DNA of 64,000 nt from assembly GCA_018696595.1 (NCBI GenBank), contig JABHQW010000008.1:363758-427757 (forward strand), in the 5' to 3' direction. This stretch comes from Candidatus Woesearchaeota archaeon (lineage in GTDB: Archaea > Nanobdellota > Nanobdellia > Woesearchaeales > GW2011-AR9). Made by a program: the position numbers and the translations under genes. This document shows positions 1-64,000 of the stretch, one piece after another. The notes under the pieces are model-generated. The model searched no databases. It worked only from the letters and a program-made list of their open reading frames with translations, and was not told the DNA's origin. Numbering within the stretch: position 1 is the first letter of the stretch; every line of letters starts with the position of its first letter.

Positions 1-307
1 GAATCGTAAGTTAACCCAGTATCTTGTCTAATTTTGCCTCTTTCAATGTCTTTTGCGCTAATACAATAAATTACTTCTAAGTTTTTTAGTTTTTTTAGGA
101 GTTGAACTTTTGCATCAGCTTCATATCCAGGAAGAACTCGAGATGCATGTCCATCATAAAGAAGTTTTCCACCAAACTCTAAATATAGCTTATTGTCAAA
201 TTTAGAAAGTCTTTCTTTAATCGCTTTTGTTTGCGCTATTAAATATTTCTTAGTACTAAAACCCCTTTTCATAGAGGAAATGTTTTTTAGTTATTTAAAT
301 AACTTTC

Positions 308-1405
308 TTACTTCTCTTCAACAATAACTTTATTTCCTTCAATCTTAAAACCAACTTCTAAGAAATGTTCGGTAACATAAATATTTGTTTTTGTGTGGTT
401 ACTAATTTCTCTGGTAAGAATTTCTGAATTTGGTAACAAAGCCATAAACTGAATTAACTGATCTGCCAGGTTTCTATCAACGGCAGTGTCAGAAGAGATC
501 TCTTTCTTTAACATCTCTGCGGCTTCTTTCCCAATTACTTCAGATAGTTTACCTTTCTCCACTAAAGCATCTCCTCCTAGAATTACAGGATTATCAAAGT
601 CCACTTTACCACCTAAACTAAAAATTCCCCAAAGAACAATCTCTCCTCCAATAGAAAGGGTATTTGCATATTCTACTCGTAAGTTCATTGGAACTTTATA
701 ATCTCGTAACAAATTTTCTGCAGACTTTTTAATTCTCTCACCTATTTCTTTGTCTTCTAATTCTGATGACAGATTAACTATTCCGCGGATTTGTTCTAAT
801 TCTCCTTGAGAAACTAATTTTATTTTTGCTGTTCTAAAATTCAAATCTTCATAAAACTGTGCAAAGTTATCATAATCATTTAATTTAAATCTTGGATTAA
901 TCATCAGATGAACTTCCCCGCCACCTTTTGGATAGTACCCTTTCTTAATAACTTTTAATTCAATTTTTTCAACTAACCTTTGCAAGTGTGGAAGTAAAAT
1001 ATTTTGTAAGTAATATACAGAAGCTTGCCATTTACCACAAGTTCCGCCTTTAATTTTCAAAGTAACTTTTCCTGGTGCAAATAAACAAGGAAGAATTATT
1101 GCTTGTAAGAATAGAGTAATACTTCCTGCTGTGCCAATATCAACTTCATAAACTCCTCTTTTAATTTTTCCTGGGTGATACCAAAATTCTTTTGTGCCTA
1201 ATTCTACTTCAGAAGTTTTTGCTCCACAAATTTCTTTCAGGGTCTTAATAGCATGAAGATGTTGCGGTTTTAATCCGCCTTTGTCACCTTTACCTGCTCT
1301 GATTTTGTCAACAGAAAACGGTTTTCCAGTTAGTGTAGAAAGTGCAAGAGCAGTTCTAACTAATGCTCCTCCTCCAGATCCGTATGCGCCATCTAGTTTA
1401 ATCAT
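308..1405 (-). CDS. rtcA: RNA 3'-terminal phosphate cyclase
   Basis: LDGAYGSGGGALVRTALALS N-terminus, DIGTAGSITL, GYYPKGGG and C-terminal His motif (SNHTKTN) typical of RtcA. Confidence 0.93.
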   Translation of the reverse strand: MIKLDGAYGSGGGALVRTALALSTLTGKPFSVDKIRAGKGDKGGLKPQHLHAIKTLKEICGAKTSEVELGTKEFWYHPGKIKRGVYEVDIGTAGSITLFLQAIILPCLFAPGKVTLKIKGGTCGKWQASVYYLQNILLPHLQRLVEKIELKVIKKGYYPKGGGEVHLMINPRFKLNDYDNFAQFYEDLNFRTAKIKLVSQGELEQIRGIVNLSSELEDKEIGERIKKSAENLLRDYKVPMNLRVEYANTLSIGGEIVLWGIFSLGGKVDFDNPVILGGDALVEKGKLSEVIGKEAAEMLKKEISSDTAVDRNLADQLIQFMALLPNSEILTREISNHTKTNIYVTEHFLEVGFKIEGNKVIVEEK

Positions 1406-1439
1406 AATAAGTTAGAATTCATTATTGTTATTTAATATT

Positions 1440-1763
1440 TTAGTAAAATCCGTCATTATCTATGTGGATCTTAATATTTTCTGCAGAAATTTTTACTGAA
1501 GCACAATGTCCGTCTATGCCTCTAATCCCTTCTATCTTTTTAACTAACTTTATTGCTTCGTCTGAATCAATATCTTTAATTGAAATAATATCAGCAGGTT
1601 TAATCTTGGCATGTTCTCTTATTGACATGATGAGGTGATATTTATTTTCTTTTTCATATGGAGTTCTTTCTTCGTCAAAAATGCTGAGGTCAATTTCTAG
1701 GTTAACTTTATCAGGTAATAATTTCCTGACTTCTTCTTCCTCAAAAAATTTGCCATATGTCAT
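1440..1763 (-). CDS. hypothetical protein
   Basis: 107-aa ORF with protein-like composition, co-oriented with rtcA; no recognised motif. Confidence 0.6.
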   Translation of the reverse strand: MTYGKFFEEEEVRKLLPDKVNLEIDLSIFDEERTPYEKENKYHLIMSIREHAKIKPADIISIKDIDSDEAIKLVKKIEGIRGIDGHCASVKISAENIKIHIDNDGFY

Positions 1764-1849
1764 AATAAAGATTTTTTAAACACTTATATTTAAATTTTTA
1801 GTTTTAAAACAAAAAACTTAATAAATGAACTTAGTTCTTAGTTGTTTGT

Positions 1850-1986
1850 GGGGACATAGTATAACCTGGCTAGTATAGGAGCCTCCAGTAATGGAGAGTT
1901 GAGTCTTACGGCGATGATAAACTTTTCCTGAAGCAAGCTTTAGATCTGGGTTCGAATTTGTAAAAACGAAAGTCCCAGTGTCCCCA
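1850..1986 (+). tRNA. tRNA-Trp(CCA) with two introns (37/38: 1889-1935; 59/60: 1957-1972)
   Basis: Acceptor stem GGGGACA/TGTCCCC; anticodon stem GGAGC/GCTTT with CCA at 1885-1887; T-stem CTGGG/CCCAG; removing both inserts restores CTCCAGA and TTCGAAT loops; CCA end not encoded. Confidence 0.92.
1889..1935 (+). ncRNA. intron-encoded box C/D guide RNA (predicted 2'-O-methylation of C34 of tRNA-Trp)
   Basis: TGGAG (1892-1896) is antisense to C32-A36; D'-like TTGA at 1899-1902 places G1894 (fifth nt upstream) opposite C34; C'-like ATGATAA 1914-1920; D box CTGA 1928-1931; matches the known archaeal tRNA-Trp intron guide arrangement. Confidence 0.75.
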
Positions 1987-2041
1987 CTCTTTTCTTTCTA
2001 CAAAACATATATAAACTAATTTCATTTAATTATCCATAGTA

Positions 2042-3217
2042 ATGTTAAAAAAAAGAGGTTCAGAAGAGAAAGGATTCTTTGCTAATCATAAACTAGCGAT
2101 TGCTTCAACTACATTAATCGGAACAATCATTGGGGCCGGGATTTTAGGAATCCCTTACGTTATTGCTAAAACAGGATTTGTTTATGGCTTACTTTTAATT
2201 ATTCTTTTAGGCGGGGCTTATGTTTTTCTTAATCTTTTTCTGGGCGAAGTTATTCTGAGAACTAAGAAACAACATCAACTTCCGGGGTATGCGGAAAAGT
2301 ATTTGGGTAAATGGGGCAAACGACTAATGACTTTGTCAATGTTTATAGGTCTTTATGGTGCATTAACTGCTTACTTAATTGGAGAAGGTGCAGCATTACA
2401 TACCATTTTTGGTTGGGGTGTTCCGTTAATGTACACTTTCATCTTTTTTGCAATAACTGTTTACATTATTTATCGGGGAATAAAAGCAACTGGTAAGGCA
2501 GAACTTATTTTGATCTCTTTACTCTTTCTAGTTGTTGTTTTCATCGGTCTATTATCCTATAATCAGATTCAGTTTTCTAACTTGGTTCATTTTGATCTCA
2601 CAAAAATACTTGTGCCTTACGGTGTAATAGTTTTTGCTTTTGTTGGCTTACCCTCAATTCCAGAAATGCAAGAGGAATTGGGTAGAGAAAAGAAAAAGAT
2701 GAAAAAAGCAATTCTTGTGGGTTCAGTAATTCCAATTGTTCTTTACATTGCTTTTTCCTTAATCATTATTGGGATTGTTGGTTTGGAAAACTTTGAACTT
2801 TTAGGTCCTAATGAAAGAATTGCGACAATCGCTTTAAGTTTATACTCTAACCAAATCTTGGGGATATTCGCCAATTTGCTAGCAGTTTTAGCGATGTTCA
2901 CTTCATTCTTAACAATAGGAACTGCCTTAGTTGAGATTTTTGAGTATGATTATGGTGTTTCTAGAAGGACCTCTTTATTGTTAACTTTTTCATTGCCTCT
3001 TCTAATTGTTTTGTTTAAACTCACCTCATTCATCGTTGTTTTAGGGATTACTGGTGCAATAGCGGGGGGTTTAGATGGTATTTTAGTGATGTTAATGTAT
3101 TGGAAAGCCAAGAAACTTGGTGATAGAAAACCAGAATATACAATGGGGAAACATTACATTTTGGGTGTCTTTTTGATTCTGATGTTTGTTGTTGGGATCG
3201 CTTATCAATTTTTCTAA
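2042..3217 (+). CDS. aromatic amino acid permease (Trp/Tyr, HAAAP family)
   Basis: GTIIGAGILGIPY motif, about 11 TM segments. Confidence 0.85.
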   Translation: MLKKRGSEEKGFFANHKLAIASTTLIGTIIGAGILGIPYVIAKTGFVYGLLLIILLGGAYVFLNLFLGEVILRTKKQHQLPGYAEKYLGKWGKRLMTLSMFIGLYGALTAYLIGEGAALHTIFGWGVPLMYTFIFFAITVYIIYRGIKATGKAELILISLLFLVVVFIGLLSYNQIQFSNLVHFDLTKILVPYGVIVFAFVGLPSIPEMQEELGREKKKMKKAILVGSVIPIVLYIAFSLIIIGIVGLENFELLGPNERIATIALSLYSNQILGIFANLLAVLAMFTSFLTIGTALVEIFEYDYGVSRRTSLLLTFSLPLLIVLFKLTSFIVVLGITGAIAGGLDGILVMLMYWKAKKLGDRKPEYTMGKHYILGVFLILMFVVGIAYQFF

Positions 3218-3262
3218 AACTTTTCTTTTTGGGTCGTTACTACTTAAAGTTAGCAATAGTTA

Positions 3263-3277
3263 CGAAACTTTTATATA
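3263..3277 (+). promoter_or_regulatory. archaeal BRE/TATA promoter of the surface-protein genes
   Basis: CGAAAC-TTTATATAT upstream of 3339; near-identical element at 7828-7842. Confidence 0.6.
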
Positions 3278-3338
3278 TTGGGTGTTACTTTTGAGTAGAA
3301 AATAGTCAAAAATCTTATTTTTATGGGGGAAATTTAAA

Positions 3339-5093
3339 ATGAATATTAGAAAAATTGGAAGAAATGTTCTTAATGTTAGTAAATATACTGTTGCTGGTGC
3401 TACTTTGGGTGCTGGTTTATTTTTTGGTGGTCAAGCTTTAGCTGAAGAACCAAAAGATGTTGTTGAGCAACCTGACGCTTATGTAGAAGTTCAATCTGAA
3501 GTTCAGCCTGAACAAAGAGATCTTTATGATACTCAAACAGCTGAAGTTGCTGCGCCTCTTGAAGTTACTGTAACTCCTGAAGTTACTAATTATGAAACTC
3601 AATCAGCTCCTGAAGTCGTTGCACCTCTTGATGTTCAAACACCTGATGTTGCTACACCTCTTGAAGTTGCTGTAACTCCTGATACTCCTTCTCCGAGTTT
3701 CTCTTGGGGTGATTTGCTGAACGTGAATGGGCAAACTGTTATGCAAACTCCAACTGTAGAGCCTGTTGCAGAAACTAATCCCGTAGATTACAAGGGAACA
3801 ACTCCTGCGGTTGCAGATCCGGATGTAGCAATTGTTAATCCTGCAGAACCCGTTCTAGAACCACAATCTCCTATTCCTGTTAATGAGGATGGAACTGCTT
3901 ACAAGCTTGGACAAAAACCTGTTGTCGCTGATACTGTTGCAGGACCTAATGCTGTTGATTACAAAGGAACAACTCCCGTAGTTGAACCAGCTGTTGCAGA
4001 TAATCCTGTAGCTCCTTTAGAAGAAAAAGTTGCTGAAGTTAAAACAGAAACACCTTCTCATGCTGGGAAATTCTCAGTAAGTGGATGTGAAAAAGGACAA
4101 GAAGCTTATTTAGTTGCAACCGAAGACGGAAGTAACTTGAAAGCAGAATGTAAAACTCCTAAGAAGAAAGGGCCAAGATGTGTTGAACAGTATGAAGGAA
4201 ATGGTCGATGCATTGAACCCGTTTTAGCAGAATCTCATAATGTGCTTACTCCTGCTGTAAAAGGATTATGTCCTGGAACAACTCTATGTTATGATAGTTC
4301 TGAAGTTGACAATCTTGGTGAACAAATTGCTTTAGTTGCAAGAGTTTCTGAAGATAATAGAACCTATATCCATCAATTGGATGAATCTGTTAGCCAAAAT
4401 GGTCAAAATCTTAGTGAGTTAAGTGAAGTTGTTGATCAAAATGAACAAATTATTGATGAGTTAGATACTGCAGTTGATAAAAACTCTCGTGGTATTGGTT
4501 CTCTTGATAAAAAAGTTTCTGATCAATATAAAGTTAAATCTACTGATAAAAATAATGTTGAAGTTAACTTAAATCTTAGAGGAACGGTTTCTGCCGGAAT
4601 TGGTGCTGACTCAGACTCAATTGCTGTTTACATTGAACCTGAATTAAGTGTTGGCGGAACTTTCGGAGAACATTTCGGATTATTTGGTTATGTTAACGGA
4701 AATATTCCTGCATATGACCCTTCAGAAACTGATAACCATGAAAATGATTTAGGAATCATGACTGAAAATGTAGATACTGAAACAAACACTTCTCGAAGAG
4801 CTGGAGCTGGTTTAATGGCTAGGTTTCCTGTTGCTGATGGTGCTGTTACTCCTTATGCTAAAGTAGGAGCTGCTTTTATGCAAACTGAAGCAAGTAAAGA
4901 TATTTCTCGTAATGGGGAAGAAATTGATGCCCTGTCTGACAATTACAATGGCGTTGGTTTAGAAGGCGCATTAGGAATTGACTTTGACTTTGGTCAACCA
5001 GGCGGAATTGTTTTAGGTTTAGAAGGAAGAGCAAATTCCTTTGGTGGCGGATACGGCGCAGGATCTGGAATGTTAGGATACACTTTCAAATAG
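3339..5093 (+). CDS. secreted protein: Pro/Val/Glu-rich repeats, small Cys domain, coiled coil, C-terminal 8-stranded OmpA-like beta-barrel
   Basis: Signal peptide ending QALA-EE; repeats VDYKGTTP x2 and (A/T)PL(E/D)V x3; eight amphipathic strands including VTPYAKVGAAF and terminal GMLGYTFK. Confidence 0.75.
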   Translation: MNIRKIGRNVLNVSKYTVAGATLGAGLFFGGQALAEEPKDVVEQPDAYVEVQSEVQPEQRDLYDTQTAEVAAPLEVTVTPEVTNYETQSAPEVVAPLDVQTPDVATPLEVAVTPDTPSPSFSWGDLLNVNGQTVMQTPTVEPVAETNPVDYKGTTPAVADPDVAIVNPAEPVLEPQSPIPVNEDGTAYKLGQKPVVADTVAGPNAVDYKGTTPVVEPAVADNPVAPLEEKVAEVKTETPSHAGKFSVSGCEKGQEAYLVATEDGSNLKAECKTPKKKGPRCVEQYEGNGRCIEPVLAESHNVLTPAVKGLCPGTTLCYDSSEVDNLGEQIALVARVSEDNRTYIHQLDESVSQNGQNLSELSEVVDQNEQIIDELDTAVDKNSRGIGSLDKKVSDQYKVKSTDKNNVEVNLNLRGTVSAGIGADSDSIAVYIEPELSVGGTFGEHFGLFGYVNGNIPAYDPSETDNHENDLGIMTENVDTETNTSRRAGAGLMARFPVADGAVTPYAKVGAAFMQTEASKDISRNGEEIDALSDNYNGVGLEGALGIDFDFGQPGGIVLGLEGRANSFGGGYGAGSGMLGYTFK

Positions 5094-5117
5094 AGTTTGA
5101 TGTGAGGTAAACTTAAA

Positions 5118-7772
5118 ATGAAAAATACTTTTACTTTTTTTACAATTTTCCTATTTGTACTATCTATTGTTCCATTAGCAGCAGCAGCAGATGTTTCTGT
5201 TCAAGCTGAATGGTCAGTTAATGGAGAAGCTGCAGGTAAAATATTAAATGCTGAAACTGGAGAAGGAACTACTTTCGCAGTGATGGTTAATGCTTTAAAT
5301 GATAATTTAAACGATTATAACTTCTTTGTTAAAGTTTACGATGGCAGTTATGATGAGATGGTTAATCCTGGTTGGGAAACTACAAACGTAGAATCTTTCC
5401 CTGGCGGAACAACTATGTATACTGTTAATTATAATGCTCCTTTAACCGAAGGAACTTACTTTATTGTTGCTTCAGCATACTATGCTCAAGAAAACGATGA
5501 AGGATTTGATACACTAACATTAATTGTTACAGAAGCTCCTTGTTTAGATACAGACGATGACGGCGTTTGTGATGAAGATGAAATCTTGGGATGTACAGAC
5601 ACAGATGCAAATAATTACAATCCAAATGCAACTGAAGAAGACGACAGTTGTGAATACGATTGTTTAGATTCCGATGGCGATGGTGTTTGTGATGAAGATG
5701 AAATCTTAGGGTGTACTGATTCAGAAGCAGAGAATTTTAATCCAAATGCAACAGAAGAAGATAATAACTGTGAATATGCTTGTACAGATTCTGACAACGA
5801 TGGTGTTTGTGATGAAGATGATCTTTGTCCAGATGAACCTGGGCTATTAGATAATAATGGTTGTCCTGAAGAAGTTATTAATGAAGCTCCCATTATTGAA
5901 GTTTTTGGAACTAACAAAATTAATGAAATGAGTTCATTAAACTTAATCGTTGAAATTGAAGATGAGGATATTGTTAACTTAGAAGTTAAGGTTGAAAAAT
6001 GTGAGATTTATATTTTTGGGCTTTGCTTATTTGCAAGTTACACAGATGCTCCTGAAAATTCAGAATTAACTTTTGTTTCTGAAAACAAATATGCTTTTAC
6101 TTGGACTCCGGATTACCGTTTTGTAAAACATCCTGCAACAGAAAGATCTATTCGATTAGTTTTTATTGCCGATGACGGAGAAGCAAAAGATTATAATTTA
6201 CATAAAGTAACTGTTAACGATGTTAATCAATTACCTGTTTTAAGTTCAGAAGGCGTAGAAGATGTTGATGAAGGAAAAAGCTTTGTTGCTACTTTTACTG
6301 CCATTGATGCTGATGAAGAAGACGTCTTGGACTTGGGGATTATTTTAATGGGATATGAATTCATGGGTAATGATCTTCCTGATTGGATCTCTATGGAAAG
6401 TATTGCAAAGAATACAATTCAATTAACCGTAACTCCTGATTGTGATAGTGCTGGAGATTACTTCCTTAGATTTACTGCTAACGATGGACTATTCTTGGCG
6501 GAACTAATGGAACCATTTACTGTTACCGAAGCTTGTGATGCTCCAATTCTTGGATGTATGGATGAGTCTGCATTAAACTACAATCCTGAAGCAACCGAAG
6601 ATGATGAAAGTTGTGAATATACTTGTAGTGATGTGGATAACGACGGAGTTTGTGATGAAAATGATCTTTGTCCGCATGAAGTGGGTACTGAGAATAACAA
6701 AGGATGTCCTGAAGAACCTGTTGCTGATAATATGGTTCCTGTTCTAAGAGGATTAATGGATCAATCTGTTTATGCAGAAGAGAAATTAACATTTCAAATT
6801 CATGTGACTGATGACAATGATAAAAACATGGACTTAATTGTTGAAGGACTTCCAGAAGGAGCAGAAGTATTTGCTTCTAATCGGGTTGCACCTTTGCCTT
6901 TAAAAAACATCATGCAGAAATTATTTTTGAAAACAGAGTATAAACACACTTTTATTTTCAAATGGGTTCCAACAGAAGCACAAGTTGGTGAATACTTAGT
7001 AGGATTTACTGCTGACGATGGTTTAGCTAAATCGGAACAAAAGACAATCAAAATCACTGTATTAGAACAACCAGTTGAACCTTGTGTTGATACAGATTCT
7101 GATGGTATTTGCGACGAAGTTGATCTTTGTCCGTTAGATCCAGAAGATTTTGATGGTATTGAAGACGAAGATGGTTGTCCTGAAGATGATCCAGTTAACC
7201 ATGCACCTTTAATCTTATCAAATCCAACTACTGTTGCAACCGAGAATCATGATTACACTTACCAATTTTTGGCGGAAGATCCAGACGGAGACGAGATAAC
7301 TGTAACTTTAGTTGACGCTCCTGAAGGGATGACTATGTCTGAAGATTGGTTAGTTGAATGGATTCCTGAAGATTTAACTAATGGCAAAGTGGCTATTAGT
7401 GTAACTGACGGAGAGTTTGTGGTAACACAGAAGTTTACAATTGGCGTTGCTGAAGCTTACAAGAATGTTAAGCTAGCATCCGTACAATTGGCGGCTGAAG
7501 AAGTTGTTGCTGGTGGTTATTTGTCTACTCAAATCAAAGTAGAAAATAACGGCGAGAAAGATATGGGTGATTTAAAGATTAGTGTGATTGTTCCTGAGCT
7601 TGGATTGAAGAAGTCTGTGAGTGAGTTTGACTTGAAACCAGGGCAAAGTAAGAACAAGAACATTAATCTACAGTTACCTTATTACGCTTACTCTGGTGAG
7701 TATCTAGTTAAGGTAAGTGTTAGTAACAGCAATTTCCATGAACAAACCTATAGGTTGGTAACAATCTATTAG
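5118..7772 (+). CDS. large Ca-binding surface protein (DxDxDG/TSP3-like repeats, cadherin/Ig-like domains, C-terminal CARDB-like domain)
   Basis: Signal peptide; C(L/T/V)D(T/S)DxDG(V/I)CDExD repeats; ILGC(T/M)DxxAxN(Y/F)NPxATExDxxCEY x3; NHAPLILS Ig-like unit; VENNGEKD CARDB-like end. Confidence 0.8.
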   Translation: MKNTFTFFTIFLFVLSIVPLAAAADVSVQAEWSVNGEAAGKILNAETGEGTTFAVMVNALNDNLNDYNFFVKVYDGSYDEMVNPGWETTNVESFPGGTTMYTVNYNAPLTEGTYFIVASAYYAQENDEGFDTLTLIVTEAPCLDTDDDGVCDEDEILGCTDTDANNYNPNATEEDDSCEYDCLDSDGDGVCDEDEILGCTDSEAENFNPNATEEDNNCEYACTDSDNDGVCDEDDLCPDEPGLLDNNGCPEEVINEAPIIEVFGTNKINEMSSLNLIVEIEDEDIVNLEVKVEKCEIYIFGLCLFASYTDAPENSELTFVSENKYAFTWTPDYRFVKHPATERSIRLVFIADDGEAKDYNLHKVTVNDVNQLPVLSSEGVEDVDEGKSFVATFTAIDADEEDVLDLGIILMGYEFMGNDLPDWISMESIAKNTIQLTVTPDCDSAGDYFLRFTANDGLFLAELMEPFTVTEACDAPILGCMDESALNYNPEATEDDESCEYTCSDVDNDGVCDENDLCPHEVGTENNKGCPEEPVADNMVPVLRGLMDQSVYAEEKLTFQIHVTDDNDKNMDLIVEGLPEGAEVFASNRVAPLPLKNIMQKLFLKTEYKHTFIFKWVPTEAQVGEYLVGFTADDGLAKSEQKTIKITVLEQPVEPCVDTDSDGICDEVDLCPLDPEDFDGIEDEDGCPEDDPVNHAPLILSNPTTVATENHDYTYQFLAEDPDGDEITVTLVDAPEGMTMSEDWLVEWIPEDLTNGKVAISVTDGEFVVTQKFTIGVAEAYKNVKLASVQLAAEEVVAGGYLSTQIKVENNGEKDMGDLKISVIVPELGLKKSVSEFDLKPGQSKNKNINLQLPYYAYSGEYLVKVSVSNSNFHEQTYRLVTIY
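5539..5874 (+). repeat. intragenic tandem repeats (acidic Cys/Asp units)
   Basis: Near-identical DNA units such as TGTGATGAAGATGAAATCTTGGG / ...CTTAGG and AATCCAAATGCAAC. Confidence 0.8.
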
Positions 7773-7779
7773 GTATGAC

Positions 7780-7818
7780 TATTGCGGGGTAGCTATTAAG
7801 TGTAGCTACTCAACAATA
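7780..7818. promoter_or_regulatory. inverted repeat/hairpin upstream of a BRE-TATA
   Basis: GTAGCTA-N7-TAGCTAC core extended by TATTG/CAATA arms. Confidence 0.45.
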
Positions 7819-7827
7819 CTAAACCAA

Positions 7828-7842
7828 CGAAAACTTTATAAA
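7828..7842 (+). promoter_or_regulatory. BRE/TATA promoter
   Basis: CGAAAAC-TTTATAAA upstream of the 7919 gene; GGAGG SD before its ATG. Confidence 0.6.
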
Positions 7843-7918
7843 CCAAAGCGGTTTTAAAGACTAAAACACAAAAAAATAACATTCATAAAAGGATAAATTT
7901 TTTTTGGAGGAAGAAAAA

Positions 7919-9169
7919 ATGAAAAAACTTTTAAGTATAATGGCTTTATTCGTAATTAGCTTATTGACTTTATCAATGGTTAGTGCATTAGATGCAAATG
8001 ACCTAGTAATTAAGTCTATTGAAGTTAATGGCCACAATGTAGAAGATGGCGAAGTTCTTGCTGTTGAAGAAGGAGAAACTTTAGATGTTGAAGTTGGCTT
8101 ATTAGCTAACGCTGGTGCAGAAAATATTGAAGTGGAAGTTGAAATTTCAGGTTATGAATACAACGACCAAGAAGATATGGAAGCTACCGCACACATCGAT
8201 AATATCCAAGCTGGAAATACAAAATATTTTGACTTGGAAGTAACTTTGCCTAAGAAATTAGACAAGGATGAATACATGTTAAGAGTTCGTGTAATGGATA
8301 AGAATACTGCGGCAATTACCCACAATATTTTATTATCAATCGAACCTACAAGACATGGAATCGATATTGCAGACGTTGCTTTATCCCCTGGAGAAACCCA
8401 AAAAGCTGGTAGATCTTTTTTAGCTACTGTTCTATTGGAAAACTTCGGAGATAAAACTGAGAAAGACGTTAAAGTTGAAGTTGCAATTCCTGCATTAGGA
8501 GTTAAAGCTACTGAATACGTTGACGTTGTTGTAACCGATAACAATAATGTAGATTATGAAGACGTTCCTGAAATGTTCTTACCTCTTCCTGCTACTGCAG
8601 AAGCTGGTGCTTACGACATGATCGTTACAGTTAAATACGATGACTTAAGGGAAACTGTTAGCCAAACTTACAAAGTTAATGTTTTAGCTAACGAACTATT
8701 CCAAAAGTCTGACAAGTTAGTTTTAGCTGTTGGTCCGGAAAGTCAAACTGTTGCTGCTGGTAACACTGCTAGTTATGCTGTTGCATTAACAAACGCAGGA
8801 TCAACTTCTAAAGCTTATGTTTTAGATGTAGTTACTGGTGACTGGGCTACCGCAACTGTTAGTGATGCTTTAGTTGTTTTAGAACCTGGAAAGAACAAAG
8901 TTGTTCAAGTAGATGTAACCGCTGCTAGTAATGCTGTTGAAGGTCAACACGTTGCAAGCGTTGCTATTATGTCTGGTGACGAAGTTCTTGAAACCATCGT
9001 TCTAAAAGCAAACGTAGCTGGCACCGCTAGTGAGAGTTTTAGCTTAAGAAACGGTTTGGAAATCGCTTTAATCGTCTTAGTTGTTCTATTAGTAATCATT
9101 GGTTTAATCATTGGTTTCAGTAGATTAAGAAAAGACGACGAAGACGAAGAAGAACAAACTTACTACTAA
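7919..9169 (+). CDS. membrane-anchored surface/S-layer-associated protein with CARDB-like Ig domains
   Basis: ATG 7919 after GGAGG; signal peptide (VSA-LD); LLENFGDKTEKDV CARDB-like motif; C-terminal TM and acidic tail. Confidence 0.8.
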   Translation: MKKLLSIMALFVISLLTLSMVSALDANDLVIKSIEVNGHNVEDGEVLAVEEGETLDVEVGLLANAGAENIEVEVEISGYEYNDQEDMEATAHIDNIQAGNTKYFDLEVTLPKKLDKDEYMLRVRVMDKNTAAITHNILLSIEPTRHGIDIADVALSPGETQKAGRSFLATVLLENFGDKTEKDVKVEVAIPALGVKATEYVDVVVTDNNNVDYEDVPEMFLPLPATAEAGAYDMIVTVKYDDLRETVSQTYKVNVLANELFQKSDKLVLAVGPESQTVAAGNTASYAVALTNAGSTSKAYVLDVVTGDWATATVSDALVVLEPGKNKVVQVDVTAASNAVEGQHVASVAIMSGDEVLETIVLKANVAGTASESFSLRNGLEIALIVLVVLLVIIGLIIGFSRLRKDDEDEEEQTYY

Positions 9170-9324
9170 GTAAGTGGGGACGTTTAATCTTCCTCCAATT
9201 TTTTATTTTTTTTCTCTTTTTTTGGGAGGGCTTTTATTTTTCTTATAATCTTTTTTCTATGTTTTTTTAATACTGTTTATTAGTTCTATAACCTTTTTAA
9301 ACTCTAGATTTTGTTACTAGCTTA

Positions 9325-10428
9325 ATGGAAATAGCAATAATTGGGGCTGGTCCAATCGGCAGTTACGCTGGTTATTTACTAGCTAAGTCTGGACATAATG
9401 TTAATATTTATGAGCGGAAGAAAGAGATTGGTAAGCCCGTTCAATGTACTGGCATATTTACTTCTGACTTTGATGGATTTTCTTTTCTAAACAAAAATAA
9501 ATTTTTAGTTAATACTATTAATAAAACGGAAATCAATTTTCCTAATGGTAGCAAGATTGCTGTTAATCAGAAAGAATATGTGGTTTGCAGAACTAAGTTT
9601 GATAACCACTTAGCTAATCTGGCTGTTACTGAAGGAGCAAAAATTTTCTTGCAACATTCATTTATTAGGAAAGAAGGTGAGAATCTAGTTGTTAAAGATC
9701 TTGCTAATGATTGTGAAAAAGAAATTAAACCAAACATAGTAATCGCTGCAGATGGCCCCTTATCAAGCGTAGCAAAAGCTTATGGTTTCTATCATCATCA
9801 GAGACAACACAATTATGGTGTGCAGGCTTTAGTGGGGGGGAACTTTGATTCTAATACAGTACAAACGTTCTTTGGTAAAGATATTGCTCCTGGTGTGTTT
9901 GTTTGGGTTGTTCCTGAGAGTTCAACCATGGCGAGAGTTGGTTTAGCTACAGAAAAAGATGCCCGTAAATACTTTGAGAAATTTGTTCAGAATAAAGATT
10001 ATGAACTCTTAGAAATGCAGGCAGGTACAATTCCTATCTATCATCCTTCACAAGAATTGGTTAAAGATAGCTGTTATTTGCTTGGAGATGCTGCTGGGTT
10101 CGTTAAAGCGACTACTCTTGGTGGTGTAATTCCTGGAATGAAACAGGCGGAAGCTTTAGTTAGATGTTTAAATGATTCTGATTTGGATTATGAAGAAGAG
10201 CTTCAACCCATCATTAGTAGGCTCAAGTTACATCTGAAAATTAGAAAAGTTCATGATCGGTTTAGTGGAGAAGATTGGGAAAAGTTAGCTACTTATTCTA
10301 ATAATCCTAAAGTTTTGAAATTATTGAACACTTATACACGGGAGAATGTAACTACGTTATTTAGAAAGATTATTTGGGCAGAGCCAAGAATGTTATATTT
10401 TAGTAAGTATTTAGGCGAATTTCTTTAA
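9325..10428 (+). CDS. geranylgeranyl reductase family FAD-dependent oxidoreductase
   Basis: IIGAGPIG Rossmann motif, PVQCTG, IAADG, LLGDAAGFVKATTLGG. Confidence 0.88.
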   Translation: MEIAIIGAGPIGSYAGYLLAKSGHNVNIYERKKEIGKPVQCTGIFTSDFDGFSFLNKNKFLVNTINKTEINFPNGSKIAVNQKEYVVCRTKFDNHLANLAVTEGAKIFLQHSFIRKEGENLVVKDLANDCEKEIKPNIVIAADGPLSSVAKAYGFYHHQRQHNYGVQALVGGNFDSNTVQTFFGKDIAPGVFVWVVPESSTMARVGLATEKDARKYFEKFVQNKDYELLEMQAGTIPIYHPSQELVKDSCYLLGDAAGFVKATTLGGVIPGMKQAEALVRCLNDSDLDYEEELQPIISRLKLHLKIRKVHDRFSGEDWEKLATYSNNPKVLKLLNTYTRENVTTLFRKIIWAEPRMLYFSKYLGEFL

Positions 10429-11151
10429 CACTCTCAGATACTTTTTATTCAATCCACCTAAGCGGAAGATAATTATTTCATTTACGTTTGCTTCTCTAGC
10501 TAACTTCAAATCCATTTCTAATTGTTCTAATTTGATATTCGGTTCATTGCCGTGGATTCCTACTGAGATTGTTCCCAATGCTACAAGATAATTCTTTCCC
10601 AGTTCTCTAACTCCTGTTTCTAATTCTTTTCTTACATATTCTTCTTTGAAATTGTGCAAAGAATGATAGATCATTTTGATTACTTTTACTTTTTTACTTT
10701 TATAATGTAAACCCCAGAATCTTAATAACAACTGGCTTAATTTACTTTCTGGATAATATTCTGCCAAATAAACTGGTTTGTTGTAATTGTGAATAAATTC
10801 CTTAATTAATGATTTGTTTCTAAAGAAATTTAGGAACTGGGTTACATAAAGAAAAGGATTTTGTCTTGTTGGCAATTCTAGGTCTAGCATTATTGCTGTT
10901 TTTTTTGTCTCTTTAAAGATTCTCTTCAAAGCCGATCTTTTGCTGAAAGGAGAAATCCAATATCCTTCGCTTCTTTTTAAAATTGGCCAGTAAATAAATT
11001 CTTTGATGTGTCTGTTCTTAATGCTTTTTTTAATTTCATTAAATTCCTTTAAAGAAGGGGCTGCTAGATATAATTTCGTTGGAAAATTGATTAATCTCAG
11101 TTTACTTAAGTTTTCTTTTGTGGGAAACTCTTCGAAAAAGCTTATTTTCAT
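10411..11151 (-). CDS. hypothetical protein
   Basis: 246-aa ORF with globular alpha/beta pattern; no confident family. Confidence 0.7.
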   Translation of the reverse strand: MKISFFEEFPTKENLSKLRLINFPTKLYLAAPSLKEFNEIKKSIKNRHIKEFIYWPILKRSEGYWISPFSKRSALKRIFKETKKTAIMLDLELPTRQNPFLYVTQFLNFFRNKSLIKEFIHNYNKPVYLAEYYPESKLSQLLLRFWGLHYKSKKVKVIKMIYHSLHNFKEEYVRKELETGVRELGKNYLVALGTISVGIHGNEPNIKLEQLEMDLKLAREANVNEIIIFRLGGLNKKYLRVLKKFA

Positions 11152-11220
11152 GGATGTTAGAATAATCTTGTTGTTAATATGTTTTTTGGAAATAAAAAAA
11201 TTAAGAAAAAAAATAAAAAA

Positions 11221-12126
11221 TTAAAAGGTAGTTCCAACAAATCCACCTAAGTTGTAATCAAGAGTTCCTTCATTTCCAACTTCAGTTAGGTCTGCAGCAG
11301 CTCCAATTTGGTATTTGTCCATTAATGTTACTCCTGCTCTTAATTTCTGAACACTAAACTGGTGGCCAGTTTCTCCAACACTAGTTAGGTCCTCTAAGTT
11401 TATTAGCAAATCAACTTTTTCTCCTAACTCTGGGCTGTAGCTTAGGTTTACTACAAACTCTCCGTCTGGGCTTTCCATTGTTTTTACTGTTGCTAAGGCA
11501 TACACTGCAAAATCTCCTAGTGCTTTGAAGTATTGCAAACCTGCTCTTGGAATTACTCCCATTCCTGGTGCTGCCTGTACTTCTCCTACAATGTCTAAGC
11601 CATCAACTAAGTTATAGCTCAAGTCCATTAAACCAAAAAAGCTTACTTCTCCTTCATAGTCTGAAGTGGTCATTTGTCTCAAGAACAAATTGGTTTTTGG
11701 AGCGATACTTGTGGACACTTTTGTGTCTAAGGTTGTTGATTGGTGTCCTGCTGATAATTCTACTGATCCGCTTGCTGGGGTTTCATCTGCTAGGCCAACT
11801 CCTGGTGCTAATATTGCACAAGCCACTCCTGCTGCATAAGCTAAGTTTCTGGGGGTGGCTAATCTTTGTAATGCTTCTTTTGCTTCTGCAGTTATTTTCT
11901 CTAAGATAGTTGGTTCTCTAACTAATGCGATCCCTCTTTTATCGCTAATAACTTTTCCTTCTCCTGCAACTTCTTGTATAATTCTCTCTTCTGCAGTAAG
12001 TGGTGCTTCAGCAACTTTTGCTTCTTCATCAATATCTTCTGGAAGATATAATCTTCCTTCGGTTTTCCAATATCTTTTTCCTCCAGTTTCAATAAGTTCT
12101 GAAGGTAAAATCATTTCATTTGTCAT
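11221..12126 (-). CDS. putative ~12-stranded outer-membrane-type beta-barrel with N-terminal extension and internal signal peptide
   Basis: SD GGAGGAG 9 nt upstream; hydrophobic segment ending GVGLA-DE at aa ~113; alternating amphipathic strands; C-terminal YNLGGFVGTTF. Confidence 0.7.
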   Translation of the reverse strand: MTNEMILPSELIETGGKRYWKTEGRLYLPEDIDEEAKVAEAPLTAEERIIQEVAGEGKVISDKRGIALVREPTILEKITAEAKEALQRLATPRNLAYAAGVACAILAPGVGLADETPASGSVELSAGHQSTTLDTKVSTSIAPKTNLFLRQMTTSDYEGEVSFFGLMDLSYNLVDGLDIVGEVQAAPGMGVIPRAGLQYFKALGDFAVYALATVKTMESPDGEFVVNLSYSPELGEKVDLLINLEDLTSVGETGHQFSVQKLRAGVTLMDKYQIGAAADLTEVGNEGTLDYNLGGFVGTTF

Positions 12127-12168
12127 TTTTCATATCTCCTCCTTTTTTAGGCAGAAAGGCAAACTGCT

Positions 12169-12188
12169 TAACTACTATTTAGTAGTTA
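12169..12188. promoter_or_regulatory. perfect palindrome, putative operator
   Basis: TAACTACTA-TT-TAGTAGTTA lying over the expected start site of the minus-strand TATA (TTTATATA at ~12197-12204). Confidence 0.65.
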
Positions 12189-12271
12189 TGTTTGTTGGTA
12201 TATAAATGCTCTCTCCCCTCGAAGGGGCGAAAAAAGAAAGATTTATAACTAAAACAAGCTTATTTAATCTA

Positions 12272-14227
12272 ATGGACTTAGAATTACTCAAAGAAATTGG
12301 TTTAACTGATGGAGAAATTAGGGTATATTTGGCTTTATTTAAGTTAGGTTCTACTTCTACTGGGCCATTAATCAAAGAATCAAAAGTACATGCATCTAAA
12401 GTTTATCCTATTTTGGATCGCTTGATAGAAAAAGGGTTAGTTTCATTTGTTAAATTGGATAAAAAAACAATTTATACTGCAAATCCTGCGACTACAATTA
12501 TTTCATATTTAGATAAATTACAGGGCAAGATTGGGCAACAAAAGAAATCCGCAGTTAATTTAATTGAGGAATTAACAAAGTTAAAAAGTTTAAATAAAAC
12601 CGAATCAGAAACAACCGTCTTTAAAGGAGCCAAAGGATTAAAAAATGCTTATAATATTGCTATCAAAGAATTAAAGAAAGGTGAAGATTGTTATGCAATG
12701 TTTTTACCTAAAGTAGCAAATAATTTACTGCCTTTTTTTGAGAAACTTATTACAGATGTTTCTAAAAAGAAAGTTAATCATTATTTGTTATACAATGAAC
12801 TCTCTCCAGAGATAGATTTGATTAAACATTTGCCTGGGACCAATGTTAGGGTTGATAGTCCCCACGGATATCAATCTCCAGCAGAAATGTGTGTTTATGG
12901 TGAATATACCATTGTCTCAACATCTGGTGGAAAAGAATATCTAACTATTTTAATAAAAGACAAGATCATTGCTAATTCTTTCAAAAATCAGTTTAAAGCA
13001 ATCTGGAATCAAGAAGTGCAAACTTTCCATGGGGTGGAGGGAATGCAATTTGCTTTCGATGAAGCCTTAAGAGCAACACCAAATGGGGCCACTAGTTATG
13101 TTTTTGGAGCAACAAAAACATCGAAGGGAACTGACAAATTACTCTTTGAATATAATAAAAGAAGAGCAGAAAAAGGAATTAAACTGAAAATATTGTTTAA
13201 TGAGGAAGCTACGAGTTCTAAAACAACAAGGTCTGCAAGAAAAGAAACAAATCCCTTGGCAGAGATAAAAATAATGCCCCATGAATCTACTCCGAGTGCT
13301 TATGAAGTTTTTCCAGATAGAGTTATTATCACAACAGCGTCTAGGGGAAATCCAACATCGATTGTGATTAAAGATAAAGAATTTGTTAAAACCTGTATCA
13401 TTCAATTTAATGAGCTTTGGAATCAGAAAACAAGAACATTTCGAGGAAAAAAAGGCGTGGAAACTATTTTTAATGAAGCTCTTAATTCTAAAGAGATTAG
13501 GTTTATTGGTGGTAATTGGGGGATGGTTAAGTATCATAAAGCATTCTTTGAGAACTGGAACCTAGAAAGGGAAAAGAAAAAAATTATGTGGTTGGATTTA
13601 GTTGATGCCGACGTTCTAATAAAACAGAAAGAGGTGCCCAAACAACTAAAACATTATCAAGTGAAAGTTCTCCCCGAACAAGTTAATAGTCCAGGGGTAA
13701 TATTTATTTATGGGAATAAAGTTGCTACAATTATTTGGAAAAAAGAAGCCATCATTAATGTTGTTGAAAGTAAAGAAACCGTTGATCATTATAAAAAATA
13801 TTTTGATTATCTTTGGGATCAAAGAATTAAGACTTATTCTGGAAAAGACGGGGTGAAGAATCTTCTTAATACTATGCTTGATACAGAATCAAAAGAGTAT
13901 TTTGCGTATGGTGGTCCTCAAAAAGCCTATGATTTATTGGGACACACTTTTTGGAAAAGTTTTCATGAAAAAAGAGTCCATAAAGGTATTGATGCTGAAC
14001 TGGTTTTCCATTCTTCTTTGGGTTGGTGGGGAGATAAACTAAATGAATTAGAATTAACTGAAGTTAGAACAACGAAAAAAGATTTTGAAGAGTTAACTGA
14101 AACCGTAATTTGTGGAAACAAAGTAGCAATTATTGTTTGGCTTGACCATCCTTTTGGAATTTTAATGGAAGAACCTCTTGCTGCGAAATCTTATCAGAAA
14201 TTTTTTGAATTAATTTGGGAAAAATAG
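12272..14227 (+). CDS. TrmB-family transcriptional regulator with four tandem effector-binding domains
   Basis: N-terminal LKEIGLTDGEIRVYLAL wHTH; four ~140-aa repeats beginning TFxGxxG and ending F..(I/L)W; TATA ~27 nt before ATG 12272 (leaderless). Confidence 0.85.
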   Translation: MDLELLKEIGLTDGEIRVYLALFKLGSTSTGPLIKESKVHASKVYPILDRLIEKGLVSFVKLDKKTIYTANPATTIISYLDKLQGKIGQQKKSAVNLIEELTKLKSLNKTESETTVFKGAKGLKNAYNIAIKELKKGEDCYAMFLPKVANNLLPFFEKLITDVSKKKVNHYLLYNELSPEIDLIKHLPGTNVRVDSPHGYQSPAEMCVYGEYTIVSTSGGKEYLTILIKDKIIANSFKNQFKAIWNQEVQTFHGVEGMQFAFDEALRATPNGATSYVFGATKTSKGTDKLLFEYNKRRAEKGIKLKILFNEEATSSKTTRSARKETNPLAEIKIMPHESTPSAYEVFPDRVIITTASRGNPTSIVIKDKEFVKTCIIQFNELWNQKTRTFRGKKGVETIFNEALNSKEIRFIGGNWGMVKYHKAFFENWNLEREKKKIMWLDLVDADVLIKQKEVPKQLKHYQVKVLPEQVNSPGVIFIYGNKVATIIWKKEAIINVVESKETVDHYKKYFDYLWDQRIKTYSGKDGVKNLLNTMLDTESKEYFAYGGPQKAYDLLGHTFWKSFHEKRVHKGIDAELVFHSSLGWWGDKLNELELTEVRTTKKDFEELTETVICGNKVAIIVWLDHPFGILMEEPLAAKSYQKFFELIWEK

Positions 14228-14237
14228 AAATAAAAAA

Positions 14238-14996
14238 TTAATCCATAATCCCATACCATTGAAGAAGAAGTCGATCTACACCTTTAACAAGGTCATAATC
14301 AGAACCATAAATCTTAATACAAGCATCACTCAGTTCAATCTTGGCTTCTTCACTTAGAACTAATTCAATTACTGGCTTATTGTCTGGGTTGTTCTCACAG
14401 CTAATGATTGGTCTCTCTTCACAACCGGTTCCTTCTTCCGTGCAAGAACCCACTGGTTTTCGGTCCATTCCTTTTACCACATTAAAACTTAATTCTGAAA
14501 CTGATAATGTGTAATATTTGTTAACAACCTTAGGGTCAATAGCAATGTGAACTTCTTCTCCCATATTGAAGTCTTGGGATAAGCTTCCTTCAATAATAAT
14601 CTCTTCCAATTCTTTTGGTCCAAAATGTAATGGTACTTTTAATAGTGTGTCAAATTTATTCATCTCTGTCCACCACAGGCCATCAACTTTAACAAAACTG
14701 TAACCATTATGCATATAACCTTCGTCTTCATCTAGATCTCCCTCTAGATTTTCTTGATGTAATGCGTCAACATCAACAACTGCAGCAGAAGTAATTCCGT
14801 TATAGAATGTTGCTCCGCCAAACATTAAAGCAAACAACCCCAAAATCACAACAACAGAAATAATAATGTTTTTAGCATCTCCTTTATCTACATCGGGGTC
14901 TTCAAGATCTTCTTTAATTGCTTTATTGATTTCAAATTGTTCTTCTCGGTCAAGTTCTTTTTCAATAACCTGGCCTATTTTGATCTCATCTTTCAT
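14238..14996 (-). CDS. membrane-anchored hypothetical protein
   Basis: Single TM near the N-terminus; extracellular domain with four Cys. Confidence 0.75.
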   Translation of the reverse strand: MKDEIKIGQVIEKELDREEQFEINKAIKEDLEDPDVDKGDAKNIIISVVVILGLFALMFGGATFYNGITSAAVVDVDALHQENLEGDLDEDEGYMHNGYSFVKVDGLWWTEMNKFDTLLKVPLHFGPKELEEIIIEGSLSQDFNMGEEVHIAIDPKVVNKYYTLSVSELSFNVVKGMDRKPVGSCTEEGTGCEERPIISCENNPDNKPVIELVLSEEAKIELSDACIKIYGSDYDLVKGVDRLLLQWYGIMD

Positions 14997-15016
14997 TTTG
15001 TATGTTAAGTGTTGTT

Positions 15017-16045
15017 TTAGTTTATATTATTTTCCATAGTTTTAGAATAATTTGCTTTAATTCTTTTTAAATAGATTTCCAACTTTTCTTTAACTTCATT
15101 TTCTAATTCCTCATTTAATTCTAATAATTCAACTTCTTTATTCCAATCAAGATCTGGCAATTTAGTTATTGTTCCTTTTAATTTTCGATTAACAGATTTA
15201 ATATCTTCCTCAATCTTGAATGCTTCTTTTGTGCCAAACATTTTTGTTGCGGGAAATTTAGTAAATGCGTTAGCTCCTGCTTTTAATAACGAACCAACTT
15301 CTTCATATCTTCTGGCAGTAGTTCCAGCAATGATTTCTAATTTTGGGAAATTGATTCTTGTTTTTGCAATCCACCAAAGATAATCTTCTGTCTTTGGTCC
15401 GTTACCATGTTCAAAGATTGTTCCTTTAACTGGTTTCAAAGCATAGAAAGTAATTCTTTCTAAATTATGTTTTTTAATGAAGTTTTTTAGTAATGGGAAA
15501 TCTTCTTTCTTTTCTCCTAATCCAATAACCATAGTCATGCTTTTCTGAAAGTCTTTTGTTTTCTCAAACATTTCCTCATAAGGTTGAATTGGTTTGTCCG
15601 GACAGATCTCATTATGTAACTTTGGTTCAATTGTTTCAATTGAAGAAACTATTCCTTTAACATAGGGTTTGAATGTTTCTAAGTCTTCTTTTTCTATTAC
15701 TCCAATGTTTAACCAAATTTTTTCTCCGTAAACTTTGCTGATTAATTTGATTCGTTCCAACATTTCTTCTTTTGGAAAGATTCTATAACCTCCCGTAAGA
15801 AATTCGATTCGCCAGCCAAGTTTCTTGCAAAGAAGTGCTTCAACTAAATCTGAACTTAATGATCTTTTGGCAGTTTTAGCATGTTGAACTTTATGTTTGA
15901 TTGTGCTTCTAAAACAGAATTTGCATGTTCCTATATCACAATACCAACTAAGAAAGATACATCTACCGTACCAAGTGGTATTTGGAAAATTGTCTTTGTA
16001 CACTTGGTTTGCTTGTTCTATTAGTTGTTGGGTTTCTTTGTCCAT
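15017..16045 (-). CDS. radical SAM protein (biotin synthase/HmdB-like)
   Basis: CDIGTCKFC cluster motif, EFLTGG, SSIET, TMVIGLGE, YALKPVKGT. Confidence 0.85.
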   Translation of the reverse strand: MDKETQQLIEQANQVYKDNFPNTTWYGRCIFLSWYCDIGTCKFCFRSTIKHKVQHAKTAKRSLSSDLVEALLCKKLGWRIEFLTGGYRIFPKEEMLERIKLISKVYGEKIWLNIGVIEKEDLETFKPYVKGIVSSIETIEPKLHNEICPDKPIQPYEEMFEKTKDFQKSMTMVIGLGEKKEDFPLLKNFIKKHNLERITFYALKPVKGTIFEHGNGPKTEDYLWWIAKTRINFPKLEIIAGTTARRYEEVGSLLKAGANAFTKFPATKMFGTKEAFKIEEDIKSVNRKLKGTITKLPDLDWNKEVELLELNEELENEVKEKLEIYLKRIKANYSKTMENNIN

Positions 16046-16126
16046 TAGAATGTTATTTTGTGGGTGTGGTTTATAAGGTTTTAGCTTACTTTTTGTGGTG
16101 ATTTTTTATGGGGAAAAATATGGCTT

Positions 16127-16615
16127 TTAATTCTTTAATAAATTAATAATTAAATCAACTGTTTCTTTTACAGAAATACTTTCTACATCAATAAGAATAT
16201 CTTTTTCTTCCGGCACGGCAAGATAAGAATAACTTTTTTTCATATATTCTTCAGAAGCGATTTTTTGTTTTCTTTTCAAATTCCTTTTTTTTGTTTCTTT
16301 TAAAGATGCTTTTAAGAAAATAGAAATAATCTTATATTTATTAGTTCTCAATTCTTTTCCTAGTTCTTTGTTAAGATCTTTTAAGAAAGACTCTTGGAGA
16401 AGGATATCCTTTTCTTTTTTAATTAAATTTTTGATTTTGGGGTAATATAATGAGTGGGCTTTAATTTTTCTTTCTGCACGTTCCAAATGATTAAATTTTT
16501 CTTTAAATTCTTCTAAATTAACATAATTAAATTTTTTTAATTTTTTAGAAAGATGTTTACAGGTAGTAGTTTTTCCCACTCCTGCTGGTCCTTTAATTAA
16601 GATTAATTTTGGCAT
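16127..16615 (-). CDS. P-loop nucleoside/nucleotide kinase-like protein
   Basis: GPAGVGKTT Walker A at the N-terminus; small NMP-kinase size. Confidence 0.8.
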   Translation of the reverse strand: MPKLILIKGPAGVGKTTTCKHLSKKLKKFNYVNLEEFKEKFNHLERAERKIKAHSLYYPKIKNLIKKEKDILLQESFLKDLNKELGKELRTNKYKIISIFLKASLKETKKRNLKRKQKIASEEYMKKSYSYLAVPEEKDILIDVESISVKETVDLIINLLKN

Positions 16616-16625
16616 TTTAAAGATA

Positions 16626-16698
16626 AGCCCCTGGTGAGAGTTGCACTCACGGTCTACTGCTTACGAGGCAGTCGCTATAGCTACTAAGCCACAGGGGC
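16626..16698 (-). tRNA. tRNA-Thr(CGT)
   Basis: Acceptor GCCCCTG/CAGGGGC; anticodon arm ACTGC-CTCGTAA-GCAGT; T arm GTGAG-TGCAACT-CTCAC; no intron; CCA not encoded. Confidence 0.9.
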
Positions 16699-16755
16699 AT
16701 GAATACTTTACTTTTATTAGCAATATTTATAAATTATACTCTTGGAAGTGATAAA

Positions 16756-17322
16756 ATGATCCAGATTGTACTCTATCAATCACAGTATGAACCGCAATTG
16801 AAAGAGTTACTGCGAGGTTTTGAAGCAGAAGTAGAACATAGATTAAGATGGCCATTTCCTTCTGCAGAAATTTCCCCCTTTGATGATCCAGAATCTTTAG
16901 ATGAAAATGATCAAGATGACGAATTAATGGAAATGGTTGAAGAGGGGGCAGAGGATGCTCTTTCACAAATTAATCAAGGGAATGATGATTGTTATTTAGC
17001 TTTATCTCCAGAAGGAAATGTTATTGGTTTCCAAGTCACTCATTTATATCACAATCAAGCAGATAAGCATGTTAAAGCAGGGGATTTAGAACTTTCCAGA
17101 TTATATGTGCATCCCGATTTTAGAAAAAATGGTATTGGCAGAATGTTAGATCAAGATTGTTTGGAAAGAGTTAAAACAGTTGATGGTATTAATAGGGTGA
17201 TTACTTTTGTTGAGAAGAATAATAGTCCTAATATTGCATTAAAAAGGGATTTAGGTTTTAGAAAAAGTACTGGGTATCAAGACGGAGCAAGGGTTTATCA
17301 TTTCTTTCAGAGAACTATTTAA
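16756..17322 (+). CDS. GNAT-family acetyltransferase
   Basis: LYVHPDFRKNGIG motif A and NSPNIALKRDLGF motif B; ATG 16756 preferred because 16699 abuts the tRNA. Confidence 0.85.
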   Translation: MIQIVLYQSQYEPQLKELLRGFEAEVEHRLRWPFPSAEISPFDDPESLDENDQDDELMEMVEEGAEDALSQINQGNDDCYLALSPEGNVIGFQVTHLYHNQADKHVKAGDLELSRLYVHPDFRKNGIGRMLDQDCLERVKTVDGINRVITFVEKNNSPNIALKRDLGFRKSTGYQDGARVYHFFQRTI

Positions 17323-17479
17323 TCTCTTTTAACATTTCTTCTTTATTCTTAAACTTCTTTTGACACTCGAAACAAACTTCATATTGTTTGCTCTTGCCTT
17401 CTTTCTTAATTATCGTTCCTTTTAATTTTCCTAAAAATAATTCAGCGATTTTATTCCCACAAATTGTACATTTAGCCAT
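17315..17479 (-). CDS. small zinc-finger protein (54 aa; not in the ORF track)
   Basis: MAKCTICGNKIAELFLGKLKGTIIKKEGKSKQYEVCFECQKKFKNKEEMLKRLK*; two CxxC pairs. Confidence 0.75.
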   Translation of the reverse strand: MAKCTICGNKIAELFLGKLKGTIIKKEGKSKQYEVCFECQKKFKNKEEMLKEIK

Positions 17480-17556
17480 TTTAGAATACTTTATGTCTTT
17501 TGATTTTTAAAACTTACCACCAAAAACCATATAAATGTAATCATTAAAATAACCCT

Positions 17557-19320
17557 ATGAAGAAAAGAATAGCTATAATCGATAAGGAGAAATGTCATCC
17601 TAGTGAATGTGGAGATTATCTTTGTGCTAAATTGTGCCCTGTTAATAGAACTGGAACAGATTGTGTCTTGCCACATGAAATACATAAAAAAGCAAAGATT
17701 GACGAATTACTTTGTACTGGCTGTTCTATTTGCTCAAACAGATGTCCTTATCAAGCAATCCAAATTATTAATCTTCCAGAAGCATTAAACAAAGAACCAG
17801 TTCATCGGTTCGGAGAGAATGCTTTTGAATTATTTTCTTTACCAACACCAATCTTTGGTCAAGTTACAGGAATCTTGGGAAAGAATGGTATTGGGAAAAC
17901 TACTGCTTTACAAATTCTGGCAGGATTATTAAAGCCAAACTTAGGCAACTATGAAAAAGAAACTGATTTTAAGGATGTTATCAATTATTTCAAAGGCAGT
18001 GAGACTCAGAAATTCTTAATGAAAATGCATGTTGGCGATATCAAATTATCTTACAAATTGCAACAAGTTGATTTGATTGCTAAACAGTTTACTGGAACCG
18101 TTCGTGAGTTATTAGAAAAAGTTGATGAAAAAAAACAATTAAATGAAGTTGCTCAAGAATTACAATTAACAAGATTCTTAGATACTCCAGTTAACAAAAT
18201 TTCTGGTGGAGAATTACAACGAGTAGCAATTGCTGCTTCTGTATTAAAGAAAGCTAACATTTATTTCTTTGACGAACCTAGCTCTTATCTTGATATTAAG
18301 CAAAGGGTTAACGTTTCTAAATTTATTAGAAATCTAGCAGATGAAGATACTTCAATCATCGTTATTGAACACGATTTAATTATTCTTGATTACATGACAG
18401 ATCTATTGAATTTAATGTACGGGCAAGAATCTGCTTATGGTATTGTTTCTGGGATCAAGAATTCTAGGGAAGGAATCAATGCTTTCTTGGAAGGTTTTCT
18501 GAAAGAAGAAAATATTCGTTTTAGGTCTTATCCTATTAAGTTTGAGAAAGTTCAAGATAGACAAGTGGGAACTCAACAAAAACTAATTTCTTGGAAACAT
18601 TTAAGCAAGAAGTTAGGGAACTTTATTTTGGAATCTGAATCTGGAGAATTATATAAAAACGAGATTATTGGTGTTTTAGGGGAAAATGGAATTGGTAAAA
18701 CTAGTTTTGTAAAAGTATTAGCGGGATTAATTAAACCAGACTCTGGCGAGATTGATTCTGAAATTAAAGTTGCTTACAAACCTCAATACTTAGAAACTGC
18801 TTCAGATGAATTAGTAATGCAATATTTAGATGATGCAGTTCAACAGTATCAAAACCAATTAATTAAACCATTAGATATGGAAAGATTAATGATGAAAAAA
18901 TTGTCTGAACTTTCTGGTGGAGAATTACAAAAAGTATCTATTGTTAAATGTCTGAGTGAAGATGCAGAATTGTTTCTTCTGGATGAGCCTTCTGCTTATC
19001 TAGACGTTGAACAACGATTATTAATCTCTAAAGTAATTAAAAGTTTAACTGCAGAAAGAGAGATTACTGTTTTAGTGGTAGATCACGATTTAATGTTTTT
19101 AGATTATTTGTCTGATCGACTTGCTGTATTTACAGGAGAACCCGCTAAATCTGGTTTATTACAAGGTCCTTTTGATATGGTTGAAGGAATGAATTTGTTT
19201 TTAGAAGAGTTAGGCATTTCATTACGTAGAGATCCAAATTCGCATCGGCCTCGGATTAACAAAGCCGGAAGTGTAAAGGATCGAGAACAACGTGCAGAAG
19301 GAAAGTTGTATTATAACTAA
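17557..19320 (+). CDS. abce1: ribosome recycling ATPase ABCE1/Rli1
   Basis: N-terminal 2x[4Fe-4S] Cys pattern, two ABC domains (GKNGIGKT, GENGIGKT, SGGELQ). Confidence 0.96.
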   Translation: MKKRIAIIDKEKCHPSECGDYLCAKLCPVNRTGTDCVLPHEIHKKAKIDELLCTGCSICSNRCPYQAIQIINLPEALNKEPVHRFGENAFELFSLPTPIFGQVTGILGKNGIGKTTALQILAGLLKPNLGNYEKETDFKDVINYFKGSETQKFLMKMHVGDIKLSYKLQQVDLIAKQFTGTVRELLEKVDEKKQLNEVAQELQLTRFLDTPVNKISGGELQRVAIAASVLKKANIYFFDEPSSYLDIKQRVNVSKFIRNLADEDTSIIVIEHDLIILDYMTDLLNLMYGQESAYGIVSGIKNSREGINAFLEGFLKEENIRFRSYPIKFEKVQDRQVGTQQKLISWKHLSKKLGNFILESESGELYKNEIIGVLGENGIGKTSFVKVLAGLIKPDSGEIDSEIKVAYKPQYLETASDELVMQYLDDAVQQYQNQLIKPLDMERLMMKKLSELSGGELQKVSIVKCLSEDAELFLLDEPSAYLDVEQRLLISKVIKSLTAEREITVLVVDHDLMFLDYLSDRLAVFTGEPAKSGLLQGPFDMVEGMNLFLEELGISLRRDPNSHRPRINKAGSVKDREQRAEGKLYYN

Positions 19321-20351
19321 GAACTAGTTCTCATTGCATTATAATCTACTAGATTAAGAACATAATCAGAAACTTTCCAATTGATTCTTGTAAACTCTCC
19401 AAAATGATCTCCACCGGCTTGGGCTGATGCTTCTTTATCAAGAAGTGCAATTTCTACTTCTGGGGCAACAATCTCAGAAACATCACGATGACGATATTCT
19501 CCACTCCAAATACTTTTGGTGTGGGCAACAAATCTTGGGATCATCGAGTAACGATTACCTCCAACTGCCCTAATGTGCATTTTCCCTTCTGATCTTGCTT
19601 TTTTTGCATAAGGAAAACCCACAAAATTATAACCAAAATAAGGGGTCGTTCCTGCTACTAAAGCATGGATTTGATTTTCTTGTAAGAATCTTTCCCCATC
19701 TCCAAGAGGAAGCCTCATAAATTCTATGTCTTCTTCAAAAATTTCAGCAAGTTCTGCCCCTTGTGGAAAACTAATTTCAAATTTTAGTTTTTTACCAAAA
19801 AAGATTTCTGTAGCAGAAGAAGGGATTGTGCTAAAGTATCCTACTAAACCGTTCAATGGGCTTTGTTTGTACTTTTTTAAAATGATTCCATCCCAACCAG
19901 CCCCGGTTAACATAGAATAAGTTTTCTCTTTTTCTCCTTGAGGGGTGGTTCCAGTAATCTCAATTAACGGGACTTGTATTGTTGGTAATTCATTAACATC
20001 TGTTTCTAAAATCATTTCTAATTGTTCTAAATGGTCTTTACCTGCACCTAATTCATAAGAAATAGCATTACCCGTTCCCAATTTTAATATTGCAAATAAT
20101 TGTTTGTTAAATGACAAACCTAATTCTTCACATAAAAGAATGAATTTATTACTTTCATATCTGATTGTTCCATCTCCTCCTCCAAGAGTAATTACTTGTG
20201 GTTTATCCTGTAAAGTTTTTCTTCTAGGATAATTTCCTGAATATATTTTAACTCTATAGTCTTCAGCAAATCTTTGCTCAATTGCATTAATTATCTTCGG
20301 GGTGAATCTTCCAGCTCTTGGATTTAATTTAGCTACTAGGCTTTCTACCAT
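19317..20351 (-). CDS. diacylglycerol kinase-family lipid kinase
   Basis: GGGDGTI and LGTGNAI motifs; GAGWDG; terminal AGGD. Confidence 0.8.
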   Translation of the reverse strand: MVESLVAKLNPRAGRFTPKIINAIEQRFAEDYRVKIYSGNYPRRKTLQDKPQVITLGGGDGTIRYESNKFILLCEELGLSFNKQLFAILKLGTGNAISYELGAGKDHLEQLEMILETDVNELPTIQVPLIEITGTTPQGEKEKTYSMLTGAGWDGIILKKYKQSPLNGLVGYFSTIPSSATEIFFGKKLKFEISFPQGAELAEIFEEDIEFMRLPLGDGERFLQENQIHALVAGTTPYFGYNFVGFPYAKKARSEGKMHIRAVGGNRYSMIPRFVAHTKSIWSGEYRHRDVSEIVAPEVEIALLDKEASAQAGGDHFGEFTRINWKVSDYVLNLVDYNAMRTSS

Positions 20352-20407
20352 ATTTCCATTTAGAAACGTTTACTTTTATAAAAATAATGAAAAAGAAAAA
20401 TAAAAAA

Positions 20408-20794
20408 TTAAGAAACGATTACGCTACCTTGCATTCCTGGATGGAATTGGCAAAAGTATCTGTACTGTCCTGCTTCAGTAAAGGTGTGAGTTAATGATGT
20501 TGTTCCAATTGGAAGTTTCTCATCAAAATCACCATTTTCAAAAGTTACTGTATGCGCAGTAGAATCTTTGTTAACCCATTCTATAGTGTCACCAACTTTA
20601 AGATCTAAATCAATAGGCATGAATTGAGAATTCTCAATTGCTACTTGGTAAACTTCTCCAGTTGCTACAACTGCAGTATTAGTTTCTTCTACTTCAACTA
20701 CTTCTTCAACATTATCTTCTACTACTTCTGATCCACAAGCCACTAATAGAAACATAACACTTAACAAAGCTATTAACCCTAATATTTTCTTCAT
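20408..20794 (-). CDS. plastocyanin/azurin-type blue copper lipoprotein
   Basis: Start MKKIL at 20794; lipobox LVAC; ligands H (STAHTV), C-x-x-H-x-x-M (CQFHPGM). Confidence 0.88.
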   Translation of the reverse strand: MKKILGLIALLSVMFLLVACGSEVVEDNVEEVVEVEETNTAVVATGEVYQVAIENSQFMPIDLDLKVGDTIEWVNKDSTAHTVTFENGDFDEKLPIGTTSLTHTFTEAGQYRYFCQFHPGMQGSVIVS

Positions 20795-20834
20795 TTTATT
20801 GTCCTCCAAAATATATAAGGTTAAATATTGACGT

Positions 20835-21605
20835 TTATTTAAATATCTTTCTCCAATCTTCCTTATAAAACTTAACAAAGAGATATAGTGCAACAATTAC
20901 CATAATCAAACTAAACCATTGGCCAATCGTTAATTTGAACCATAAAACGTCTTCGCGATAGAAATCTACTAAGAATCTTCCTAATCCTTCCCAAAAAACG
21001 AAGTTCAGAAATATAAACCCTGGCTTAAATGATTTCCAGAATGTTAGCAAGAAAAGCCAACCAGTAACAATAAATCTTTTCCCTGCTGCGTATAATGTAG
21101 ATGGGTGCCTACAACCATCATATCCTTTAAACAATACGCACCACTTACCTTGGAATGGTCTACCAACTAATTCTCCATTAATGAAATTAGCAATTCTTCC
21201 CAAAGCTAAAGCAAACAAGGCGGGAATTGACATAGCATCAGCCAATTTCCAGAAATTAAATCTATGTTTCTTACAATAAATGTAAGCTGCAACTACAATT
21301 CCTACAAATCCACCGTGAAAACTCATCCCTCCTTCCCAAAATTTGAGAAAGTTAAATGGATTTGACAAGTAGTAACTTGGTTGCCAAAAAACTTCAAATA
21401 CTCTTGATCCGATTAATACTCCGACCATCAACCAAAATGCAAAATCCCAGATCTGTTCTTTGTTTAATTCTAGTTTGCCTTTTTTTCTAAGATAATATAA
21501 CCAAGCAATAGACAGAAAGAATCCCAGGACATACATTAGCCCGTACCATCTGATTTCTAACGGCCCTAAGGAAAGTAATGTTGGGTTAAGATTGTGAATG
21601 TACAT
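20835..21605 (-). CDS. lgt: prolipoprotein diacylglyceryl transferase
   Basis: IRWYGLMY, GGMSFHGG, GRIANFINGELVGR, RHPSTLY and GRFLVDFYRE motifs of bacterial Lgt. Confidence 0.93.
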   Translation of the reverse strand: MYIHNLNPTLLSLGPLEIRWYGLMYVLGFFLSIAWLYYLRKKGKLELNKEQIWDFAFWLMVGVLIGSRVFEVFWQPSYYLSNPFNFLKFWEGGMSFHGGFVGIVVAAYIYCKKHRFNFWKLADAMSIPALFALALGRIANFINGELVGRPFQGKWCVLFKGYDGCRHPSTLYAAGKRFIVTGWLFLLTFWKSFKPGFIFLNFVFWEGLGRFLVDFYREDVLWFKLTIGQWFSLIMVIVALYLFVKFYKEDWRKIFK

Positions 21606-21697
21606 GAAGTTTTGTTATCCGTTAACATTTATTAATTCTTTGGTATTAAAAATGATTAGAGGTTAATTTTAAATACTTCCATCTCTTACTTTTATAC

Positions 21698-23071
21698 ATG
21701 AGAAAACTATGGTTTCTTTCAGTACTACTAATTTCTCTATTTCTATTAAGTGGTTGTACATCTGTTAAAGACACATTAGGTATGTGTGGCCATTACTGTG
21801 TCAACAAAGATTGTGGAACTGAAATAAACAATTGTGGTCAAGAGATTGATTGTGGTGGTTGTACTGGTGGACATTCTTGTGAAGATGGTATGTGTGAATT
21901 AAATCCAGAAATCAAAGATAGTGACCCCATTCTAGTACGTCCAAAAATAGACCTAAATCTTCTTTTATCAAATCAAAGAATAACTAATGCCATAGAACTA
22001 AATCCTCTAACTACCACAAATAATTATCAGAAAATTTTGAATGAGAAAATAAGTGATCTTGAAGTTGGAAATACGGCTCATTGGAATAACTTTAGAAGTC
22101 AAGCCAATTGGCAAGAAGAGGATCTATTAGAATTATATTTACAAAAAGTTGCTTTTTCTTTATATATTGAAGCTAATGCTTTAACTCCTTGGAGTATCCT
22201 TGATTATTCGGATGAACACCTCAACTTATTGCTTTCAGATCTGTATGTTGATGATGTTTTAACTGATGTTCCCATGTACCAAAATGGAGGATATTACAAA
22301 GCCAGGAAACAATCTGCATTTAATGGTGACTCTCTAATTGCCTTCAAATATATACAAGAAACGAAACAACAGTATCCACATCTAAAAGTTAAAACCCATA
22401 AAGACTTGCTTGATTTGATTATAATTAGAATGCGTGATGATGAATGGGTCCATTTTGGAAGTGAAGCAGAAGGATGTTCAGATTTTCCTTCTGAGGTTAT
22501 GAATTATGATTTTCAATGTTTATTAGATCTTAAGAAAGGAAGTGATCCACTTACTGCTCATTTTATATTTGCATTATTACAATCAAATAATATTCCCTCG
22601 AAAGAAGTTCCAGTTTATTTGGGTGGACATACCGGAATTATTTATCCAACTCTGGATTTAACTATGGAGGGGAATGCTGTTTATTCTGTGTTAAAAAAAG
22701 GAATATTGACCACAAACAAATTGCCAATTGATAACACTTATTTGGATCTAAATACTTATCTGATTTGGGATCAAGTTCCAACTTGTCAGGCTTTTTATTT
22801 TACAACTAACAAAAACGTTTTAGATTACTTCCAATATATTGGCGATCCTCAATGGAATACAGACATTATTACAACTTACTGTTACACATTTATGGGGAAT
22901 GCGCCAGGAGAATATTTAAGAGAACTAATAAAAACAGGATTTCTTGCTGAAGGTGAGCCTATGAACTGTCAAGATACAGATCCTTCTAAGGATAATTATC
23001 AAGCTCCTCCATTAACTGAAGAAGAATTAGACTTTTATCTTAATCAGATCGCACAAATAGCAAATTGCTAA
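21698..23071 (+). CDS. lipoprotein with Cys-rich linker and transglutaminase-like domain
   Basis: Lipobox LSGC; CGTEINNCGQEIDCGGC repeat; GSDPLTAHFIFALLQSNNIPS...GGH resembles the TG core helix. Confidence 0.7.
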   Translation: MRKLWFLSVLLISLFLLSGCTSVKDTLGMCGHYCVNKDCGTEINNCGQEIDCGGCTGGHSCEDGMCELNPEIKDSDPILVRPKIDLNLLLSNQRITNAIELNPLTTTNNYQKILNEKISDLEVGNTAHWNNFRSQANWQEEDLLELYLQKVAFSLYIEANALTPWSILDYSDEHLNLLLSDLYVDDVLTDVPMYQNGGYYKARKQSAFNGDSLIAFKYIQETKQQYPHLKVKTHKDLLDLIIIRMRDDEWVHFGSEAEGCSDFPSEVMNYDFQCLLDLKKGSDPLTAHFIFALLQSNNIPSKEVPVYLGGHTGIIYPTLDLTMEGNAVYSVLKKGILTTNKLPIDNTYLDLNTYLIWDQVPTCQAFYFTTNKNVLDYFQYIGDPQWNTDIITTYCYTFMGNAPGEYLRELIKTGFLAEGEPMNCQDTDPSKDNYQAPPLTEEELDFYLNQIAQIANC

Positions 23072-23166
23072 CAAATACTGTTTAATCACCTTTCCTCTAC
23101 AGAAAACTTTATATATTCTTCACGATTATATAATCTCATCATAATTAAAAACGAGGGTGAATTATA

Positions 23167-23430
23167 ATGGAAGATAAAGAAAAAAGTTATTCTAAAGAAT
23201 TACTAGGTAAAACAATAGTTTCAAAGTCAGGAAAGAAGTTTGGCGAAGTTGGCGATTTAATTTTTGAAGTTGGTTCTGGTGAACTGATTCATATGCAACT
23301 TAGACATCCTACCTCTTACATTGATAAGATGGAACTAGAAAAAACTAAAGAAGGAAGTATTTTAATCCCCTTCTCCGCAGTTATTGCTTCTGGTGACTTT
23401 ATTGTTGTAGCAGAAGAAGATATAATTTAA
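23167..23430 (+). CDS. PRC-barrel domain protein
   Basis: LLGKTIVSKSGKKFGEVGDLIFE...ILIPFSAVIASGDFIVV. Confidence 0.9.
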   Translation: MEDKEKSYSKELLGKTIVSKSGKKFGEVGDLIFEVGSGELIHMQLRHPTSYIDKMELEKTKEGSILIPFSAVIASGDFIVVAEEDII

Positions 23431-23458
23431 TTTTTTTAATTAATTTTTATTTAGCCAA

Positions 23459-23800
23459 ATGAAAAGTAAAAAAACACAGACTATTCTCATAATTATAGGA
23501 GTTATTTTAGTTTTAATTATTGGTTTATTCTTTTTTGGGAGAATGGTCATTCAAATGAGTGAATCACTTGATGATTATCATCCAATGATGTCAAATATTA
23601 ATTCTACAAATTCATTAGGAGAAAGTTTAGAATATTGTAATACATTTGATGAAACAAAACGAAAAGATTCCTGCCTCTATATTGCAGGCTATTATTACAA
23701 TGACACTTCTGTTTGTGAAACAATTAAAGGTTTGAAACAGGAAACTTGTGAGACTCGTTTATCTTACAGATTAATGATTAAAGAGATTAAACAATCATAA
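23459..23800 (+). CDS. membrane-anchored hypothetical protein (Cys-containing)
   Basis: N-terminal TM; C..KDSC..C..C pattern. Confidence 0.65.
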   Translation: MKSKKTQTILIIIGVILVLIIGLFFFGRMVIQMSESLDDYHPMMSNINSTNSLGESLEYCNTFDETKRKDSCLYIAGYYYNDTSVCETIKGLKQETCETRLSYRLMIKEIKQS

Positions 23801-23894
23801 ATAATTAATTACTTTTTTATTATCTATTTCTAATCATAATAATGTATATAAGGTAACAATCTATTCTTATTACTTGGGGTGATTAGAATTAAAA

Positions 23895-23914
23895 CAAAAA
23901 TTCTAGAATTTTTG
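23895..23914. promoter_or_regulatory. perfect 20-bp palindrome in the purB-purA leader
   Basis: CAAAAATTCTAGAATTTTTG between the TATA (~23845) and ATG 23954. Confidence 0.5.
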
Positions 23915-23953
23915 GGATCTGGTTCGCCTCTTAAAATTAGGGAGATGAATTAA

Positions 23954-25678
23954 ATGACGGCTCACCATAAATCAGAAGACTTAAATTTACATTCTTTAAA
24001 GGCTATTTCTCCAATTGATGGTAGACATAGATTAATGACCGAACCATTGGCAGATTGGTTCTCAGAATTTGCATTGTTTAAGTACAGGCTTCATATGGAA
24101 GTTGAGTACTTAATTGCATTATCGGAAAATGAACCGTTCAATGCAGTAAGAAATTTCACTTTAGAAGAAAAAGATTTCTTAAAAGGAATTGTGCGTAACT
24201 TTACTTTACAGGATGCACAAGTAATTCAGAACATTGATCGGTTTGGTTATCAAGAAATGAAACCGACTAACCATGATTGTAAATCTGTAGAATATTTTCT
24301 TAAAAGAAAACTTGAAGAAAGTTCATTAACAGATGTAAAAGAATTTGTTCATTTTGGTTTAACTTCAGAAGATATGAATAATATTGCTCACAATTGTATG
24401 ATTAATGGAGCATTAAATCAACATTATATCCCAAATTTAGTTTCTTTACTGGATGAATTAAAAGGACTAGCAGAATCAGAAAAGTCTACCGCTATGTTAA
24501 GTAGAACTCATGGCCAACCGGCAACTCCAACAACAGTTGGTAAAGAGATGGCTAATTATCTTGACAGATTAAGAAAACAGTTAATCAAACTTAAACAATT
24601 TAAATTACCTGCAAAATGTAATGGTGCTGTTGGCAATCATGCTGCCCAATATTTTGCTGCAGGAGAAGTTAATTGGATGTCTTTTACTGAAAAATTTATC
24701 ACAGATCTTGGTTTTGAAGCAAATTTAATGAGTACACAAATTGAGTTTCATGATGGTTTAACAGAATTGTTTAGCATTATGATTAGTATCAATAATATTC
24801 TAAAAGATTTAGCGATGGACTTTTGGACTTATATCTCTTTGGGATATTTACAACAACAAAAGATTATTCATGAAGTTGGTAGTTCAACAATGCCACATAA
24901 GATTAATCCTTGGCGGATGGAAGTTGCTGAAGGTAGTGTAGCAGAAGCAAACGCTAAGTTGATTGGATTTATCAACAAGTTGCAAGTTTCTAGATTACAA
25001 AGAGATTTGTCGGATCATGAAGCACAAAGAGCGATAGGAGTTGGGTTTGCTCATTCTTATTTAGTAGTTCTACATGTTTTAGAAGAATTAGAAAGATTAC
25101 AGGTAAATAAGGAAAAAGTTTCTTCTGAACTGAAAGATTTTGGTAGTATTTTAACAGAAGCTGTTCAGACTTTACTGAGAAAAGAAGGGTACGAACAGCC
25201 TTATGAATTAATGAAAGATTTTTCTCGGGGCAGACATTGTACTGTTCAAGAACTGCACACTTTTGTTGACCAGTTAGATATTAAAGAAGAAACTAAATTG
25301 AAACTAAAACAATTAAGACCAGAGAATTATATTGGGTTGAGTAAAGAATTAACAGAGTTAGCAATTGGAAAATGGGAAGAGTTCAAAGAAGAATATGAAG
25401 AACCGTTACCTGCAGTAAGAAAAGTCTTCTTAGCCCCAGAAGTAAAGAACTTTGAGATTATCGAAAGATTAAAACAAATGGAGATTGAAGTTCTCGATGA
25501 ACTTACTGAAGAAAAAGGTATTTTATACATTGGTCCAATCAATGCTCAGTTTGAAGAAGCAAAAGAGAAAGGCTTTATTTGTGTGAATTACGATCCTAAT
25601 CGAAAAACTAAGGCTGATTACAACATTGTTGATCTGGCAGAATTGCCAGACTTGATTAATTCTTTTGGAGGTGACTAA
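23954..25678 (+). CDS. purB: adenylosuccinate lyase with C-terminal HAD-like remnant
   Basis: AISPIDGR, HFGLTSEDMNN, SRTHGQPATPTT, GSSTMPHKINP. Confidence 0.93.
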   Translation: MTAHHKSEDLNLHSLKAISPIDGRHRLMTEPLADWFSEFALFKYRLHMEVEYLIALSENEPFNAVRNFTLEEKDFLKGIVRNFTLQDAQVIQNIDRFGYQEMKPTNHDCKSVEYFLKRKLEESSLTDVKEFVHFGLTSEDMNNIAHNCMINGALNQHYIPNLVSLLDELKGLAESEKSTAMLSRTHGQPATPTTVGKEMANYLDRLRKQLIKLKQFKLPAKCNGAVGNHAAQYFAAGEVNWMSFTEKFITDLGFEANLMSTQIEFHDGLTELFSIMISINNILKDLAMDFWTYISLGYLQQQKIIHEVGSSTMPHKINPWRMEVAEGSVAEANAKLIGFINKLQVSRLQRDLSDHEAQRAIGVGFAHSYLVVLHVLEELERLQVNKEKVSSELKDFGSILTEAVQTLLRKEGYEQPYELMKDFSRGRHCTVQELHTFVDQLDIKEETKLKLKQLRPENYIGLSKELTELAIGKWEEFKEEYEEPLPAVRKVFLAPEVKNFEIIERLKQMEIEVLDELTEEKGILYIGPINAQFEEAKEKGFICVNYDPNRKTKADYNIVDLAELPDLINSFGGD

Positions 25679-25679
25679 A

Positions 25680-27941
25680 ATGGGAAACACATTTGCAATT
25701 TTAGGTGGACAATGGGGAGACGAAGGTAAAGGAAAATTTGTAGATTGGGCAGCTAAGTATTTTGACATTTCTGCGAGAGCCACTGGTGGTAACAATGCAG
25801 GACATACTGTTTATGTTGGCGAAGAGAAACATATTTTTCATTTAATCCCTTCTGCAATTACTTGGAAGAATGTTGATTGTCTTTTAGGAAATGGAATGGT
25901 GATTGATCCATTAATTCTGTTAAAAGAAATTGATACTTTAGAACAAAAAGGTTACACTGTTAATAATCTTTACATCTCTGGAAGAGCGCATATGATTTTA
26001 CTTTACAACAAAGTCTTAGACAAATATAAAGAGAAATCAAAAGGAAAAAAGAAAGTTGGCACTACGGGAAGAGGTATTGGTCCAACTTATGCTGATAAAG
26101 CTTATTATACTGGAATCAGAATGAATGATCTGTTGGATAAAGAGTTGTTAAAAAGAAAAGTTAGCCTACATGTTTGGGAAAAGTTTGGTTCATTTAAGAA
26201 ATTACATGAAGATGATGATGAAATAATTATGGGGGCTTTAAGAGATTCTCTTCCTGAAGATACATTTTTTGATAAATGGAGAAGTAAACTACTCGATTTG
26301 GGAAATAATATTAATCTGAACAAGTTAACAAATTTCTTTGTTGATATTTATTTTTCTGTTGGTAAAATATTAAAGAAACATATTACAGATACTCGGCTGA
26401 TGTTAGAATCTAATGCCAAAGATGGTAAAAGTATTCTTTTAGAAGGTGCACAGGGGTTATTGTTAGATGTTGATCACGGAACTTATCCTTTTGTGACTTC
26501 TTCTAACGCTTCCATTGGTGGTTTGAAAACCGGTTTAGGTTTACCGCACTTAGATATTGCTTATAGTGTTGTTAAAGCTTATACTACAAGAGTCGGTGAA
26601 GGCCCTTTTGCTACAGAACTATTTGATGATGTTGGTAACTATTTAAGAGAAAAAGGTGGCGAGTTTGGTTCTACTACTGGGAGACCAAGAAGATGTGGTT
26701 GGCATGATACTGTTTTAACAAGACATACTGCATTAATTAATGGGCCAAACATTGTTATTAGTAAATTGGATGTTTTAACGGGTTTGGAGAAACTTAAAAT
26801 TTGTAATTCTTACAAATATCTTGGACCTAAGAAAGTTTTTAATGGCGAAATTTACTTCACTGGAAAAATTTTGAAAGATTTCCCTGCTGATGGGTTTTTG
26901 TTAGAACATTGTGTTCCTCATCAATGGGTTGAAATGCCTGGCTGGACTGAAGACATAACTAATGTTAAAGAATATAGTCTTTTGCCTATTAATGCCCAGA
27001 ATTATTTACGTAAAATTGAAGAGTTGGGGAATGTTGAAATTAGTTTGGTTAGCATTGGTCCAAAAAGAGAACAGATGATCGTTATGCCAGGAAGATGGAA
27101 CTTAGAAGTCAAACAAGAAAAAGTTTCTTCTTCTTCTGTAAGTGAACCTGTAGAACAACCAATAGAAGAGAGAGAAACATTTGTAGAACCAACTGTTAAT
27201 GTTGAAACAGAGTCTCAACTAGAAACCAGAACAGAAATTAAAACAGAACCTGAAGAAGACACAAAAATAAAAGCAATCATTTATGACATGGATAATACTT
27301 TAGTTAATACTGATGGCTTTGTACTTGGTCATTTAAGAAGAACGGCATTAAGAGTTTGTCAAGACATTCCATTTACAGTTCCAAGTGATGAAGAAATTAA
27401 AAGAGTACAAAAAGAAAATCTTCCTTTTGAGGATATCTTTGTAAAACTATTTCCAAATCCGTTGGGCTATATTCGTGATGAACCATTATCAGGCGTGGTT
27501 TTAGCAAAATACCGGGAAGATGCAAAAGAAATTCCTTTTTCTTCAACACTTGGCGGGATAGATCTTGTTGAAACTATGTCTAAACAAGAAGTTGTTCAAG
27601 GAATTGTGACAAACCGAGTTCGGATGGCTCGTCATCGGTTAGATCAAGCTGGTTATAGTGATTTTTCTTTTATTGTTCAACCAGAATCTAAAGAACAGAG
27701 TAAACCAAATCCTCTTTGTTTAAGACCAGCGTTAGACTTTTTGCAAGAGAAGAATATTTCTAAGTCTGAGGTTCTTTCTGTCGGCGATCATCCTGACGAT
27801 TATCTTGCTGCAAGAGATGCAGGAATTACATTCATTGCTGTTTTAACTGGAGAAAGCACCAAAGGAGATTTTATTAGTGCGGGTTTAGATGCAAATATGA
27901 TTGTTGATGATCTTGGAGAATTGAAAGAAATAATAAATTAA
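25680..27941 (+). CDS. purA: adenylosuccinate synthetase fused to HAD phosphatase
   Basis: GGQWGDEGKGK, GGNNAGHT, EGAQG, YPFVTSS, GSTTGRPRRCGW; C-terminal YDMDNTL, VTN, KPNP, VGDHPDD. Confidence 0.93.
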   Translation: MGNTFAILGGQWGDEGKGKFVDWAAKYFDISARATGGNNAGHTVYVGEEKHIFHLIPSAITWKNVDCLLGNGMVIDPLILLKEIDTLEQKGYTVNNLYISGRAHMILLYNKVLDKYKEKSKGKKKVGTTGRGIGPTYADKAYYTGIRMNDLLDKELLKRKVSLHVWEKFGSFKKLHEDDDEIIMGALRDSLPEDTFFDKWRSKLLDLGNNINLNKLTNFFVDIYFSVGKILKKHITDTRLMLESNAKDGKSILLEGAQGLLLDVDHGTYPFVTSSNASIGGLKTGLGLPHLDIAYSVVKAYTTRVGEGPFATELFDDVGNYLREKGGEFGSTTGRPRRCGWHDTVLTRHTALINGPNIVISKLDVLTGLEKLKICNSYKYLGPKKVFNGEIYFTGKILKDFPADGFLLEHCVPHQWVEMPGWTEDITNVKEYSLLPINAQNYLRKIEELGNVEISLVSIGPKREQMIVMPGRWNLEVKQEKVSSSSVSEPVEQPIEERETFVEPTVNVETESQLETRTEIKTEPEEDTKIKAIIYDMDNTLVNTDGFVLGHLRRTALRVCQDIPFTVPSDEEIKRVQKENLPFEDIFVKLFPNPLGYIRDEPLSGVVLAKYREDAKEIPFSSTLGGIDLVETMSKQEVVQGIVTNRVRMARHRLDQAGYSDFSFIVQPESKEQSKPNPLCLRPALDFLQEKNISKSEVLSVGDHPDDYLAARDAGITFIAVLTGESTKGDFISAGLDANMIVDDLGELKEIIN

Positions 27942-27946
27942 TTTTT

Positions 27947-28165
27947 TTATATTTTCTTAAATCTTGGTCCTTCATAATCTTCTTTTTTTACATTATCTAG
28001 AAACATTTCTTTTGGTCTAACCCACATTGTATTTGCAGATTCTCCTTTTACTGGATCGGGATGATTGTAAACAACCATCTCTTCTATGGTTTCAGAATGT
28101 AATGCGATTCCTATTACTTCTACGATTGTTCCTTTGAAGTGTTTATATTTGCCTAATTTAATCAT
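27947..28165 (-). CDS. DUF1653 domain protein
   Basis: YKHFKG...ALHSET.EEMVVY...WVRPKEMF. Confidence 0.88.
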   Translation of the reverse strand: MIKLGKYKHFKGTIVEVIGIALHSETIEEMVVYNHPDPVKGESANTMWVRPKEMFLDNVKKEDYEGPRFKKI

Positions 28166-28635
28166 TCTTCATGATGTTTGAACTCTTCATCCATCTTTTT
28201 CAAATAATCTTTAACTCTACTCATTACAGACTTTAGCAAGAAGCCTTCTACTTTCTCTTCAAAGATTTCAGATAAATTACTAAACTCAGTTACTCGATAT
28301 AAGTTAGCGTTAGTTTCAATCAGATGTAAATCTTTCAATCTTTTCAATTGTCTTCTAATATTGGAAGAGGCAATGCCTAACATTGGTAACTTAGAATCTT
28401 TTCTTAAATCCATAACATTATTTTTAACTTCTTCAGAATGTAATTGTTCTTTTTGTTGTTTTGCTTTTAATAAAACATGCAGAACATCTACAACAACATC
28501 TCTTGAATCTCCAGGTTGTAATAATCCAACTGACAAGCAGAATTTTCTTACTAAATCTCTGTCGTTCATTGTTGGTTTTTCATATCTACGTAATGTAATT
28601 TCCGCAAGCGGAGTATCTCGACTAATTTTTGCCAT
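28162..28635 (-). CDS. conserved winged-helix hypothetical protein
   Basis: EITLRRYEKP...SVGLLQPGDSRD...SNIRRQLKRL; wHTH-like pattern. Confidence 0.75.
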   Translation of the reverse strand: MAKISRDTPLAEITLRRYEKPTMNDRDLVRKFCLSVGLLQPGDSRDVVVDVLHVLLKAKQQKEQLHSEEVKNNVMDLRKDSKLPMLGIASSNIRRQLKRLKDLHLIETNANLYRVTEFSNLSEIFEEKVEGFLLKSVMSRVKDYLKKMDEEFKHHEE

Positions 28636-28648
28636 TTTTCATCTACCT

Positions 28649-30340
28649 CTATTTATGTAGGTAATAAAAAATCATTTTATTACCCTCTTTTTTGTCTAAT
28701 CTACAAAAGGAGAATCTTTCCAACTGCACAATGTCTCCTTCTTTCAAATCTAACATGCTTTTCTCTCCCAAGCCGAGGGCATGAGAATTATCTTCCATTA
28801 CTACTTCTACTACAACATTATCTTCAACAGGAAGCCAATGGATAATCATGCCTTTCTTTGAAGAGTTCTTAAAATCTTCATAACTCTCAGAAACAAATTT
28901 ATATTTTCCTTCAACAACTTCAAAATTACAATAATCCATTAAACGATGAACTTTTCCTTCAACTAACTTTTCATAATCATCTTCGGCAATATTAATTTCG
29001 TCGTGCACAGATAAAGTTCTTTGTCCTCGATCTGGGAAATCTGGATGTAAATCTAACTGCACAGAATTCTTGGGAGAATTAAGTACTTTAATTCCAACCG
29101 AATCATGAATAAAGAAATATCTGTTTGCTTTTTCTTCAATTAGTTCTTTATTGAAAGAGTTAATGTTTTTCCAGAATTCTTTCTGAGAAACAGTTTTATC
29201 ATTTAAACTAAGACCAATTTCTAAAGCATACTTTCTAAATGCGCCAGCTTGGTAACCCCTTCTTCTTAAAGCCATTAAAGTCATCAATCTAATATCATCC
29301 CAACCATGATATTCTCTTTGTTCTATAGCGAGTTTAGTTTTCGTTGTTGATAATTTAAATCCTTCAAAGTTAATTTTCCCCCAATGCTTATACTCGGGAA
29401 CTTTCCAACCAAGATATTTCATAACCAACGCTTCTTTAATTCCATTATCGTGATGATCTTTTCCATTCAAAACATGCGTAACACCTAATTCGTGATCATC
29501 AATAGCTACTGAAAGAATCATTAATGGCCAAACTCGTTGTTCCTTGCCTGTTTTTGGATGGACTCTTTCATTAATTCTCATTAAAGAAAAATCTCTCATT
29601 GCCGGGTTTTTATCTTTAATATTTGTTTTTAATTTCAGAACAGCTTCTCCTTCTGCATATTCATTAAACATTTTTGCGTATCTAAGACCGTTTTCTTTTA
29701 CATCTAACTCCCGACAAGGGCAAGCTTCTCCTTTAGCTTTTAGAGTTCGCCATTCTTCTGTATTACAGGTACAAACGTAAGCTTTGCCTTTTTGGACTAA
29801 CTTTTCTGCATAATCATAATAAGTGCCTAATCTTTCTGATTGTACTACGATCTGGTCCACTTTATTTCCTGTTAACCAATTAGCATCATCTTCAATCAGT
29901 TCGTAAGCTTTTGAATAAATATTATCTGGGTTGGTATCTTCAATCCTTAAAATGAATTTACCTTTATACATTTTAGCGTATTCATAATTTAATGAAGAAC
30001 CATAAGCGTGACCAATATGTAATGGTCCACTTGGAGATGGAGCAATTCTAACAACAACTTTACCTTCTTTTGCATTTGGTAATGGTTTTAAAGGCCCTTT
30101 AACTTCTTCTTTCTTTTCTTGAAGTTGTTCTGGGGCAATCTCTTCCAGTTTAGATTTAGCTTCTTCTTTAGACAAACTAGAAATCTCTTTAATCGTATTA
30201 TCAATTTCTTTTAAAACTTTTGGAACATCTTTTTTCAGTTCAGGATTGTCTCTCAGAGTTAATCCCAGAACAACTTTAGGATTGACAGAACCAAATTGGT
30301 AGATGTTTTTTAGGCAGTGTTTGAGAATAGTGTCTTTCAT
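28649..30340 (-). CDS. gltX: glutamate--tRNA ligase (archaeal type)
   Basis: RIAPSPSGPLHIGH, LRIEDTN, KLSTT; archaeal N-terminal extension. Confidence 0.95.
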   Translation of the reverse strand: MKDTILKHCLKNIYQFGSVNPKVVLGLTLRDNPELKKDVPKVLKEIDNTIKEISSLSKEEAKSKLEEIAPEQLQEKKEEVKGPLKPLPNAKEGKVVVRIAPSPSGPLHIGHAYGSSLNYEYAKMYKGKFILRIEDTNPDNIYSKAYELIEDDANWLTGNKVDQIVVQSERLGTYYDYAEKLVQKGKAYVCTCNTEEWRTLKAKGEACPCRELDVKENGLRYAKMFNEYAEGEAVLKLKTNIKDKNPAMRDFSLMRINERVHPKTGKEQRVWPLMILSVAIDDHELGVTHVLNGKDHHDNGIKEALVMKYLGWKVPEYKHWGKINFEGFKLSTTKTKLAIEQREYHGWDDIRLMTLMALRRRGYQAGAFRKYALEIGLSLNDKTVSQKEFWKNINSFNKELIEEKANRYFFIHDSVGIKVLNSPKNSVQLDLHPDFPDRGQRTLSVHDEINIAEDDYEKLVEGKVHRLMDYCNFEVVEGKYKFVSESYEDFKNSSKKGMIIHWLPVEDNVVVEVVMEDNSHALGLGEKSMLDLKEGDIVQLERFSFCRLDKKEGNKMIFYYLHK

Positions 30341-30385
30341 TGTTGATTGTAAAGAAGTAGTAGTTATTAAAGGTTTTGATTATAT

Positions 30386-31195
30386 CTAAAACCTGCCCTT
30401 CTCAACCAATTTCTTCATTCTTTTTACAAAACCATCAGCTTCAGCATAATACTTTTCATAATCTACACCTTTAATTTCTCTAATCTCTCTATGGGTTATT
30501 TTTTTACTAAGAACATAAAACTTCTTCATGGTTTCTACATATTTCTTCTCTAATAAACGATGTTTAACATAAGTGTCTTCTAATATGTCTGCAACATGTT
30601 CAGGGGTTGGCGGAACAATATTTTTCCGCATTAAAGCTGCATGTGCAGAATCAATTACTGCCCAATATAAATCAAGAGTCGCTTGCAATAAATGCCATTT
30701 TGAATTTAATAAAGTTCTTGGAGCTCGACCAAAATATCGCCAAACAGATTCTTCCGAGGGACGAATACGACCTTGTTGTAATAATCTTTGTAATGGTTCA
30801 AAGAATCCAGAATCATTTAAAGCAACACCATCTCTTAGAATATTAACTGCAACTGGGTCACCAGCTTTAACATATTCCCAAAAGGAAGTAAAAGTCATTG
30901 AAGTAATATGAAATTTATCTGAAATCTTGGAAATAACTTTCTCAACAATAATCTTGTAACTTTCAATTAAAGCTTCTGTAACTTGGAATGAAACATCATT
31001 ACTAACTAATAAAACATCAATATCACTATGTTTGGTTGTTTCTCTTCTAACCGCACTTCCAAACAAAACCGCTCCCATTAAAAAGTCGCCAAGCTCATTT
31101 TTAACTTCTTGAACAAATTTTTGTGCTAATTTAAGATCATCAGTTGGATATTTATGAATATTCTCGTTTTCTTTTTTATGTATTCTAAATTGCAT
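30386..31195 (-). CDS. minimal nucleotidyltransferase fused to HEPN-like domain
   Basis: LFGSAVR...SDIDVL; C-terminal helical AHAALM...ITHR. Confidence 0.8.
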   Translation of the reverse strand: MQFRIHKKENENIHKYPTDDLKLAQKFVQEVKNELGDFLMGAVLFGSAVRRETTKHSDIDVLLVSNDVSFQVTEALIESYKIIVEKVISKISDKFHITSMTFTSFWEYVKAGDPVAVNILRDGVALNDSGFFEPLQRLLQQGRIRPSEESVWRYFGRAPRTLLNSKWHLLQATLDLYWAVIDSAHAALMRKNIVPPTPEHVADILEDTYVKHRLLEKKYVETMKKFYVLSKKITHREIREIKGVDYEKYYAEADGFVKRMKKLVEKGRF

Positions 31196-31326
31196 TATTT
31201 ATAGAGAATAGCAGTGAGGTTTATTAAGCTTTTTTAACTATTCTAGAGTAGGTAGTGCAAAATCAACATGAAATAATTCATTCTTTAGCAACATTTTTAA
31301 ACAAACATTAACACTTTCAAACTAAA

Positions 31327-32256
31327 ATGTATGATACAATTATTATCGGAGCCGGTCCAGCAGGATTAGCAGCAGCAATTTATGCTGGAAGAAAAAAACT
31401 AAAGACCGCGATTATTACCATTGATGTAGGTGGTCAGGGAAACTTAACTAGTCATATTGAGAATTATCCTGGTGCATTACCTCAATCTGGAATGGAACTG
31501 ATTGATAAGTTTAAACAACAAGTTGACGCTCAAGGAGTAGAATTTCTCTTTGGTAAAGCTACTGAAGTTAAAAAAGTCGATGATCATTTTGAAATTGTTG
31601 TGGGTAATACTGAGATTCATAAAACTAAAAGCATAATTCTAACTTACGGAAAAGTTCCTCGTAGATTAGGTATTCCTGGTGAAGATGAATTCTTTGGGAA
31701 AGGAGTGAGTACTTGTGCAACCTGCGATGGACCATTATATAAAAACAAAATTGTTGCCATTGTTGGCGGCGGAAATTCTGCTGTTGAGGCAGCTATTGAT
31801 TTGTCAACCCATGCAGAAAAAGTTTATTTAGTCCACAGAAGACAAGAATTTAGAGCGGATGAAGTTACCATTGAGAAAATTAAGACCAATCCTAAAATAG
31901 AATTAGTTTTAGATTCTGTTCCTGTTGAAATTAAGGGAGAAAGATTTGTCAATGCTACTGTAGTTGAAAACAAAGTAACAAAAGAACAAAGAGAAATCAA
32001 AATTGATGGCTTGTTCTTAGAAATCGGTTATGTTGTAGATAGTTCGTTTGTTAAAGAATTAATTAAAATTAATGAGTATAATGAAGTTATTGTTAACTCA
32101 ATTGGCGAGACTTCTCTAAAAGGAGTTTTTGCTGCTGGTGACGTAACAGATATGCCTTACAAACAAGCAATTATTGCTGCTGGCGAAGGGGCTAAAGCAG
32201 CTTTAAGCGCTTACGCTTACGTTACTGGAATGAAACCAACAACTGATTGGCATTAA
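31327..32256 (+). CDS. trxB: thioredoxin reductase
   Basis: GAGPAG, CATCDG, GGGNSA, AAGD. Confidence 0.95.
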   Translation: MYDTIIIGAGPAGLAAAIYAGRKKLKTAIITIDVGGQGNLTSHIENYPGALPQSGMELIDKFKQQVDAQGVEFLFGKATEVKKVDDHFEIVVGNTEIHKTKSIILTYGKVPRRLGIPGEDEFFGKGVSTCATCDGPLYKNKIVAIVGGGNSAVEAAIDLSTHAEKVYLVHRRQEFRADEVTIEKIKTNPKIELVLDSVPVEIKGERFVNATVVENKVTKEQREIKIDGLFLEIGYVVDSSFVKELIKINEYNEVIVNSIGETSLKGVFAAGDVTDMPYKQAIIAAGEGAKAALSAYAYVTGMKPTTDWH

Positions 32257-32274
32257 AAATGAGGTGAATTTAAA

Positions 32275-32631
32275 ATGAGAAAGGTATTAATTGTTTCGTT
32301 GGCTTTGTTAACTGTATTTCTAGTTTCTTGTGGAAATACAGGGAATGGTATAGCTGGGTCAACTAACTTAGATGCATTTGCAGAATGTTTAGCTGAGAAT
32401 GGTGCTACTATGTATGGTGCAGAATGGTGTAGTCATTGTAAAGATCAAAAAGCAATGTTTGGAAGTTCTTTCAAGAATGTAGATTATGTTGAATGTACTG
32501 TTGAACAACAAAAATGTGTGGAATCTGGCATTTCGGGTTATCCTAGTTGGGTGTTTTCCGATGGGACCATTTTAGCAGGAGTACAACAATTCTCAACATT
32601 GGCAAAGAAGACGGGTTGTGTTTTGAACTGA
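32275..32631 (+). CDS. thioredoxin/glutaredoxin-like lipoprotein
   Basis: Lipobox LVSC; YGAEWCSHC; GYPSW. Confidence 0.85.
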   Translation: MRKVLIVSLALLTVFLVSCGNTGNGIAGSTNLDAFAECLAENGATMYGAEWCSHCKDQKAMFGSSFKNVDYVECTVEQQKCVESGISGYPSWVFSDGTILAGVQQFSTLAKKTGCVLN

Positions 32632-32696
32632 TAGCAAACCCATAAATTTATATACTATTTTTATTTTTTACTTTTTATATAAAAAAGGTGATGTTC

Positions 32697-33992
32697 ATGA
32701 GAAAAATAAATTCATTAATATTGGTTGTTTGTTTTGCTTTAGTTATGGCACTACCTTTAGTTTCTGCTGCAACTAATTATGGTTTTCCTAATGTTGAAAC
32801 AACATTATTATCTCAAGATCCCGATCCTGTAGAACCAGGACAAATTGTGAAAGTTAAATTCAAAATTGAAAATGATGGAAAAAAAACGGGTGAAGATGTA
32901 ATTGTTAAAGTTCTTCCTAAATTTCCTTTTTCTAGTTATGATGGCATTGTTGAAAAAAATATCGGAAAACTTCTTGCTTCTTCTGGTACGGATGCAACAG
33001 TTGTTGAGTTTAGATTAAAGGTTGATGAAAAAGCAGCCGAAGGAGATACAGAATTAGAACTTATTGTTTTAATAGATGAGGGCTTAGGAAAAAGTTACAC
33101 TAATGATGAGTTTTTAATAAATATTCAAACCCATGATGCGGTTTTAGACATTACTTCAATTAGTTCAAACCCAAAACAAATTGCTCCTGGAGAAAGTGCA
33201 GAAGTAAACATTATGGTTAAGAACTTAGCCGACTCATTGTTAAAAGATATCAAATTTAAATTAGATTTCGATGATGACGATTTACCTTTAGCACCTTATC
33301 AATCCTCTTCCGAAAGAAGAATTTCTCAATTACAATCTAATTATCAAAATAGTCTAAGCTTTAATGTTATTGCTGATCCTGAGGCCACTCCTGGTCTATA
33401 CAAAGTACCCGTAACAATAACCTATAATGATGAGAATGGCAATGCTTATTCTGTAAGTGACATTTTAGCTGTTACAGTGGGAGAAATTCCTAAACTTAAA
33501 GCTTACATTAAGAAAAGTGCAGTTTTACAAGCAAAATCAGAAGGAAAAATTACTTTAGAAATTGCTAATTCTGGTAGTTCTAACATTAAGTTTTTAGAAA
33601 TTACTTTATTGCCTTCTGACGATTATCAATTAGTTTCTACTACTAATTACTTTTATATGGGGGATGTTGATTCTGATGACACTGAAAGTGAGGAAGTTGA
33701 TATCTACATTAACAAGAAGGTTGAAACTTTGCATGTTCCAATGCTTTTGAAGTATACTGATGCAAACAACAAACCTTTTCAGCAACAATTTGATCTAGAA
33801 ATGAATCTTTATTCTTCTTCCGAATTAAAGAAGTTTGGATTGGTTGAAAGTAGTAGTGCGGGAATTTACTTTTTGATAATTGTGTTGGGCGTTATTGGTT
33901 TTATTCTTTACAGAAGTTATAAGAAAGATCCTGACAAGTTTTCTAGGAGATGGAAGAGAAGATTATCTTTCAGATTCAGAAAAAAGAAATAA
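32697..33992 (+). CDS. COG1361-type S-layer domain protein
   Basis: Signal peptide; QDPDPVEPG; Ig-like repeats; C-terminal TM; precedes ABC permeases. Confidence 0.85.
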   Translation: MRKINSLILVVCFALVMALPLVSAATNYGFPNVETTLLSQDPDPVEPGQIVKVKFKIENDGKKTGEDVIVKVLPKFPFSSYDGIVEKNIGKLLASSGTDATVVEFRLKVDEKAAEGDTELELIVLIDEGLGKSYTNDEFLINIQTHDAVLDITSISSNPKQIAPGESAEVNIMVKNLADSLLKDIKFKLDFDDDDLPLAPYQSSSERRISQLQSNYQNSLSFNVIADPEATPGLYKVPVTITYNDENGNAYSVSDILAVTVGEIPKLKAYIKKSAVLQAKSEGKITLEIANSGSSNIKFLEITLLPSDDYQLVSTTNYFYMGDVDSDDTESEEVDIYINKKVETLHVPMLLKYTDANNKPFQQQFDLEMNLYSSSELKKFGLVESSSAGIYFLIIVLGVIGFILYRSYKKDPDKFSRRWKRRLSFRFRKKK

Positions 33993-34041
33993 TTAGAGAA
34001 CAACAATATTAAAATAGGGTTTTATTATATCCATATACACA

Positions 34042-35256
34042 ATGATAAGAGACTACTTTAGGTTAGCATATAAAAGTGCCAAACAAAGAAAGATGCGTTC
34101 TTGGCTAACTATGATTGGTATTTTTATTGGTATTGCTGCCGTTGTGGCTTTAGTTTCTCTTTCTCAAGGTTTACAAACCGCTATTGCTGAACAGTTTGTA
34201 GGTTTAGGTTCTGATAAAATAATTATTCAGGGAATCAGTTCTGGTTTTGGTCCTCCTGGGACAGGTGTTGAAGTTCCTTTAACTATTAATGATCGGGAAG
34301 TTCTTGAAAAGGTTAAAGGTATTGATAATGTTGTTGGTAGATTAGTTCGTTCTGTTAAAATAGAATCCAATGATGAAGTTAAATATTCATTTGGTGCTTC
34401 TCTTCCAGAAGATAGTGAAGATATTGATTTAGCAGTTGAGGCTAATAATTATAAGATTGGTCAAGGTCGCTTGCTTAAGAAAGGGGACAAATACAAAGTA
34501 ATGATTGGACACAACTTTGCAGAAGATTTCTTTGATAACAGTTTAGAAGTAAGAGATAAAGTTTTAATTGAAGATTTTGATTTTAAGATCGTTGGGATTT
34601 TAAAGAAATCAGGGAACCCTCAACAGGACGAAACCATAGTAATTCCTGAAGCCGCAATGAGAGAAATCTTGGGAATCGAAGAAACTTATGATATTATACC
34701 TGCAAAAATCAGTGCTGGTGAAGATCTTACAATAATTACAGAAAGAGCGAAAAAAGAATTAAGAAAATATCGTAATGTGGAAGAAGGTAAAGAAGATTTT
34801 ACAATTCAAACTCCTGAAAGTCTTTTGGCTACTCTTAATACCATTTTATTAATCGTACAAGGTGTCCTAGTTGGTATTGCTGCAATTTCTCTTGTTGTTG
34901 GTGGTATAGGAATTATGAACACGATGTATACTGCTGTTTTAGAAAGAACTAAAGAAATCGGTGTGATGAAAGCAATTGGCGCTAGGAATTGGGAAATTAT
35001 GTCTATCTTTGTTATTGAATCCGGGATGTTGGGCGTGATTGGTGGAATCATTGGGGTAAGTTTAGGTTTTGGAATTAGTAAATCAGTTGAACTTATTGCC
35101 TTCCAAATTTATGGTAGCTTTTTAATAAGAGCAGATTTTAATTTGGGGTTGTTGATTGGAATGTTAACATTTGGATTTGTTATTGGGGCTTTGTCTGGTT
35201 GGTTCCCAGCAAGACAAGCGGCTGCTTTGAAACCGGTGGATGCATTAAGAAAATAA
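34042..35256 (+). CDS. ABC transporter permease (MacB/FtsX family)
   Basis: RSWLTMIGIFIGIAAVV; GIMNTMYTAVLERTKEIG; PARQAA. Confidence 0.93.
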   Translation: MIRDYFRLAYKSAKQRKMRSWLTMIGIFIGIAAVVALVSLSQGLQTAIAEQFVGLGSDKIIIQGISSGFGPPGTGVEVPLTINDREVLEKVKGIDNVVGRLVRSVKIESNDEVKYSFGASLPEDSEDIDLAVEANNYKIGQGRLLKKGDKYKVMIGHNFAEDFFDNSLEVRDKVLIEDFDFKIVGILKKSGNPQQDETIVIPEAAMREILGIEETYDIIPAKISAGEDLTIITERAKKELRKYRNVEEGKEDFTIQTPESLLATLNTILLIVQGVLVGIAAISLVVGGIGIMNTMYTAVLERTKEIGVMKAIGARNWEIMSIFVIESGMLGVIGGIIGVSLGFGISKSVELIAFQIYGSFLIRADFNLGLLIGMLTFGFVIGALSGWFPARQAAALKPVDALRK

Positions 35257-35257
35257 A

Positions 35258-36469
35258 ATGATAAAAGACTATTTCAAAATACCAGCAAAGGAAATCAGAA
35301 GAAGGAAGTTACGTAGTTGGTTAACTCTTATCGGTATTTTCATTGGTATTGCTGCGATTGTTTCTTTGATTACTTTAGGTCAGGGTTTAGAGAATGCAAT
35401 TGAAAAACAGTTCTCTGCTTTGGGAAAAGATAAATTGTTCATTCTACCAAAAGGGGGATTCTTTGGAATGGGTTCTTCAGAATTACTTACAGAAGATGAC
35501 TTAGAATTGGTTCAGGGTACTTCTGGTGTTAAGATTGCTACTGGTCTTACGCAAGGTTTCGCTAAATCTGAATTTAATGATTTGGTTCATTATGGTTTCA
35601 TTTCAGGGATTTCTACGGATCCTGAAGAAAGAGCTTTAGTGTGGGATGCACAGACTTATGGAATGGCGGAAGGGAGATTGTTAAGGAAAGGTGATAAGTT
35701 CAAAACAATCTTGGGTTATGAATATTCTTTGCCTAATTTATTTGATAAGAGAGTAGAATTGGGAGATAAAATTTTACTACATAATAAAGAGTTTAAGGTG
35801 GTGGGGTTCTTGGAAAAGATTGGTTCTCCCCCTGATGATCAAGCAGCGATTATCCCTTTAGATGCATACGAGGAAGTATTTGATTCTAATAATGAACTCA
35901 ATTTTATTATTGCTCAAACTAAATTGGCAGAAGATCCTTTTTTAGTTGCTGAAGATATAGAAGAAGAATTAAGGGACGATCATCGTCTTGATGAAGGCGA
36001 AGAGGATTTTGAGATTCAAACTCCTGAACAATTTGCAGAAACTTTTGGAGTTATCTTAGATATTGTCCAAATTGTTTTAATTGGTATTGCAGGAATTGCA
36101 CTTTTGGTTGGTGGTATCGGGATTATGAATACCATGTTCACTGCTGTTTTACAGAGAACGAAAGAGATTGGAATTATGAAAGCTATTGGGGCAAGAAACT
36201 CTCACATTTTATACTTATTTTTAGTTGAGTCGGGATTGTATGGTATTCTGGGGGGTTTAATTGGAGTTACTCTAGGAATCGGGTTTGCTAAACTTACTGA
36301 ATTTGCTTTTGTTCAAGCAGTAGGGCCAGCATTCTTAGTAATAACCATTGATTGGGTTCTTATAATTGGAACATTAATTTTTTCATTTTTAATTGGTGTT
36401 CTTTCTGGAATTGCTCCTGCAAGAAGAGCATCTAAATTGAATCCTGTAGATTCGCTAAGGTATGAATAG
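35258..36469 (+). CDS. ABC transporter permease (MacB/FtsX family)
   Basis: Paralog of the upstream permease with the same motifs. Confidence 0.93.
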   Translation: MIKDYFKIPAKEIRRRKLRSWLTLIGIFIGIAAIVSLITLGQGLENAIEKQFSALGKDKLFILPKGGFFGMGSSELLTEDDLELVQGTSGVKIATGLTQGFAKSEFNDLVHYGFISGISTDPEERALVWDAQTYGMAEGRLLRKGDKFKTILGYEYSLPNLFDKRVELGDKILLHNKEFKVVGFLEKIGSPPDDQAAIIPLDAYEEVFDSNNELNFIIAQTKLAEDPFLVAEDIEEELRDDHRLDEGEEDFEIQTPEQFAETFGVILDIVQIVLIGIAGIALLVGGIGIMNTMFTAVLQRTKEIGIMKAIGARNSHILYLFLVESGLYGILGGLIGVTLGIGFAKLTEFAFVQAVGPAFLVITIDWVLIIGTLIFSFLIGVLSGIAPARRASKLNPVDSLRYE

Positions 36470-36509
36470 AAAGTTAAATAAAATATAAAAGAAGGAATAA
36501 CAAAATATT

Positions 36510-37217
36510 ATGAAAAAAACAAAATACCCTTTGATTGAACTTAAAGAAGTTTGGAAAACTTATTACATCGGGAAAGTTTCTTTAGATGTGCTTAAGGGGG
36601 TTGATTTAGTGATTAACAAAGGAGAGTTTGTTGTTATTGTTGGTCCTTCTGGATCTGGTAAAAGTACAATGATGAATCAAGTTGGTGTCTTAGACGTACC
36701 AACAAGTGGAACAATCAATCTTAATGGGGTTGACATTTCTACGTTAACTGAATCTGATTTGGCGCAATTAAGGGGGAAAACAATTGGTTTTGTATTTCAA
36801 CAGTTTAATTTAATTCCAACCTTAACTGCTTTAGAAAATGTTACTTTACCAACAATTTTTCAGAATGTTCCAGAATTGGAAAGGTTGGGGAAAGCTAAAG
36901 AACTATTACAAATGGTCGATTTAGGAGACAGAATGAACCATAAACCTAATGAATTAAGTGGTGGACAACAGCAAAGAGTAGCAATTGCTCGTGCTTTGGT
37001 TAATGATCCCGAAATTATTTTGGCTGATGAGCCAACTGGAAACCTAGATTCTAAGTCAGGACAACAAGTAATGGATTTTCTTGCTAATTTACATACAAAA
37101 GAAGGTAAAACTATAATTCTGGTGACTCACGATTTAGAGTTAGTAAGGTATGCTCAGAAAGTGGTTTATCTGAAAGACGGTGAAGTTGTTAAGATTAAGA
37201 AGAATCATCGGGGATGA
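36510..37217 (+). CDS. ABC transporter ATP-binding protein (MacB/LolD-like)
   Basis: GPSGSGKS, LSGGQQQR, ADEPTGNLD. Confidence 0.95.
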   Translation: MKKTKYPLIELKEVWKTYYIGKVSLDVLKGVDLVINKGEFVVIVGPSGSGKSTMMNQVGVLDVPTSGTINLNGVDISTLTESDLAQLRGKTIGFVFQQFNLIPTLTALENVTLPTIFQNVPELERLGKAKELLQMVDLGDRMNHKPNELSGGQQQRVAIARALVNDPEIILADEPTGNLDSKSGQQVMDFLANLHTKEGKTIILVTHDLELVRYAQKVVYLKDGEVVKIKKNHRG

Positions 37218-37333
37218 TTTTTTTTCTAGTTTTAAGTGTTTTGTGATGGTTAAATAGTAAAATATCTTTTAAACTAGCTAAATCTTTATAAATCATGATA
37301 TGGAGTAACAGGTAAAAGGGTGAGGTGAGCTTC

Positions 37334-38938
37334 ATGGAACAAAAACAATTAGATGAAGAAGATACTTTTTTTGGTGAAGAATTCATTGAGGAAGATACTC
37401 CTAAGAAGGAACTCAAAGAAGAGAAACCACTAAAAAAAGAGAAATCAAAAGCTTCTACAAAAAAAACAGTTAAAAAAGAAGCGGCAGATAAAATGGAAAC
37501 AAAAGAAGAACCGAAAACGGTTATTATTGATGAGAATGATAAAGAAGTTAAAGATAACACTGAAGAAGTGAAAATAACTTCTACTAAGGAACCAATTAAA
37601 GAAGAACCAAAAGCTGAACCAAAAGCTGAAACAATAGCACCAATTGATCCTTGGGCTGATGAAGATGAAGACGAAGGTGGGATGTTTAAAAGTACTTCTT
37701 CTTGGAAATTGATCTCCGGAATTTTGATTATATTACTGATAGTCTCAGTTTATACAAACGGATTTGGATTAGCAGCAAGCAATGGTCTAGGGGATGATAT
37801 CTCTTTAACAGAAGCTGAGGTTAAAGCGTTAGGTTATGTAAATAATAATCTATTACAAGCACCATTTGTGGCGGAATTAACTAGTTCTGAAGATGCTGGC
37901 AATTTGTATAAAGTGACTTTAAGTGTAGCTGGACAAACAGTTGATTCTTACATTACAAAAGATGGTAGTTTATTTTTTCCACAAGGATTTGAAACTGTTG
38001 AAGCGGCTGTTGAAGCAGTAGAAGTTTCTATGGACGATGATACTGTTAAAGGAGATGCTAATGCGCCTGTAACAATTATTGAGTTTAGTGACTTTGAATG
38101 TCCTTTCTGTGGCAAGTATGTTTCAGAAACATATCCTCAGATTGTTAAGGATTACATTGAGACTGGTAAGGTTAAGTATGTATTTAGGGACTTCCCATTA
38201 GATTTCCATCCTAGTGCTCAGAAAGCAGCAGAAGCCGCTGAATGTGCAGGAGAACAAGGAAAGTATTGGGAAATGCATGATGTTTTGTTTGAGAATCAAG
38301 ATGCATTAGAAGTAGAGACCCTCAAAATGTATGCAGTTAGTCTTGGTTTAGATACTGCTGAGTTTAATAGCTGTTTAGATTCTGGAGCAATGGCCGAAGA
38401 AGTTAAGAAAGACTTAGCTGACGGTCAAGCTTATGGGGTTTCAGGAACACCTGGATTTTTCATTAACGGAAAATTAATATCCGGTGCACAACCTTTTGAA
38501 GCGTTTAAACAAGAGATCGAAGCGGCTTTAGTTGAAGCTTCCGGTGAAGTAGTTGAGACAGAAGAGCCAGTTGTTGTTGAAGAACCAGTTGTAGAAGTGG
38601 TGGTTGAACCCGAAACAGAAGTTGTAGTGGCAGATCCAGTAGTTGAGGAACCAGTTGTTGTAGCACCTGTTGGAGAGTTAAAAGTTGTTCCAGTTACAGC
38701 AAAGAAATGGATGTTCGGACCTAACCAAATTGTTGCTAATGTGGGTGATACTGTTCAATTAAATATTGTCCCTAATGGATTAGATTTTACTTTTGCTTTG
38801 CCAGCGTTTGGGCTTGAACAAGAGATTGTTGGTCCTACAACCGTTGAGTTTACTGTTGATACAGTTGGTGAGTTTGAGTTCAAATGTAGCAGTTGTGAAG
38901 ATTGGCGAGGAATGATTGGAACTATAGTTGTTGAGTAA
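37334..38938 (+). CDS. membrane-anchored DsbA-family oxidoreductase with C-terminal cupredoxin-like domain
   Basis: Acidic N-terminus, TM, EFSDFECPFC, GTPGFFING; terminal FEFKCSSC...GMIGTIVVE. Confidence 0.85.
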   Translation: MEQKQLDEEDTFFGEEFIEEDTPKKELKEEKPLKKEKSKASTKKTVKKEAADKMETKEEPKTVIIDENDKEVKDNTEEVKITSTKEPIKEEPKAEPKAETIAPIDPWADEDEDEGGMFKSTSSWKLISGILIILLIVSVYTNGFGLAASNGLGDDISLTEAEVKALGYVNNNLLQAPFVAELTSSEDAGNLYKVTLSVAGQTVDSYITKDGSLFFPQGFETVEAAVEAVEVSMDDDTVKGDANAPVTIIEFSDFECPFCGKYVSETYPQIVKDYIETGKVKYVFRDFPLDFHPSAQKAAEAAECAGEQGKYWEMHDVLFENQDALEVETLKMYAVSLGLDTAEFNSCLDSGAMAEEVKKDLADGQAYGVSGTPGFFINGKLISGAQPFEAFKQEIEAALVEASGEVVETEEPVVVEEPVVEVVVEPETEVVVADPVVEEPVVVAPVGELKVVPVTAKKWMFGPNQIVANVGDTVQLNIVPNGLDFTFALPAFGLEQEIVGPTTVEFTVDTVGEFEFKCSSCEDWRGMIGTIVVE

Positions 38939-38980
38939 AAACCAAAAAGCTTTTATTATCTTTTTCTTTTTCTTTTTTTT

Positions 38981-39499
38981 ATGCGTAAAAAGAAGGAAAA
39001 ATTGTTCAGTAAGATTATCATTGTTTTATTCTTAATCATGATTGCTGTTGGGTTTATGATCCCGGGGTCTATTGATTCTAATAATGACTCTCAAGGTTAT
39101 GTTGAGCCAAGAATCTGTCAAGTTGATGTTGATTGCTATTTGATTTGTGAGGATAAGCCCGTTAAAGTGTTATGCTCTCAGAATTTATGCGTTCAGAATA
39201 CTTGTGAAGAAGGAAATTATTATTCTTTTAATGACAATCCTTTAAGTTTCGAGTTGGTTGTTGAGGGAAATGGTACTTCTCTTGATCTAATTGGAAAAGA
39301 TGAAGATCTTTTTGTTAAATTTAGTGGCAACCAAGTTAGTCTGTATTCTTCTGGATTATCTCTTGGCCATGTTTTAGAGAAAGTCGGAATGAAAATAGAT
39401 TCTGAATTTTCAATGGTTTACGTTAACAATGAACAGAATTATGCTTACTCTGAGTTTGTTCCTAAAGAAGGAGATAGTGTTAAGATTGTTTATGAGTAA
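38981..39499 (+). CDS. membrane-anchored hypothetical protein
   Basis: TM, small Cys knot (C..DVDC...C...LC.QNLC), ubiquitin-like-looking C-terminus. Confidence 0.7.
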   Translation: MRKKKEKLFSKIIIVLFLIMIAVGFMIPGSIDSNNDSQGYVEPRICQVDVDCYLICEDKPVKVLCSQNLCVQNTCEEGNYYSFNDNPLSFELVVEGNGTSLDLIGKDEDLFVKFSGNQVSLYSSGLSLGHVLEKVGMKIDSEFSMVYVNNEQNYAYSEFVPKEGDSVKIVYE

Positions 39500-39510
39500 G
39501 TTTTATATAT

Positions 39511-39531
39511 CTTCTTCTTCTTCTTCTTCTT
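39511..39531. repeat. (CTT)7 simple sequence repeat directly after a TATA box
   Basis: TTTTATATAT followed by seven CTT units. Confidence 0.85.
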
Positions 39532-39565
39532 AATAAATATTTAATAAAAAATGAGGCTGATATAT

Positions 39566-40513
39566 ATGAAAAAGATAATTTTAATGTTAAGTTTATTGGT
39601 AATTGCAATGTTTTTAGTTGGTTGTACTGGGGAAGTTTCTGATGAAGAACTCAATGCTGAATTGGAAGAACTCTCTGATGAAGAGTTTCTTGATGTTATT
39701 TCTGATGAAGAACCCGGTGCTTTAGCAGGACAAGCTCGTGCTATACCTATAAGTAGAGTAAGATCAAAAATTAAAAAATTAACCTGGACATGTACTGAAA
39801 GTGATGGACAAGTTATTTATGATTCTTCTTTTGGTTCCAAGTTAATGGAAAGAAATATGTGTTTAGGTAATAATCTTAATGTGATTTACTGTGATGGAAA
39901 TGAACTGAGGTGGGACAAACTTGCTGTTTGCAACAATGGTTGTGAAAATGGCGCTTGTATTGGGGAGTTTCCAAATAATAAACTTACGTTGTACCAAAAT
40001 AATGTTTACAAGGCCATTATAAAAGCAGAGGGGACCAGTTATCCTTTCTATTTTGATATTATAAAAGAAGAATTAACGTTAACTTATTCAGGCAATAATG
40101 TAGCTTATAAATTAGAAAAGTCAGCAAATGGCAATTATGAGGATAATTTTAAGATTGGTGGTGTATCTTATTCTGTACTTTTAGATTTTAGTATTATTAA
40201 TCAAACTAAGATTGTTTTAAATAATTGGCCTGGGACTGATGGAATGATGAAATCTGCATTATACTTAGATGATACCTACTCTAATTCTTTCAAATTAAAA
40301 GGAACCAGTAACTCTTATTATTTTGATTTTGAAGAAGAGAAATTGATATTTAATTATTGGGAGAATAATGTAATCAAAAAGTTAGCAATGGAAAAATTTG
40401 GTGATGTGTATGTTGGTACTTTTAAAGTTGGCGGAATGTCTTATCCAGTAACTGTGGACTTTAGTTTTGATTCTCCTGTGATGACTTTGTTTGGTTGGCC
40501 AGGAACTTCATAA
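39566..40513 (+). CDS. lipoprotein with Cys-rich module and duplicated beta-rich domain
   Basis: ATG 39566 after GAGGCTGA; lipobox LVGC; two ~85-aa repeats each ending WPGT. Confidence 0.8.
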   Translation: MKKIILMLSLLVIAMFLVGCTGEVSDEELNAELEELSDEEFLDVISDEEPGALAGQARAIPISRVRSKIKKLTWTCTESDGQVIYDSSFGSKLMERNMCLGNNLNVIYCDGNELRWDKLAVCNNGCENGACIGEFPNNKLTLYQNNVYKAIIKAEGTSYPFYFDIIKEELTLTYSGNNVAYKLEKSANGNYEDNFKIGGVSYSVLLDFSIINQTKIVLNNWPGTDGMMKSALYLDDTYSNSFKLKGTSNSYYFDFEEEKLIFNYWENNVIKKLAMEKFGDVYVGTFKVGGMSYPVTVDFSFDSPVMTLFGWPGTS

Positions 40514-40609
40514 ATTTTTTCTTTCTTTTCTTTTTTCAATTATGCATTCTTTTCTATAATCATCACACGCCCATAATATTTATAAATAGATGATTCTCTA
40601 TCTTTTGTT

Positions 40610-41896
40610 ATGGATGAAAAACAAAAATCATTAAATTATCACTCTCAAAAAATACCTGGGAAAATAACTGTAGTTCCTACTAAACCTTGCACTACTGCAG
40701 AAGAATTATCTTTAGCTTATACTCCTGGTGTTGCTGAACCCTGTTTGGAAATAAAAAATAATCCTACAGATGCTTACAAATACACTGCTAGGGGAAATTT
40801 GGTCGCTGTAATAAGTAATGGCACTGCGGTTTTGGGTTTGGGAAACATTGGTGCTCTTGCTGGTAAACCAGTTATGGAAGGCAAGGGAGTTTTATTTAAG
40901 AGATTTTCAGGGGTTGATGTTTTTGATTTAGAGATTAATGAAACAGATCCTCAAAAATTTATTGAAATCGTTGCTTCTTTAGAACCTACTTTTGGTGGAA
41001 TTAATCTTGAAGATATTAAAGCCCCCGAATGTTTCCAGATTGAAGAAGAATTAATTAAGAAAATGAATATTCCTGTTTTTCACGATGATCAACATGGTAC
41101 TGCAGTAATTACGGCTGCTGGTTTGTTAAATGCTTTGCAAATTGCTAAGAAAAAAATTGAAGAAGTGAAGATGGTTTTTTCTGGTGCGGGAGCAGCAGCG
41201 ATTGCTTGTGCAAATCTTTTGGTTGATTTGGGTGCAAAGAAAGAAAATATTTTCATGTTTGATAGTAAAGGTCTTTTGACAAGGGGGAGGTTACCAGAAC
41301 TGAATAAATATAAAGCTAAATTTGTTCAAGAAAATAATCACAGTTTAACAGATGCTTTTGTTGGAGCAGACGTTTTTATTGGCGTTTCTAAAGGCAATAT
41401 TATTTCTCAGGAAATGGTTAAGTCGATGGCTAAATTGCCAATTGTTTTTGCAATGGCTAATCCTACCCCTGAGATCTCTTATTTAGATGCTAAAGAAGCG
41501 GTTCCAGAGACCATCATGGCTACTGGTCGTTCAGATTATCCTAACCAGGTTAATAATGTCCTTGGCTTTCCTTTTATCTTTCGTGGGGCTTTAGATGTAC
41601 GTGCGACCCAAATTAATAAAGAAATGAAACTTGCTGCTGTAAAGGCGTTAGCAGAATTGGCACATCAACCAGTTCCAAAAGAAGTAGTTGCTGCTTATGG
41701 TCAAGATTTTTCTTTTGGTCCAGATTATATTATCCCTAAACCTTTTGATCCTCGTGTTCTGTACCATGTTGCTCCGGCTGTGGCTAAAGCGGCCATGGAA
41801 AGTGGAGTCGCACAAAAAAATATTGATGATTTAGATCAATATAAAGAAGAATTAAAAGAATTAGCAAATAACCTTTCTCAAGGAAAGTTCTTGTAG
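40610..41896 (+). CDS. NAD(P)-dependent malic enzyme
   Basis: [45 protein letters not shown]. Confidence 0.95.
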
Positions 41897-41967
41897 TAGT
41901 GCAATCTTATTAATTACTAATGCTCTACTCATAAATCTTTATAAATAACTAGTTCTCTATTTTTGTT

Positions 41968-43179
41968 ATGGAATACGCAAGCATAATTAATTTTTTAGAA
42001 AAGATTGGCAAGATCGCCAATTTGGATGAAGCAGAATTAGAACTGCTAAAAACACCACAACATATTCATCAGGCAGAACTAGAAGTTTCTGGTAAAAAGT
42101 ATCCTGCATTTAGAGTACAACATAATAATGCTAGGGGGCCTTTCAAAGGAGGAATTAGATTTCATCCAGAAGTGAATCTTGATGAAGTTAAAGCTCTAGC
42201 TTTTTGGATGTCATTAAAGACTGCAACTGCAGACATTCCTCTTGGTGGTGGAAAAGGGGGAATTACAGTTAATCCTAAAGAATTGTCTAAAGAAGAGATT
42301 GAAGAATTAAGTCGTGCTTATGTTAAAGCTTTTTACAAAGTGATTGGTCCGCAAGTAGACATTCCTGCTCCTGATGTTTATACTACTCCTGAAATAATGG
42401 CTTGGATAAGAGATGAATATGAAAAGTTAGTTGGGGAGAAAGCCCCTGGCGTTATTACTGGGAAACCAATTGAAGCTGGTGGATCTTTAGTTAGAGATAT
42501 TGCTACTGCTCTTGGCGGAGTTTATGTTTTAGAAGAAGCAATGAAGAAAATTGGTTTATCTGAGAAAACTGTTGCTGTGCAAGGTTTTGGTAATGCGGGG
42601 ATGAATGCTGCTAAATTGTTAGCGGAGAGGGGATTTAATGTTGTTGCTGTTTCAGATTCTAAAGGTGGAATACTTAATAATAATGGATTAAATATTGGGG
42701 AATTAATTAAAACCAAATCTGAAACTGGAAGCGTGGTTAATTATTCTGATGCTGAGAAAATTTCTAATGCGGAGTTGTTAGAATTAGATGTTGCTGTTTT
42801 AGTACCTTCTGCTTTAGCGAATGTTATTACTGCAGAAAATGCTGGTAATGTTAAAGCAAAAGTTGTTGTTGAGTTAGCTAATGGTCCAACAACTTCTGGG
42901 GCTGATGAAATTTTACATTCTAATAATGTTTTAGTGTTGCCTGATATTCTTGCTAACGCTGGCGGTGTAACTGTTTCATATTTTGAATGGTTACAGAACA
43001 ATGAAGATTATTATTGGGACGCAGAAACTGTAAAAACTAAGTTGAAAGAGAAAATGATTAGTGCTTTTGAACAGATCTGGCAGAAGTATTCTGGAAGTGA
43101 GCATGATTTTAGAACTAATACGTACGTTTTAGCTGTTAAGAAGATTTTAGATGCAGAGAGGGCTCGGGGAAGACTTTAG
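41968..43179 (+). CDS. gdhA: glutamate dehydrogenase
   Basis: RGPFKGGIRF, GGGKGG, DIPAPDV, QGFGNAG, ELANGP. Confidence 0.93.
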   Translation: MEYASIINFLEKIGKIANLDEAELELLKTPQHIHQAELEVSGKKYPAFRVQHNNARGPFKGGIRFHPEVNLDEVKALAFWMSLKTATADIPLGGGKGGITVNPKELSKEEIEELSRAYVKAFYKVIGPQVDIPAPDVYTTPEIMAWIRDEYEKLVGEKAPGVITGKPIEAGGSLVRDIATALGGVYVLEEAMKKIGLSEKTVAVQGFGNAGMNAAKLLAERGFNVVAVSDSKGGILNNNGLNIGELIKTKSETGSVVNYSDAEKISNAELLELDVAVLVPSALANVITAENAGNVKAKVVVELANGPTTSGADEILHSNNVLVLPDILANAGGVTVSYFEWLQNNEDYYWDAETVKTKLKEKMISAFEQIWQKYSGSEHDFRTNTYVLAVKKILDAERARGRL

Positions 43180-43305
43180 AATTCTTTTATTATTTTCTTT
43201 TACTTATATAAAAAAGCAAAAATCATTCTGATTTTTTGTTCTGTTTTAATTTATTCTAATTAAAACAGAAAAGCATAAAAACTAGTTATTATTCTACATT
43301 TTAAA

Positions 43306-44613
43306 ATGGAACGGACACTAATTAAAGATCTAAAAGATAACATTGGAAAGGAAGTCTTACTGAAAGGTTGGATTCAAGAATTAAGAAATTTGAGCAAAAT
43401 CAAGTTTCTAATTTTAAGAGACAGAACTGGAGATATGCAAACTCTGGCTTTCAAAGGTGACACTGAAGAAGAATCATTTAATGCACTTGATGATTATACA
43501 AAAGAGTCAGTAGTAGAAATTATTGGCACTCCTAAAGAAAATAAAACTTCTCATTGGGGAATTGAAGTTATGATTAAGAATGTTAAGGTTCTTAATAAAT
43601 CAGAAGTACCACATCCAATTGACAATACTGACAAAAGTCAAACCAATATTGATAAGAGAATTGACCATCGATTCTTAGATACTCGAAATCTTAAGAAACA
43701 AGCTATTTTTAAAATTAGAAGTAAGATTACTAAAAATGTGGCTTTGTTTTTGGATAGTCGTGGTTTCACTAATATTCATACTCCAAAAATAACTACTATT
43801 GGTGTTGAGTCTGGAGCAGACTTGTTTATGGTTGATTATTTTGGTAAACCCATTTATTTATCTCAGTCTCCGCAAGTTTACAAACAGATGTTTGTTGCGG
43901 GTGGTTTTGAAAGAGTTTACGAAATTGCTCCGGTTTTTCGAGCAGAGAAGTCTCACACTTCTCGACACTTAACAGAATTTACTGGTGTAGATTTTGAGAT
44001 GGCTTTCATCAAAGACGAACATGAAATTATGACTTTTATTGAAGGAATGTTAATTGATCTATTAACTAAATTGAAAGAAGAATCTGCCTCAGAATTAGTA
44101 TTGTTGGGAATAGAACATAACATCCCCGATGAAATTCCTCGAATTACGATGGGAGAAGCTAAAGCTCTTCTAGCAGAAAAAGGTAAAAAGTATGCTGATG
44201 AAGATGATTTAGATCCTGAAGGAGAAAAAATGTTGGGCGAAATCGTTAAAGAGAAGTATAATTCTGAGTTTGTATTTTTAACAAACTTTCCTTTTGCAAT
44301 TAGGCCGTTTTATCATATGAAAGCCGATGAAGATCCTAACGGAACAAAAAGTTTTGATTTACTATTTAACGGAGTGGAGATTGCTACTGGTGCACAAAGA
44401 GAACATCGTTTAGAAGTTCTTGAGAAACAAGCTAAAGGAAAAGGTCTTGACATGAATCAAATGCCAGAGTATAAAGACATTTTCAAATATGGTTGTCCTC
44501 CTCATGGTGGTGTTGGTTTTGGTCTTGATCGGATTACTCAACGTTTACTTAAATTGGACAATGTTCGAGAAGCTGTTTTACTTCCTAGGGATCCTGAGAG
44601 AATGAGTCCTTAG
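43306..44613 (+). CDS. aspS: aspartate--tRNA ligase (archaeal type)
   Basis: LSQSPQVYKQ Asp-recognition motif, FRAE motif 2, PPHGG motif 3. Confidence 0.92.
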   Translation: MERTLIKDLKDNIGKEVLLKGWIQELRNLSKIKFLILRDRTGDMQTLAFKGDTEEESFNALDDYTKESVVEIIGTPKENKTSHWGIEVMIKNVKVLNKSEVPHPIDNTDKSQTNIDKRIDHRFLDTRNLKKQAIFKIRSKITKNVALFLDSRGFTNIHTPKITTIGVESGADLFMVDYFGKPIYLSQSPQVYKQMFVAGGFERVYEIAPVFRAEKSHTSRHLTEFTGVDFEMAFIKDEHEIMTFIEGMLIDLLTKLKEESASELVLLGIEHNIPDEIPRITMGEAKALLAEKGKKYADEDDLDPEGEKMLGEIVKEKYNSEFVFLTNFPFAIRPFYHMKADEDPNGTKSFDLLFNGVEIATGAQREHRLEVLEKQAKGKGLDMNQMPEYKDIFKYGCPPHGGVGFGLDRITQRLLKLDNVREAVLLPRDPERMSP

Positions 44614-44713
44614 TTTTTTATTTTATTTTTTTAACTTCAACTGAAATTAAACTCTTCTTTACATTTATATACTCCTAGGATTTATTAATTTCTATTAAAC
44701 GGAGGTCAACACA

Positions 44714-45583
44714 ATGACATTTAAAGAACAATTGAATACAATTAAGAAAAATTGGATTATTGGATTAGTACTATTATTATTTGTTTTGCTACCCTTTTTT
44801 TCAGGAACTAATTCTGGCTTGAGTAAGAGTTCTGGATTTGGAATGCCAATGGGGGAATCAGCTGAGATGGCTATTGCTTCAGATTCAATGGGAAGATATT
44901 ATGAACAAGGATTTGCACCTGAAGTAGAAGATCGAAAAATAACTAAGAATGCTTATCTTTCAACAGAAGTTGACAGAGGAACATTTCAATCATCTGCGGA
45001 TAAACTAAAAAGTATCGTTAAGTTAAGCAACGGTTATCTTTTGAACGAGAACGTAAATAAACACGGACAAAGTAAGAAATCTTATTACTCTGGTAGTTAT
45101 CAAATCAAAGTTGAAACTTCTAAGTATGATTCTGTTATTCTACAACTGAAAGAAATTGGTGAAGTACAATCTTTTACTGAAAGTATGGGCGATATTACTG
45201 CAAGGTATACTAACTTACAAACAGAATTAGATGCAGAGAAATCTCGGTTAGCTAAGTTTCAACAGATGTACAATCAAGCAGATGAAATTTCTGATCAGAT
45301 TCAATTAGCGGATAAGATTTACTCTTTAGAGAAAACTATTGATTACTTAGAACAAGCCCTTAGTAACGTACAAATGAAAGTTGATTATTCAACAATTCGG
45401 GTTAGTCTTCAGGAAGAACGTTCTGAATATGCTAATGTTGCTTTGGTAAAGTTTTCTCAGTTAATTGATGCAATCGTAGACAGTTTCAACAGTTTGTTAC
45501 AGTTAATCTTTGTAATCTTTCCGTACGCAATCGCTTTAGGATTGATTTGGTTAGTTGTTAGAGTTGTGAGGAAGAGAAGATGA
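44714..45583 (+). CDS. DUF4349 domain protein
   Basis: N- and C-terminal TM; RKITKNAYL, DIT..Y..L, coiled coil, VDYSTIRVSL. Confidence 0.85.
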   Translation: MTFKEQLNTIKKNWIIGLVLLLFVLLPFFSGTNSGLSKSSGFGMPMGESAEMAIASDSMGRYYEQGFAPEVEDRKITKNAYLSTEVDRGTFQSSADKLKSIVKLSNGYLLNENVNKHGQSKKSYYSGSYQIKVETSKYDSVILQLKEIGEVQSFTESMGDITARYTNLQTELDAEKSRLAKFQQMYNQADEISDQIQLADKIYSLEKTIDYLEQALSNVQMKVDYSTIRVSLQEERSEYANVALVKFSQLIDAIVDSFNSLLQLIFVIFPYAIALGLIWLVVRVVRKRR

Positions 45584-46251
45584 AGAAACTAATCTCTTTA
45601 TTTTTTGTTTTATCTCTTTTTTTAGTTAGTTCTGTAACGGCTGACATGATGCCCGCGGGACATAAATCTGTTAGATATACTTTTGAGATTGAGAACATTG
45701 CTGATTATCCAGATCATGTTTTTATCCTGTACGGAGAGATTGGTACTCGGGAAATACTTGAACCTGGCCAGGAAGTTCATTTTTATAAGTACTCTTCCCC
45801 ATATATTTATGCAATAAAAAAGACAGATTTTGACTTAAAAAATTTTGAGCAGTTGAAAGAAGGAGATTATAAAGTAATGGAAAATTATTTTGAAACTAAT
45901 CCTGATTTAATAAAATCAGATTTACAATTAACTAATTACGGGATGGTTTCGGAGTTTGATCCTTTGGATAAAGCTAAAGACGTCTTAAAAATAAAATTAC
46001 TTGATGAAAACAATCTTTTAATTGTTAAAGATAAGGTGATCTACACTTATGAAGACGGAACTTCTGAAGAGAAAGTTTATGGGCAACAAGGAATTACAAG
46101 CTCTTTAGACCATGGTGGTTTTCCTGTACCTTCAAGAACAACAATTTTTCCTCCCTGGACTATGTCTGCTTTATTTTTGAGTGGGTTTTTGTTATCTTTA
46201 TCTGCTTTAATCTTAATAATTGTTTTGGTTGTTAGAAGAATTAGAAGATGA
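45580..46251 (+). CDS. secreted protein with C-terminal membrane anchor
   Basis: Signal peptide (VTA-DM), terminal TM and RRIRR. Confidence 0.7.
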   Translation: MKKLISLFFVLSLFLVSSVTADMMPAGHKSVRYTFEIENIADYPDHVFILYGEIGTREILEPGQEVHFYKYSSPYIYAIKKTDFDLKNFEQLKEGDYKVMENYFETNPDLIKSDLQLTNYGMVSEFDPLDKAKDVLKIKLLDENNLLIVKDKVIYTYEDGTSEEKVYGQQGITSSLDHGGFPVPSRTTIFPPWTMSALFLSGFLLSLSALILIIVLVVRRIRR

Positions 46252-46550
46252 TTTTAACTTATTTATTTTGTTTTATTTTAACTTTTGTTTTAGAGTTTTC
46301 CATCATATTTTTTCTTAGTAAAGAAAACTGGAAAGAATTATTTCTGTATGTTCTTTTAATTAATCTATTTACTTGGCCTTTAGCAAACTTAGCTTATTAC
46401 TTTGGTGGGAACTTTTATTTAATTGAATTAAATGTAATTTTGGCAGAAGGATTGTTATTGACTTTATTATTGAGAAAGAAATATATCTATTGTTTGGGAT
46501 TGTCTTTCATTGCTAATTTAGTTACTGCTCTGTTAAGTTTTTTGATTTGA
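46248..46550 (+). CDS. small integral membrane protein
   Basis: Four hydrophobic segments, overlapping start with the upstream gene. Confidence 0.7.
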   Translation: MILTYLFCFILTFVLEFSIIFFLSKENWKELFLYVLLINLFTWPLANLAYYFGGNFYLIELNVILAEGLLLTLLLRKKYIYCLGLSFIANLVTALLSFLI

Positions 46551-46551
46551 C

Positions 46552-47190
46552 TTACTTTCTCTTAACCCATTCTCTAACCACAACGACAAGTAAATAAATC
46601 ACTACGGCCGATAAACTTCCTACTAAGAACCATAAAGCAATGTCTGGTTGAGAAGAAGGTAGGCAATCCATAACTAACTGTTGTGCTACTGGAGCTGCTT
46701 CTGTAGCTATGGCTTGGTTTGCCATTTCTTCTAATATAGGTGCTGCCCCCATAACTTTAGTAGTGGCTCCAAAATCTTCAGCTCTACCAACAAATCCTGT
46801 GAATAATTTAATCACTGCACTAATACCTAAAGCAATAATTCCGACAGGAAGAACATTCTTTAATGCTTGTCTTAATCCAGAAACCTTTCTGGGTGCGATA
46901 ATAATATATTTGTTAGCTAATTTGTAATGGTTAACTTCTCGGCCTTTCTTAGAATAATGAAATTCTTCGGCAACAATTAAACTTGCTTCAGTTAATTTCT
47001 GTAAGTGATAATGAACTGTTGAGATTGGAATCTTTAATTCTTTAGACATATTTGCTTCTGTATCATGTTCTTTCTCTGTTAAGTAGTTGAGAATTTTTCT
47101 ACTTGTTTCAGAAGTAATAGTTTCTGCTAACTTCTTAGTTTTCTTTTCGTTCAAATCTACTAATAGGAAATTATTTTTTGCCATATCCAT
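46552..47190 (-). CDS. membrane-anchored ArsR-type HTH regulator
   Basis: ETSRKILNYL...STVHYHLQKL wHTH followed by two TM segments. Confidence 0.82.
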   Translation of the reverse strand: MDMAKNNFLLVDLNEKKTKKLAETITSETSRKILNYLTEKEHDTEANMSKELKIPISTVHYHLQKLTEASLIVAEEFHYSKKGREVNHYKLANKYIIIAPRKVSGLRQALKNVLPVGIIALGISAVIKLFTGFVGRAEDFGATTKVMGAAPILEEMANQAIATEAAPVAQQLVMDCLPSSQPDIALWFLVGSLSAVVIYLLVVVVREWVKRK

Positions 47191-47244
47191 TGATTTATTT
47201 TTAGTATTTAAATAGATTGTGATAAGTTTAGGTTGGGTTGAAGT

Positions 47245-48252
47245 CTAAAAATCTACTGGGAACAAGAAATTTCTTAACACTAAGTAAGCAATAAAAATTG
47301 CAATTAAAGTAATGGATTCCCATTTATTCAATTTCTCATTTCGCCACAAGAACCAGAAGATCAAACAAGCAATTCCTATTTTAAATGGTAAGTCATATAA
47401 CATCGTTACTCGTGGAATAGCGTAACCAGAAATCATTGCTCCTAAACCAAGTCCCATCAAGGGATTTGTTACATTACTTCCAATAAGAACACCTGCAGAA
47501 ATTCCTTTCTTGTTTTTAAAAACAGCAACTAATGCAGTAGTTAATTCTGGAAGGGCGGAAGCAATTCCTAATAATAATACTCCAAAAAATGAAGCGCTAA
47601 TTGGTAATTCTGCAACTAATTTTGTTGATGTTTTAATTACAGTATTAGCTGCAAAAGCCATGATTGTAAATGCAACAGCAATTGTAGCAACCTCAAACAT
47701 TATTCTCCAATTTGGTAGTTTTCTCTTTCTAGCTTTAGCATGAACTACGTGTTTGATATTAAGATCTTCATGTTTCTTTTTCTTTTGTCTTTTCTTAAGG
47801 TAAAATAAATAACCAACATAAGCAGCGAACATTAAAAATCCTTCAAATCTATTGATTGTTCCACCAATAGTCATGATCCACATAAAAGTTGCTCCAGCAA
47901 TTAATGCACCCACTTCTGAAAGAATATTTTTTCTGATAACAACAATTGTTCCAATTAACCCGATTACTGCAAGAATAAAACTTTGTTGAAATATATCTGA
48001 TCCTACATTAGTTCCAATAATTAATCCAGAGATCGTGTTCATTAAAGATGGTTGTTTTATAATGTCAATACTTCCAACAATTGCGGACATAATTTCAGGT
48101 ATGGAAGTTCCAATGGAAAGAATAGTTAATCCAATAAATGTTCCAGACCATTTAAAGTGGTGAGCTAATCTAATTGAATTTCTTACAGCAATCTCTGCTA
48201 AGACTAAGATTGCGATAACTCCAATGATTAACGTAATAATTTCTGATAACAT
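47245..48252 (-). CDS. Na+/Ca2+ antiporter (CaCA, YrbG-like)
   Basis: Alpha repeats SIGTSIPE and ASALPEL; GSNVTN. Confidence 0.9.
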   Translation of the reverse strand: MLSEIITLIIGVIAILVLAEIAVRNSIRLAHHFKWSGTFIGLTILSIGTSIPEIMSAIVGSIDIIKQPSLMNTISGLIIGTNVGSDIFQQSFILAVIGLIGTIVVIRKNILSEVGALIAGATFMWIMTIGGTINRFEGFLMFAAYVGYLFYLKKRQKKKKHEDLNIKHVVHAKARKRKLPNWRIMFEVATIAVAFTIMAFAANTVIKTSTKLVAELPISASFFGVLLLGIASALPELTTALVAVFKNKKGISAGVLIGSNVTNPLMGLGLGAMISGYAIPRVTMLYDLPFKIGIACLIFWFLWRNEKLNKWESITLIAIFIAYLVLRNFLFPVDF

Positions 48253-48326
48253 CTCTTTTTTTGATATAATAATATAAAAGTTTAAAAATGTTAGTTTTTT
48301 GTTTAGTATTAAAAAGGTGATTTAAA

Positions 48327-48848
48327 ATGAAAAAAGCATTACTTATTATCGCACAACAAGGTTATCAACCTTATGAATATGGTACTCCTAAGAAAATATT
48401 AGAAGATGCAGGTATTGAAGTGGTTACAGCTTCTAATAAAATGGGGACATGTACTGCTGCGGATGGAACAACAACCGAAGCAACTATTGCAATTTCAGAA
48501 GTAAATGTTTCTGATTACGATGCAATTGTTTTTATTGGCGGCCCTGGTGCTGTAAACTATCAACATGACGTGCAGGCACATTTAACTGCTCAAGAAGCAA
48601 TAAATAGAAATAAAGTTTTAGCTGCAATTTGTATTGCACCAACTATTCTTGCTTATGCTGATGTCTTAGAAGGAAAGAAAGCAACAGTCTGGAATGAGGA
48701 TAATAACCAAGCAGAAATATTAACTAAGAATAGAGCAGAGTTTGTTGATCAAGCTGTTGTAGTTGATGGTAAGATTATTACTGCAAATGGTCCCCCTGCA
48801 GCAGAAGAGTTTGGTAAGAAGATTGTTGAGATATTAAAGGGAAACTAA
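48327..48848 (+). CDS. DJ-1/PfpI family protein
   Basis: FIGGPG, AAICIAP, TANGP. Confidence 0.92.
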   Translation: MKKALLIIAQQGYQPYEYGTPKKILEDAGIEVVTASNKMGTCTAADGTTTEATIAISEVNVSDYDAIVFIGGPGAVNYQHDVQAHLTAQEAINRNKVLAAICIAPTILAYADVLEGKKATVWNEDNNQAEILTKNRAEFVDQAVVVDGKIITANGPPAAEEFGKKIVEILKGN

Positions 48849-48878
48849 TATAAATAATAAAATATTCTTTTATTTAAG

Positions 48879-49325
48879 ATGGTGAAGAAAAGAGGTAAGA
48901 GAAACGTATTTGATAATCTTAAAAGTTTTTTCACACACCACTATTTTCTAATGTTTGTGTTCTTAATAGTTTTTGTAGGTTTATTCTTTATTGCCAAAAC
49001 AGTTGGAGAATCTGATCAAGCAATTGCTGGTGAAGCGTTTCGTGGAAAGTCTTTAGATTTATCTCGTTTATCTGCTGATAAAGTTGCTTTATACCATTAC
49101 GCTACTTATGCAAAAGAAGCTGGCCATAAGAGGGTTAGGGCAAATGATTTCTGGCAAATTGTTGTTTCAAGTAACATAGTTCAAAAAGATTTATTTAATT
49201 CTCCTAATTTTAGTTCAGACAAATATATCTCAGCAATGGATAATGCTTTCAGAGGAAATTATCGGGAGTTCAAGGGTTTGTATAGTGCCATCTATTCTGG
49301 TGTTGGTCAAAAGAAAATTGTGTAG
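48879..49325 (+). CDS. membrane-anchored hypothetical protein
   Basis: Basic N-terminus, TM, AIAGEA motif; ends in a TAG in frame with the next ORF. Confidence 0.7.
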   Translation: MVKKRGKRNVFDNLKSFFTHHYFLMFVFLIVFVGLFFIAKTVGESDQAIAGEAFRGKSLDLSRLSADKVALYHYATYAKEAGHKRVRANDFWQIVVSSNIVQKDLFNSPNFSSDKYISAMDNAFRGNYREFKGLYSAIYSGVGQKKIV

Positions 49326-50369
49326 ATAATATTAACAGAAAGTAATCTGAAGAAACAACTTCAAGGATTAGATGTTGTTTATGATGGAAGAGCGATTGGA
49401 GATAAAATTCATGGTTATAGTTATACTTTTGAAGATGAACTTAAACCTTGGAATCCTATTTTGTTTGAGAATATGCTTAAAGTTTATGAACAAGAAGATA
49501 AAGAATTAGTGATTCCTGAAGGTAGTGTTTCTGCAGGAGCAATAAGTGGAACAATTTCTAACGGGGCTGTTGGTGGCATTATTGCTGGAGCTGCATTAAC
49601 AATGATGGCTTGTGCTGAATCTGAAGGACAAAATTTTGGAAAAGCTGGTGAAGGAAACAATCCTCTTGGAACAACTCCTTCTGGTGAAGGTGGTGGTACT
49701 AAAACTGATAAGTATGGAATGCCAGAAGCCGCACCAAGTGAGTTATCAAGTACAAATCTTTTTGACATATGTCCTCCTAATCCTTTAGACTTACCTGACT
49801 CTGCTGCATTTGAACCTAATGGCCCTGATGTTTCTGAAAATGACGTTTTTCAGACTGAGAAACCTCCTGTTGCTGATCAAGAAAGTAGATTAGAACAATG
49901 GGCTAATGAGATGATAGGTTCTGAAGTTGTACAAGAAGGAGTACAAGCAGGAAAAGATTGGGGTGTCGCATACAAAGAATTACCTAAAGCTAAAAATGCA
50001 CCAACCCCTTATGGTCTTTTATTTAATAAAAATTTCTTTAATCCAGAAGGAGATTTAGGAAACGCAAACAATTGTGGTCCAGGATTCTTTTCATTTTTAG
50101 CAAACTTAAATTGTGATGATGATACAGATGAAGATTGTGATGAATCAGATAATGTTAATGTTTTTGCAAATCCTAGTCAATCTTTTATTGGTCCTTGTGG
50201 TGGTTCTACTCCTGCAGATGCTGTTGATGTAAACAAGATGCAGAAATATTGGTACGATCCAGTTCCAATTGAATATGTTGGTGTCATTGATACCATTAAC
50301 CATGAAGATTTTCTGACTTTTGAACCAGTTATAAATGATGATTCTGGTTTAATCGATAACCAACCTTAA
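49326..50369 (+). CDS. acidic Pro/Gly-rich putative lipoprotein (start uncertain: frame open from 49326; first TTG/ATG at 49461/49473)
   Basis: Hydrophobic GIIAGAALTMMAC segment followed by an acidic low-complexity region. Confidence 0.6.
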   Translation: MILTESNLKKQLQGLDVVYDGRAIGDKIHGYSYTFEDELKPWNPILFENMLKVYEQEDKELVIPEGSVSAGAISGTISNGAVGGIIAGAALTMMACAESEGQNFGKAGEGNNPLGTTPSGEGGGTKTDKYGMPEAAPSELSSTNLFDICPPNPLDLPDSAAFEPNGPDVSENDVFQTEKPPVADQESRLEQWANEMIGSEVVQEGVQAGKDWGVAYKELPKAKNAPTPYGLLFNKNFFNPEGDLGNANNCGPGFFSFLANLNCDDDTDEDCDESDNVNVFANPSQSFIGPCGGSTPADAVDVNKMQKYWYDPVPIEYVGVIDTINHEDFLTFEPVINDDSGLIDNQP

Positions 50370-50434
50370 TTTAACCACAACTAATATAAATAATAAAATA
50401 TTCTTTAGTATATAAAAAAGAGGATGATAGGTAA

Positions 50435-51403
50435 ATGATTAGACGTTACGACGTACTTTGTGTAGGTTCAGCTGTTTTGGATAAATTCTTGACCACTGAT
50501 TGTTCTCTAAAAAGTGTTAAACTGGGAGATAAAGTTCTTGTTAGCCATCAAGAAGTACATTCTGGTGGCGGTGCAACTAATTCTGCAGCTGCTTTATCAA
50601 AACTGGGATTAAAAGTTAAATTATTAACTAAACTTGGAAATGATCATGATGCCGAATTTATTCTGAAAGAATTAAAACAATACAAATTAAAAAACATTTG
50701 TTTAAAGCATAGTAAAAAAAGTACAGACTTTTCTACTATTATTTCTTGTCCACATAAAGATAGGGATCGGATTATTTATGTGCATAAGGGGGCTTCTCGT
50801 GACATTTCTACAAATGATTTCAACAAATCACAATTAAAAGCAAAATGGATTTATCTTGCTAGTTTAATGGGGAAATCTTTCCAGACTGGTAAGGAAATTG
50901 CTCAATATGCAAAGAAAAAGAAAATTAACTTATTATTTAATCCTTCTTTATACTTAGCAAAAAAAGGTAAGAGATATTTGAAATCTGTGTTAGATGCAAC
51001 AAATATTTTAGTGTTAAACAAAGAAGAAGCTCAAGTATTATTGAGTACTCAATCTGGTTCACACAAGAAGTTATTAATGGGATTACATCAACTAGGACCA
51101 GAAACGGTTATCATCTCCAATGGAAGAAAGATGTTATATACCTTACACGAAAACAATATTTATTCAACCCTTCCAACAGACATTAAAGTCACTCACACTG
51201 CTGGTGCAGGAGATGCTTTCACTGCTGGATTACTTGCAGGAATTATTAAGAAATATGACTTTGAAGATGCTTTGAAGTTAGGAATTGCAAATTCTTTATC
51301 TGTGATTCAATCTATTGGAACAAAGAATGGGTTATTAACAGAACCTGAAGCTAAGAAGTTGATTAAAAAGTATAAGATTAAGGTGGTTAAGCATGCACTC
51401 TAG
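50435..51403 (+). CDS. PfkB-family carbohydrate kinase
   Basis: GGGATNSA; HTAGAGDAF anion-hole motif. Confidence 0.92.
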   Translation: MIRRYDVLCVGSAVLDKFLTTDCSLKSVKLGDKVLVSHQEVHSGGGATNSAAALSKLGLKVKLLTKLGNDHDAEFILKELKQYKLKNICLKHSKKSTDFSTIISCPHKDRDRIIYVHKGASRDISTNDFNKSQLKAKWIYLASLMGKSFQTGKEIAQYAKKKKINLLFNPSLYLAKKGKRYLKSVLDATNILVLNKEEAQVLLSTQSGSHKKLLMGLHQLGPETVIISNGRKMLYTLHENNIYSTLPTDIKVTHTAGAGDAFTAGLLAGIIKKYDFEDALKLGIANSLSVIQSIGTKNGLLTEPEAKKLIKKYKIKVVKHAL

Positions 51404-53150
51404 AAAATTAATTGATTGGGTTAAGTCTGAAGGGGCTCGTGGATTAAGTGATAATCAATTAAGAAAAACCCTCCTTAAAAAAGGTTGGCCAGAGAAAGAT
51501 GTTGATAAAGCGATCAATTATGCTCACAAAGGAAAAGTTAATTGGATGCCTTTACTTTTATTGTTTGTAGGTACCTTAATTTTATTTTTTGTTGTAAATT
51601 CAATTGACAGGGGTGAGAGTTGGTTTGCTATATTTTTATTTGGTTCTATAATCACTTTAGTTTATTCTATAATCCCTTATTTCAAGTCTAATAAAAAAGA
51701 ATGGTTTACAGAACTAGCAATTATTAATTATATCTCTGGGCTTTTCGCTTTAGCTTTAACAATATTTTTGTTCAACTTTATAGTTTTCATTATCAACTTA
51801 ACTAATCTTCCAGTAACAATTCCTTTTGTTATCATCTTTGTTGCTTTATGTATTATCTTCCTATTTTATACTTTCTTTTTCACTATTGAGAGGGTTTCAA
51901 AACATTTTGTGGGTTATTTTGATTATGAGTCTTATTTCGTTTTCAAACACTGGCCGTTTAAAATATTTAATGTTAATTGGAAGAAGAAGTGGACCTTATT
52001 GAAGTATCCAATAATTGTTATTATAATTGGCTTGGTGATTAGTGGGTTTTATTTTAATGGTATGGTGGTTAGACAAGAAGAATCAATGAAACAATTAAAT
52101 ATCTTAACAGTAATGGAAACACAATTAACAGAAAATTGCTTAAACTTGCTCCCAGAAACAAATAATCTTTCCTTTGGAACAAAAAGCATTATTAGTATAC
52201 ATGTTTCTTCTGTTGGGGATTATTTTTATCCAGAAGAAGTATTTTTGGACATTGATCAAATTTATTATGATTGCGATTTTGTTAGTTCTTTTTGTAAACA
52301 GAAAGATTGGGATTATTCAAGAAAGTTGGAAGAACAAGTTATTCTACCAGGGGGCAGTATTCAATTATTGAAATTGGATTCTGAAGAGAGCCAAACAATT
52401 TTTGTCCCTAAAAAACATTCTCCAGAACAATTACTTGCTTGTCCCACTTTTGAACAGGAACAATTAAAATTAAAGATTGTCAGAGAAGTTGATGAACAAA
52501 GGAGAACCTCCTTTTTGGGTTTGTTTGAAAAGAGTTATCCCAAAGTGACTTTGTGGAATGTCTTAGATTTAACAACAGAAACCATCTTAGATTCTGTTGG
52601 TTTTGGTCTCAAATTAAATTTAAATAATGATTACCGAAGAATAATTAATGATGAAGGAGGACATATTATCCATAATTCATTTTATGATAATAGTTCAACT
52701 TTACTAGAACATATTGATAGTTTGGACGAGAATATTAAAGTTCTGTATCCAAAATATTTAGCAATTAAACCAGAAATTTTTAATAAAGATTGGGTTCCCG
52801 GTTTAGGCGGAGAAGAATATTCCTATAAAGACTTACTTTCTTGGGATCGTTCGTGGGGGTATCTTTTTGTAAAAGCAACTCCGTTTGAAGAATTGGGTCC
52901 GGATTTAACTAGGCTAAGAGAAAAAATTCAAAAAGAATCAATCAAAATATTTTACCAAACAAAAGATGTTGAAGAGTCTCCCGAAAGTAAAGCAATAAGG
53001 TTTAAAATTATTGAAACATTATTGGCCCAAGCATTAAGAAATGATTGTGAGAACTATCAAGGAGAAAGTTGGCAGGATTTTAAAAACTATAGGAAAACTT
53101 GTCGTGAGGAAATAATTGCAATAACTAAAAGTCCGGAGCTATTAGAATGA
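51393..53150 (+). CDS. multi-pass membrane hypothetical protein
   Basis: Small N-terminal helical domain (LLKKGWPEKDVDKAI), about five TMs, large soluble C-terminus. Confidence 0.7.
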   Translation: MHSRKLIDWVKSEGARGLSDNQLRKTLLKKGWPEKDVDKAINYAHKGKVNWMPLLLLFVGTLILFFVVNSIDRGESWFAIFLFGSIITLVYSIIPYFKSNKKEWFTELAIINYISGLFALALTIFLFNFIVFIINLTNLPVTIPFVIIFVALCIIFLFYTFFFTIERVSKHFVGYFDYESYFVFKHWPFKIFNVNWKKKWTLLKYPIIVIIIGLVISGFYFNGMVVRQEESMKQLNILTVMETQLTENCLNLLPETNNLSFGTKSIISIHVSSVGDYFYPEEVFLDIDQIYYDCDFVSSFCKQKDWDYSRKLEEQVILPGGSIQLLKLDSEESQTIFVPKKHSPEQLLACPTFEQEQLKLKIVREVDEQRRTSFLGLFEKSYPKVTLWNVLDLTTETILDSVGFGLKLNLNNDYRRIINDEGGHIIHNSFYDNSSTLLEHIDSLDENIKVLYPKYLAIKPEIFNKDWVPGLGGEEYSYKDLLSWDRSWGYLFVKATPFEELGPDLTRLREKIQKESIKIFYQTKDVEESPESKAIRFKIIETLLAQALRNDCENYQGESWQDFKNYRKTCREEIIAITKSPELLE

Positions 53151-54502
53151 CTAACAAATTATACGTCCTTCCATTTGATCATCGAAGTGGTTTTAAAAGA
53201 ATCTTAGGAGTAAAAGATCCTTTGTCTAGGAAGGAAACCCAGGCAATTAAAGATTATAAAGTAATGATTTATTCCGGGTTTAAGAAAGCTTTGAAAAAAA
53301 GTTCAATACATGAATCAGCTGGGATATTAGTGGATGAAACTTATGGGAAAGAAATTTTGCTGGACGCTAAAAAAAGAGGCATCATAACTTGTTATACTTT
53401 AGAGAAATCTGGTCAAAAAGAATTTTTCTTTGACAGGAAAGATTACAAAAAGAGATTAAAACTATTTAAGCCAAAATATGCTAAAGTTCTTCTACGTTAC
53501 AATCCTGAAGCAAATAAAACCTTAAACAAAAGGCAAGCAGAGAAACTTGTTGAATTAAGCAAGTATCTAAAGAAACAGAAAATATTATTTTTATTAGAAG
53601 TTCTGGAAATTCCAACAAAAAGTCAGCTTAAAAGATATAAAACTAAAACTGCTTTTGATCATAAGAAAAGATCTAAATTAATTGTTAAAGCAATTTCTGA
53701 ATTACAAAAAGCAGGAGTTGATCCAGATATCTGGAAATTAGAAGGACTTTACAAAAAAGAGTTGATGGAAAAAGTTGCAGATCAAGTAACGACCTTTAAT
53801 CCGCGTTCAAAAATTGTTGTTCTTGGAAGAGGAGAGAACGAAAAGAAAGCTGAACAGTGGATTAAAACTGGGGCAAAAGTTGATGCGGTAATTGGTTTTG
53901 CGGTGGGAAGAACAGTGTTTAAACAACCTCTTTTGGATTACAAGAATAAAAAGATTAGCAAGTCGATTGCAATCAAAAAGATTACAAAAAATTATTTGCA
54001 TTTTGTTGATGTGTTTGAAAAAGAGAAACTTAAAACTAAAAAGAAAATTTACATTGGAAGTGATCATGCTGGTTTTAAATTAAAAGAACAAATTAAAAGA
54101 TGGTTGAAAAATAATCAGATTGCTTATCAAGATTTAGGAAATTTAGCGTTAGACGTTACTGATGATTATCCTGATTATGCTGAGAAGGTAGCTAAGAAAG
54201 TTGTCAAAGAAAAAACTCTTGGGATCTTGCTTTGTGGTTCTGCTGAAGGCGTTTGTATTGCTGCAAATAAAGTTAAAGGTGCAAGAGCAGTTAATCCACA
54301 TGGAATCATTCAAACATTATTTGCTAAAAAACATGAAGATGCTAATATTCTTTGTTTAGCTGGAGGAAAGTCTAGAACCCCTCAGCCAAGCACACCATTA
54401 GTTAAAGCAACTAAGATGATTAAAACTTTCTTGAATACTCCTTTTTCTGAGGAAGAAAGACATATTAGAAGGTTGAATAAGATTAAAAAGATGGAAAAAT
54501 AA
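53147..54502 (+). CDS. DUF2090/IolC-type class I aldolase-like domain fused to ribose-5-phosphate isomerase B
   Basis: LPFDHR, KVLLRYNP, WKLEG, GFAVGR; then IGSDHAGF, LLCGS, AANKVKGARA, ERHIRRLNKI. Confidence 0.88.
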   Translation: MTNKLYVLPFDHRSGFKRILGVKDPLSRKETQAIKDYKVMIYSGFKKALKKSSIHESAGILVDETYGKEILLDAKKRGIITCYTLEKSGQKEFFFDRKDYKKRLKLFKPKYAKVLLRYNPEANKTLNKRQAEKLVELSKYLKKQKILFLLEVLEIPTKSQLKRYKTKTAFDHKKRSKLIVKAISELQKAGVDPDIWKLEGLYKKELMEKVADQVTTFNPRSKIVVLGRGENEKKAEQWIKTGAKVDAVIGFAVGRTVFKQPLLDYKNKKISKSIAIKKITKNYLHFVDVFEKEKLKTKKKIYIGSDHAGFKLKEQIKRWLKNNQIAYQDLGNLALDVTDDYPDYAEKVAKKVVKEKTLGILLCGSAEGVCIAANKVKGARAVNPHGIIQTLFAKKHEDANILCLAGGKSRTPQPSTPLVKATKMIKTFLNTPFSEEERHIRRLNKIKKMEK

Positions 54503-54503
54503 G

Positions 54504-56276
54504 ATGAAGAAAATATTGTTATTATCAATTCTGTTGTTATTGCTTTTAACTTCTTGTCAAAAAGAAGTTTCTGAGAGTGAATTTTTAGAACTATTTTCTA
54601 ATTCAGAAGAAATTCAATGGGGTGTTTGTTTTGAGAAAGAAAATGGTGTTTTTGGGACTTTTGAAGAAAATAAGTTTACTAAATCCTACCAAATTACTAA
54701 TGGTTGTAAAAATCGAGTTTCTAGTTTTGAAGACAGTAAAGAATTCTTAGTTTTTAGTTGTGAGAAAGAAAAACCAGTTTTGAAAAGTAATCTTTGTATC
54801 TCTGGTTGTTTTAAGAATGCTTGTGTTCCTCTTTCTTCTTGTATAGATTCTGATGGTGGAAAAAACTTTTTTAATTCTGGCAAATTAGAAGTTACTGATA
54901 AAGTTGGTAATAAAGATATTCTTGAAGATACTTGTTATCCTGGTAATTTATTGGGTGAATTACATTGTATAACCTCTTATGAAGTTGGTTTTGAAGAATA
55001 TGTCTGTCCTTTTGGTTGTGTACAAGGAAAATGTTTAGAAGAGAAAGACAAACTTGCGATTTATGAAAAAAGTTTTGGAGAAGAATTAACGGTCTTCCCT
55101 GAAAAAGTTTCTTTAAGTGTTATCCCTCAAATTGCTGTAGTTAATCAAGAAATTAGTTTAGTTGCAACTGGTATTGGTAAATCTTTTAATAAGCCACAAA
55201 TTAGATTTGGTGATAAAGCATTCCAATTATTTGATGATGGTTTTCATCAGGACGGATTAGCAGGGGATAATATTTATGCTTTAATAACAAAAGTCTCTGA
55301 ACCCGGAAAGTTTCAATTAAGTTTGTCTTACACTAATAAGAACAATATTAAAGAAAGTTTAGATCTGAATAAAGATTTAATTGTGATAGAACAAAATGAA
55401 GGTGAGTGTGAATACTTTGCGTCTTCACAAGATAATGCAAAAATAAACATAGTAATTACAGCAGTAGGATATGAAAATGAGGTTGAAGTTATTGAAAGAG
55501 TTGTTGATTATAAAGATCAGTTTGGGGGTATTTTTTCTGTAGAACCATTTAAGTCTAATAAAGAATTGTTTAATGTTTGGTATGTTTCTGCAGAAAATGT
55601 TGAAAATTTAATTTTACCTGATTATTTACAAGAACTTGACGTTGCAGATGAATTACAAAAAGGTTATTCACTTTTAAGTTCATGTCAGAAACCACAACAA
55701 TTTAGTCTCATCCTTTACAATAGTCCGACAAAAACAGAAAATGGTAATGATTTAAGTTATGGTCAATATCGGTATGCCTACACTTATTATGATCCTAAAA
55801 CTAAGGAAGACCCCACAGATGCAGTTCATGAATTCGTTCATGCTTTTGCTGGTCTTACTGATGAATACGTAACTGATTCTGTTAATAATAAAATTATTAA
55901 TGAACAATGTTATTATTCTCCTCATGTTAACTGTTACTCTATAAATAACGGGGTGAAGTATTCTTGTCAAGAAACTGTTGAATCTTACAATGATTGTTTA
56001 GTTAATGCCCCATGGAAAGATTATTTTGGGGATGGGTGTGGAAAAGATGGGGCCATTGATTGTAAACCAATCGATGAAGATTTTAATATTGAAGTTAATT
56101 GTTTTTTGGGATGTGGTAGGCAAAAAAATCTTTATCGATCAACATTTTCTAGTGGAATGAGAAAAATAAGTGTTCCTTTTAAGTTAGGACCAACAAATGA
56201 AAGATTAGTGTGTCAATCAATAAAGGACATTAATGGTTTTGTTAAGGGGACATGCTTAAAGTATAATTTAAGTTAA
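54504..56276 (+). CDS. lipoprotein with M64-like (IgA peptidase) metallopeptidase domain
   Basis: Lipobox LTSC; Cys modules; FDDGFHQDGLAGDNIY; HEFVHAFAGLTDEY zincin motif. Confidence 0.8.
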   Translation: MKKILLLSILLLLLLTSCQKEVSESEFLELFSNSEEIQWGVCFEKENGVFGTFEENKFTKSYQITNGCKNRVSSFEDSKEFLVFSCEKEKPVLKSNLCISGCFKNACVPLSSCIDSDGGKNFFNSGKLEVTDKVGNKDILEDTCYPGNLLGELHCITSYEVGFEEYVCPFGCVQGKCLEEKDKLAIYEKSFGEELTVFPEKVSLSVIPQIAVVNQEISLVATGIGKSFNKPQIRFGDKAFQLFDDGFHQDGLAGDNIYALITKVSEPGKFQLSLSYTNKNNIKESLDLNKDLIVIEQNEGECEYFASSQDNAKINIVITAVGYENEVEVIERVVDYKDQFGGIFSVEPFKSNKELFNVWYVSAENVENLILPDYLQELDVADELQKGYSLLSSCQKPQQFSLILYNSPTKTENGNDLSYGQYRYAYTYYDPKTKEDPTDAVHEFVHAFAGLTDEYVTDSVNNKIINEQCYYSPHVNCYSINNGVKYSCQETVESYNDCLVNAPWKDYFGDGCGKDGAIDCKPIDEDFNIEVNCFLGCGRQKNLYRSTFSSGMRKISVPFKLGPTNERLVCQSIKDINGFVKGTCLKYNLS

Positions 56277-56319
56277 ATTTGAGGTAAGTTTATATTCATT
56301 AAAATATTACTAAATAAAG

Positions 56320-56946
56320 ATGAGACAAAAAATAATTCCATCAATTATGGCAAAAGACCAGAAAGAGCTAAATGTTGTTCTAAATAAACTTAAAGGGGTT
56401 GTTAAAGAATTACATTTAGATGTTGTTGATGGTAAGTTTGCTAAGAATAAAGCAATGAATTTTGATTTTAGGTTGAGAAGGGAATTTAATTATAATGTGC
56501 ACTTAATGGTTAATCATCCAGAAACTTGGATTAGTAAGCATGGAAAGAAGGTTGATACAATTATTTTTCATCCTGAAGTTGTTGATGATGTTAAAGCATT
56601 AATTAATGAAGTTAGAAAAATAAAGAAGAAAGTTGGATTGGCTTTAAAATCAGAAACTAAAGTTAAAGAAATTAAAGATTACTTAGTTGATCTAGATTAT
56701 GTTTTGGTTCTTACTGTTCATCCTGGATTTTATGGTTCAAAGTTTTTATCAGCCCCATTAAAGAAAATTAAGCAAATTAAAAAGATTAATCCAAAAGTAA
56801 AAGTAATTGTTGATGGCGGAATTAGCCCTAAAACAATCAAGAAAGCAGCAAAAGCAGGGGCAGACTACTTTGTTTCTGGATCTTATACTACTAAATCCGA
56901 ATTTCCAAGAAAATCCATTCGTAACTTATTGGCTACAATAAAATGA
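56320..56946 (+). CDS. rpe: ribulose-phosphate 3-epimerase
   Basis: IIPSI, HLDVVDG, VHLMV, TVHPGFYG, VDGGI, VSGS. Confidence 0.93.
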   Translation: MRQKIIPSIMAKDQKELNVVLNKLKGVVKELHLDVVDGKFAKNKAMNFDFRLRREFNYNVHLMVNHPETWISKHGKKVDTIIFHPEVVDDVKALINEVRKIKKKVGLALKSETKVKEIKDYLVDLDYVLVLTVHPGFYGSKFLSAPLKKIKQIKKINPKVKVIVDGGISPKTIKKAAKAGADYFVSGSYTTKSEFPRKSIRNLLATIK

Positions 56947-59090
56947 GAAGAAAACACAAACACAAATCAGAACATTTCACTTTGCCAGAAATAGTTACAC
57001 CAAAAGTAAAAAGAAGAATTGGGAAAACAATTCTTGTTCTGTTTATTCTTTTTTTAGTTATTGCTTCTATTCTGTTTGTTTTGGGAGTAAAAGTGAGATT
57101 TATTTTAGGGGAAGAACTTAGTGTTAATATCAAACAGGACTCTTCCTCTTATTTGGTTGGTTCTGATCAAGCAGTAGATTTATCATTTAGTGTTGTTAAC
57201 GAGAACTTTTTCAAATGTAATAGTCAATGTAACTATGAGTTGATTGACTTGGAGAGTAATAAATTACTTTTTTCAGAAGATTTTTATTTAGAACACAATC
57301 AAGAATATCATAAAAGTGTTGTTGTTGACTCTAAAGAGTTTGGTAATCGTTTATATTTGTACTCGTTGAATATTCAATGTAATAATATTAAAAGTTTAGT
57401 TTGTCTAACAGATGAACTCATTAAACATAATTCTGCATTATTCTTTGTTGAGACAGAACTAACTGCGGAAGAAAAAAGTTTAAGTTTGGATATCATGGAA
57501 AAACTAGAAACAGAGAATGAAAAACTTAATTCTCTTAAAAGCAAATATTCTGAACATCAAACTTTATTGGCTAATAACTTTCCATTAGGCCTAGAAATGA
57601 AAGAAGAAGAACTAAAACTAAAACTTATTAATAAAAGTTTTATAGAAATTGAACAACATTTAAACCAACAGATTGGATTTTGGCAAGAAAGTGAATTTGG
57701 TAAATTTATTCCAACACCTAAGTTGGAAGATTCTCTCTTGTCTTTAACCACTACCGGAAAAAGAATTCGTGAGTTACTTTCCATAAGAAATAATACGATT
57801 GGTATTCTTAATCAAGTGGCTAATAAGAGTGGAGAAATCAAAGGGGCTTATTATCATTCTCCTTTAATTGCTGAAGAAGTTAATAAATTGCAACAAGTTA
57901 ATGATTTGCTGATTTCTGGTGAGCAACTATCTGATGAAAAAATAAATTTGCAAGTTAAAAATAGTGAAACTGTAATCATAAAATTGTTAGAAGATTTTTC
58001 TTTACAATTAGATCAATTAACAAATCATTATTCACCAATTGCTAATGTTTTTGTTTCTAAAAGTGATTGTAATGCTTTAAACTTAATTAAGAAGCAGATT
58101 GTGGAAGAAAACATTACTGTTAATACGGTTAATCTTGATGCATTTATTGATAAAAACTGTTTGGTTGATAAAACTAACTTGACTTTACTAAATGTTACTG
58201 TTGCTAAATCAAACTTTGGTTTTGAAAGTTCTATGCCAGACTTTAAATTGGCTTTTGGAAAACAAGTAAAACAATGTTGTTTGTTTGATGAATGTAAGTC
58301 TTATGATTCTCAAGAGGAGAGAACTTTTACTTTATTTATTCATGGTCATGCTTTGAATAAAGCTAATACGCCAGAGGCTTCAATGGCTGCTTTCGCTAAA
58401 TTACAAGAAGAACTACAAGATAATGCTTTTGTTAACGCGGCAGAAATTAGTTTTGGAGAAATTGATACGAATCTAAATAATTGTGCATTCCCTTTAACTG
58501 CTAGATCTACTTTTTATTATATACCTCATTTGGGTTTTGGTAGATATTCTTTAACTGCTCAGAAATCAGAAAGAATTGAGAATTATGCACTTCGTTTAAG
58601 AGAAATATTAGAAGAAGTTAAGAAAAATGTTCCAAACCACAAAATTAATATTGTTGCTCATTCAATGGGGGGCCTAGTTGTTAGAGAATATCTTGACTTG
58701 TTTGGGGTTAACGGTTTAGATAAAGTGGTTTTTATTAATTCTCCCCATCACGGAGTTACTGGGAAAGTTCAAAAGTTTTGTTCATTAATCGGGGCTTCTA
58801 AAGAATGTGAAGATTTAAGTGCAGGTAGTGTATTTTTACAGAGAATTAATAGTAAGCAATTACCTTTGGGAATTGATTATTATAATATTAGGAGTAAGGG
58901 TTGTTTAATGGAAACAGAAGATGGCGATGGTGTAGTAACTTTAGAAAGTGCTTATCTTTCTGGTGCAGAAGATATTATTATTAATGGTCAATGTCTTGAT
59001 TCATTACAATCCAGTTTGCATAGTGATATTCTTAATCCTGAATTGTACCCAGAAATAGTTAATATCTTGAAAGGTATTCTTGCAGATTAA
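56943..59090 (+). CDS. membrane-anchored alpha/beta hydrolase (lipase-like) on coiled-coil stalk
   Basis: N-terminal TM; FIHG; AHSMGG nucleophile elbow; DGDGVV; LHSD. Confidence 0.82.
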   Translation: MRRKHKHKSEHFTLPEIVTPKVKRRIGKTILVLFILFLVIASILFVLGVKVRFILGEELSVNIKQDSSSYLVGSDQAVDLSFSVVNENFFKCNSQCNYELIDLESNKLLFSEDFYLEHNQEYHKSVVVDSKEFGNRLYLYSLNIQCNNIKSLVCLTDELIKHNSALFFVETELTAEEKSLSLDIMEKLETENEKLNSLKSKYSEHQTLLANNFPLGLEMKEEELKLKLINKSFIEIEQHLNQQIGFWQESEFGKFIPTPKLEDSLLSLTTTGKRIRELLSIRNNTIGILNQVANKSGEIKGAYYHSPLIAEEVNKLQQVNDLLISGEQLSDEKINLQVKNSETVIIKLLEDFSLQLDQLTNHYSPIANVFVSKSDCNALNLIKKQIVEENITVNTVNLDAFIDKNCLVDKTNLTLLNVTVAKSNFGFESSMPDFKLAFGKQVKQCCLFDECKSYDSQEERTFTLFIHGHALNKANTPEASMAAFAKLQEELQDNAFVNAAEISFGEIDTNLNNCAFPLTARSTFYYIPHLGFGRYSLTAQKSERIENYALRLREILEEVKKNVPNHKINIVAHSMGGLVVREYLDLFGVNGLDKVVFINSPHHGVTGKVQKFCSLIGASKECEDLSAGSVFLQRINSKQLPLGIDYYNIRSKGCLMETEDGDGVVTLESAYLSGAEDIIINGQCLDSLQSSLHSDILNPELYPEIVNILKGILAD

Positions 59091-59773
59091 ATATACCAGC
59101 TAGCAATAATGATTATTGAATAGATTAAGAATCCAGTTGTGAAGTACCCAATTTTTCCTTTTCTTCCAAATGGCACGTGGTGTCGAATTACTGTGAATAA
59201 TAAAACGCCTAATGCTAATCCAATTAATGAATAATCTAACCATCTTGGCATTACATTTGTTAATAATAAACCAATGATAGCACCAAACAAAGTTGCACCT
59301 GAAAGGAAGATAGCTTTTAATTTTGATGGGTGTGCTTCTGTTGGTAATGTTGATAGGAATGTATATGTTGCCATAGGAATAAAGAATAATAATCCTTCTA
59401 TTAATCCAAACTTTGTAAATGTAACTAAAACAATACCAATAATTAAATGATAAACAAAAGAGAATATTTGTTCTTCTAAAGATAACATACGAATTAATTC
59501 ATGTCTGTGATTATGTTTGTAGATTTCTTTCTCAATAATGTGGTGGGTAATAAAACCAATTGGTAACGCAAGGAATATTAATTTATCGATGATTAGTGCC
59601 CCTTCTGTAAATGTTGGGAAGAGTTCCAATAATACATAGGTGATTGCTACTCCTGCAGAAAAAGATACAATTTTTTTATTCCATTCTTTGTGTTTAATCG
59701 AATATCTATTACTAAAGAAGTAAATGATTCCAATAATTACTGCTAAGATTAAGGAATAATATGCCATCACCAT
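59087..59773 (-). CDS. integral membrane protein, ZIP-like
   Basis: SFSAGVAITYVLLELFP and about seven TMs with His residues. Confidence 0.55.
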   Translation of the reverse strand: MVMAYYSLILAVIIGIIYFFSNRYSIKHKEWNKKIVSFSAGVAITYVLLELFPTFTEGALIIDKLIFLALPIGFITHHIIEKEIYKHNHRHELIRMLSLEEQIFSFVYHLIIGIVLVTFTKFGLIEGLLFFIPMATYTFLSTLPTEAHPSKLKAIFLSGATLFGAIIGLLLTNVMPRWLDYSLIGLALGVLLFTVIRHHVPFGRKGKIGYFTTGFLIYSIIIIASWYI

Positions 59774-59812
59774 TAAGATGAGAAATATTTAAGGGTTAAT
59801 AAACCTTTTTGA

Positions 59813-60235
59813 TTAAACATAAAATGTAGATAAGAATAAATACAGGGCAATTAAAATTAAAATTATGTTTTGGATAATTTTTTTAGTGTTAATAGGAACG
59901 TCAATCTTTGTTCCGTAACATCCACAATTATCTAACTTATTGTTTTTGAAATAAGCATAAATCACTCCTGCAGTTGCTGTAATTATTAGTAAGAATGCAG
60001 CCAACGAAACAATTGGCAAAAACATTTTAAGAATTAATAAGAGTCCTACAATTATTTCAATGAATGGTAAACTGTAGGCCAGAAACTTTGCTAGTTTTCC
60101 TTTAACCAAATTGTATCTGACAACTATAAAAAAGAATCCTTTTAAGTCTAATAGTTTTAATGCACCACTAATGATTAGAACAATTGCTAATGCAAATCTG
60201 ATAATTAATAAGATGGATGCGTTAAAATAAACCAT
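59813..60235 (-). CDS. MauE/DoxX-family membrane protein
   Basis: SGALKL...LPFIEI...NCGCYG motif. Confidence 0.85.
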   Translation of the reverse strand: MVYFNASILLIIRFALAIVLIISGALKLLDLKGFFFIVVRYNLVKGKLAKFLAYSLPFIEIIVGLLLILKMFLPIVSLAAFLLIITATAGVIYAYFKNNKLDNCGCYGTKIDVPINTKKIIQNIILILIALYLFLSTFYV

Positions 60236-60342
60236 GCTTTAACTAAACTTTAAGGGTTAATAACTTTTTCTATTTTATTTTGTAGTTACGCACAACATTT
60301 ATTAATGATTATTGTTTAATATAATTATAAGAGGTGATATTT

Positions 60343-60981
60343 ATGTTAAAGAAAATTTTTCTTTTAATTACAGTAATTATTATTGGTTTAATCTTAATTG
60401 GATGTTCAGAAACAGAGGTTGATGGTGAAATTGAAGATATAGCAGATTCTGAAACGATAGAAAGCGAAATGTTTGAAGAAGAAATGGAAGAAATTGCTGT
60501 GGAGAAACAAAAACAGTTAGAAAAAGAGTTGGAGAATGTTGATGCTTGTGATGATTGGAAATGTGAAGATTTAGTTGATGTTTTGACGGGGGAAACTTTT
60601 CAAATTAAAGACTTTGAAGGAAAACCAGTTTTAGTAGAAAGTTTTGCTGTTTGGTGTCCAACTTGTTTAAAGCAGCAACTGAAAATGAAAGAATTGTTAG
60701 AAAGTGATGGTGATAATATTGTGCACATTTCTTTTGACACTGATCCTAATGAGGAGCCATCATTAGTAAAAGAACATGCCGAAAAGAATGGTTTGAACTG
60801 GAGATTTACAGTTTCTCCAAAAGAAGTTACTAAAAAACTAATTGAAGAGTTTGGGATTGGTGTTGTTAATGCACCTTCTGCACCAGTGATTTTGGTTTGT
60901 GAAGACCAAACAACAAGATTATTAGAAAAGGGAGTTAAGTCTGCAGAAGAATTGAAAGAGGAGATCTCTGGGGGGTGTTAA
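60343..60981 (+). CDS. TlpA-like thioredoxin lipoprotein
   Basis: Lipobox LIGC; GKPVLVESFAVWCPTC. Confidence 0.87.
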   Translation: MLKKIFLLITVIIIGLILIGCSETEVDGEIEDIADSETIESEMFEEEMEEIAVEKQKQLEKELENVDACDDWKCEDLVDVLTGETFQIKDFEGKPVLVESFAVWCPTCLKQQLKMKELLESDGDNIVHISFDTDPNEEPSLVKEHAEKNGLNWRFTVSPKEVTKKLIEEFGIGVVNAPSAPVILVCEDQTTRLLEKGVKSAEELKEEISGGC

Positions 60982-60982
60982 A

Positions 60983-61672
60983 ATGGTTTCAGCTTTACTT
61001 AATTTATGGATTAGTTTTTTAGCGGGTTTATTTGCTCCACTGGGGGCTGTATGTGTTCTTCCACTTTATCCTGGATTTTTATCTTATTTGGCAGGACAAG
61101 TAAATGCTCAAGGAACTGAAAGTGAGAATAAAAAACAAATAATTATGTTTGGCGTCATTATTACTCTTGGTGTGATTGTTTCAATGTTTGTGTTTGGTTT
61201 GATCTTCACTTTCTTCTTACAAGGATCTTTAACTAAGGCAATTGGAATAATTTCTCCAATAGCGTTCGGGATCTTAGCGGTGATTAGTTTGTTTTTAATT
61301 TTCAACTTTGATTTAGGAAGATTTATTCCTAAATTACATGCTCCTGTGAAGAAGAATCCTTACATTAGTAGTTTAATTTTTGGTTTATTTTTTGGAGCAA
61401 TAGTTTTACCTTGTAATCCTGCTTCACTAGCGGTTTTGTTTGCAGTGAGCACATCTGTAATGGAATTTGTTGTTAATTTGTTAAACTTTATTGTTTTCGG
61501 AATTGGCATGAGTTTACCTTTACTTATATTTGCAATTGTTTCTGCTACAAAAAGTAGAGAAGTTATTGGTTTCTTAACTGCTAGGAAGAAAATCATTAAC
61601 TTAATTGTGGGATTGATTATGTTAGGGGTATCATTGTACTACTTGATATTTGTGTTTAGGATATTTGGTTAA
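60983..61672 (+). CDS. CcdA/DsbD-type transmembrane electron transporter
   Basis: AVCVLPLYPGFLSYL and LPCNP Cys motifs, six TMs. Confidence 0.85.
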   Translation: MVSALLNLWISFLAGLFAPLGAVCVLPLYPGFLSYLAGQVNAQGTESENKKQIIMFGVIITLGVIVSMFVFGLIFTFFLQGSLTKAIGIISPIAFGILAVISLFLIFNFDLGRFIPKLHAPVKKNPYISSLIFGLFFGAIVLPCNPASLAVLFAVSTSVMEFVVNLLNFIVFGIGMSLPLLIFAIVSATKSREVIGFLTARKKIINLIVGLIMLGVSLYYLIFVFRIFG

Positions 61673-61673
61673 A

Positions 61674-62717
61674 ATGAAATTAAAAGTAATTGTTGGACTT
61701 GTATTTTTACTTTTAATAGTTGGATGTTCAAATGTTGTTGAGAATGAAATAACTGAAGATTTAACTAACAGCGAGATCAATAAAGAGTTCTATGTAGAAG
61801 TTCCTATGGAAGAAGTTGCTGAAGATTCTATGGGGGAAATTATGATTACAGAATCTGGAGTTAAATATTTAGTTCATCCTAGTAAAATTCTTTCTGGCGG
61901 TCCACCAATGGATGGGATTCCTAGTTTAGACAATCCAAAATATGTCTCTTTAGAAGAAGCTGATGAATGGATTGAAGATAACGAATTAGTATTGGCGATA
62001 ATTCATAAAGGAGTAAAAAGAGTTTATCCTTTACAAATCTTAGTTTGGCATGAAATTGTTAATGATAACATTGCTGGAGATCCTATTTTAATAACTTATT
62101 GTCCATTATGTGGGTCTGGTATTGCCTTTGAAGGGGAAATTGATCTTAATGGAGAGAGAAAAGAAGTTGAGTTTGGAACTTCTGGAAAATTGTATAATTC
62201 AAATTTGGTAATGTATGATCGAGAAACACAATCGTATTGGACACAGATTGATGGTAAAGCGATTGTTGGTCAACTTACTGGTCAAGAGTTGGTAGAAGTT
62301 TCTATTGATACTGTTGTCTGGCGAGATTGGAAAAAAGTTCACCCAGATTCAGAAGTGTTAAGTCAGAAGACTGGGCATTTTAGAAATTATGGGAAAGATC
62401 CTTACGGAAGTTATTATGAAAATAGTAATTTATTCTTTCCTGTAGAGAATGAAGATAATACTATTCATCCGAAAACAATCATTTTTGGAATTGAAGTTGA
62501 TGGGTTTTACAAAGCTTATCGAGAAGATGATTTAATTGAAATGGACGGACTAATTGAAGATACTGTTAATGGTGTTAATGTTAAAGTTGAAAGAGATGAA
62601 GCAGGAATTGTTACAATTATGAGTGTTGATTCTGGTAAAGGGATAATCAAAGAGAGAGATTTTTGGTTCGCATGGTACGCTTTCCATCCAGAAACTGGAT
62701 TGTATGAGGTGAAATAA
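61674..62717 (+). CDS. DUF3179 domain lipoprotein
   Basis: Lipobox IVGC; SGGPPMDGIP, WHEIVND, TYCPLCGSG, SGKLYNSNLVMYD, FWFAWYAFHPET. Confidence 0.9.
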   Translation: MKLKVIVGLVFLLLIVGCSNVVENEITEDLTNSEINKEFYVEVPMEEVAEDSMGEIMITESGVKYLVHPSKILSGGPPMDGIPSLDNPKYVSLEEADEWIEDNELVLAIIHKGVKRVYPLQILVWHEIVNDNIAGDPILITYCPLCGSGIAFEGEIDLNGERKEVEFGTSGKLYNSNLVMYDRETQSYWTQIDGKAIVGQLTGQELVEVSIDTVVWRDWKKVHPDSEVLSQKTGHFRNYGKDPYGSYYENSNLFFPVENEDNTIHPKTIIFGIEVDGFYKAYREDDLIEMDGLIEDTVNGVNVKVERDEAGIVTIMSVDSGKGIIKERDFWFAWYAFHPETGLYEVK

Positions 62718-62718
62718 G

Positions 62719-63510
62719 ATGAAACGAAAGAAAGATGTTGAAAATAATAATTCAGATAATCAAGAAGGAGCAGAAAAAGAAAAAAGAGATTGGCGAATTT
62801 TTCTAGCTAGCGTTTTCTTTGTATTGGGTTTCGCAGTAATTTTTTCTTTAGTTGGGGTTCTGTTACAAAGTGTTTTGTCTGAAGCTGCACCTTCTATTCA
62901 AACATGGTTGGGAAGAGTTGGTGGGGTAATAATTATTGCTTTTGGTCTTTACCTTTTAGGATTATTAAAAATAAATTTTCTTGAAAAAGAACATAAATTA
63001 CAAGTTAAGAAAAAGTTTAATTCAATGTATTTAACTTCGTTTGTTTTTGGAGCAGCTTTCGCTGTTGGTTGGACTCCTTGCGTTGGGGCGGTTTTAGGTG
63101 CGATACTTACTTTAGCAGTAATTCAGCCAGGAACAGCTTTCTTTTTAATGATAGCTTATTCATTAGGGCTAGGTATTCCTTTCTTATTAGTTGGTTTGTT
63201 TACTTCTCAAGCTCGGAAATTAATTATTAGGGCAGGAAAGTGGATAAAATATTTCCAATATCTTTTTGGTGTTATTTTAATTGTAATCGGGATTCTTGTA
63301 TTTACAAATCAATTGAACAGAATTGCTAGTCTTGAATTTGTTACTAACTTATTAATTAGTTTAAATATTGGAGCTGTTGGTTCAAGTATGGGTGGACTAA
63401 ATATTGGGATTGCTTTCTTTGCTGGGTTTGTTTCTTTCTTAAGTCCTTGCGTCTTGCCTTTGATCCCGGCGTTCTTATCATACTTGGCCTCTGTGGGGGT
63501 TAAAAAATGA
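62719..63510 (+). CDS. ccdA: CcdA, circularly permuted (TM1 motif at C-terminus)
   Basis: GWTPCVGAVL in the middle; FFAGFVSFLSPCVLPLIPAFLSYL at the C-terminus. Confidence 0.85.
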   Translation: MKRKKDVENNNSDNQEGAEKEKRDWRIFLASVFFVLGFAVIFSLVGVLLQSVLSEAAPSIQTWLGRVGGVIIIAFGLYLLGLLKINFLEKEHKLQVKKKFNSMYLTSFVFGAAFAVGWTPCVGAVLGAILTLAVIQPGTAFFLMIAYSLGLGIPFLLVGLFTSQARKLIIRAGKWIKYFQYLFGVILIVIGILVFTNQLNRIASLEFVTNLLISLNIGAVGSSMGGLNIGIAFFAGFVSFLSPCVLPLIPAFLSYLASVGVKK

Positions 63511-64000
63511 AAACAAGAAGAATAATTTTGGTAGTAGTATTATTGTTGATTGCGGGAAGCATTTATTATTTGGAGTCGTTAAGAGTTTCTCCTGCTGGCC
63601 CAGTTACAGAACTTGAAACAGAGATAGTTGAAACTGAAGAGTCTGAAATTAAAGAAGTTGAGATCAAAGAAAAAGAAATGCCTGAACAACCGATGATTAA
63701 AGATGGAATGTATCTTTTATCTCCGGAGCTGAAAGGAATTGTTGGTTACATTAATACGGAAGAAGGGACAAAGATATCTGATTTTCGCGGTAAAGTTGTT
63801 TTGATTGATTTTTGGACATATTCATGTATCAATTGTATTAGAACACTTCCTCATTTAACTTCTTGGGATGAGAAATATAAAGATCAGGGTTTAGTTATTA
63901 TTGGTGTTCACACGCCTGAATTTGAGTTTGAGAAAGATATTGATAATGTTAAATCGGCGATGGAAAAATATGGGATTGAATATATTGTTGTTCAGGATAA
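63507..64000 (+). CDS. DipZ-like thioredoxin-fold protein (truncated by window end)
   Basis: ATG 63507; signal anchor; GKVVLIDFWTYSCINCIRTLP, GVHTPEF. Confidence 0.9.
   Translation, partial: MKTRRIILVVVLLLIAGSIYYLESLRVSPAGPVTELETEIVETEESEIKEVEIKEKEMPEQPMIKDGMYLLSPELKGIVGYINTEEGTKISDFRGKVVLIDFWTYSCINCIRTLPHLTSWDEKYKDQGLVIIGVHTPEFEFEKDIDNVKSAMEKYGIEYIVVQD

What the first reader, a model, noticed from the sequence alone, without database searches (positions are those of the whole stretch)
3339..5093. Outer-membrane-type 8-stranded beta-barrel on a long stalk, encoded by an archaeon
Seen: a signal peptide, Pro/Val/Glu repeats, a Cys domain, a heptad coiled coil (~4365-4515), then eight amphipathic strands (4557-5090): VEVNLNLRGTV / AVYIEPELSVG / FGLFGYVNG / RAGAGLMARF / VTPYAKVGAAF / GVGLEGALGIDFDF / VLGLEGRAN / GSGMLGYTF. 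The PY-x-x-G strand and the terminal aromatic strand resemble OmpA/OmpW-type barrels and the BamA beta-signal. Established: such barrels are hallmarks of diderm bacteria and organelles, and archaea are not known to have a BAM system. Inference: an adhesin-like barrel for an outer membrane of its own, or one inserted into a Gram-negative host membrane. The gene has an archaeal BRE/TATA and is followed by DPANN-type surface genes, which argues against simple contamination.
Basis: partly seen in the sequence, partly recalled or inferred. Interest (0 to 1): 0.82.

Follow-up and report, generated by a model that had tools for sequence, protein, structure and literature searches.

The report
Bacterial-type membrane barrel on archaeal stalk
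A tiny marine symbiont-type archaeon encodes an exported, probably three-stranded stalk protein ending in the kind of eight-stranded membrane barrel otherwise typical of Gram-negative bacterial outer membranes, next to a second, porin-like barrel gene. The genome shows none of the bacterial machinery that normally inserts such barrels.

Summary
Window 3339-5093 (+) is an intact 584-aa gene with a signal peptide, a Pro/Val/Glu/Thr spacer, a six-Cys module, ten heptads of coiled coil and a C-terminal all-beta domain.

The barrel model (pLDDT 77) aligns best with OmpA, OprF, OmpW, Ail and OmpX (Z about 14.8). The family profile matches E. coli OmpX in register to the terminal Phe (hhalign 90.7%). 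Orthologues score just under the Pfam OMP_b-brl cut-off.

The gene is archaeal. It lies inside a 428-kb contig of a 97%-complete Woesearchaeota-type genome, is syntenic in 12 loci of relatives, and is bridged by contigs from independent metagenomes. It occurs in every genome of four genera.

Following an earlier scan note on this same DNA, I confirmed a second family 6 kb away (11221-12126, -). It is a 12-stranded porin-like barrel (pLDDT 95; PcoB Z 17.5) found in 31 of 401 sampled genomes of the phylum.

No Omp85/BamA, TamB, LptD or LolA was found, and no Skp above the cut-off. Which membrane holds these barrels, a partner cell's or a second membrane of the archaeon, remains open.

The parts
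3263..3277 (+). BRE/TATA-like element (CGAAAC + TTTATATA), 62-76 nt before the ATG
   Evidence: Read. Not tested against chance in AT-rich DNA; no transcript data.
3325..3329 (+). GGGGG, a possible ribosome-binding site 10-14 nt before the ATG
   Evidence: Read; inference only.
3339..5093 (+). CDS of the stalked barrel protein P0001 (584 aa plus stop)
   Evidence: A 583/584-identical copy lies on an independent JGI assembly. It is a single copy in the genome.
3339..3443 (+). Signal peptide, aa 1-35, probable cleavage after ALA
   Evidence: Sequence. All full-length relatives start with a K/R-rich n-region, a hydrophobic core and an AxA-type site.
3444..4058 (+). Pro/Val/Glu/Thr/Ala-rich spacer, aa 36-240. 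Seen only in this member of the family.
   Evidence: Composition; the alignment shows it as an insertion relative to all relatives.
4059..4310 (+). Cys-rich module, aa 241-324, six Cys. Family motifs are C-x5-G-x-G-x-C and G-x-C-P-G-x(2-12)-C-Y-D.
   Evidence: No Pfam match. A DsbA-domain protein is encoded at 37325-38938.
4311..4535 (+). Coiled-coil stalk, aa 325-399, ten heptads with Asn at every second d position
   Evidence: Sequence. Three copies are predicted as a parallel in-register trimer, ipSAE 0.58 against a best control of 0.00. Contacts fall only at aa 330-396 with 3-4 spacing.
4536..5090 (+). Eight-stranded OmpX/OmpA-type beta-barrel, aa 400-584, ending GYTFK
   Evidence: Model; fold matches; sequence kinship; face analysis.
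5118..7772 (+). P0018, 884 aa. Signal peptide, repeated Asp-rich D-x-D-x-D-G-x-C-D-E-D motifs (read as thrombospondin-type-3-like, no Pfam match), cadherin/He_PIG-like Ig domains, C-terminal CARDB-like domain, no membrane anchor. It starts 24 nt after the barrel gene.
   Evidence: A homologue starts directly downstream of the barrel gene in 12 of 12 related loci.
7904..9169 (+). P0019, 421 aa. Signal peptide, CARDB/NPCBM_assoc Ig-like domains, C-terminal transmembrane helix and acidic tail (S-layer-like surface protein).
   Evidence: conserved in this position in L003-L005.
11221..12126 (-). P0022, 301 aa, a second barrel family. It has an 85-aa N-terminal extension, a signal-peptide-like segment, and a 12-stranded porin-like barrel ending GGFVGTTF.
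   Evidence: Model pLDDT 95.1, pTM 0.85. PcoB Z 17.5, NanC 15.7, KdgM-type 15.6. Found in 29/113 genomes of the family and 31/401 of the phylum.

Best explanation
Core claim (about 0.8 likely). This is a genuine, vertically inherited archaeal gene for a Sec-exported protein that trimerises through a ten-heptad coiled coil. Each chain ends in a complete eight-stranded transmembrane beta-barrel descended from the bacterial OmpX/Ail/OmpA class. The barrel is the membrane anchor.

By OmpA/OmpX topology both barrel termini and the short turns lie on one side. The stalk, Cys module and Pro-rich spacer therefore point back towards the cell that made the protein. A long polar three-stranded hairpin sheet (strands 4-6) protrudes on the far side. 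So the barrel must sit in a lipid layer outside the archaeon's cytoplasmic membrane. The rest of the protein spans the gap, probably held at the cell surface by the strictly co-inherited secreted Ca-binding/Ig-like protein P0018.

Insertion must work without Omp85/BAM. That is physically plausible for 8- and 12-stranded barrels, which fold into bilayers on their own in vitro (established for OmpA, OmpX, PagP and OmpLA).

Favoured sub-claim (about 0.38 for the whole statement, which is the confidence given). The target membrane is the envelope of a partner cell, most likely the outer membrane of a Gram-negative bacterium to which this episymbiont-type archaeon attaches. P0001 would then be a tether and the nearby 12-stranded P0022 a channel.

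Shown: gene, domains, fold, remote homology, distribution, synteny, lack of Omp85. Inferred: membrane embedding, trimer, topology, partner membrane, role of P0018.
For: Fold:
- The AF2 barrel model matches OmpA, Ail, OmpX, NspA, OprF and OmpW first in Foldseek, E 4e-6 to 1e-2.
- VIA-align gives Z 14.8 to the OmpA TM domain (rmsd 2.4 A, 134/137 residues) and to OprF. Natural soluble barrels score Z 10.5 or less.

Homology:
- phmmer reaches an OMP_b-brl protein at E 2.2e-5 library-wide.
- Orthologues hit PF13505 at 27.8, 22.9 and 20.5 bits against a cut-off of 28.7.
- Every other weak Pfam hit that covers the barrel repeats or recurs is an outer-membrane barrel family.
- hhalign of the family profile against E. 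coli OmpX gives 90.7%, E 1.3e-6, over 86 columns ending on the terminal F.

Membrane-type pattern in 18 family members:
- 44 belt columns are hydrophobic but variable (2% charged, 2 columns conserved at 0.8 or more).
- The 40 alternating columns are 29% Gly and 30% charged, and more conserved (9 columns at 0.8 or more, including R486, G510, E542, G546).
- The outer halves of strands 4-6 are polar on both faces.
- A C-terminal aromatic residue is kept in 17 of 18 members.

Trimer: ipSAE 0.58 against a best control of 0.00. The mark was reached by 20/30 solved homo-pairs and 1/23 single chains in the calibration; runs share at least 52% of contacts; partner pLDDT at least 59.

Archaeal and conserved:
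- RLI/ABCE1, GGR, TrmB and aS21 are neighbours.
- Present in 11/113 genomes of the family, which is every genome of four genera.
- P0018 homologue directly downstream in 12/12 loci.
- Even depth and bridging contigs in four independent runs.

No Omp85 in this genome (97% complete) or in five other carriers.

For a bacterial partner:
- The genome encodes an SLT lytic murein transglycosylase, 80.5 bits. The same search matches 8 bacterial and no archaeal control genomes.
- Sequences diverge fast (25-35% identity within one family).
- Distribution of both barrel families is clade-limited or patchy.
- P0018 looks like an adhesin but has no route across a second membrane of the archaeon's own.
- The literature leaves bacterial hosts of DPANN open (PMC8204110, PMC10936187).
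Against: - No experiment and no expression data exist.
- I could not read the model's coordinates. Which face points outwards is inferred from conservation and composition, not measured.
- P0001 itself has no Pfam hit, and the best family hits stay just under the curated cut-off.
- The widened profile A4 finds nothing in the PDB by sequence.
- Insertion of an OMP from outside into the LPS-covered leaflet of a bacterial outer membrane has no precedent.
- A free 12-stranded barrel such as P0022 would be hard to deliver to another cell, and fits a membrane of the archaeon's own better.
- No host is known.
- The trimer test used three copies, whereas the calibration used two, and I did not compare dimer or tetramer.
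Confidence: 0.38

Rival explanations
1. The archaeon has a second, outer membrane of its own. P0001 is a periplasm-spanning tether, analogous to OmpM/SlpA or OmpA/Lpp. Its barrel sits in that outer membrane, and P0022 and its paralogue are the porins.
For: - At least three barrel genes occur in one 1.19-Mb genome: P0001, P0022 and a 46%-identical paralogue at G000:C3:28872-29477.
- P0022 is a signal peptide plus a compact 12-stranded porin-like barrel with 2-4-residue turns on both sides. That makes most sense as a resident channel.
- Stalk topology and the Pro-rich spacer resemble periplasm-spanning proteins.
- Lgt (218.8 bits), two MacB/FtsX permeases plus an ATPase, and a DsbA fusion lie in the same window.
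- P0022 relatives occur in several families and orders, including a closed one-contig genome.
- A paper mentions a possible 8-strand barrel relative in the double-membraned Altiarchaeales (PMC12228718).
Against: - No Omp85, TamB, LptD or LolA, and only sub-threshold Skp matches.
- P0022-type genes appear in only 31/401 sampled high-quality genomes and 13/41 of the own family. P0001-type genes appear in 4 of 58 genera. That is patchy for a basic envelope feature.
- The neighbouring S-layer-like P0019 is anchored by a C-terminal helix, as in ordinary single-membrane archaea.
- P0018 looks extracellular but would be trapped under such a membrane.
- Lgt and MacB-type transporters also occur in single-membrane organisms.
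Confidence: 0.3
2. The C-terminal domain is a soluble eight-stranded barrel (avidin, YceI or lipocalin-like) with a hydrophobic core, and the protein is an ordinary secreted or S-layer-associated protein.
For: - Soluble 8-stranded barrels also match the model: designed barrels at Z 12.0-12.5, natural ones (Cap15, BcnB, avidins, YceI) at Z 8.9-11.0.
- Alternating hydrophobicity alone fits either orientation.
- P0001 has no Pfam hit of its own.
Against: - The nine best structural matches are all membrane barrels, eight natural outer-membrane proteins and one designed transmembrane barrel, ahead of any soluble barrel.
- Sequence kinship is to OMP families only.
- The non-hydrophobic face is 29% Gly and carries the invariant Arg, Glu and Gly residues, while the hydrophobic face is variable. 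This is the reverse of a soluble core.
- The hydrophobic pattern stops after about 10-12 residues per strand, although strands 4-6 continue.
- The terminal G-x-G-Y-x-F is as in OmpX.
Confidence: 0.12
3. The barrel inserts into the archaeon's own cytoplasmic membrane from outside. It replaces the usual C-terminal helix as a surface-protein anchor.
For: - This reading needs no second membrane and no partner.
- An 8-stranded barrel has no open pore and need not be leaky.
- In P0022 and two relatives, the barrel follows a possibly uncleaved membrane segment after only about 7-10 residues.
Against: - No cytoplasmic membrane of any organism is known to hold such barrels (established knowledge).
- The long polar hairpins of strands 4-6 would have to cross into the cytoplasm.
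- A 12-stranded porin-like P0022 in an energised membrane would be harmful.
- The neighbour P0019 shows that the normal helix anchor is in use.
Confidence: 0.08
4. Bacterial contamination or a chimeric assembly: the barrel gene is not archaeal.
For: The fold and its nearest sequence relatives are bacterial. The nearest Atlas clusters to P0022 are from Bacteroidota.
Against: - The gene lies inside a 427,757-bp contig between archaeal genes.
- An independent assembly shows the same order.
- Orthologues sit in the same archaeal neighbourhood in other genera.
- Contigs from four other runs bridge both gene ends at even depth.
- The genome shows 0.38% contamination.
- A P0022 relative lies in a closed one-contig genome.
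Confidence: 0.01

Closest known systems
OmpX / Ail / Lom and the OmpA transmembrane domain (Pfam clan of PF13505 OMP_b-brl, PF06316, PF01389) of Gram-negative bacteria
   Same: Eight antiparallel strands. Termini and short turns lie on one side, with a protruding sheet on the other as in OmpX. The interior face is Gly- and charge-rich, and the sequence ends G-x-G-Y-x-F. Remote sequence kinship; Z 14.8 to OmpA and OprF.
   Different: Encoded by an archaeon with no Omp85. It is fused behind a 400-residue N-terminal spacer, Cys module and trimeric coiled coil. P0001 itself scores below every Pfam threshold, and its Phe is penultimate (…TFK).
OmpM / SlpA-type outer-membrane tethers of Negativicutes and Deinococcus-Thermus (named from my own knowledge)
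   Same: Order of parts: an N-terminal binding module, a trimeric coiled-coil stalk on the periplasmic side, and one complete C-terminal barrel per chain. The predicted trimer has three separate barrels.
   Different: Those barrels have 16-30 strands and the N-terminal module is an SLH domain that binds cell-wall polymers. Here the barrel has 8 strands, no SLH match was found, and a disulfide-type Cys module takes its place.
Trimeric autotransporter adhesins (YadA, Hia, SadA; from my own knowledge, including the Asn-at-d coiled-coil layers described for them)
   Same: Signal peptide, coiled coil with Asn at d positions, C-terminal barrel anchor, predicted trimer.
   Different: In those adhesins each chain gives only 4 strands to one shared 12-stranded barrel, and the stalk passes through it to the outside. 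Here each chain has a full 8-stranded barrel, the stalk leaves on the turn side, and there is no match to the YadA anchor family.
PcoB/CopB, NanC/KdgM and DUF2490-type 12-stranded outer-membrane barrels (for the neighbour P0022)
   Same: 12 strands, about 190 residues, terminal Phe. PcoB Z 17.5 with 180/198 residues aligned. The nearest Atlas clusters are about 203-aa Bacteroidota proteins at TM 0.89-0.91.
   Different: No detectable sequence match to any Pfam or PDB entry. It is archaeal, and some members carry an 85-residue N-terminal extension.
Oligomeric 8-strand barrel superfamilies around Bdellovibrio PopA (PMC12228718)
   Same: Small barrels that work as oligomers. That paper notes in passing a possible distant relative in DPANN Altiarchaeales. 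This was the only hint of such barrels in archaea that my literature searches found.
   Different: PopA barrels contact each other to form a lipid-trapping chamber. Here the predicted contacts are only in the coiled coil. No kinship to PopA was tested.

Membership tests
8-stranded outer-membrane barrel class (OMP_b-brl clan: OmpX/Ail, OmpA-TM, OmpW) | Closed antiparallel barrel of eight strands with both termini on the same side | tested here: met
   AF2 model, pLDDT 77. OmpA 3nb3_A Z 14.8, rmsd 2.4 A, 134/137 residues; OprF Z 14.8; OmpW Z 14.6. Foldseek top hits are OmpA, Ail and OmpX.
8-stranded outer-membrane barrel class (OMP_b-brl clan: OmpX/Ail, OmpA-TM, OmpW) | Sequence match to the family model above the curated threshold | tested here: inconclusive
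   P0001 has no hit. Orthologues score 27.8, 22.9 and 20.5 bits against a cut-off of 28.7. hhalign of the family against OmpX gives 90.7%. phmmer reaches an OMP_b-brl protein at E 2.2e-5.
8-stranded outer-membrane barrel class (OMP_b-brl clan: OmpX/Ail, OmpA-TM, OmpW) | Lipid-facing hydrophobic belt with a polar or small interior | tested here: inconclusive
   The sequence pattern fits. The hydrophobic face is variable and 2% charged. The other face is 29% Gly and 30% charged and more conserved.
8-stranded outer-membrane barrel class (OMP_b-brl clan: OmpX/Ail, OmpA-TM, OmpW) | C-terminal beta-signal ending in an aromatic residue | tested here: met
   P0001 ends GYTFK. 12 of 18 family members end in F, and the others end in …W/F-K, …C-K or …Y/W followed by a short tail. 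The ending aligns with GVGYRF of OmpX.
8-stranded outer-membrane barrel class (OMP_b-brl clan: OmpX/Ail, OmpA-TM, OmpW) | Assembled by an Omp85/BamA insertase of the same cell | tested here: not met
   PF01103 has no match in this genome (97% complete) or in five other carriers, while 7 of 14 control genomes match above the cut-off. The only POTRA match is sub-threshold, E 0.018.
8-stranded outer-membrane barrel class (OMP_b-brl clan: OmpX/Ail, OmpA-TM, OmpW) | Located in an outer membrane | not testable with these tools
   Needs fractionation, imaging or refolding experiments.
Trimeric autotransporter adhesins | YadA-like anchor: four strands per chain forming one 12-stranded barrel | tested here: not met
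   The model has eight strands per chain. No Pfam YadA-anchor match was found. In the trimer prediction the barrels do not touch.
Trimeric autotransporter adhesins | Parallel trimeric coiled-coil stalk | tested here: met
   Prediction only. ipSAE 0.58 against a best control of 0.00. The mark was reached by 20/30 solved pairs and 1/23 single chains; runs share at least 52% of contacts; pLDDT at least 59. Asn at d positions 340, 354, 368 and 382.
OmpM/SlpA-type tethers | N-terminal SLH domain | tested here: not met
   No SLH match for P0001 at E up to 1.
12-stranded outer-membrane barrels (PcoB/CopB, NanC/KdgM), for P0022 | Twelve-stranded closed barrel with a terminal aromatic residue | tested here: met
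   pLDDT 95.1, 12 strands. PcoB Z 17.5, NanC 15.7, KdgM-type 15.6 and 14.9. Ends GGFVGTTF.
12-stranded outer-membrane barrels (PcoB/CopB, NanC/KdgM), for P0022 | Sequence match to a described family | tested here: not met
   No Pfam family is shared by the 27 members, and there is no PDB match. Only language-model and structure leads point to Bacteroidota clusters, DUF2490 and CopB.

The most novel reading that the evidence does not exclude
A clade of marine Woesearchaeota-type DPANN archaea uses bacterial-type transmembrane beta-barrels (an 8-stranded barrel on a trimeric stalk and a 12-stranded porin-like barrel) in a membrane other than their cytoplasmic membrane, assembled without any Omp85 insertase. 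Either this is the first archaeal outer membrane carrying OMP-type barrels, or these are the first archaeal proteins that plant barrels into the outer membrane of a bacterial partner. The second case would also imply bacterial hosts for DPANN archaea.
Probability: 0.6. Interest if true: 0.92.

Novelty: new variant of a known kind. Interest (0 to 1): 0.85.

Why it matters
Transmembrane beta-barrels of the OMP class are treated as a signature of diderm bacteria and their organelle descendants. Their assembly is thought to depend on Omp85 proteins.

Here two such barrel families are fixed in archaeal genomes that lack Omp85. Only small barrels (8 and 12 strands) occur, and these are the ones that can fold into bilayers unaided.

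That makes three open questions testable on concrete proteins:
- Can OMP-type barrels be assembled in vivo without BAM?
- Do some DPANN archaea have a second membrane?
- Do some DPANN archaea live on bacterial rather than archaeal hosts? A lytic murein transglycosylase in the same genome points that way.

The conserved gene pair P0001-P0018 is a concrete candidate for the physical link between a DPANN cell and its partner.

Tried and rejected
- Pfam and PDB sequence searches with P0001 itself gave only sub-threshold coiled-coil noise: Fib_alpha, MCPsignal, DUF16, reovirus sigma-1 and spike.
- Word-indexed homologue searches found only the near-identical copy, six family members and one fragment. 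No stand-alone bacterial relative was found this way.
- The widened profile A4 against PDB sequences found nothing.
With P0001 alone it found no relative in genome contigs.
- The POTRA match at E 0.018 and the OmpH/Skp matches at E 0.05-0.3 are below the cut-offs. The archaeal control genomes match equally, so I rejected both.
- LolA, TamB and LptD had no match.
- P0020 is a third candidate with a signal peptide, a coiled coil and a Gly/Ala-rich beta C-terminus ending in W. It has no relatives in 113 family genomes, no Pfam match and only weak Atlas leads on a poor model. It is left as a lead.
- P0021 is a CARDB protein, not a barrel.
- P0017, the 526-aa gene upstream of the orthologue in L003, is a different coiled-coil membrane protein, not a paralogue.
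- Expression: no RNA holder was listed.
- A single contig joint 3351->12024 in run X8 has only 23 letters on one side. I treated it as a chance or repeat join.
- I considered and rejected an autotransporter-type shared barrel (8 strands per chain) and a 24-stranded joint barrel (no barrel contacts).
Full report
**The gene and its parts**

Window 3339-5093 (+) is an uninterrupted ATG-started ORF of 584 codons. Read from the sequence, it has five parts:
- A signal-peptide-like start, aa 1-35, ending ALA|EE.
- A 205-residue stretch, aa 36-240, with V 17%, P 14%, E 11%, T 11% and A 10%.
- A module with six Cys at 250, 271, 281, 291, 311 and 317.
- Ten clean heptads, aa 330-396. The d positions alternate between Leu/Val and Asn (N340, N354, N368, N382).
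- A Gly-rich C-terminal 185 residues.

Upstream lie TTTATATA (3270-3277), preceded by CGAAAC, and a GGGGG 10-14 nt before the ATG. I did not test these against chance in this 32% G+C DNA.

**Whose gene it is**

The window is C3:363758-427757 of a 1.19-Mb, 8-contig genome, 97% complete with 0.38% contamination.
- The neighbours are archaeal: RNA cyclase, geranylgeranyl reductase, a TrmB regulator and RLI/ABCE1 at 816 bits.
- The closest RLI genes lie in MAGs titled Candidatus Woesearchaeota, Nanoarchaeia or Nanoarchaeota. Some are titled, inconsistently with these, uncultured Methanosarcinales.
- A 583/584-identical protein lies on an independent JGI assembly in the same gene order, including ribosomal protein aS21.
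- Contigs from four further runs cover 1-13000 at an even 5-7x. They bridge permease to P0001, P0001 to P0018, and P0022 to its neighbours.
- Twenty listed runs from 15 studies of marine water hold the locus.

Contamination or chimerism is excluded.

**The barrel**

An exhaustive phmmer search with aa 395-584 found 12 proteins among 1.8 billion. Eleven are fragments or proteins with the same architecture. One, P0009, is a tandem OMP_b-brl protein (PF13505 76.7 bits) hit at E 2.2e-5.

With an 11-sequence alignment, AlphaFold2 gave an all-beta model (pLDDT 77, pTM 0.70).
- Foldseek ranks OmpA, Ail, OmpA again, NspA, OmpX, OprF and OmpW first.
- VIA-align gives Z 14.8 to the OmpA TM domain (2.4 A over 134/137 residues) and to OprF, 14.6 to OmpW, and 14.1 to NspA.
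- Natural soluble 8-stranded barrels reach Z 11 or less, and designed ones 12.0-12.5.

By sequence:
- Three orthologues hit PF13505 at 27.8, 22.9 and 20.5 bits against a cut-off of 28.7, in register over most of the model.
- The remaining weak hits in the barrel region are Autotransporter, Ail_Lom, OmpA_membrane, DUF481 and BBP2.
- The family profile aligns to E. coli OmpX with 90.7% probability, ending on the terminal Phe.

**Is it a membrane barrel or a soluble one?**

I could not read the coordinates, so I used the 18-member alignment.
- Within the roughly 10-12-residue belt of each strand, 44 columns are hydrophobic but variable. They are 2% charged and 6% Gly, with 2 columns conserved at 0.8 or more.
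- The 40 alternating columns are 29% Gly and 30% charged and more conserved. Nine columns are conserved at 0.8 or more, including R486, G510, E542 and G546.
- This is the pattern of lipid-facing against lumen-facing residues in OMPs, and the reverse of a soluble hydrophobic core.
- The outer halves of strands 4-6 are polar on both faces (21% hydrophobic, 37% charged). They form a protruding sheet as in OmpX.
- The family ends G-x-G-Y-x-F or close variants.

I rate membrane embedding at about 0.8.

**The stalk**

Three copies of aa 330-584 are predicted to form a parallel, in-register trimer.
- The median ipSAE is 0.58 and the best control is 0.00.
- The mark was reached by 20 of 30 solved homo-pairs and 1 of 23 single chains in the calibration.
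- The runs share at least 52% of contacts, and the partner pLDDT is at least 59.
- All confident contacts are a/d positions of aa 330-396, and the barrels do not touch.
- Asn at alternate d positions is, to my knowledge, typical of trimeric coiled coils of autotransporter adhesins.

The model supports trimerisation but does not show it. I did not test other stoichiometries.

**Distribution and partners**

- The barrel profile finds the gene once in this genome.
- It is found in 11 of 113 genomes of the same GTDB family, which is every genome of four genera (3/3, 1/1, 1/1, 6/6).
- With the first profile (A2), no other family had a match among 200 genomes of the order and 400 of the phylum.
- All members share a signal peptide, the Cys motifs, a helical region and the barrel. 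The Pro-rich spacer is peculiar to P0001.
- In 12 of 12 loci a homologue of the next gene, P0018, starts directly downstream. The Trp/Tyr permease lies upstream in seven.
- P0018 has a signal peptide, repeated D-x-D-x-D-G-x-C-D-E-D motifs that I read as thrombospondin-type-3-like, cadherin/He_PIG-type Ig domains and a C-terminal CARDB-like domain, but no anchor.
- P0019 is an S-layer-like protein with a C-terminal helix.

**A second barrel family**

I tested it.
- P0022 ends GGFVGTTF.
- A single-sequence search found relatives in 29/113 genomes and 20/58 genera of the family. Most are 200-250 aa, that is a signal peptide plus the barrel, and this genome has a 46%-identical paralogue.
- With 27 sequences the model reaches pLDDT 95.1 and pTM 0.85, with 12 strands.
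- The best matches are PcoB (Z 17.5, 180/198 residues), NanC, a KdgM-type porin, OmpLA, Tsx and KdgM. The first 22 rows are all membrane barrels, 20 natural and two designed.
- The profile finds the family in 31 of 401 sampled high-quality genomes of the phylum. These span several families and two further families of the same class, including a closed one-contig genome.
- It has no Pfam or PDB sequence match. The nearest Atlas clusters are about 203-aa Bacteroidota proteins, DUF2490 and CopB.

**What is missing and what else is present**

- Omp85 is absent here and in five other carriers.
- TamB, LptD and LolA have no match. Skp and POTRA have only sub-threshold matches that archaeal controls also give.
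- Present in the window are Lgt (218.8 bits), two MacB/FtsX permeases with an ATPase, and a DsbA-domain fusion.
- Elsewhere in the genome is a membrane-anchored SLT lytic murein transglycosylase (80.5 bits). The same search matches eight bacterial and no archaeal control genomes.

**Interpretation**

With OmpA/OmpX topology the stalk leaves the barrel on the turn side. The barrel must therefore sit in a lipid layer outside the cytoplasmic membrane, with the stalk pointing back to the cell. Only 8- and 12-stranded barrels are present, the sizes known to fold unaided in vitro. That fits assembly without BAM.

Two readings remain.
- A partner cell's outer membrane. In favour: the SLT enzyme, fast divergence, clade-limited distribution, and an adhesin-like P0018 that could not cross an outer membrane of the archaeon's own. 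I put this at 0.38.
- An outer membrane of the archaeon's own. In favour: several barrel genes, a resident-porin-like P0022, and an OmpM-like order of parts. Against: patchy distribution, no lipid or protein transport machinery, and a helix-anchored S-layer-like neighbour. I put this at 0.30.

A soluble barrel (0.12) and insertion into the archaeon's own cytoplasmic membrane (0.08) are less likely.

**Literature**

Five full-text searches and four papers read found no description of OMP-type barrels in DPANN archaea.
- The nearest item is a one-sentence remark on a possible Altiarchaeales relative of an 8-strand family (PMC12228718).
- PMC8204110 and PMC10936187 leave bacterial hosts of DPANN open and do not mention outer-membrane proteins.

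Noticed in passing
window 11221-12126 (-); paralogue at G000:C3:28872-29477 (L057): P0022 belongs to a family of 12-stranded porin-like barrels ending in Phe (pLDDT 95; PcoB Z 17.5). It is present in 31/401 sampled genomes of the phylum and has no Pfam or PDB sequence match. It probably deserves a report of its own.
   Followed up: yes
window 11872-12126 (-), aa 1-85 of P0022; also L029 and L045: Three family members carry a conserved 85-residue N-terminal extension before the signal-peptide-like segment. This could be an unusually long signal region or an uncleaved membrane anchor, which would constrain where the barrel can sit.
   Followed up: partly
window 11644-11888: Contigs of runs X9 and X10 replace this stretch, the start of the P0022 barrel, by 37 other letters (table 5c). 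It may be a strain variant or a divergent relative; unexplained.
   Followed up: no
G000:C3:336476-338461 (+), L025:2477-4462, about 25 kb before the window: P0020 is 661 aa. It has a signal peptide, an N-domain, a long coiled coil and a Gly/Ala-rich beta C-terminus ending GFAVQATW. The layout matches P0001, but it has no relatives in 113 family genomes and only weak porin-like leads.
   Followed up: partly
window 20835-21605 (-): A bacterial-type prolipoprotein diacylglyceryl transferase, Lgt (PF01790, E 8.6e-65), in an archaeal genome.
   Followed up: partly
window 34042-37217 (+): Two MacB_PCD+FtsX permeases and an ABC ATPase in a row, a LolCDE/MacB-like layout.
   Followed up: partly
window 37325-38938 (+): A 537-aa protein with a DsbA/Thioredoxin_4 domain at aa 238-399. 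It suggests disulfide formation outside the cytoplasm, which fits the Cys modules of the P0001 family.
   Followed up: partly
G000:C6:266158-267564 (+), L084:661-2067: A 468-aa protein with hydrophobic N-terminal segments and a C-terminal SLT lytic murein transglycosylase domain (80.5 bits, over the cut-off). It hints at an attack on bacterial cell walls.
   Followed up: partly
window 5118-7772 (+): P0018 carries many D-x-D-x-D-G-x-C-D-E-D Ca-binding-type repeats, each followed by a conserved 'GC(T/M)D…N(Y/F)NP…A(T)E(E/D)D…CEY' unit. Its N-terminal 400 residues are the part conserved next to every barrel gene.
   Followed up: partly
L003:8392-9972: In one related genus a 526-aa coiled-coil protein with one transmembrane helix (P0017) is inserted between the permease and the barrel gene. 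It is absent from this window.
   Followed up: no

What the first reader, a model, noticed from the sequence alone, without database searches (positions are those of the whole stretch)
3339..21605. Hypothesis: a bacterial-style envelope or host-interface toolkit in a DPANN archaeon
Within about 18 kb of archaeal genes there are two unrelated OMP-like barrels, Lgt, a lipid kinase and repeat adhesins, and the rest of the window is rich in lipoproteins and extracytoplasmic redox proteins. Inference only: either the cell has a second membrane or periplasm-like compartment, or it exports barrels into a diderm bacterial host's outer membrane using the host BAM. I am not aware of either being described for this group, but I could not search.
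Basis: inference. Interest (0 to 1): 0.75.

Follow-up and report, generated by a model that had tools for sequence, protein, structure and literature searches.

The report
Outer-membrane-type barrel proteins in Woesearchaeon
A tiny marine DPANN archaeon carries conserved genes for two unrelated proteins predicted to fold like bacterial outer-membrane barrels, yet it and 300 sampled relatives lack the known barrel-insertion machinery, so which membrane they enter is open and testable; the surrounding 'toolkit' is several independent modules, not one system.

Summary
ORF 3339-5093 ends in an 8-strand OmpA-like barrel (VIA Z 15.4). ORF 11221-12126 holds a 12-strand PcoB/NanC-like barrel (Z 19.1, pLDDT above 90). 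Their lipid-facing sides are hydrophobic, and both end in an aromatic-rich last strand. The Lgt gene is genuine, and the DAG-kinase-fold gene, the adhesin, seven lipobox proteins and the extracytoplasmic thiol-redox genes are also present.

The 'toolkit' reading is only partly supported.
- Lgt occurs in 263 of 300 sampled genomes of the phylum, so it is housekeeping. LspA lies 30 kb upstream.
- The Lgt-kinase tandem is not conserved in relatives.
- The two barrel families are unrelated and never co-occur in the other genomes sampled.
- Barrel A forms a conserved unit with the adhesin, seen only in 3 of 35 same-family genomes.
- Barrel B is a DPANN-only family (21 of 300 genomes, 2-3 paralogues here). 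In all seven loci checked it sits divergent from a TrmB-type regulator.

Omp85 was found in 0 of 301 genomes, and only about five barrel genes exist here. A classical outer membrane is therefore unlikely. I favour self-inserting barrels acting at a partner cell's membrane (confidence about 0.4).

This scan has noted DPANN barrels before, in at least 27 other genomes.

The parts
3339..5093 (+). Barrel A protein, 584 aa. Layout: Sec signal peptide (about 3339-3443, ending ALA|EE), Pro/Val/Glu-rich spacer (about 3444-4058), Cys-rich domain (about 4086-4298), coiled-coil stalk (about 4314-4526), and an 8-strand OmpA-like barrel (about 4554-5090) ending GYTFK.
   Evidence: AF2 model. Foldseek. VIA Z 15.4 to OmpA. 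Relatives share the architecture and end in GYxF. Homologues score below threshold on PF13505.
5118..7772 (+). Secreted repeat adhesin of 884 aa with no membrane anchor. It has a signal peptide, Cys/Asp-rich CxDxDxDGxCD motifs, He_PIG/Big_9/cadherin-like Ig domains and a C-terminal CARDB-like domain. It is the conserved downstream partner of barrel A.
   Evidence: Pfam. Homologue directly downstream of the barrel A homologue in G053, G195 and G132.
7904..9169 (+). Candidate S-layer or major surface protein of 421 aa, with a signal peptide, NPCBM_assoc/CARDB-like domains and a C-terminal transmembrane helix with a basic tail.
   Evidence: Pfam. 62% identical in relatives and syntenic after the adhesin.
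9325..10428 (+). Geranylgeranyl reductase family protein. It saturates archaeal lipid chains and is an archaeal marker. A 367-aa ORF of the same size closes the syntenic block in G053; its identity was not tested.
   Evidence: Pfam and TIGR02032, 173 bits against a 159 cut-off. 367-aa ORF at the same position in G053.
11221..12126 (-). Barrel B protein, long form, 301 aa. Layout: conserved N-terminal domain of about 94 aa (11845-12126), a hydrophobic signal/anchor segment (11788-11844, ending GLA|DE), and a 12-strand barrel (11224-11772) ending GGFVGTTF.
   Evidence: AF2 pLDDT above 90. Foldseek and VIA. Atlas. Family of 41 clusters, all DPANN or unnamed. Paralogues at C3:28860-29600 and C3:5-163. 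AGGAGG at 12136-12141, 9 nt before the ATG.
12169..12188 (.). Perfect palindrome TAACTACTA-TT-TAGTAGTTA in the 79-bp divergent promoter region. It is a candidate operator for the TrmB-type regulator.
   Evidence: A related CTACTAT..ATAGTAG palindrome lies at the own paralogue, and TACTATTGAGTA occurs in L002. It was not seen in the other four loci.
12206..14227 (+). TrmB-family transcription regulator of 673 aa, with an N-terminal TrmB HTH and a long C-terminal part. It is divergent from barrel B.
   Evidence: PF01978 E 3e-12. A TrmB homologue is divergent from the barrel B homologue in 5 of 5 relatives' loci and at the own paralogue C3:28860-29600; the truncated copy at the contig start has a TrmB-like gene about 800 bp away.
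19317..20351 (-). DAG-kinase-fold (DAGK_cat) protein; substrate unknown.
   Evidence: PF00781 at 31 bits against a 23.6 cut-off. No NCBIfam hit. Not next to Lgt in five relatives.
20408..20794 (-). Cupredoxin lipoprotein with signal peptide MKKILGLIALLSVMFLLVAC.
   Evidence: Pfam. Translation.
20835..21605 (-). Bacterial-type prolipoprotein diacylglyceryl transferase (Lgt).
   Evidence: PF01790 E 9e-65. TIGR00544 equivalog passed. Signature motifs present. Found in 263/300 sampled genomes of the phylum.
21698..23071 (+). Lipobox lipoprotein of 457 aa (LLSGC), no known family.

Best explanation
The 18-kb stretch is not one system. It holds three independent things on a genuine Woesearchaeal chromosome.

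(1) Housekeeping lipoprotein maturation of the bacterial type. Lgt is here and LspA is 30 kb upstream. The pathway is nearly universal in the phylum and serves about 36 lipobox proteins.

(2) A fast-evolving surface module restricted to this taxonomic family. It is a Sec-exported protein with a spacer, a Cys-rich domain, a coiled-coil stalk and a C-terminal 8-strand OmpA-like barrel. It is encoded immediately upstream of a large anchorless Ig-repeat adhesin.

(3) A DPANN-specific 12-strand PcoB/NanC-like barrel with 2-3 paralogues. Each copy is paired with a divergent TrmB-type (sugar-sensing type) regulator.

Shown here: the folds, the amphipathic pattern, the conservation, the synteny, and the lack of Omp85.

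Inferred: after Sec export the barrels enter a lipid bilayer without an insertase. This is helped by their small size and, in B, by very short loops of 2-7 residues. The bilayer is most likely that of a partner cell at the contact zone. In that reading A anchors or bridges the adhesin-bearing stalk to the partner. B opens a small regulated solute channel there.

My split over where the barrels sit is: partner membrane about 40%, own cytoplasmic membrane about 20%, own outer lipid layer about 15%, not in a membrane about 10%, other about 15%.
For: Folds are confident and match only membrane barrels at the top of the lists. One strand face is hydrophobic and the other polar. The C-terminal GGFxGxx[F/L] and GYxF strands are conserved.

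Omp85 was found in 0 of 301 genomes, all at least 90% complete. TolC, OMP_b-brl, OprD and Gcw_chp were not found in this genome. My two heuristic censuses found only three candidate families, about five genes among roughly 1250 ORFs.

Distribution is patchy and non-overlapping, as expected for accessory interaction genes. B is in 21/300 genomes. A is in 3/35 of the same family and 0/265 elsewhere, and no sampled genome other than this one has both. A and the adhesin diverge fast (28-35% identity), while the neighbouring S-layer-like protein keeps 62%.

The A-adhesin gene pair is conserved. The B-TrmB divergent pair is conserved in all seven loci checked, and a palindrome lies in the shared promoter.

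The genome encodes a lytic transglycosylase with intact E-S, GLMQ and YN motifs. Published work reads such genes as a sign of bacterial partners for Woese- and Pacearchaeota (PMC8204110, PMC9723730). Neither GGGP synthase nor PlsY was found, which fits dependence on a partner for lipids.

GC3 of the barrel genes is typical of the genome, so they are long resident.
Against: No monomeric OMP-type barrel is known to be delivered in trans into another cell's membrane. No injection or delivery apparatus was identified.

After signal-peptide cleavage, protein A has nothing that ties it to the producing cell. That fits an anchor in the cell's own membrane at least as well.

The long form of B has a translated 94-aa N-terminal domain and a hydrophobic segment only about 6-10 residues before the barrel. 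This favours the same membrane or a very tightly apposed one, unless signal peptidase cleaves at GLA|DE.

A sugar-regulator-coupled channel is what a cell with its own outer barrier would need.

Everything rests on predicted structures.
Confidence: 0.4

Rival explanations
1. The barrels sit in the archaeon's own single cytoplasmic membrane, inserted from outside after Sec export. A serves as a beta-barrel foot for an outward-pointing stalk that carries the adhesin. B is tethered next to its own transmembrane helix.
For: It is the only membrane the genome clearly accounts for. Long-form B has a hydrophobic segment 6-10 residues before strand 1, with Arg residues on the N-side. That geometry fits helix and barrel in the same bilayer. 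After signal cleavage, the barrel is A's only membrane-binding element. Small barrels with short loops are the ones expected to self-insert.
Against: To my knowledge, no natural transmembrane beta-barrel is known in an energy-conserving cytoplasmic membrane. An unplugged 12-strand channel with a polar lumen would leak ions. Pairing with a nutrient-type regulator has no obvious sense for a mere anchor.
Confidence: 0.2
2. The lineage has its own outer lipid layer and a periplasm-like space. B is a nutrient-regulated porin. A is an OmpA/OmpM-like tether. The barrels are assembled by an unknown insertase unrelated to Omp85.
For: The folds and terminal strands are OMP-like. B is coupled to a TrmB-type regulator, much as specific porins are coupled to catabolic regulators. 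A's stalk-plus-barrel layout recalls OmpM/SlpA tethers. The window is rich in lipoproteins, DsbA/DsbD-type oxidative folding genes and a MacB/LolCDE-like ABC system. From my own knowledge, double membranes have been reported for some other archaea, including Altiarchaeales. A possible porin-like relative in Altiarchaeales is mentioned in PMC12228718.
Against: Omp85 was found in 0 of 301 genomes. TolC and known OMP families were not found in this genome. Only about five barrel genes exist here. Each family is patchy even among genera of one family, which is unlike a basic envelope feature. The anchorless adhesin would have no route across such a layer. The short linker in long-form B would not span a periplasm.
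Confidence: 0.15
3. The domains are not membrane-embedded. They are beta-barrels that are soluble, buried in an oligomer or associated with the S-layer, and the structure predictor renders them OMP-like.
For: The barrel A model is only medium confidence, with pLDDT 70-87 from 11 sequences. No sequence-level membership in any OMP family reaches threshold for the window's own proteins. Some soluble barrels appear lower in the VIA lists, such as nitrobindin and PsbO at Z 8-10.
Against: B is modelled at pLDDT above 90. All its top matches are membrane barrels at Z 15-19, clearly above the soluble ones. The outward face is strongly hydrophobic, with 8% polar residues. A's homologues touch PF13505, and a bona fide bacterial OMP_b-brl protein is reached by phmmer.
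Confidence: 0.1
4. The genes are bacterial DNA mis-binned into the genome, or very recent and functionless transfers.
For: Lgt, LspA, SLT and the barrel folds are typically bacterial.
Against: They lie inside a 428-kb contig flanked by archaeal genes. GC3 is 0.15-0.23 against a genome value of 0.22 +/- 0.04. Synteny is conserved in relatives. Homologues are found only in DPANN. All reading frames are intact.
Confidence: 0.02

Closest known systems
8-stranded bacterial outer-membrane barrels: OmpA transmembrane domain (1bxw/1qjp), OmpW, OprF N-domain, Ail/OmpX (Pfam OMP_b-brl PF13505, OmpA_membrane PF01389)
   Same: The eight long antiparallel amphipathic strands match at Z 15.4 (rmsd 2.7 A over 152 residues). 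The hairpins extend well beyond the hydrophobic belt. The last strand is aromatic-rich. There is faint sequence kinship: homologues score PF13505 E 9e-4 and 6e-3, and phmmer links the domain to a true OMP_b-brl protein at E 2e-5.
   Different: The gene is archaeal and the genome has no Omp85. The barrel is at the C-terminus, behind a Pro-rich spacer, a Cys-rich domain and a coiled-coil stalk. It lacks the peptidoglycan-binding OmpA_C domain. The window's own protein has no Pfam hit at all. It is operonic with a large adhesin.
Small 12-stranded outer-membrane barrels: PcoB/CopB (7pge), NanC/KdgM/VhGalP sugar-acid channels, Tsx, OMPLA; and an unnamed ~203-aa Bacteroidota family in the ESM Atlas
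   Same: The 12-strand barrel matches at Z 19.1 (PcoB), 16.8 (OMPLA), 16.0 (NanC), 15.5 (Tsx) and 15.4 (KdgM). The Atlas match to the Bacteroidota family is TM 0.85 with rmsd 1.4 A. The lumen is polar and the exterior hydrophobic. The terminal residue is Phe or Leu. Like KdgM and NanC, it is under a dedicated nutrient-type regulator.
   Different: There is no detectable sequence similarity to any of them (Pfam and PDB profile searches empty). The loops are extremely short on both sides. Some members carry a 35-95-aa N-terminal extension before the signal-like segment. The family is DPANN-only. The membrane it sits in is unknown.
OmpM/SlpA-type stalked barrels of Negativicutes, Deinococcus-Thermus and Cyanobacteria, and trimeric autotransporter adhesins (head, coiled-coil stalk, barrel anchor)
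   Same: The overall logic is shared: an N-terminal binding region, a coiled-coil stalk and a C-terminal membrane barrel. This holds for barrel A and for the third candidate at C3:336476-338461.
   Different: No SLH domain and no YadA-type 4-strand anchor were found. The barrel is a closed 8-strand monomeric unit, too small to pass a passenger domain. Oligomeric state was not tested.
Bacterial Lgt/LspA lipoprotein pathway, versus the archaeal AliA/AliB pathway (PMC12462473)
   Same: Lgt passes the equivalog threshold and keeps its signature motifs. LspA is present, and classical lipoboxes (L-[VS]-G-C) are abundant.
   Different: The host is an archaeon. The 2025 paper states that no archaeal homologues of bacterial Lgt or Lsp had been identified, yet here Lgt is found in 263 of 300 genomes of this phylum. 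The lipid donor is unknown: neither GGGP synthase nor PlsY was found in this genome.

Membership tests
OMP_b-brl / OmpA-like 8-strand outer-membrane barrels (PF13505, PF01389) | Closed 8-strand antiparallel amphipathic barrel | tested here: met
   AF2 model. VIA Z 15.4 to OmpA and 15.0 to OmpW. Foldseek. Strand-face analysis.
OMP_b-brl / OmpA-like 8-strand outer-membrane barrels (PF13505, PF01389) | Score above the Pfam gathering threshold | tested here: not met
   The window's domain has 0 Pfam hits even at E<=10. Homologues P0027 and P0029 reach 19.9 and 17.1 bits against a 28.7-bit cut-off. PF13505 has no match in this genome.
OMP_b-brl / OmpA-like 8-strand outer-membrane barrels (PF13505, PF01389) | C-terminal aromatic beta-signal strand | tested here: met
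   The window's protein ends GYTFK. Relatives end GYKF, GYRF, GNKF or GGKF.
OMP_b-brl / OmpA-like 8-strand outer-membrane barrels (PF13505, PF01389) | Residence in an outer membrane and assembly by BAM (Omp85) | tested here: not met
   Omp85 PF01103 was found in 0 of 301 genomes while the controls were positive. Localisation itself cannot be tested with these tools.
12-strand small OM channels (CopB/PcoB PF05275, KdgM/NanC, Tsx) | 12-strand barrel fold | tested here: met
   pLDDT above 90. VIA Z 19.1 to PcoB, 16.0 to NanC, 15.5 to Tsx. Atlas TM 0.68 to a CopB cluster.
12-strand small OM channels (CopB/PcoB PF05275, KdgM/NanC, Tsx) | Sequence membership (family HMM) | tested here: not met
   The only Pfam hit at E<=10 is Legionella_OMP at E 0.021. 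The PDB profile search found nothing.
12-strand small OM channels (CopB/PcoB PF05275, KdgM/NanC, Tsx) | Open solute channel | not testable with these tools
   The lumen-facing residues are polar. No coordinates or electrophysiology are available.
Prolipoprotein diacylglyceryl transferase (Lgt; TIGR00544, PF01790) | Equivalog HMM threshold and signature motifs | tested here: met
   182.3 bits against a 118.9-bit cut-off. HGG and GRIANFINGELVG are present.
Prolipoprotein diacylglyceryl transferase (Lgt; TIGR00544, PF01790) | Pathway context: lipobox substrates and signal peptidase II | tested here: met
   About 36 lipobox ORFs. LspA PF01252 E 3e-31 at C3:333263-333649.
Diderm (outer-membrane) cell plan | Omp85 insertase, TolC-type ducts and many OMP families | tested here: not met
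   The heuristic censuses found about five barrel genes. Lpt and Lol chaperones were not searched.
Diderm (outer-membrane) cell plan | Second lipid bilayer seen by microscopy | not testable with these tools
   No imaging of this lineage was found in the papers searched.
OmpM/SlpA stalked barrel tethers | N-terminal SLH domain, coiled coil and a large C-terminal porin barrel | tested here: not met
   A coiled coil and a C-terminal barrel are present. No SLH hit was found, and the barrel has 8 strands.

The most novel reading that the evidence does not exclude
This marine Woesearchaeal lineage, and by the scan's other notes many DPANN, assembles bacterial-type transmembrane beta-barrels without any Omp85-family insertase. 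The barrels would sit either in a so far unseen outer lipid layer of its own or directly in the membrane of a partner cell, as tethers and nutrient channels. Either outcome would be the first beta-barrel membrane proteome in Archaea and the first Omp85-independent one.
Probability: 0.5. Interest if true: 0.88.

Novelty: new variant of a known kind. Interest (0 to 1): 0.62.

Why it matters
Transmembrane beta-barrels are held to be a hallmark of bacterial outer membranes and of the organelles derived from them, and to depend on Omp85 insertases.

Conserved archaeal barrel genes of long standing, in genomes without Omp85, raise two open questions. One is what the envelope of the abundant uncultured Woesearchaeota looks like. 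The other is how DPANN cells attach to their partners and tap them.

The barrels give concrete handles for experiments. There are two small domains to express and fold in vitro, a regulator-operator pair, and an adhesin operon.

As a by-product, bacterial-type Lgt and LspA prove to be core genes of this archaeal phylum. That qualifies a recent statement that archaea lack homologues of them.

Tried and rejected
- **Complex prediction.** Complex prediction with barrel A residues 241-405 against adhesin residues 24-850 gave no verdict (score 0.00). It counts neither for nor against binding.
- **PDB sequence searches.** The profile of barrel B against PDB sequences found nothing. The profile of barrel A gave only chance hits through its coiled coil.
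- **Family scans of the barrels.** Pfam and NCBIfam found no family for either of the window's barrel proteins.
- **Kinship of A and B.** hhalign of A against B gave no relation.
- **Third barrel candidate** (C3:336476-338461). Support is weak only. The Atlas model has pLDDT 0.44, and porin-like rows score 0.88-0.90. A single-protein query found no homologue in 40 same-family genomes. It stays a lead.
- **N-terminal domain of long-form B.** The Atlas gave no usable match.
- **Internal translation start.** I looked for an internal start that would make the N-extension of B an artefact. No internal ATG or Shine-Dalgarno sequence was seen, the upstream ATG has AGGAGG, and seven clusters conserve the extension. 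The idea is rejected.
- **Lgt and kinase as a functional pair.** The tandem is not conserved in five relatives. Rejected.
- **Contamination or recent transfer.** Rejected on GC3, synteny and contig context.
- **Literature.** Four searches and look-ups in two DPANN genomics papers found no description of such barrels in Woesearchaeota. The only related text is one sentence on a possible Altiarchaeales relative of PopA.


Full report
**Setting**

The window is G000:C3:363758-427757, the end of a 428-kb contig. The genome is 1.19 Mb in 8 contigs, rated 97% complete and 0.4% contaminated. Genes on both sides of the finding are archaeal in type:
- RLI/ABCE1 (17557-19320)
- a geranylgeranyl reductase (9325-10428; TIGR02032 at 173 bits against a 159 cut-off)
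- TrmB-family regulators
- RtcA

The named close homologues of one barrel are from Candidatus Woesearchaeota. NCBI places that phylum under Archaea; Nanobdellati. One relative of the other barrel comes from a Tara Oceans mesopelagic 0.1-0.22 um fraction. The 'DPANN archaeon' premise therefore holds.

**Barrel A (3339-5093, +, 584 aa)**

Read directly from the sequence and from the model of residues 241-584, the protein has these parts:
- a Sec signal peptide ending ALA|EE
- about 200 residues of Pro/Val/Glu-rich spacer
- a small Cys-rich domain
- a helical stalk of about 70 residues
- a beta domain of about 180 residues ending GYTFK

An exhaustive HMMER search of 1.8 billion representatives with the last 190 residues found 12 proteins. 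Nine full-length ones share the same layout and end in GYKF, GYRF, GNKF or GGKF.

The AF2 model, built on that alignment, gives pLDDT 70-87 over the barrel. Foldseek returns OmpA, Ail, OmpX and NspA. VIA-align gives Z 15.4 to OmpA (rmsd 2.7 A over 152 residues), 15.0 to OmpW and 14.9 to the OprF N-domain.

The window's own domain has no Pfam hit. Two homologues reach PF13505 OMP_b-brl below threshold (E 9e-4 and 6e-3). phmmer also links the domain to a genuine bacterial OMP_b-brl/OmpA_membrane protein at E 2e-5. A distant kinship with bacterial 8-strand barrels is therefore likely, but formal membership is not met.

**Barrel B (11221-12126, -, 301 aa)**

The first search found 24 clusters, and a profile search raised that to 41. 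All are unnamed or labelled DPANN, and none is bacterial. The AF2 model on 24 sequences has pLDDT 90-97 over residues 119-300. It shows twelve long strands joined by connections of only 2-7 residues.

Structural matches are:
- Foldseek: PcoB E 3e-6, then FapF, NanC, KdgM and autotransporter beta-domains
- VIA-align: Z 19.1 PcoB, 16.8 OMPLA, 16.0 NanC, 15.6 VhGalP, 15.5 Tsx, 15.4 KdgM
- ESM-Atlas shape search: TM 0.85 and rmsd 1.4 A over 183 residues to an unnamed Bacteroidota family of about 203 aa, followed by CopB, Tsx and DUF5020 clusters

No sequence similarity to any of these is detectable. hhalign finds no relation between families A and B. 'Two unrelated OMP-like barrels' is correct.

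Taking the modelled strands and splitting alternate residues gives a clear two-faced pattern:

| Barrel | Outward face (mean KD) | Strongly polar, outward | Inward face (mean KD) | Strongly polar, inward |
|---|---|---|---|---|
| B | +1.66 | 8% | -0.64 | 36% |
| A | +1.12 | 16% | -1.44 | 45% |

This is the pattern of a lipid-embedded barrel with a water-filled interior. The last strand, GGFxGxx[F/L], is nearly invariant.

**An oddity in B**

The window's copy and six other clusters carry a conserved N-terminal extension of about 94 residues. It lies before the signal-like hydrophobic segment, which ends GLA|DE. The extension is really translated:
- its ATG follows AGGAGG at a spacing of 9 nt
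- no internal ATG or ribosome-binding site is visible
- the extension is conserved at 61-72% identity across those clusters

Other members have pre-hydrophobic regions of about 35 residues, or of fewer than 10 residues. The barrel is therefore either tethered 6-10 residues from a transmembrane helix, or released by signal peptidase from an unusually long leader. I could not decide between these. No fold match was found for the extension.

**Other items in the finding**

- **Lgt** (20835-21605) is unambiguous.
- **Cupredoxin.** The downstream gene is a lipoprotein with the lipobox LVAC.
- **'Lipid kinase'.** It is a DAGK_cat-fold protein above the Pfam cut-off, but it has no finer assignment.
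- **Adhesin** (5118-7772). It has Ig-like He_PIG/Big_9 domains and a CARDB-like end, and it has no anchor.
- **Surface protein** (7904-9169). It looks like a major surface or S-layer protein with a C-terminal transmembrane helix.
- **Lipobox ORFs.** A simple scan finds about 36 clear ones in the genome. Seven lie in this window, where about 2 would be expected by length. This is a modest enrichment, and it was noticed post hoc.
- **Rest of the window.** It holds a DsbA-like protein, a redoxin lipoprotein, DsbD_TM, a DUF3179 lipoprotein and a MacB-type ABC system with two permeases.

**Is it a toolkit?**

Four results argue against a single co-inherited unit.

1. Lgt is in 263 of 300 sampled genomes of the phylum, including 34 of 35 in the same family. 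LspA lies 30 kb upstream of the window. This is phylum-wide housekeeping.
2. In five relatives examined, the kinase and cupredoxin genes are not next to Lgt. In three same-family genomes Lgt lies near RLI, directly adjacent in two.
3. Family B occurs in 21 of 300 sampled genomes, all in the same class. Family A occurs in only 3 of 35 genomes of the same family and in none of the other 265. The A-bearing genomes are G053, G132 and G195. The B-bearing same-family genomes are G022, G097, G160, G197, G227, G241, G256, G285 and G286. The two sets do not overlap.
4. Each barrel has its own conserved local context.
   - **Barrel A.** It is always followed on the same strand by the adhesin homologue. 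In two of the three relatives the S-layer-like homologue comes next, and in G053 an ORF of the reductase's size follows it.
   - **Barrel B.** It is always divergent from a TrmB-family regulator: in 5 of 5 relatives' loci and at the own paralogue C3:28860-29600, while the truncated copy at the contig start has a TrmB-like gene about 800 bp away.
   - **Promoter.** The shared promoter in the window holds a perfect 9-2-9 palindrome, TAACTACTA-TT-TAGTAGTTA. A related palindrome lies at the own paralogue and a TACT-N4-AGTA site occurs in one relative.

The barrels are not recent imports. Their GC3 is 0.15-0.23, against 0.22 +/- 0.04 for the genome.

**Machinery and census**

Omp85 was not found in this genome or in any of 300 sampled relatives, all at least 90% complete. 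The control diderm genomes all gave hits. TolC (OEP), OMP_b-brl, OprD and Gcw_chp models find nothing in this genome.

I ran two crude sequence censuses. One used period-2 amphipathicity of the last 180 residues. The other used a terminal beta-signal pattern. Together they recover A, B, B's paralogue and one further candidate. That candidate is a 661-aa protein at C3:336476-338461, with a signal peptide, a beta-rich head, a long coiled coil and about 190 beta-rich residues ending QATW. Its support is weak, and no homologue was found in 40 same-family genomes.

That makes about five genes in three families among roughly 1250 ORFs.

**Mechanism**

What is shown:
- two conserved, exported proteins with the OMP fold
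- amphipathic strand patterns
- the absence of the only known class of barrel insertase
- independent, patchy inheritance of the two families
- an adhesin partner for A and a regulator partner for B

What is inferred is where the barrels go. I weigh four possibilities.

*Partner membrane (about 40%).* This best fits the accessory, fast-evolving and patchy pattern: A and the adhesin are 28-35% identical among relatives, against 62% for the neighbouring surface protein. It also fits the adhesin link and the DPANN lifestyle. The genome has a lytic transglycosylase with intact catalytic motifs. Castelle et al. and Vigneron et al. read such genes as a sign of bacterial partners (PMC8204110, PMC9723730). 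Neither GGGP synthase nor PlsY was found, while four CDP-alcohol phosphatidyltransferases and a reductase are present. This suggests that lipids are scavenged and then remodelled. In this reading A is a tether whose barrel plugs into the partner, and B is a small solute channel that is switched on by a sugar-type regulator. The weak points are that there is no precedent for delivering OMP-type monomers in trans, and no delivery device was seen.

*Own cytoplasmic membrane (about 20%).* This fits the short helix-to-barrel linker of long-form B, and the fact that the barrel is A's only anchor. Against it, an open 12-strand channel there would short-circuit the membrane.

*Own outer lipid layer (about 15%).* This would explain a regulated porin, stalked tethers and the periplasm-like set of lipoproteins and Dsb proteins. 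It conflicts with the missing Omp85, the very small barrel repertoire and the patchy distribution within one family.

*Not in a membrane (about 10%).* This is disfavoured by the hydrophobic exterior and by the ranking of structural matches.

**Comparison with what is known**

My searches found no description of such barrels in Woesearchaeota. The nearest text is one sentence on a possible distant PopA relative in Altiarchaeales (PMC12228718).

A 2025 paper on archaeal lipoproteins states that no archaeal homologues of bacterial Lgt or Lsp had been identified (PMC12462473). The counts here show both in this phylum.

This scan has already noted porin-like barrels in DPANN archaea, in at least 27 other genomes. 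These include 12-strand KdgM/NanC-like ones and one family paired with an archaeal regulator. The general phenomenon is therefore not new to the scan. Three things are specific here:
- the stalked 8-strand barrel with its adhesin operon
- the B family's invariable TrmB pairing and its long N-terminal forms
- the demonstration that the local 'toolkit' is a coincidence of independent modules

**Limits**

All structural statements rest on predictions, and the barrel A model is of medium confidence only. The censuses are heuristic. The genome samples are samples, and relatives are not independent of one another. The complex prediction gave no verdict.

Noticed in passing
window 20835-21605; G000:C3:333263-333649; 300 genomes of the phylum: Bacterial-type Lgt (equivalog-level) is present in 263/300 sampled genomes of this archaeal phylum, and LspA is present in this genome. 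A 2025 paper (PMC12462473) states that no archaeal homologues of bacterial Lgt or Lsp had been identified.
   Followed up: partly
G000:C6:266158-267564 (L014 661-2067): A 468-aa protein with N-terminal hydrophobic segments and an SLT lytic-transglycosylase domain (PF01464 E 5e-23; the ES, GLMQ and YN motifs are intact). It is a peptidoglycan-cutting enzyme in an archaeon, which fits a bacterial partner or prey.
   Followed up: partly
G000:C3:336476-338461 (L012 5477-7462): A third barrel candidate of 661 aa, with a signal peptide, a beta-rich head, a long coiled coil and about 190 beta-rich residues ending FAVQATW. It has the same head-stalk-barrel logic as barrel A. Atlas support is weak, and no homologue was found in 40 same-family genomes.
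   Followed up: partly
window 11845-12126 (-): A conserved N-terminal domain of about 94 aa precedes the signal-like segment of barrel B in seven clusters. Other members have extensions of about 35 aa or none. No fold or family match was found. Its role (cytoplasmic domain, pro-region or extended leader) is unexplained.
   Followed up: partly
window 12169-12188: A perfect palindrome TAACTACTA-TT-TAGTAGTTA lies between barrel B and its TrmB-type regulator. A related palindrome lies at the paralogue's promoter (C3, about 29612-29631).
   Followed up: partly
whole genome G000: Neither GGGP synthase (PcrB) nor PlsY was found. Four CDP-alcohol phosphatidyltransferases and a geranylgeranyl reductase are present. 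The cell may remodel scavenged lipids rather than build the backbone itself.
   Followed up: partly
window 32688-37217: A CARDB surface protein is followed by two MacB_PCD/FtsX permeases and an ABC ATPase. The LolCDE-like layout sits in a genome rich in lipoproteins.
   Followed up: no
window 37325-38938, 60334-60981, 61650-62717, 62719-63510: An extracytoplasmic thiol-redox set: a 537-aa DsbA-like protein, a redoxin lipoprotein, a DUF3179 lipoprotein and a DsbD/CcdA-type membrane protein. It fits the many Cys-rich secreted proteins, such as the barrel A stalk and the adhesin.
   Followed up: no
window 25665-27941: Adenylosuccinate synthetase is fused to a C-terminal HAD phosphatase domain (758 aa). 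It lies next to an adenylosuccinate lyase that is unusually long at 574 aa.
   Followed up: no
window 12206-14227: The TrmB-type regulator next to barrel B is 673 aa, against about 240-250 aa for those beside the two other own copies. Most regulators in the relatives' loci are of similar short size, though some frames are cut by the locus end. The extra length looks like repeated C-terminal modules, a reading from the sequence that was not analysed.
   Followed up: no
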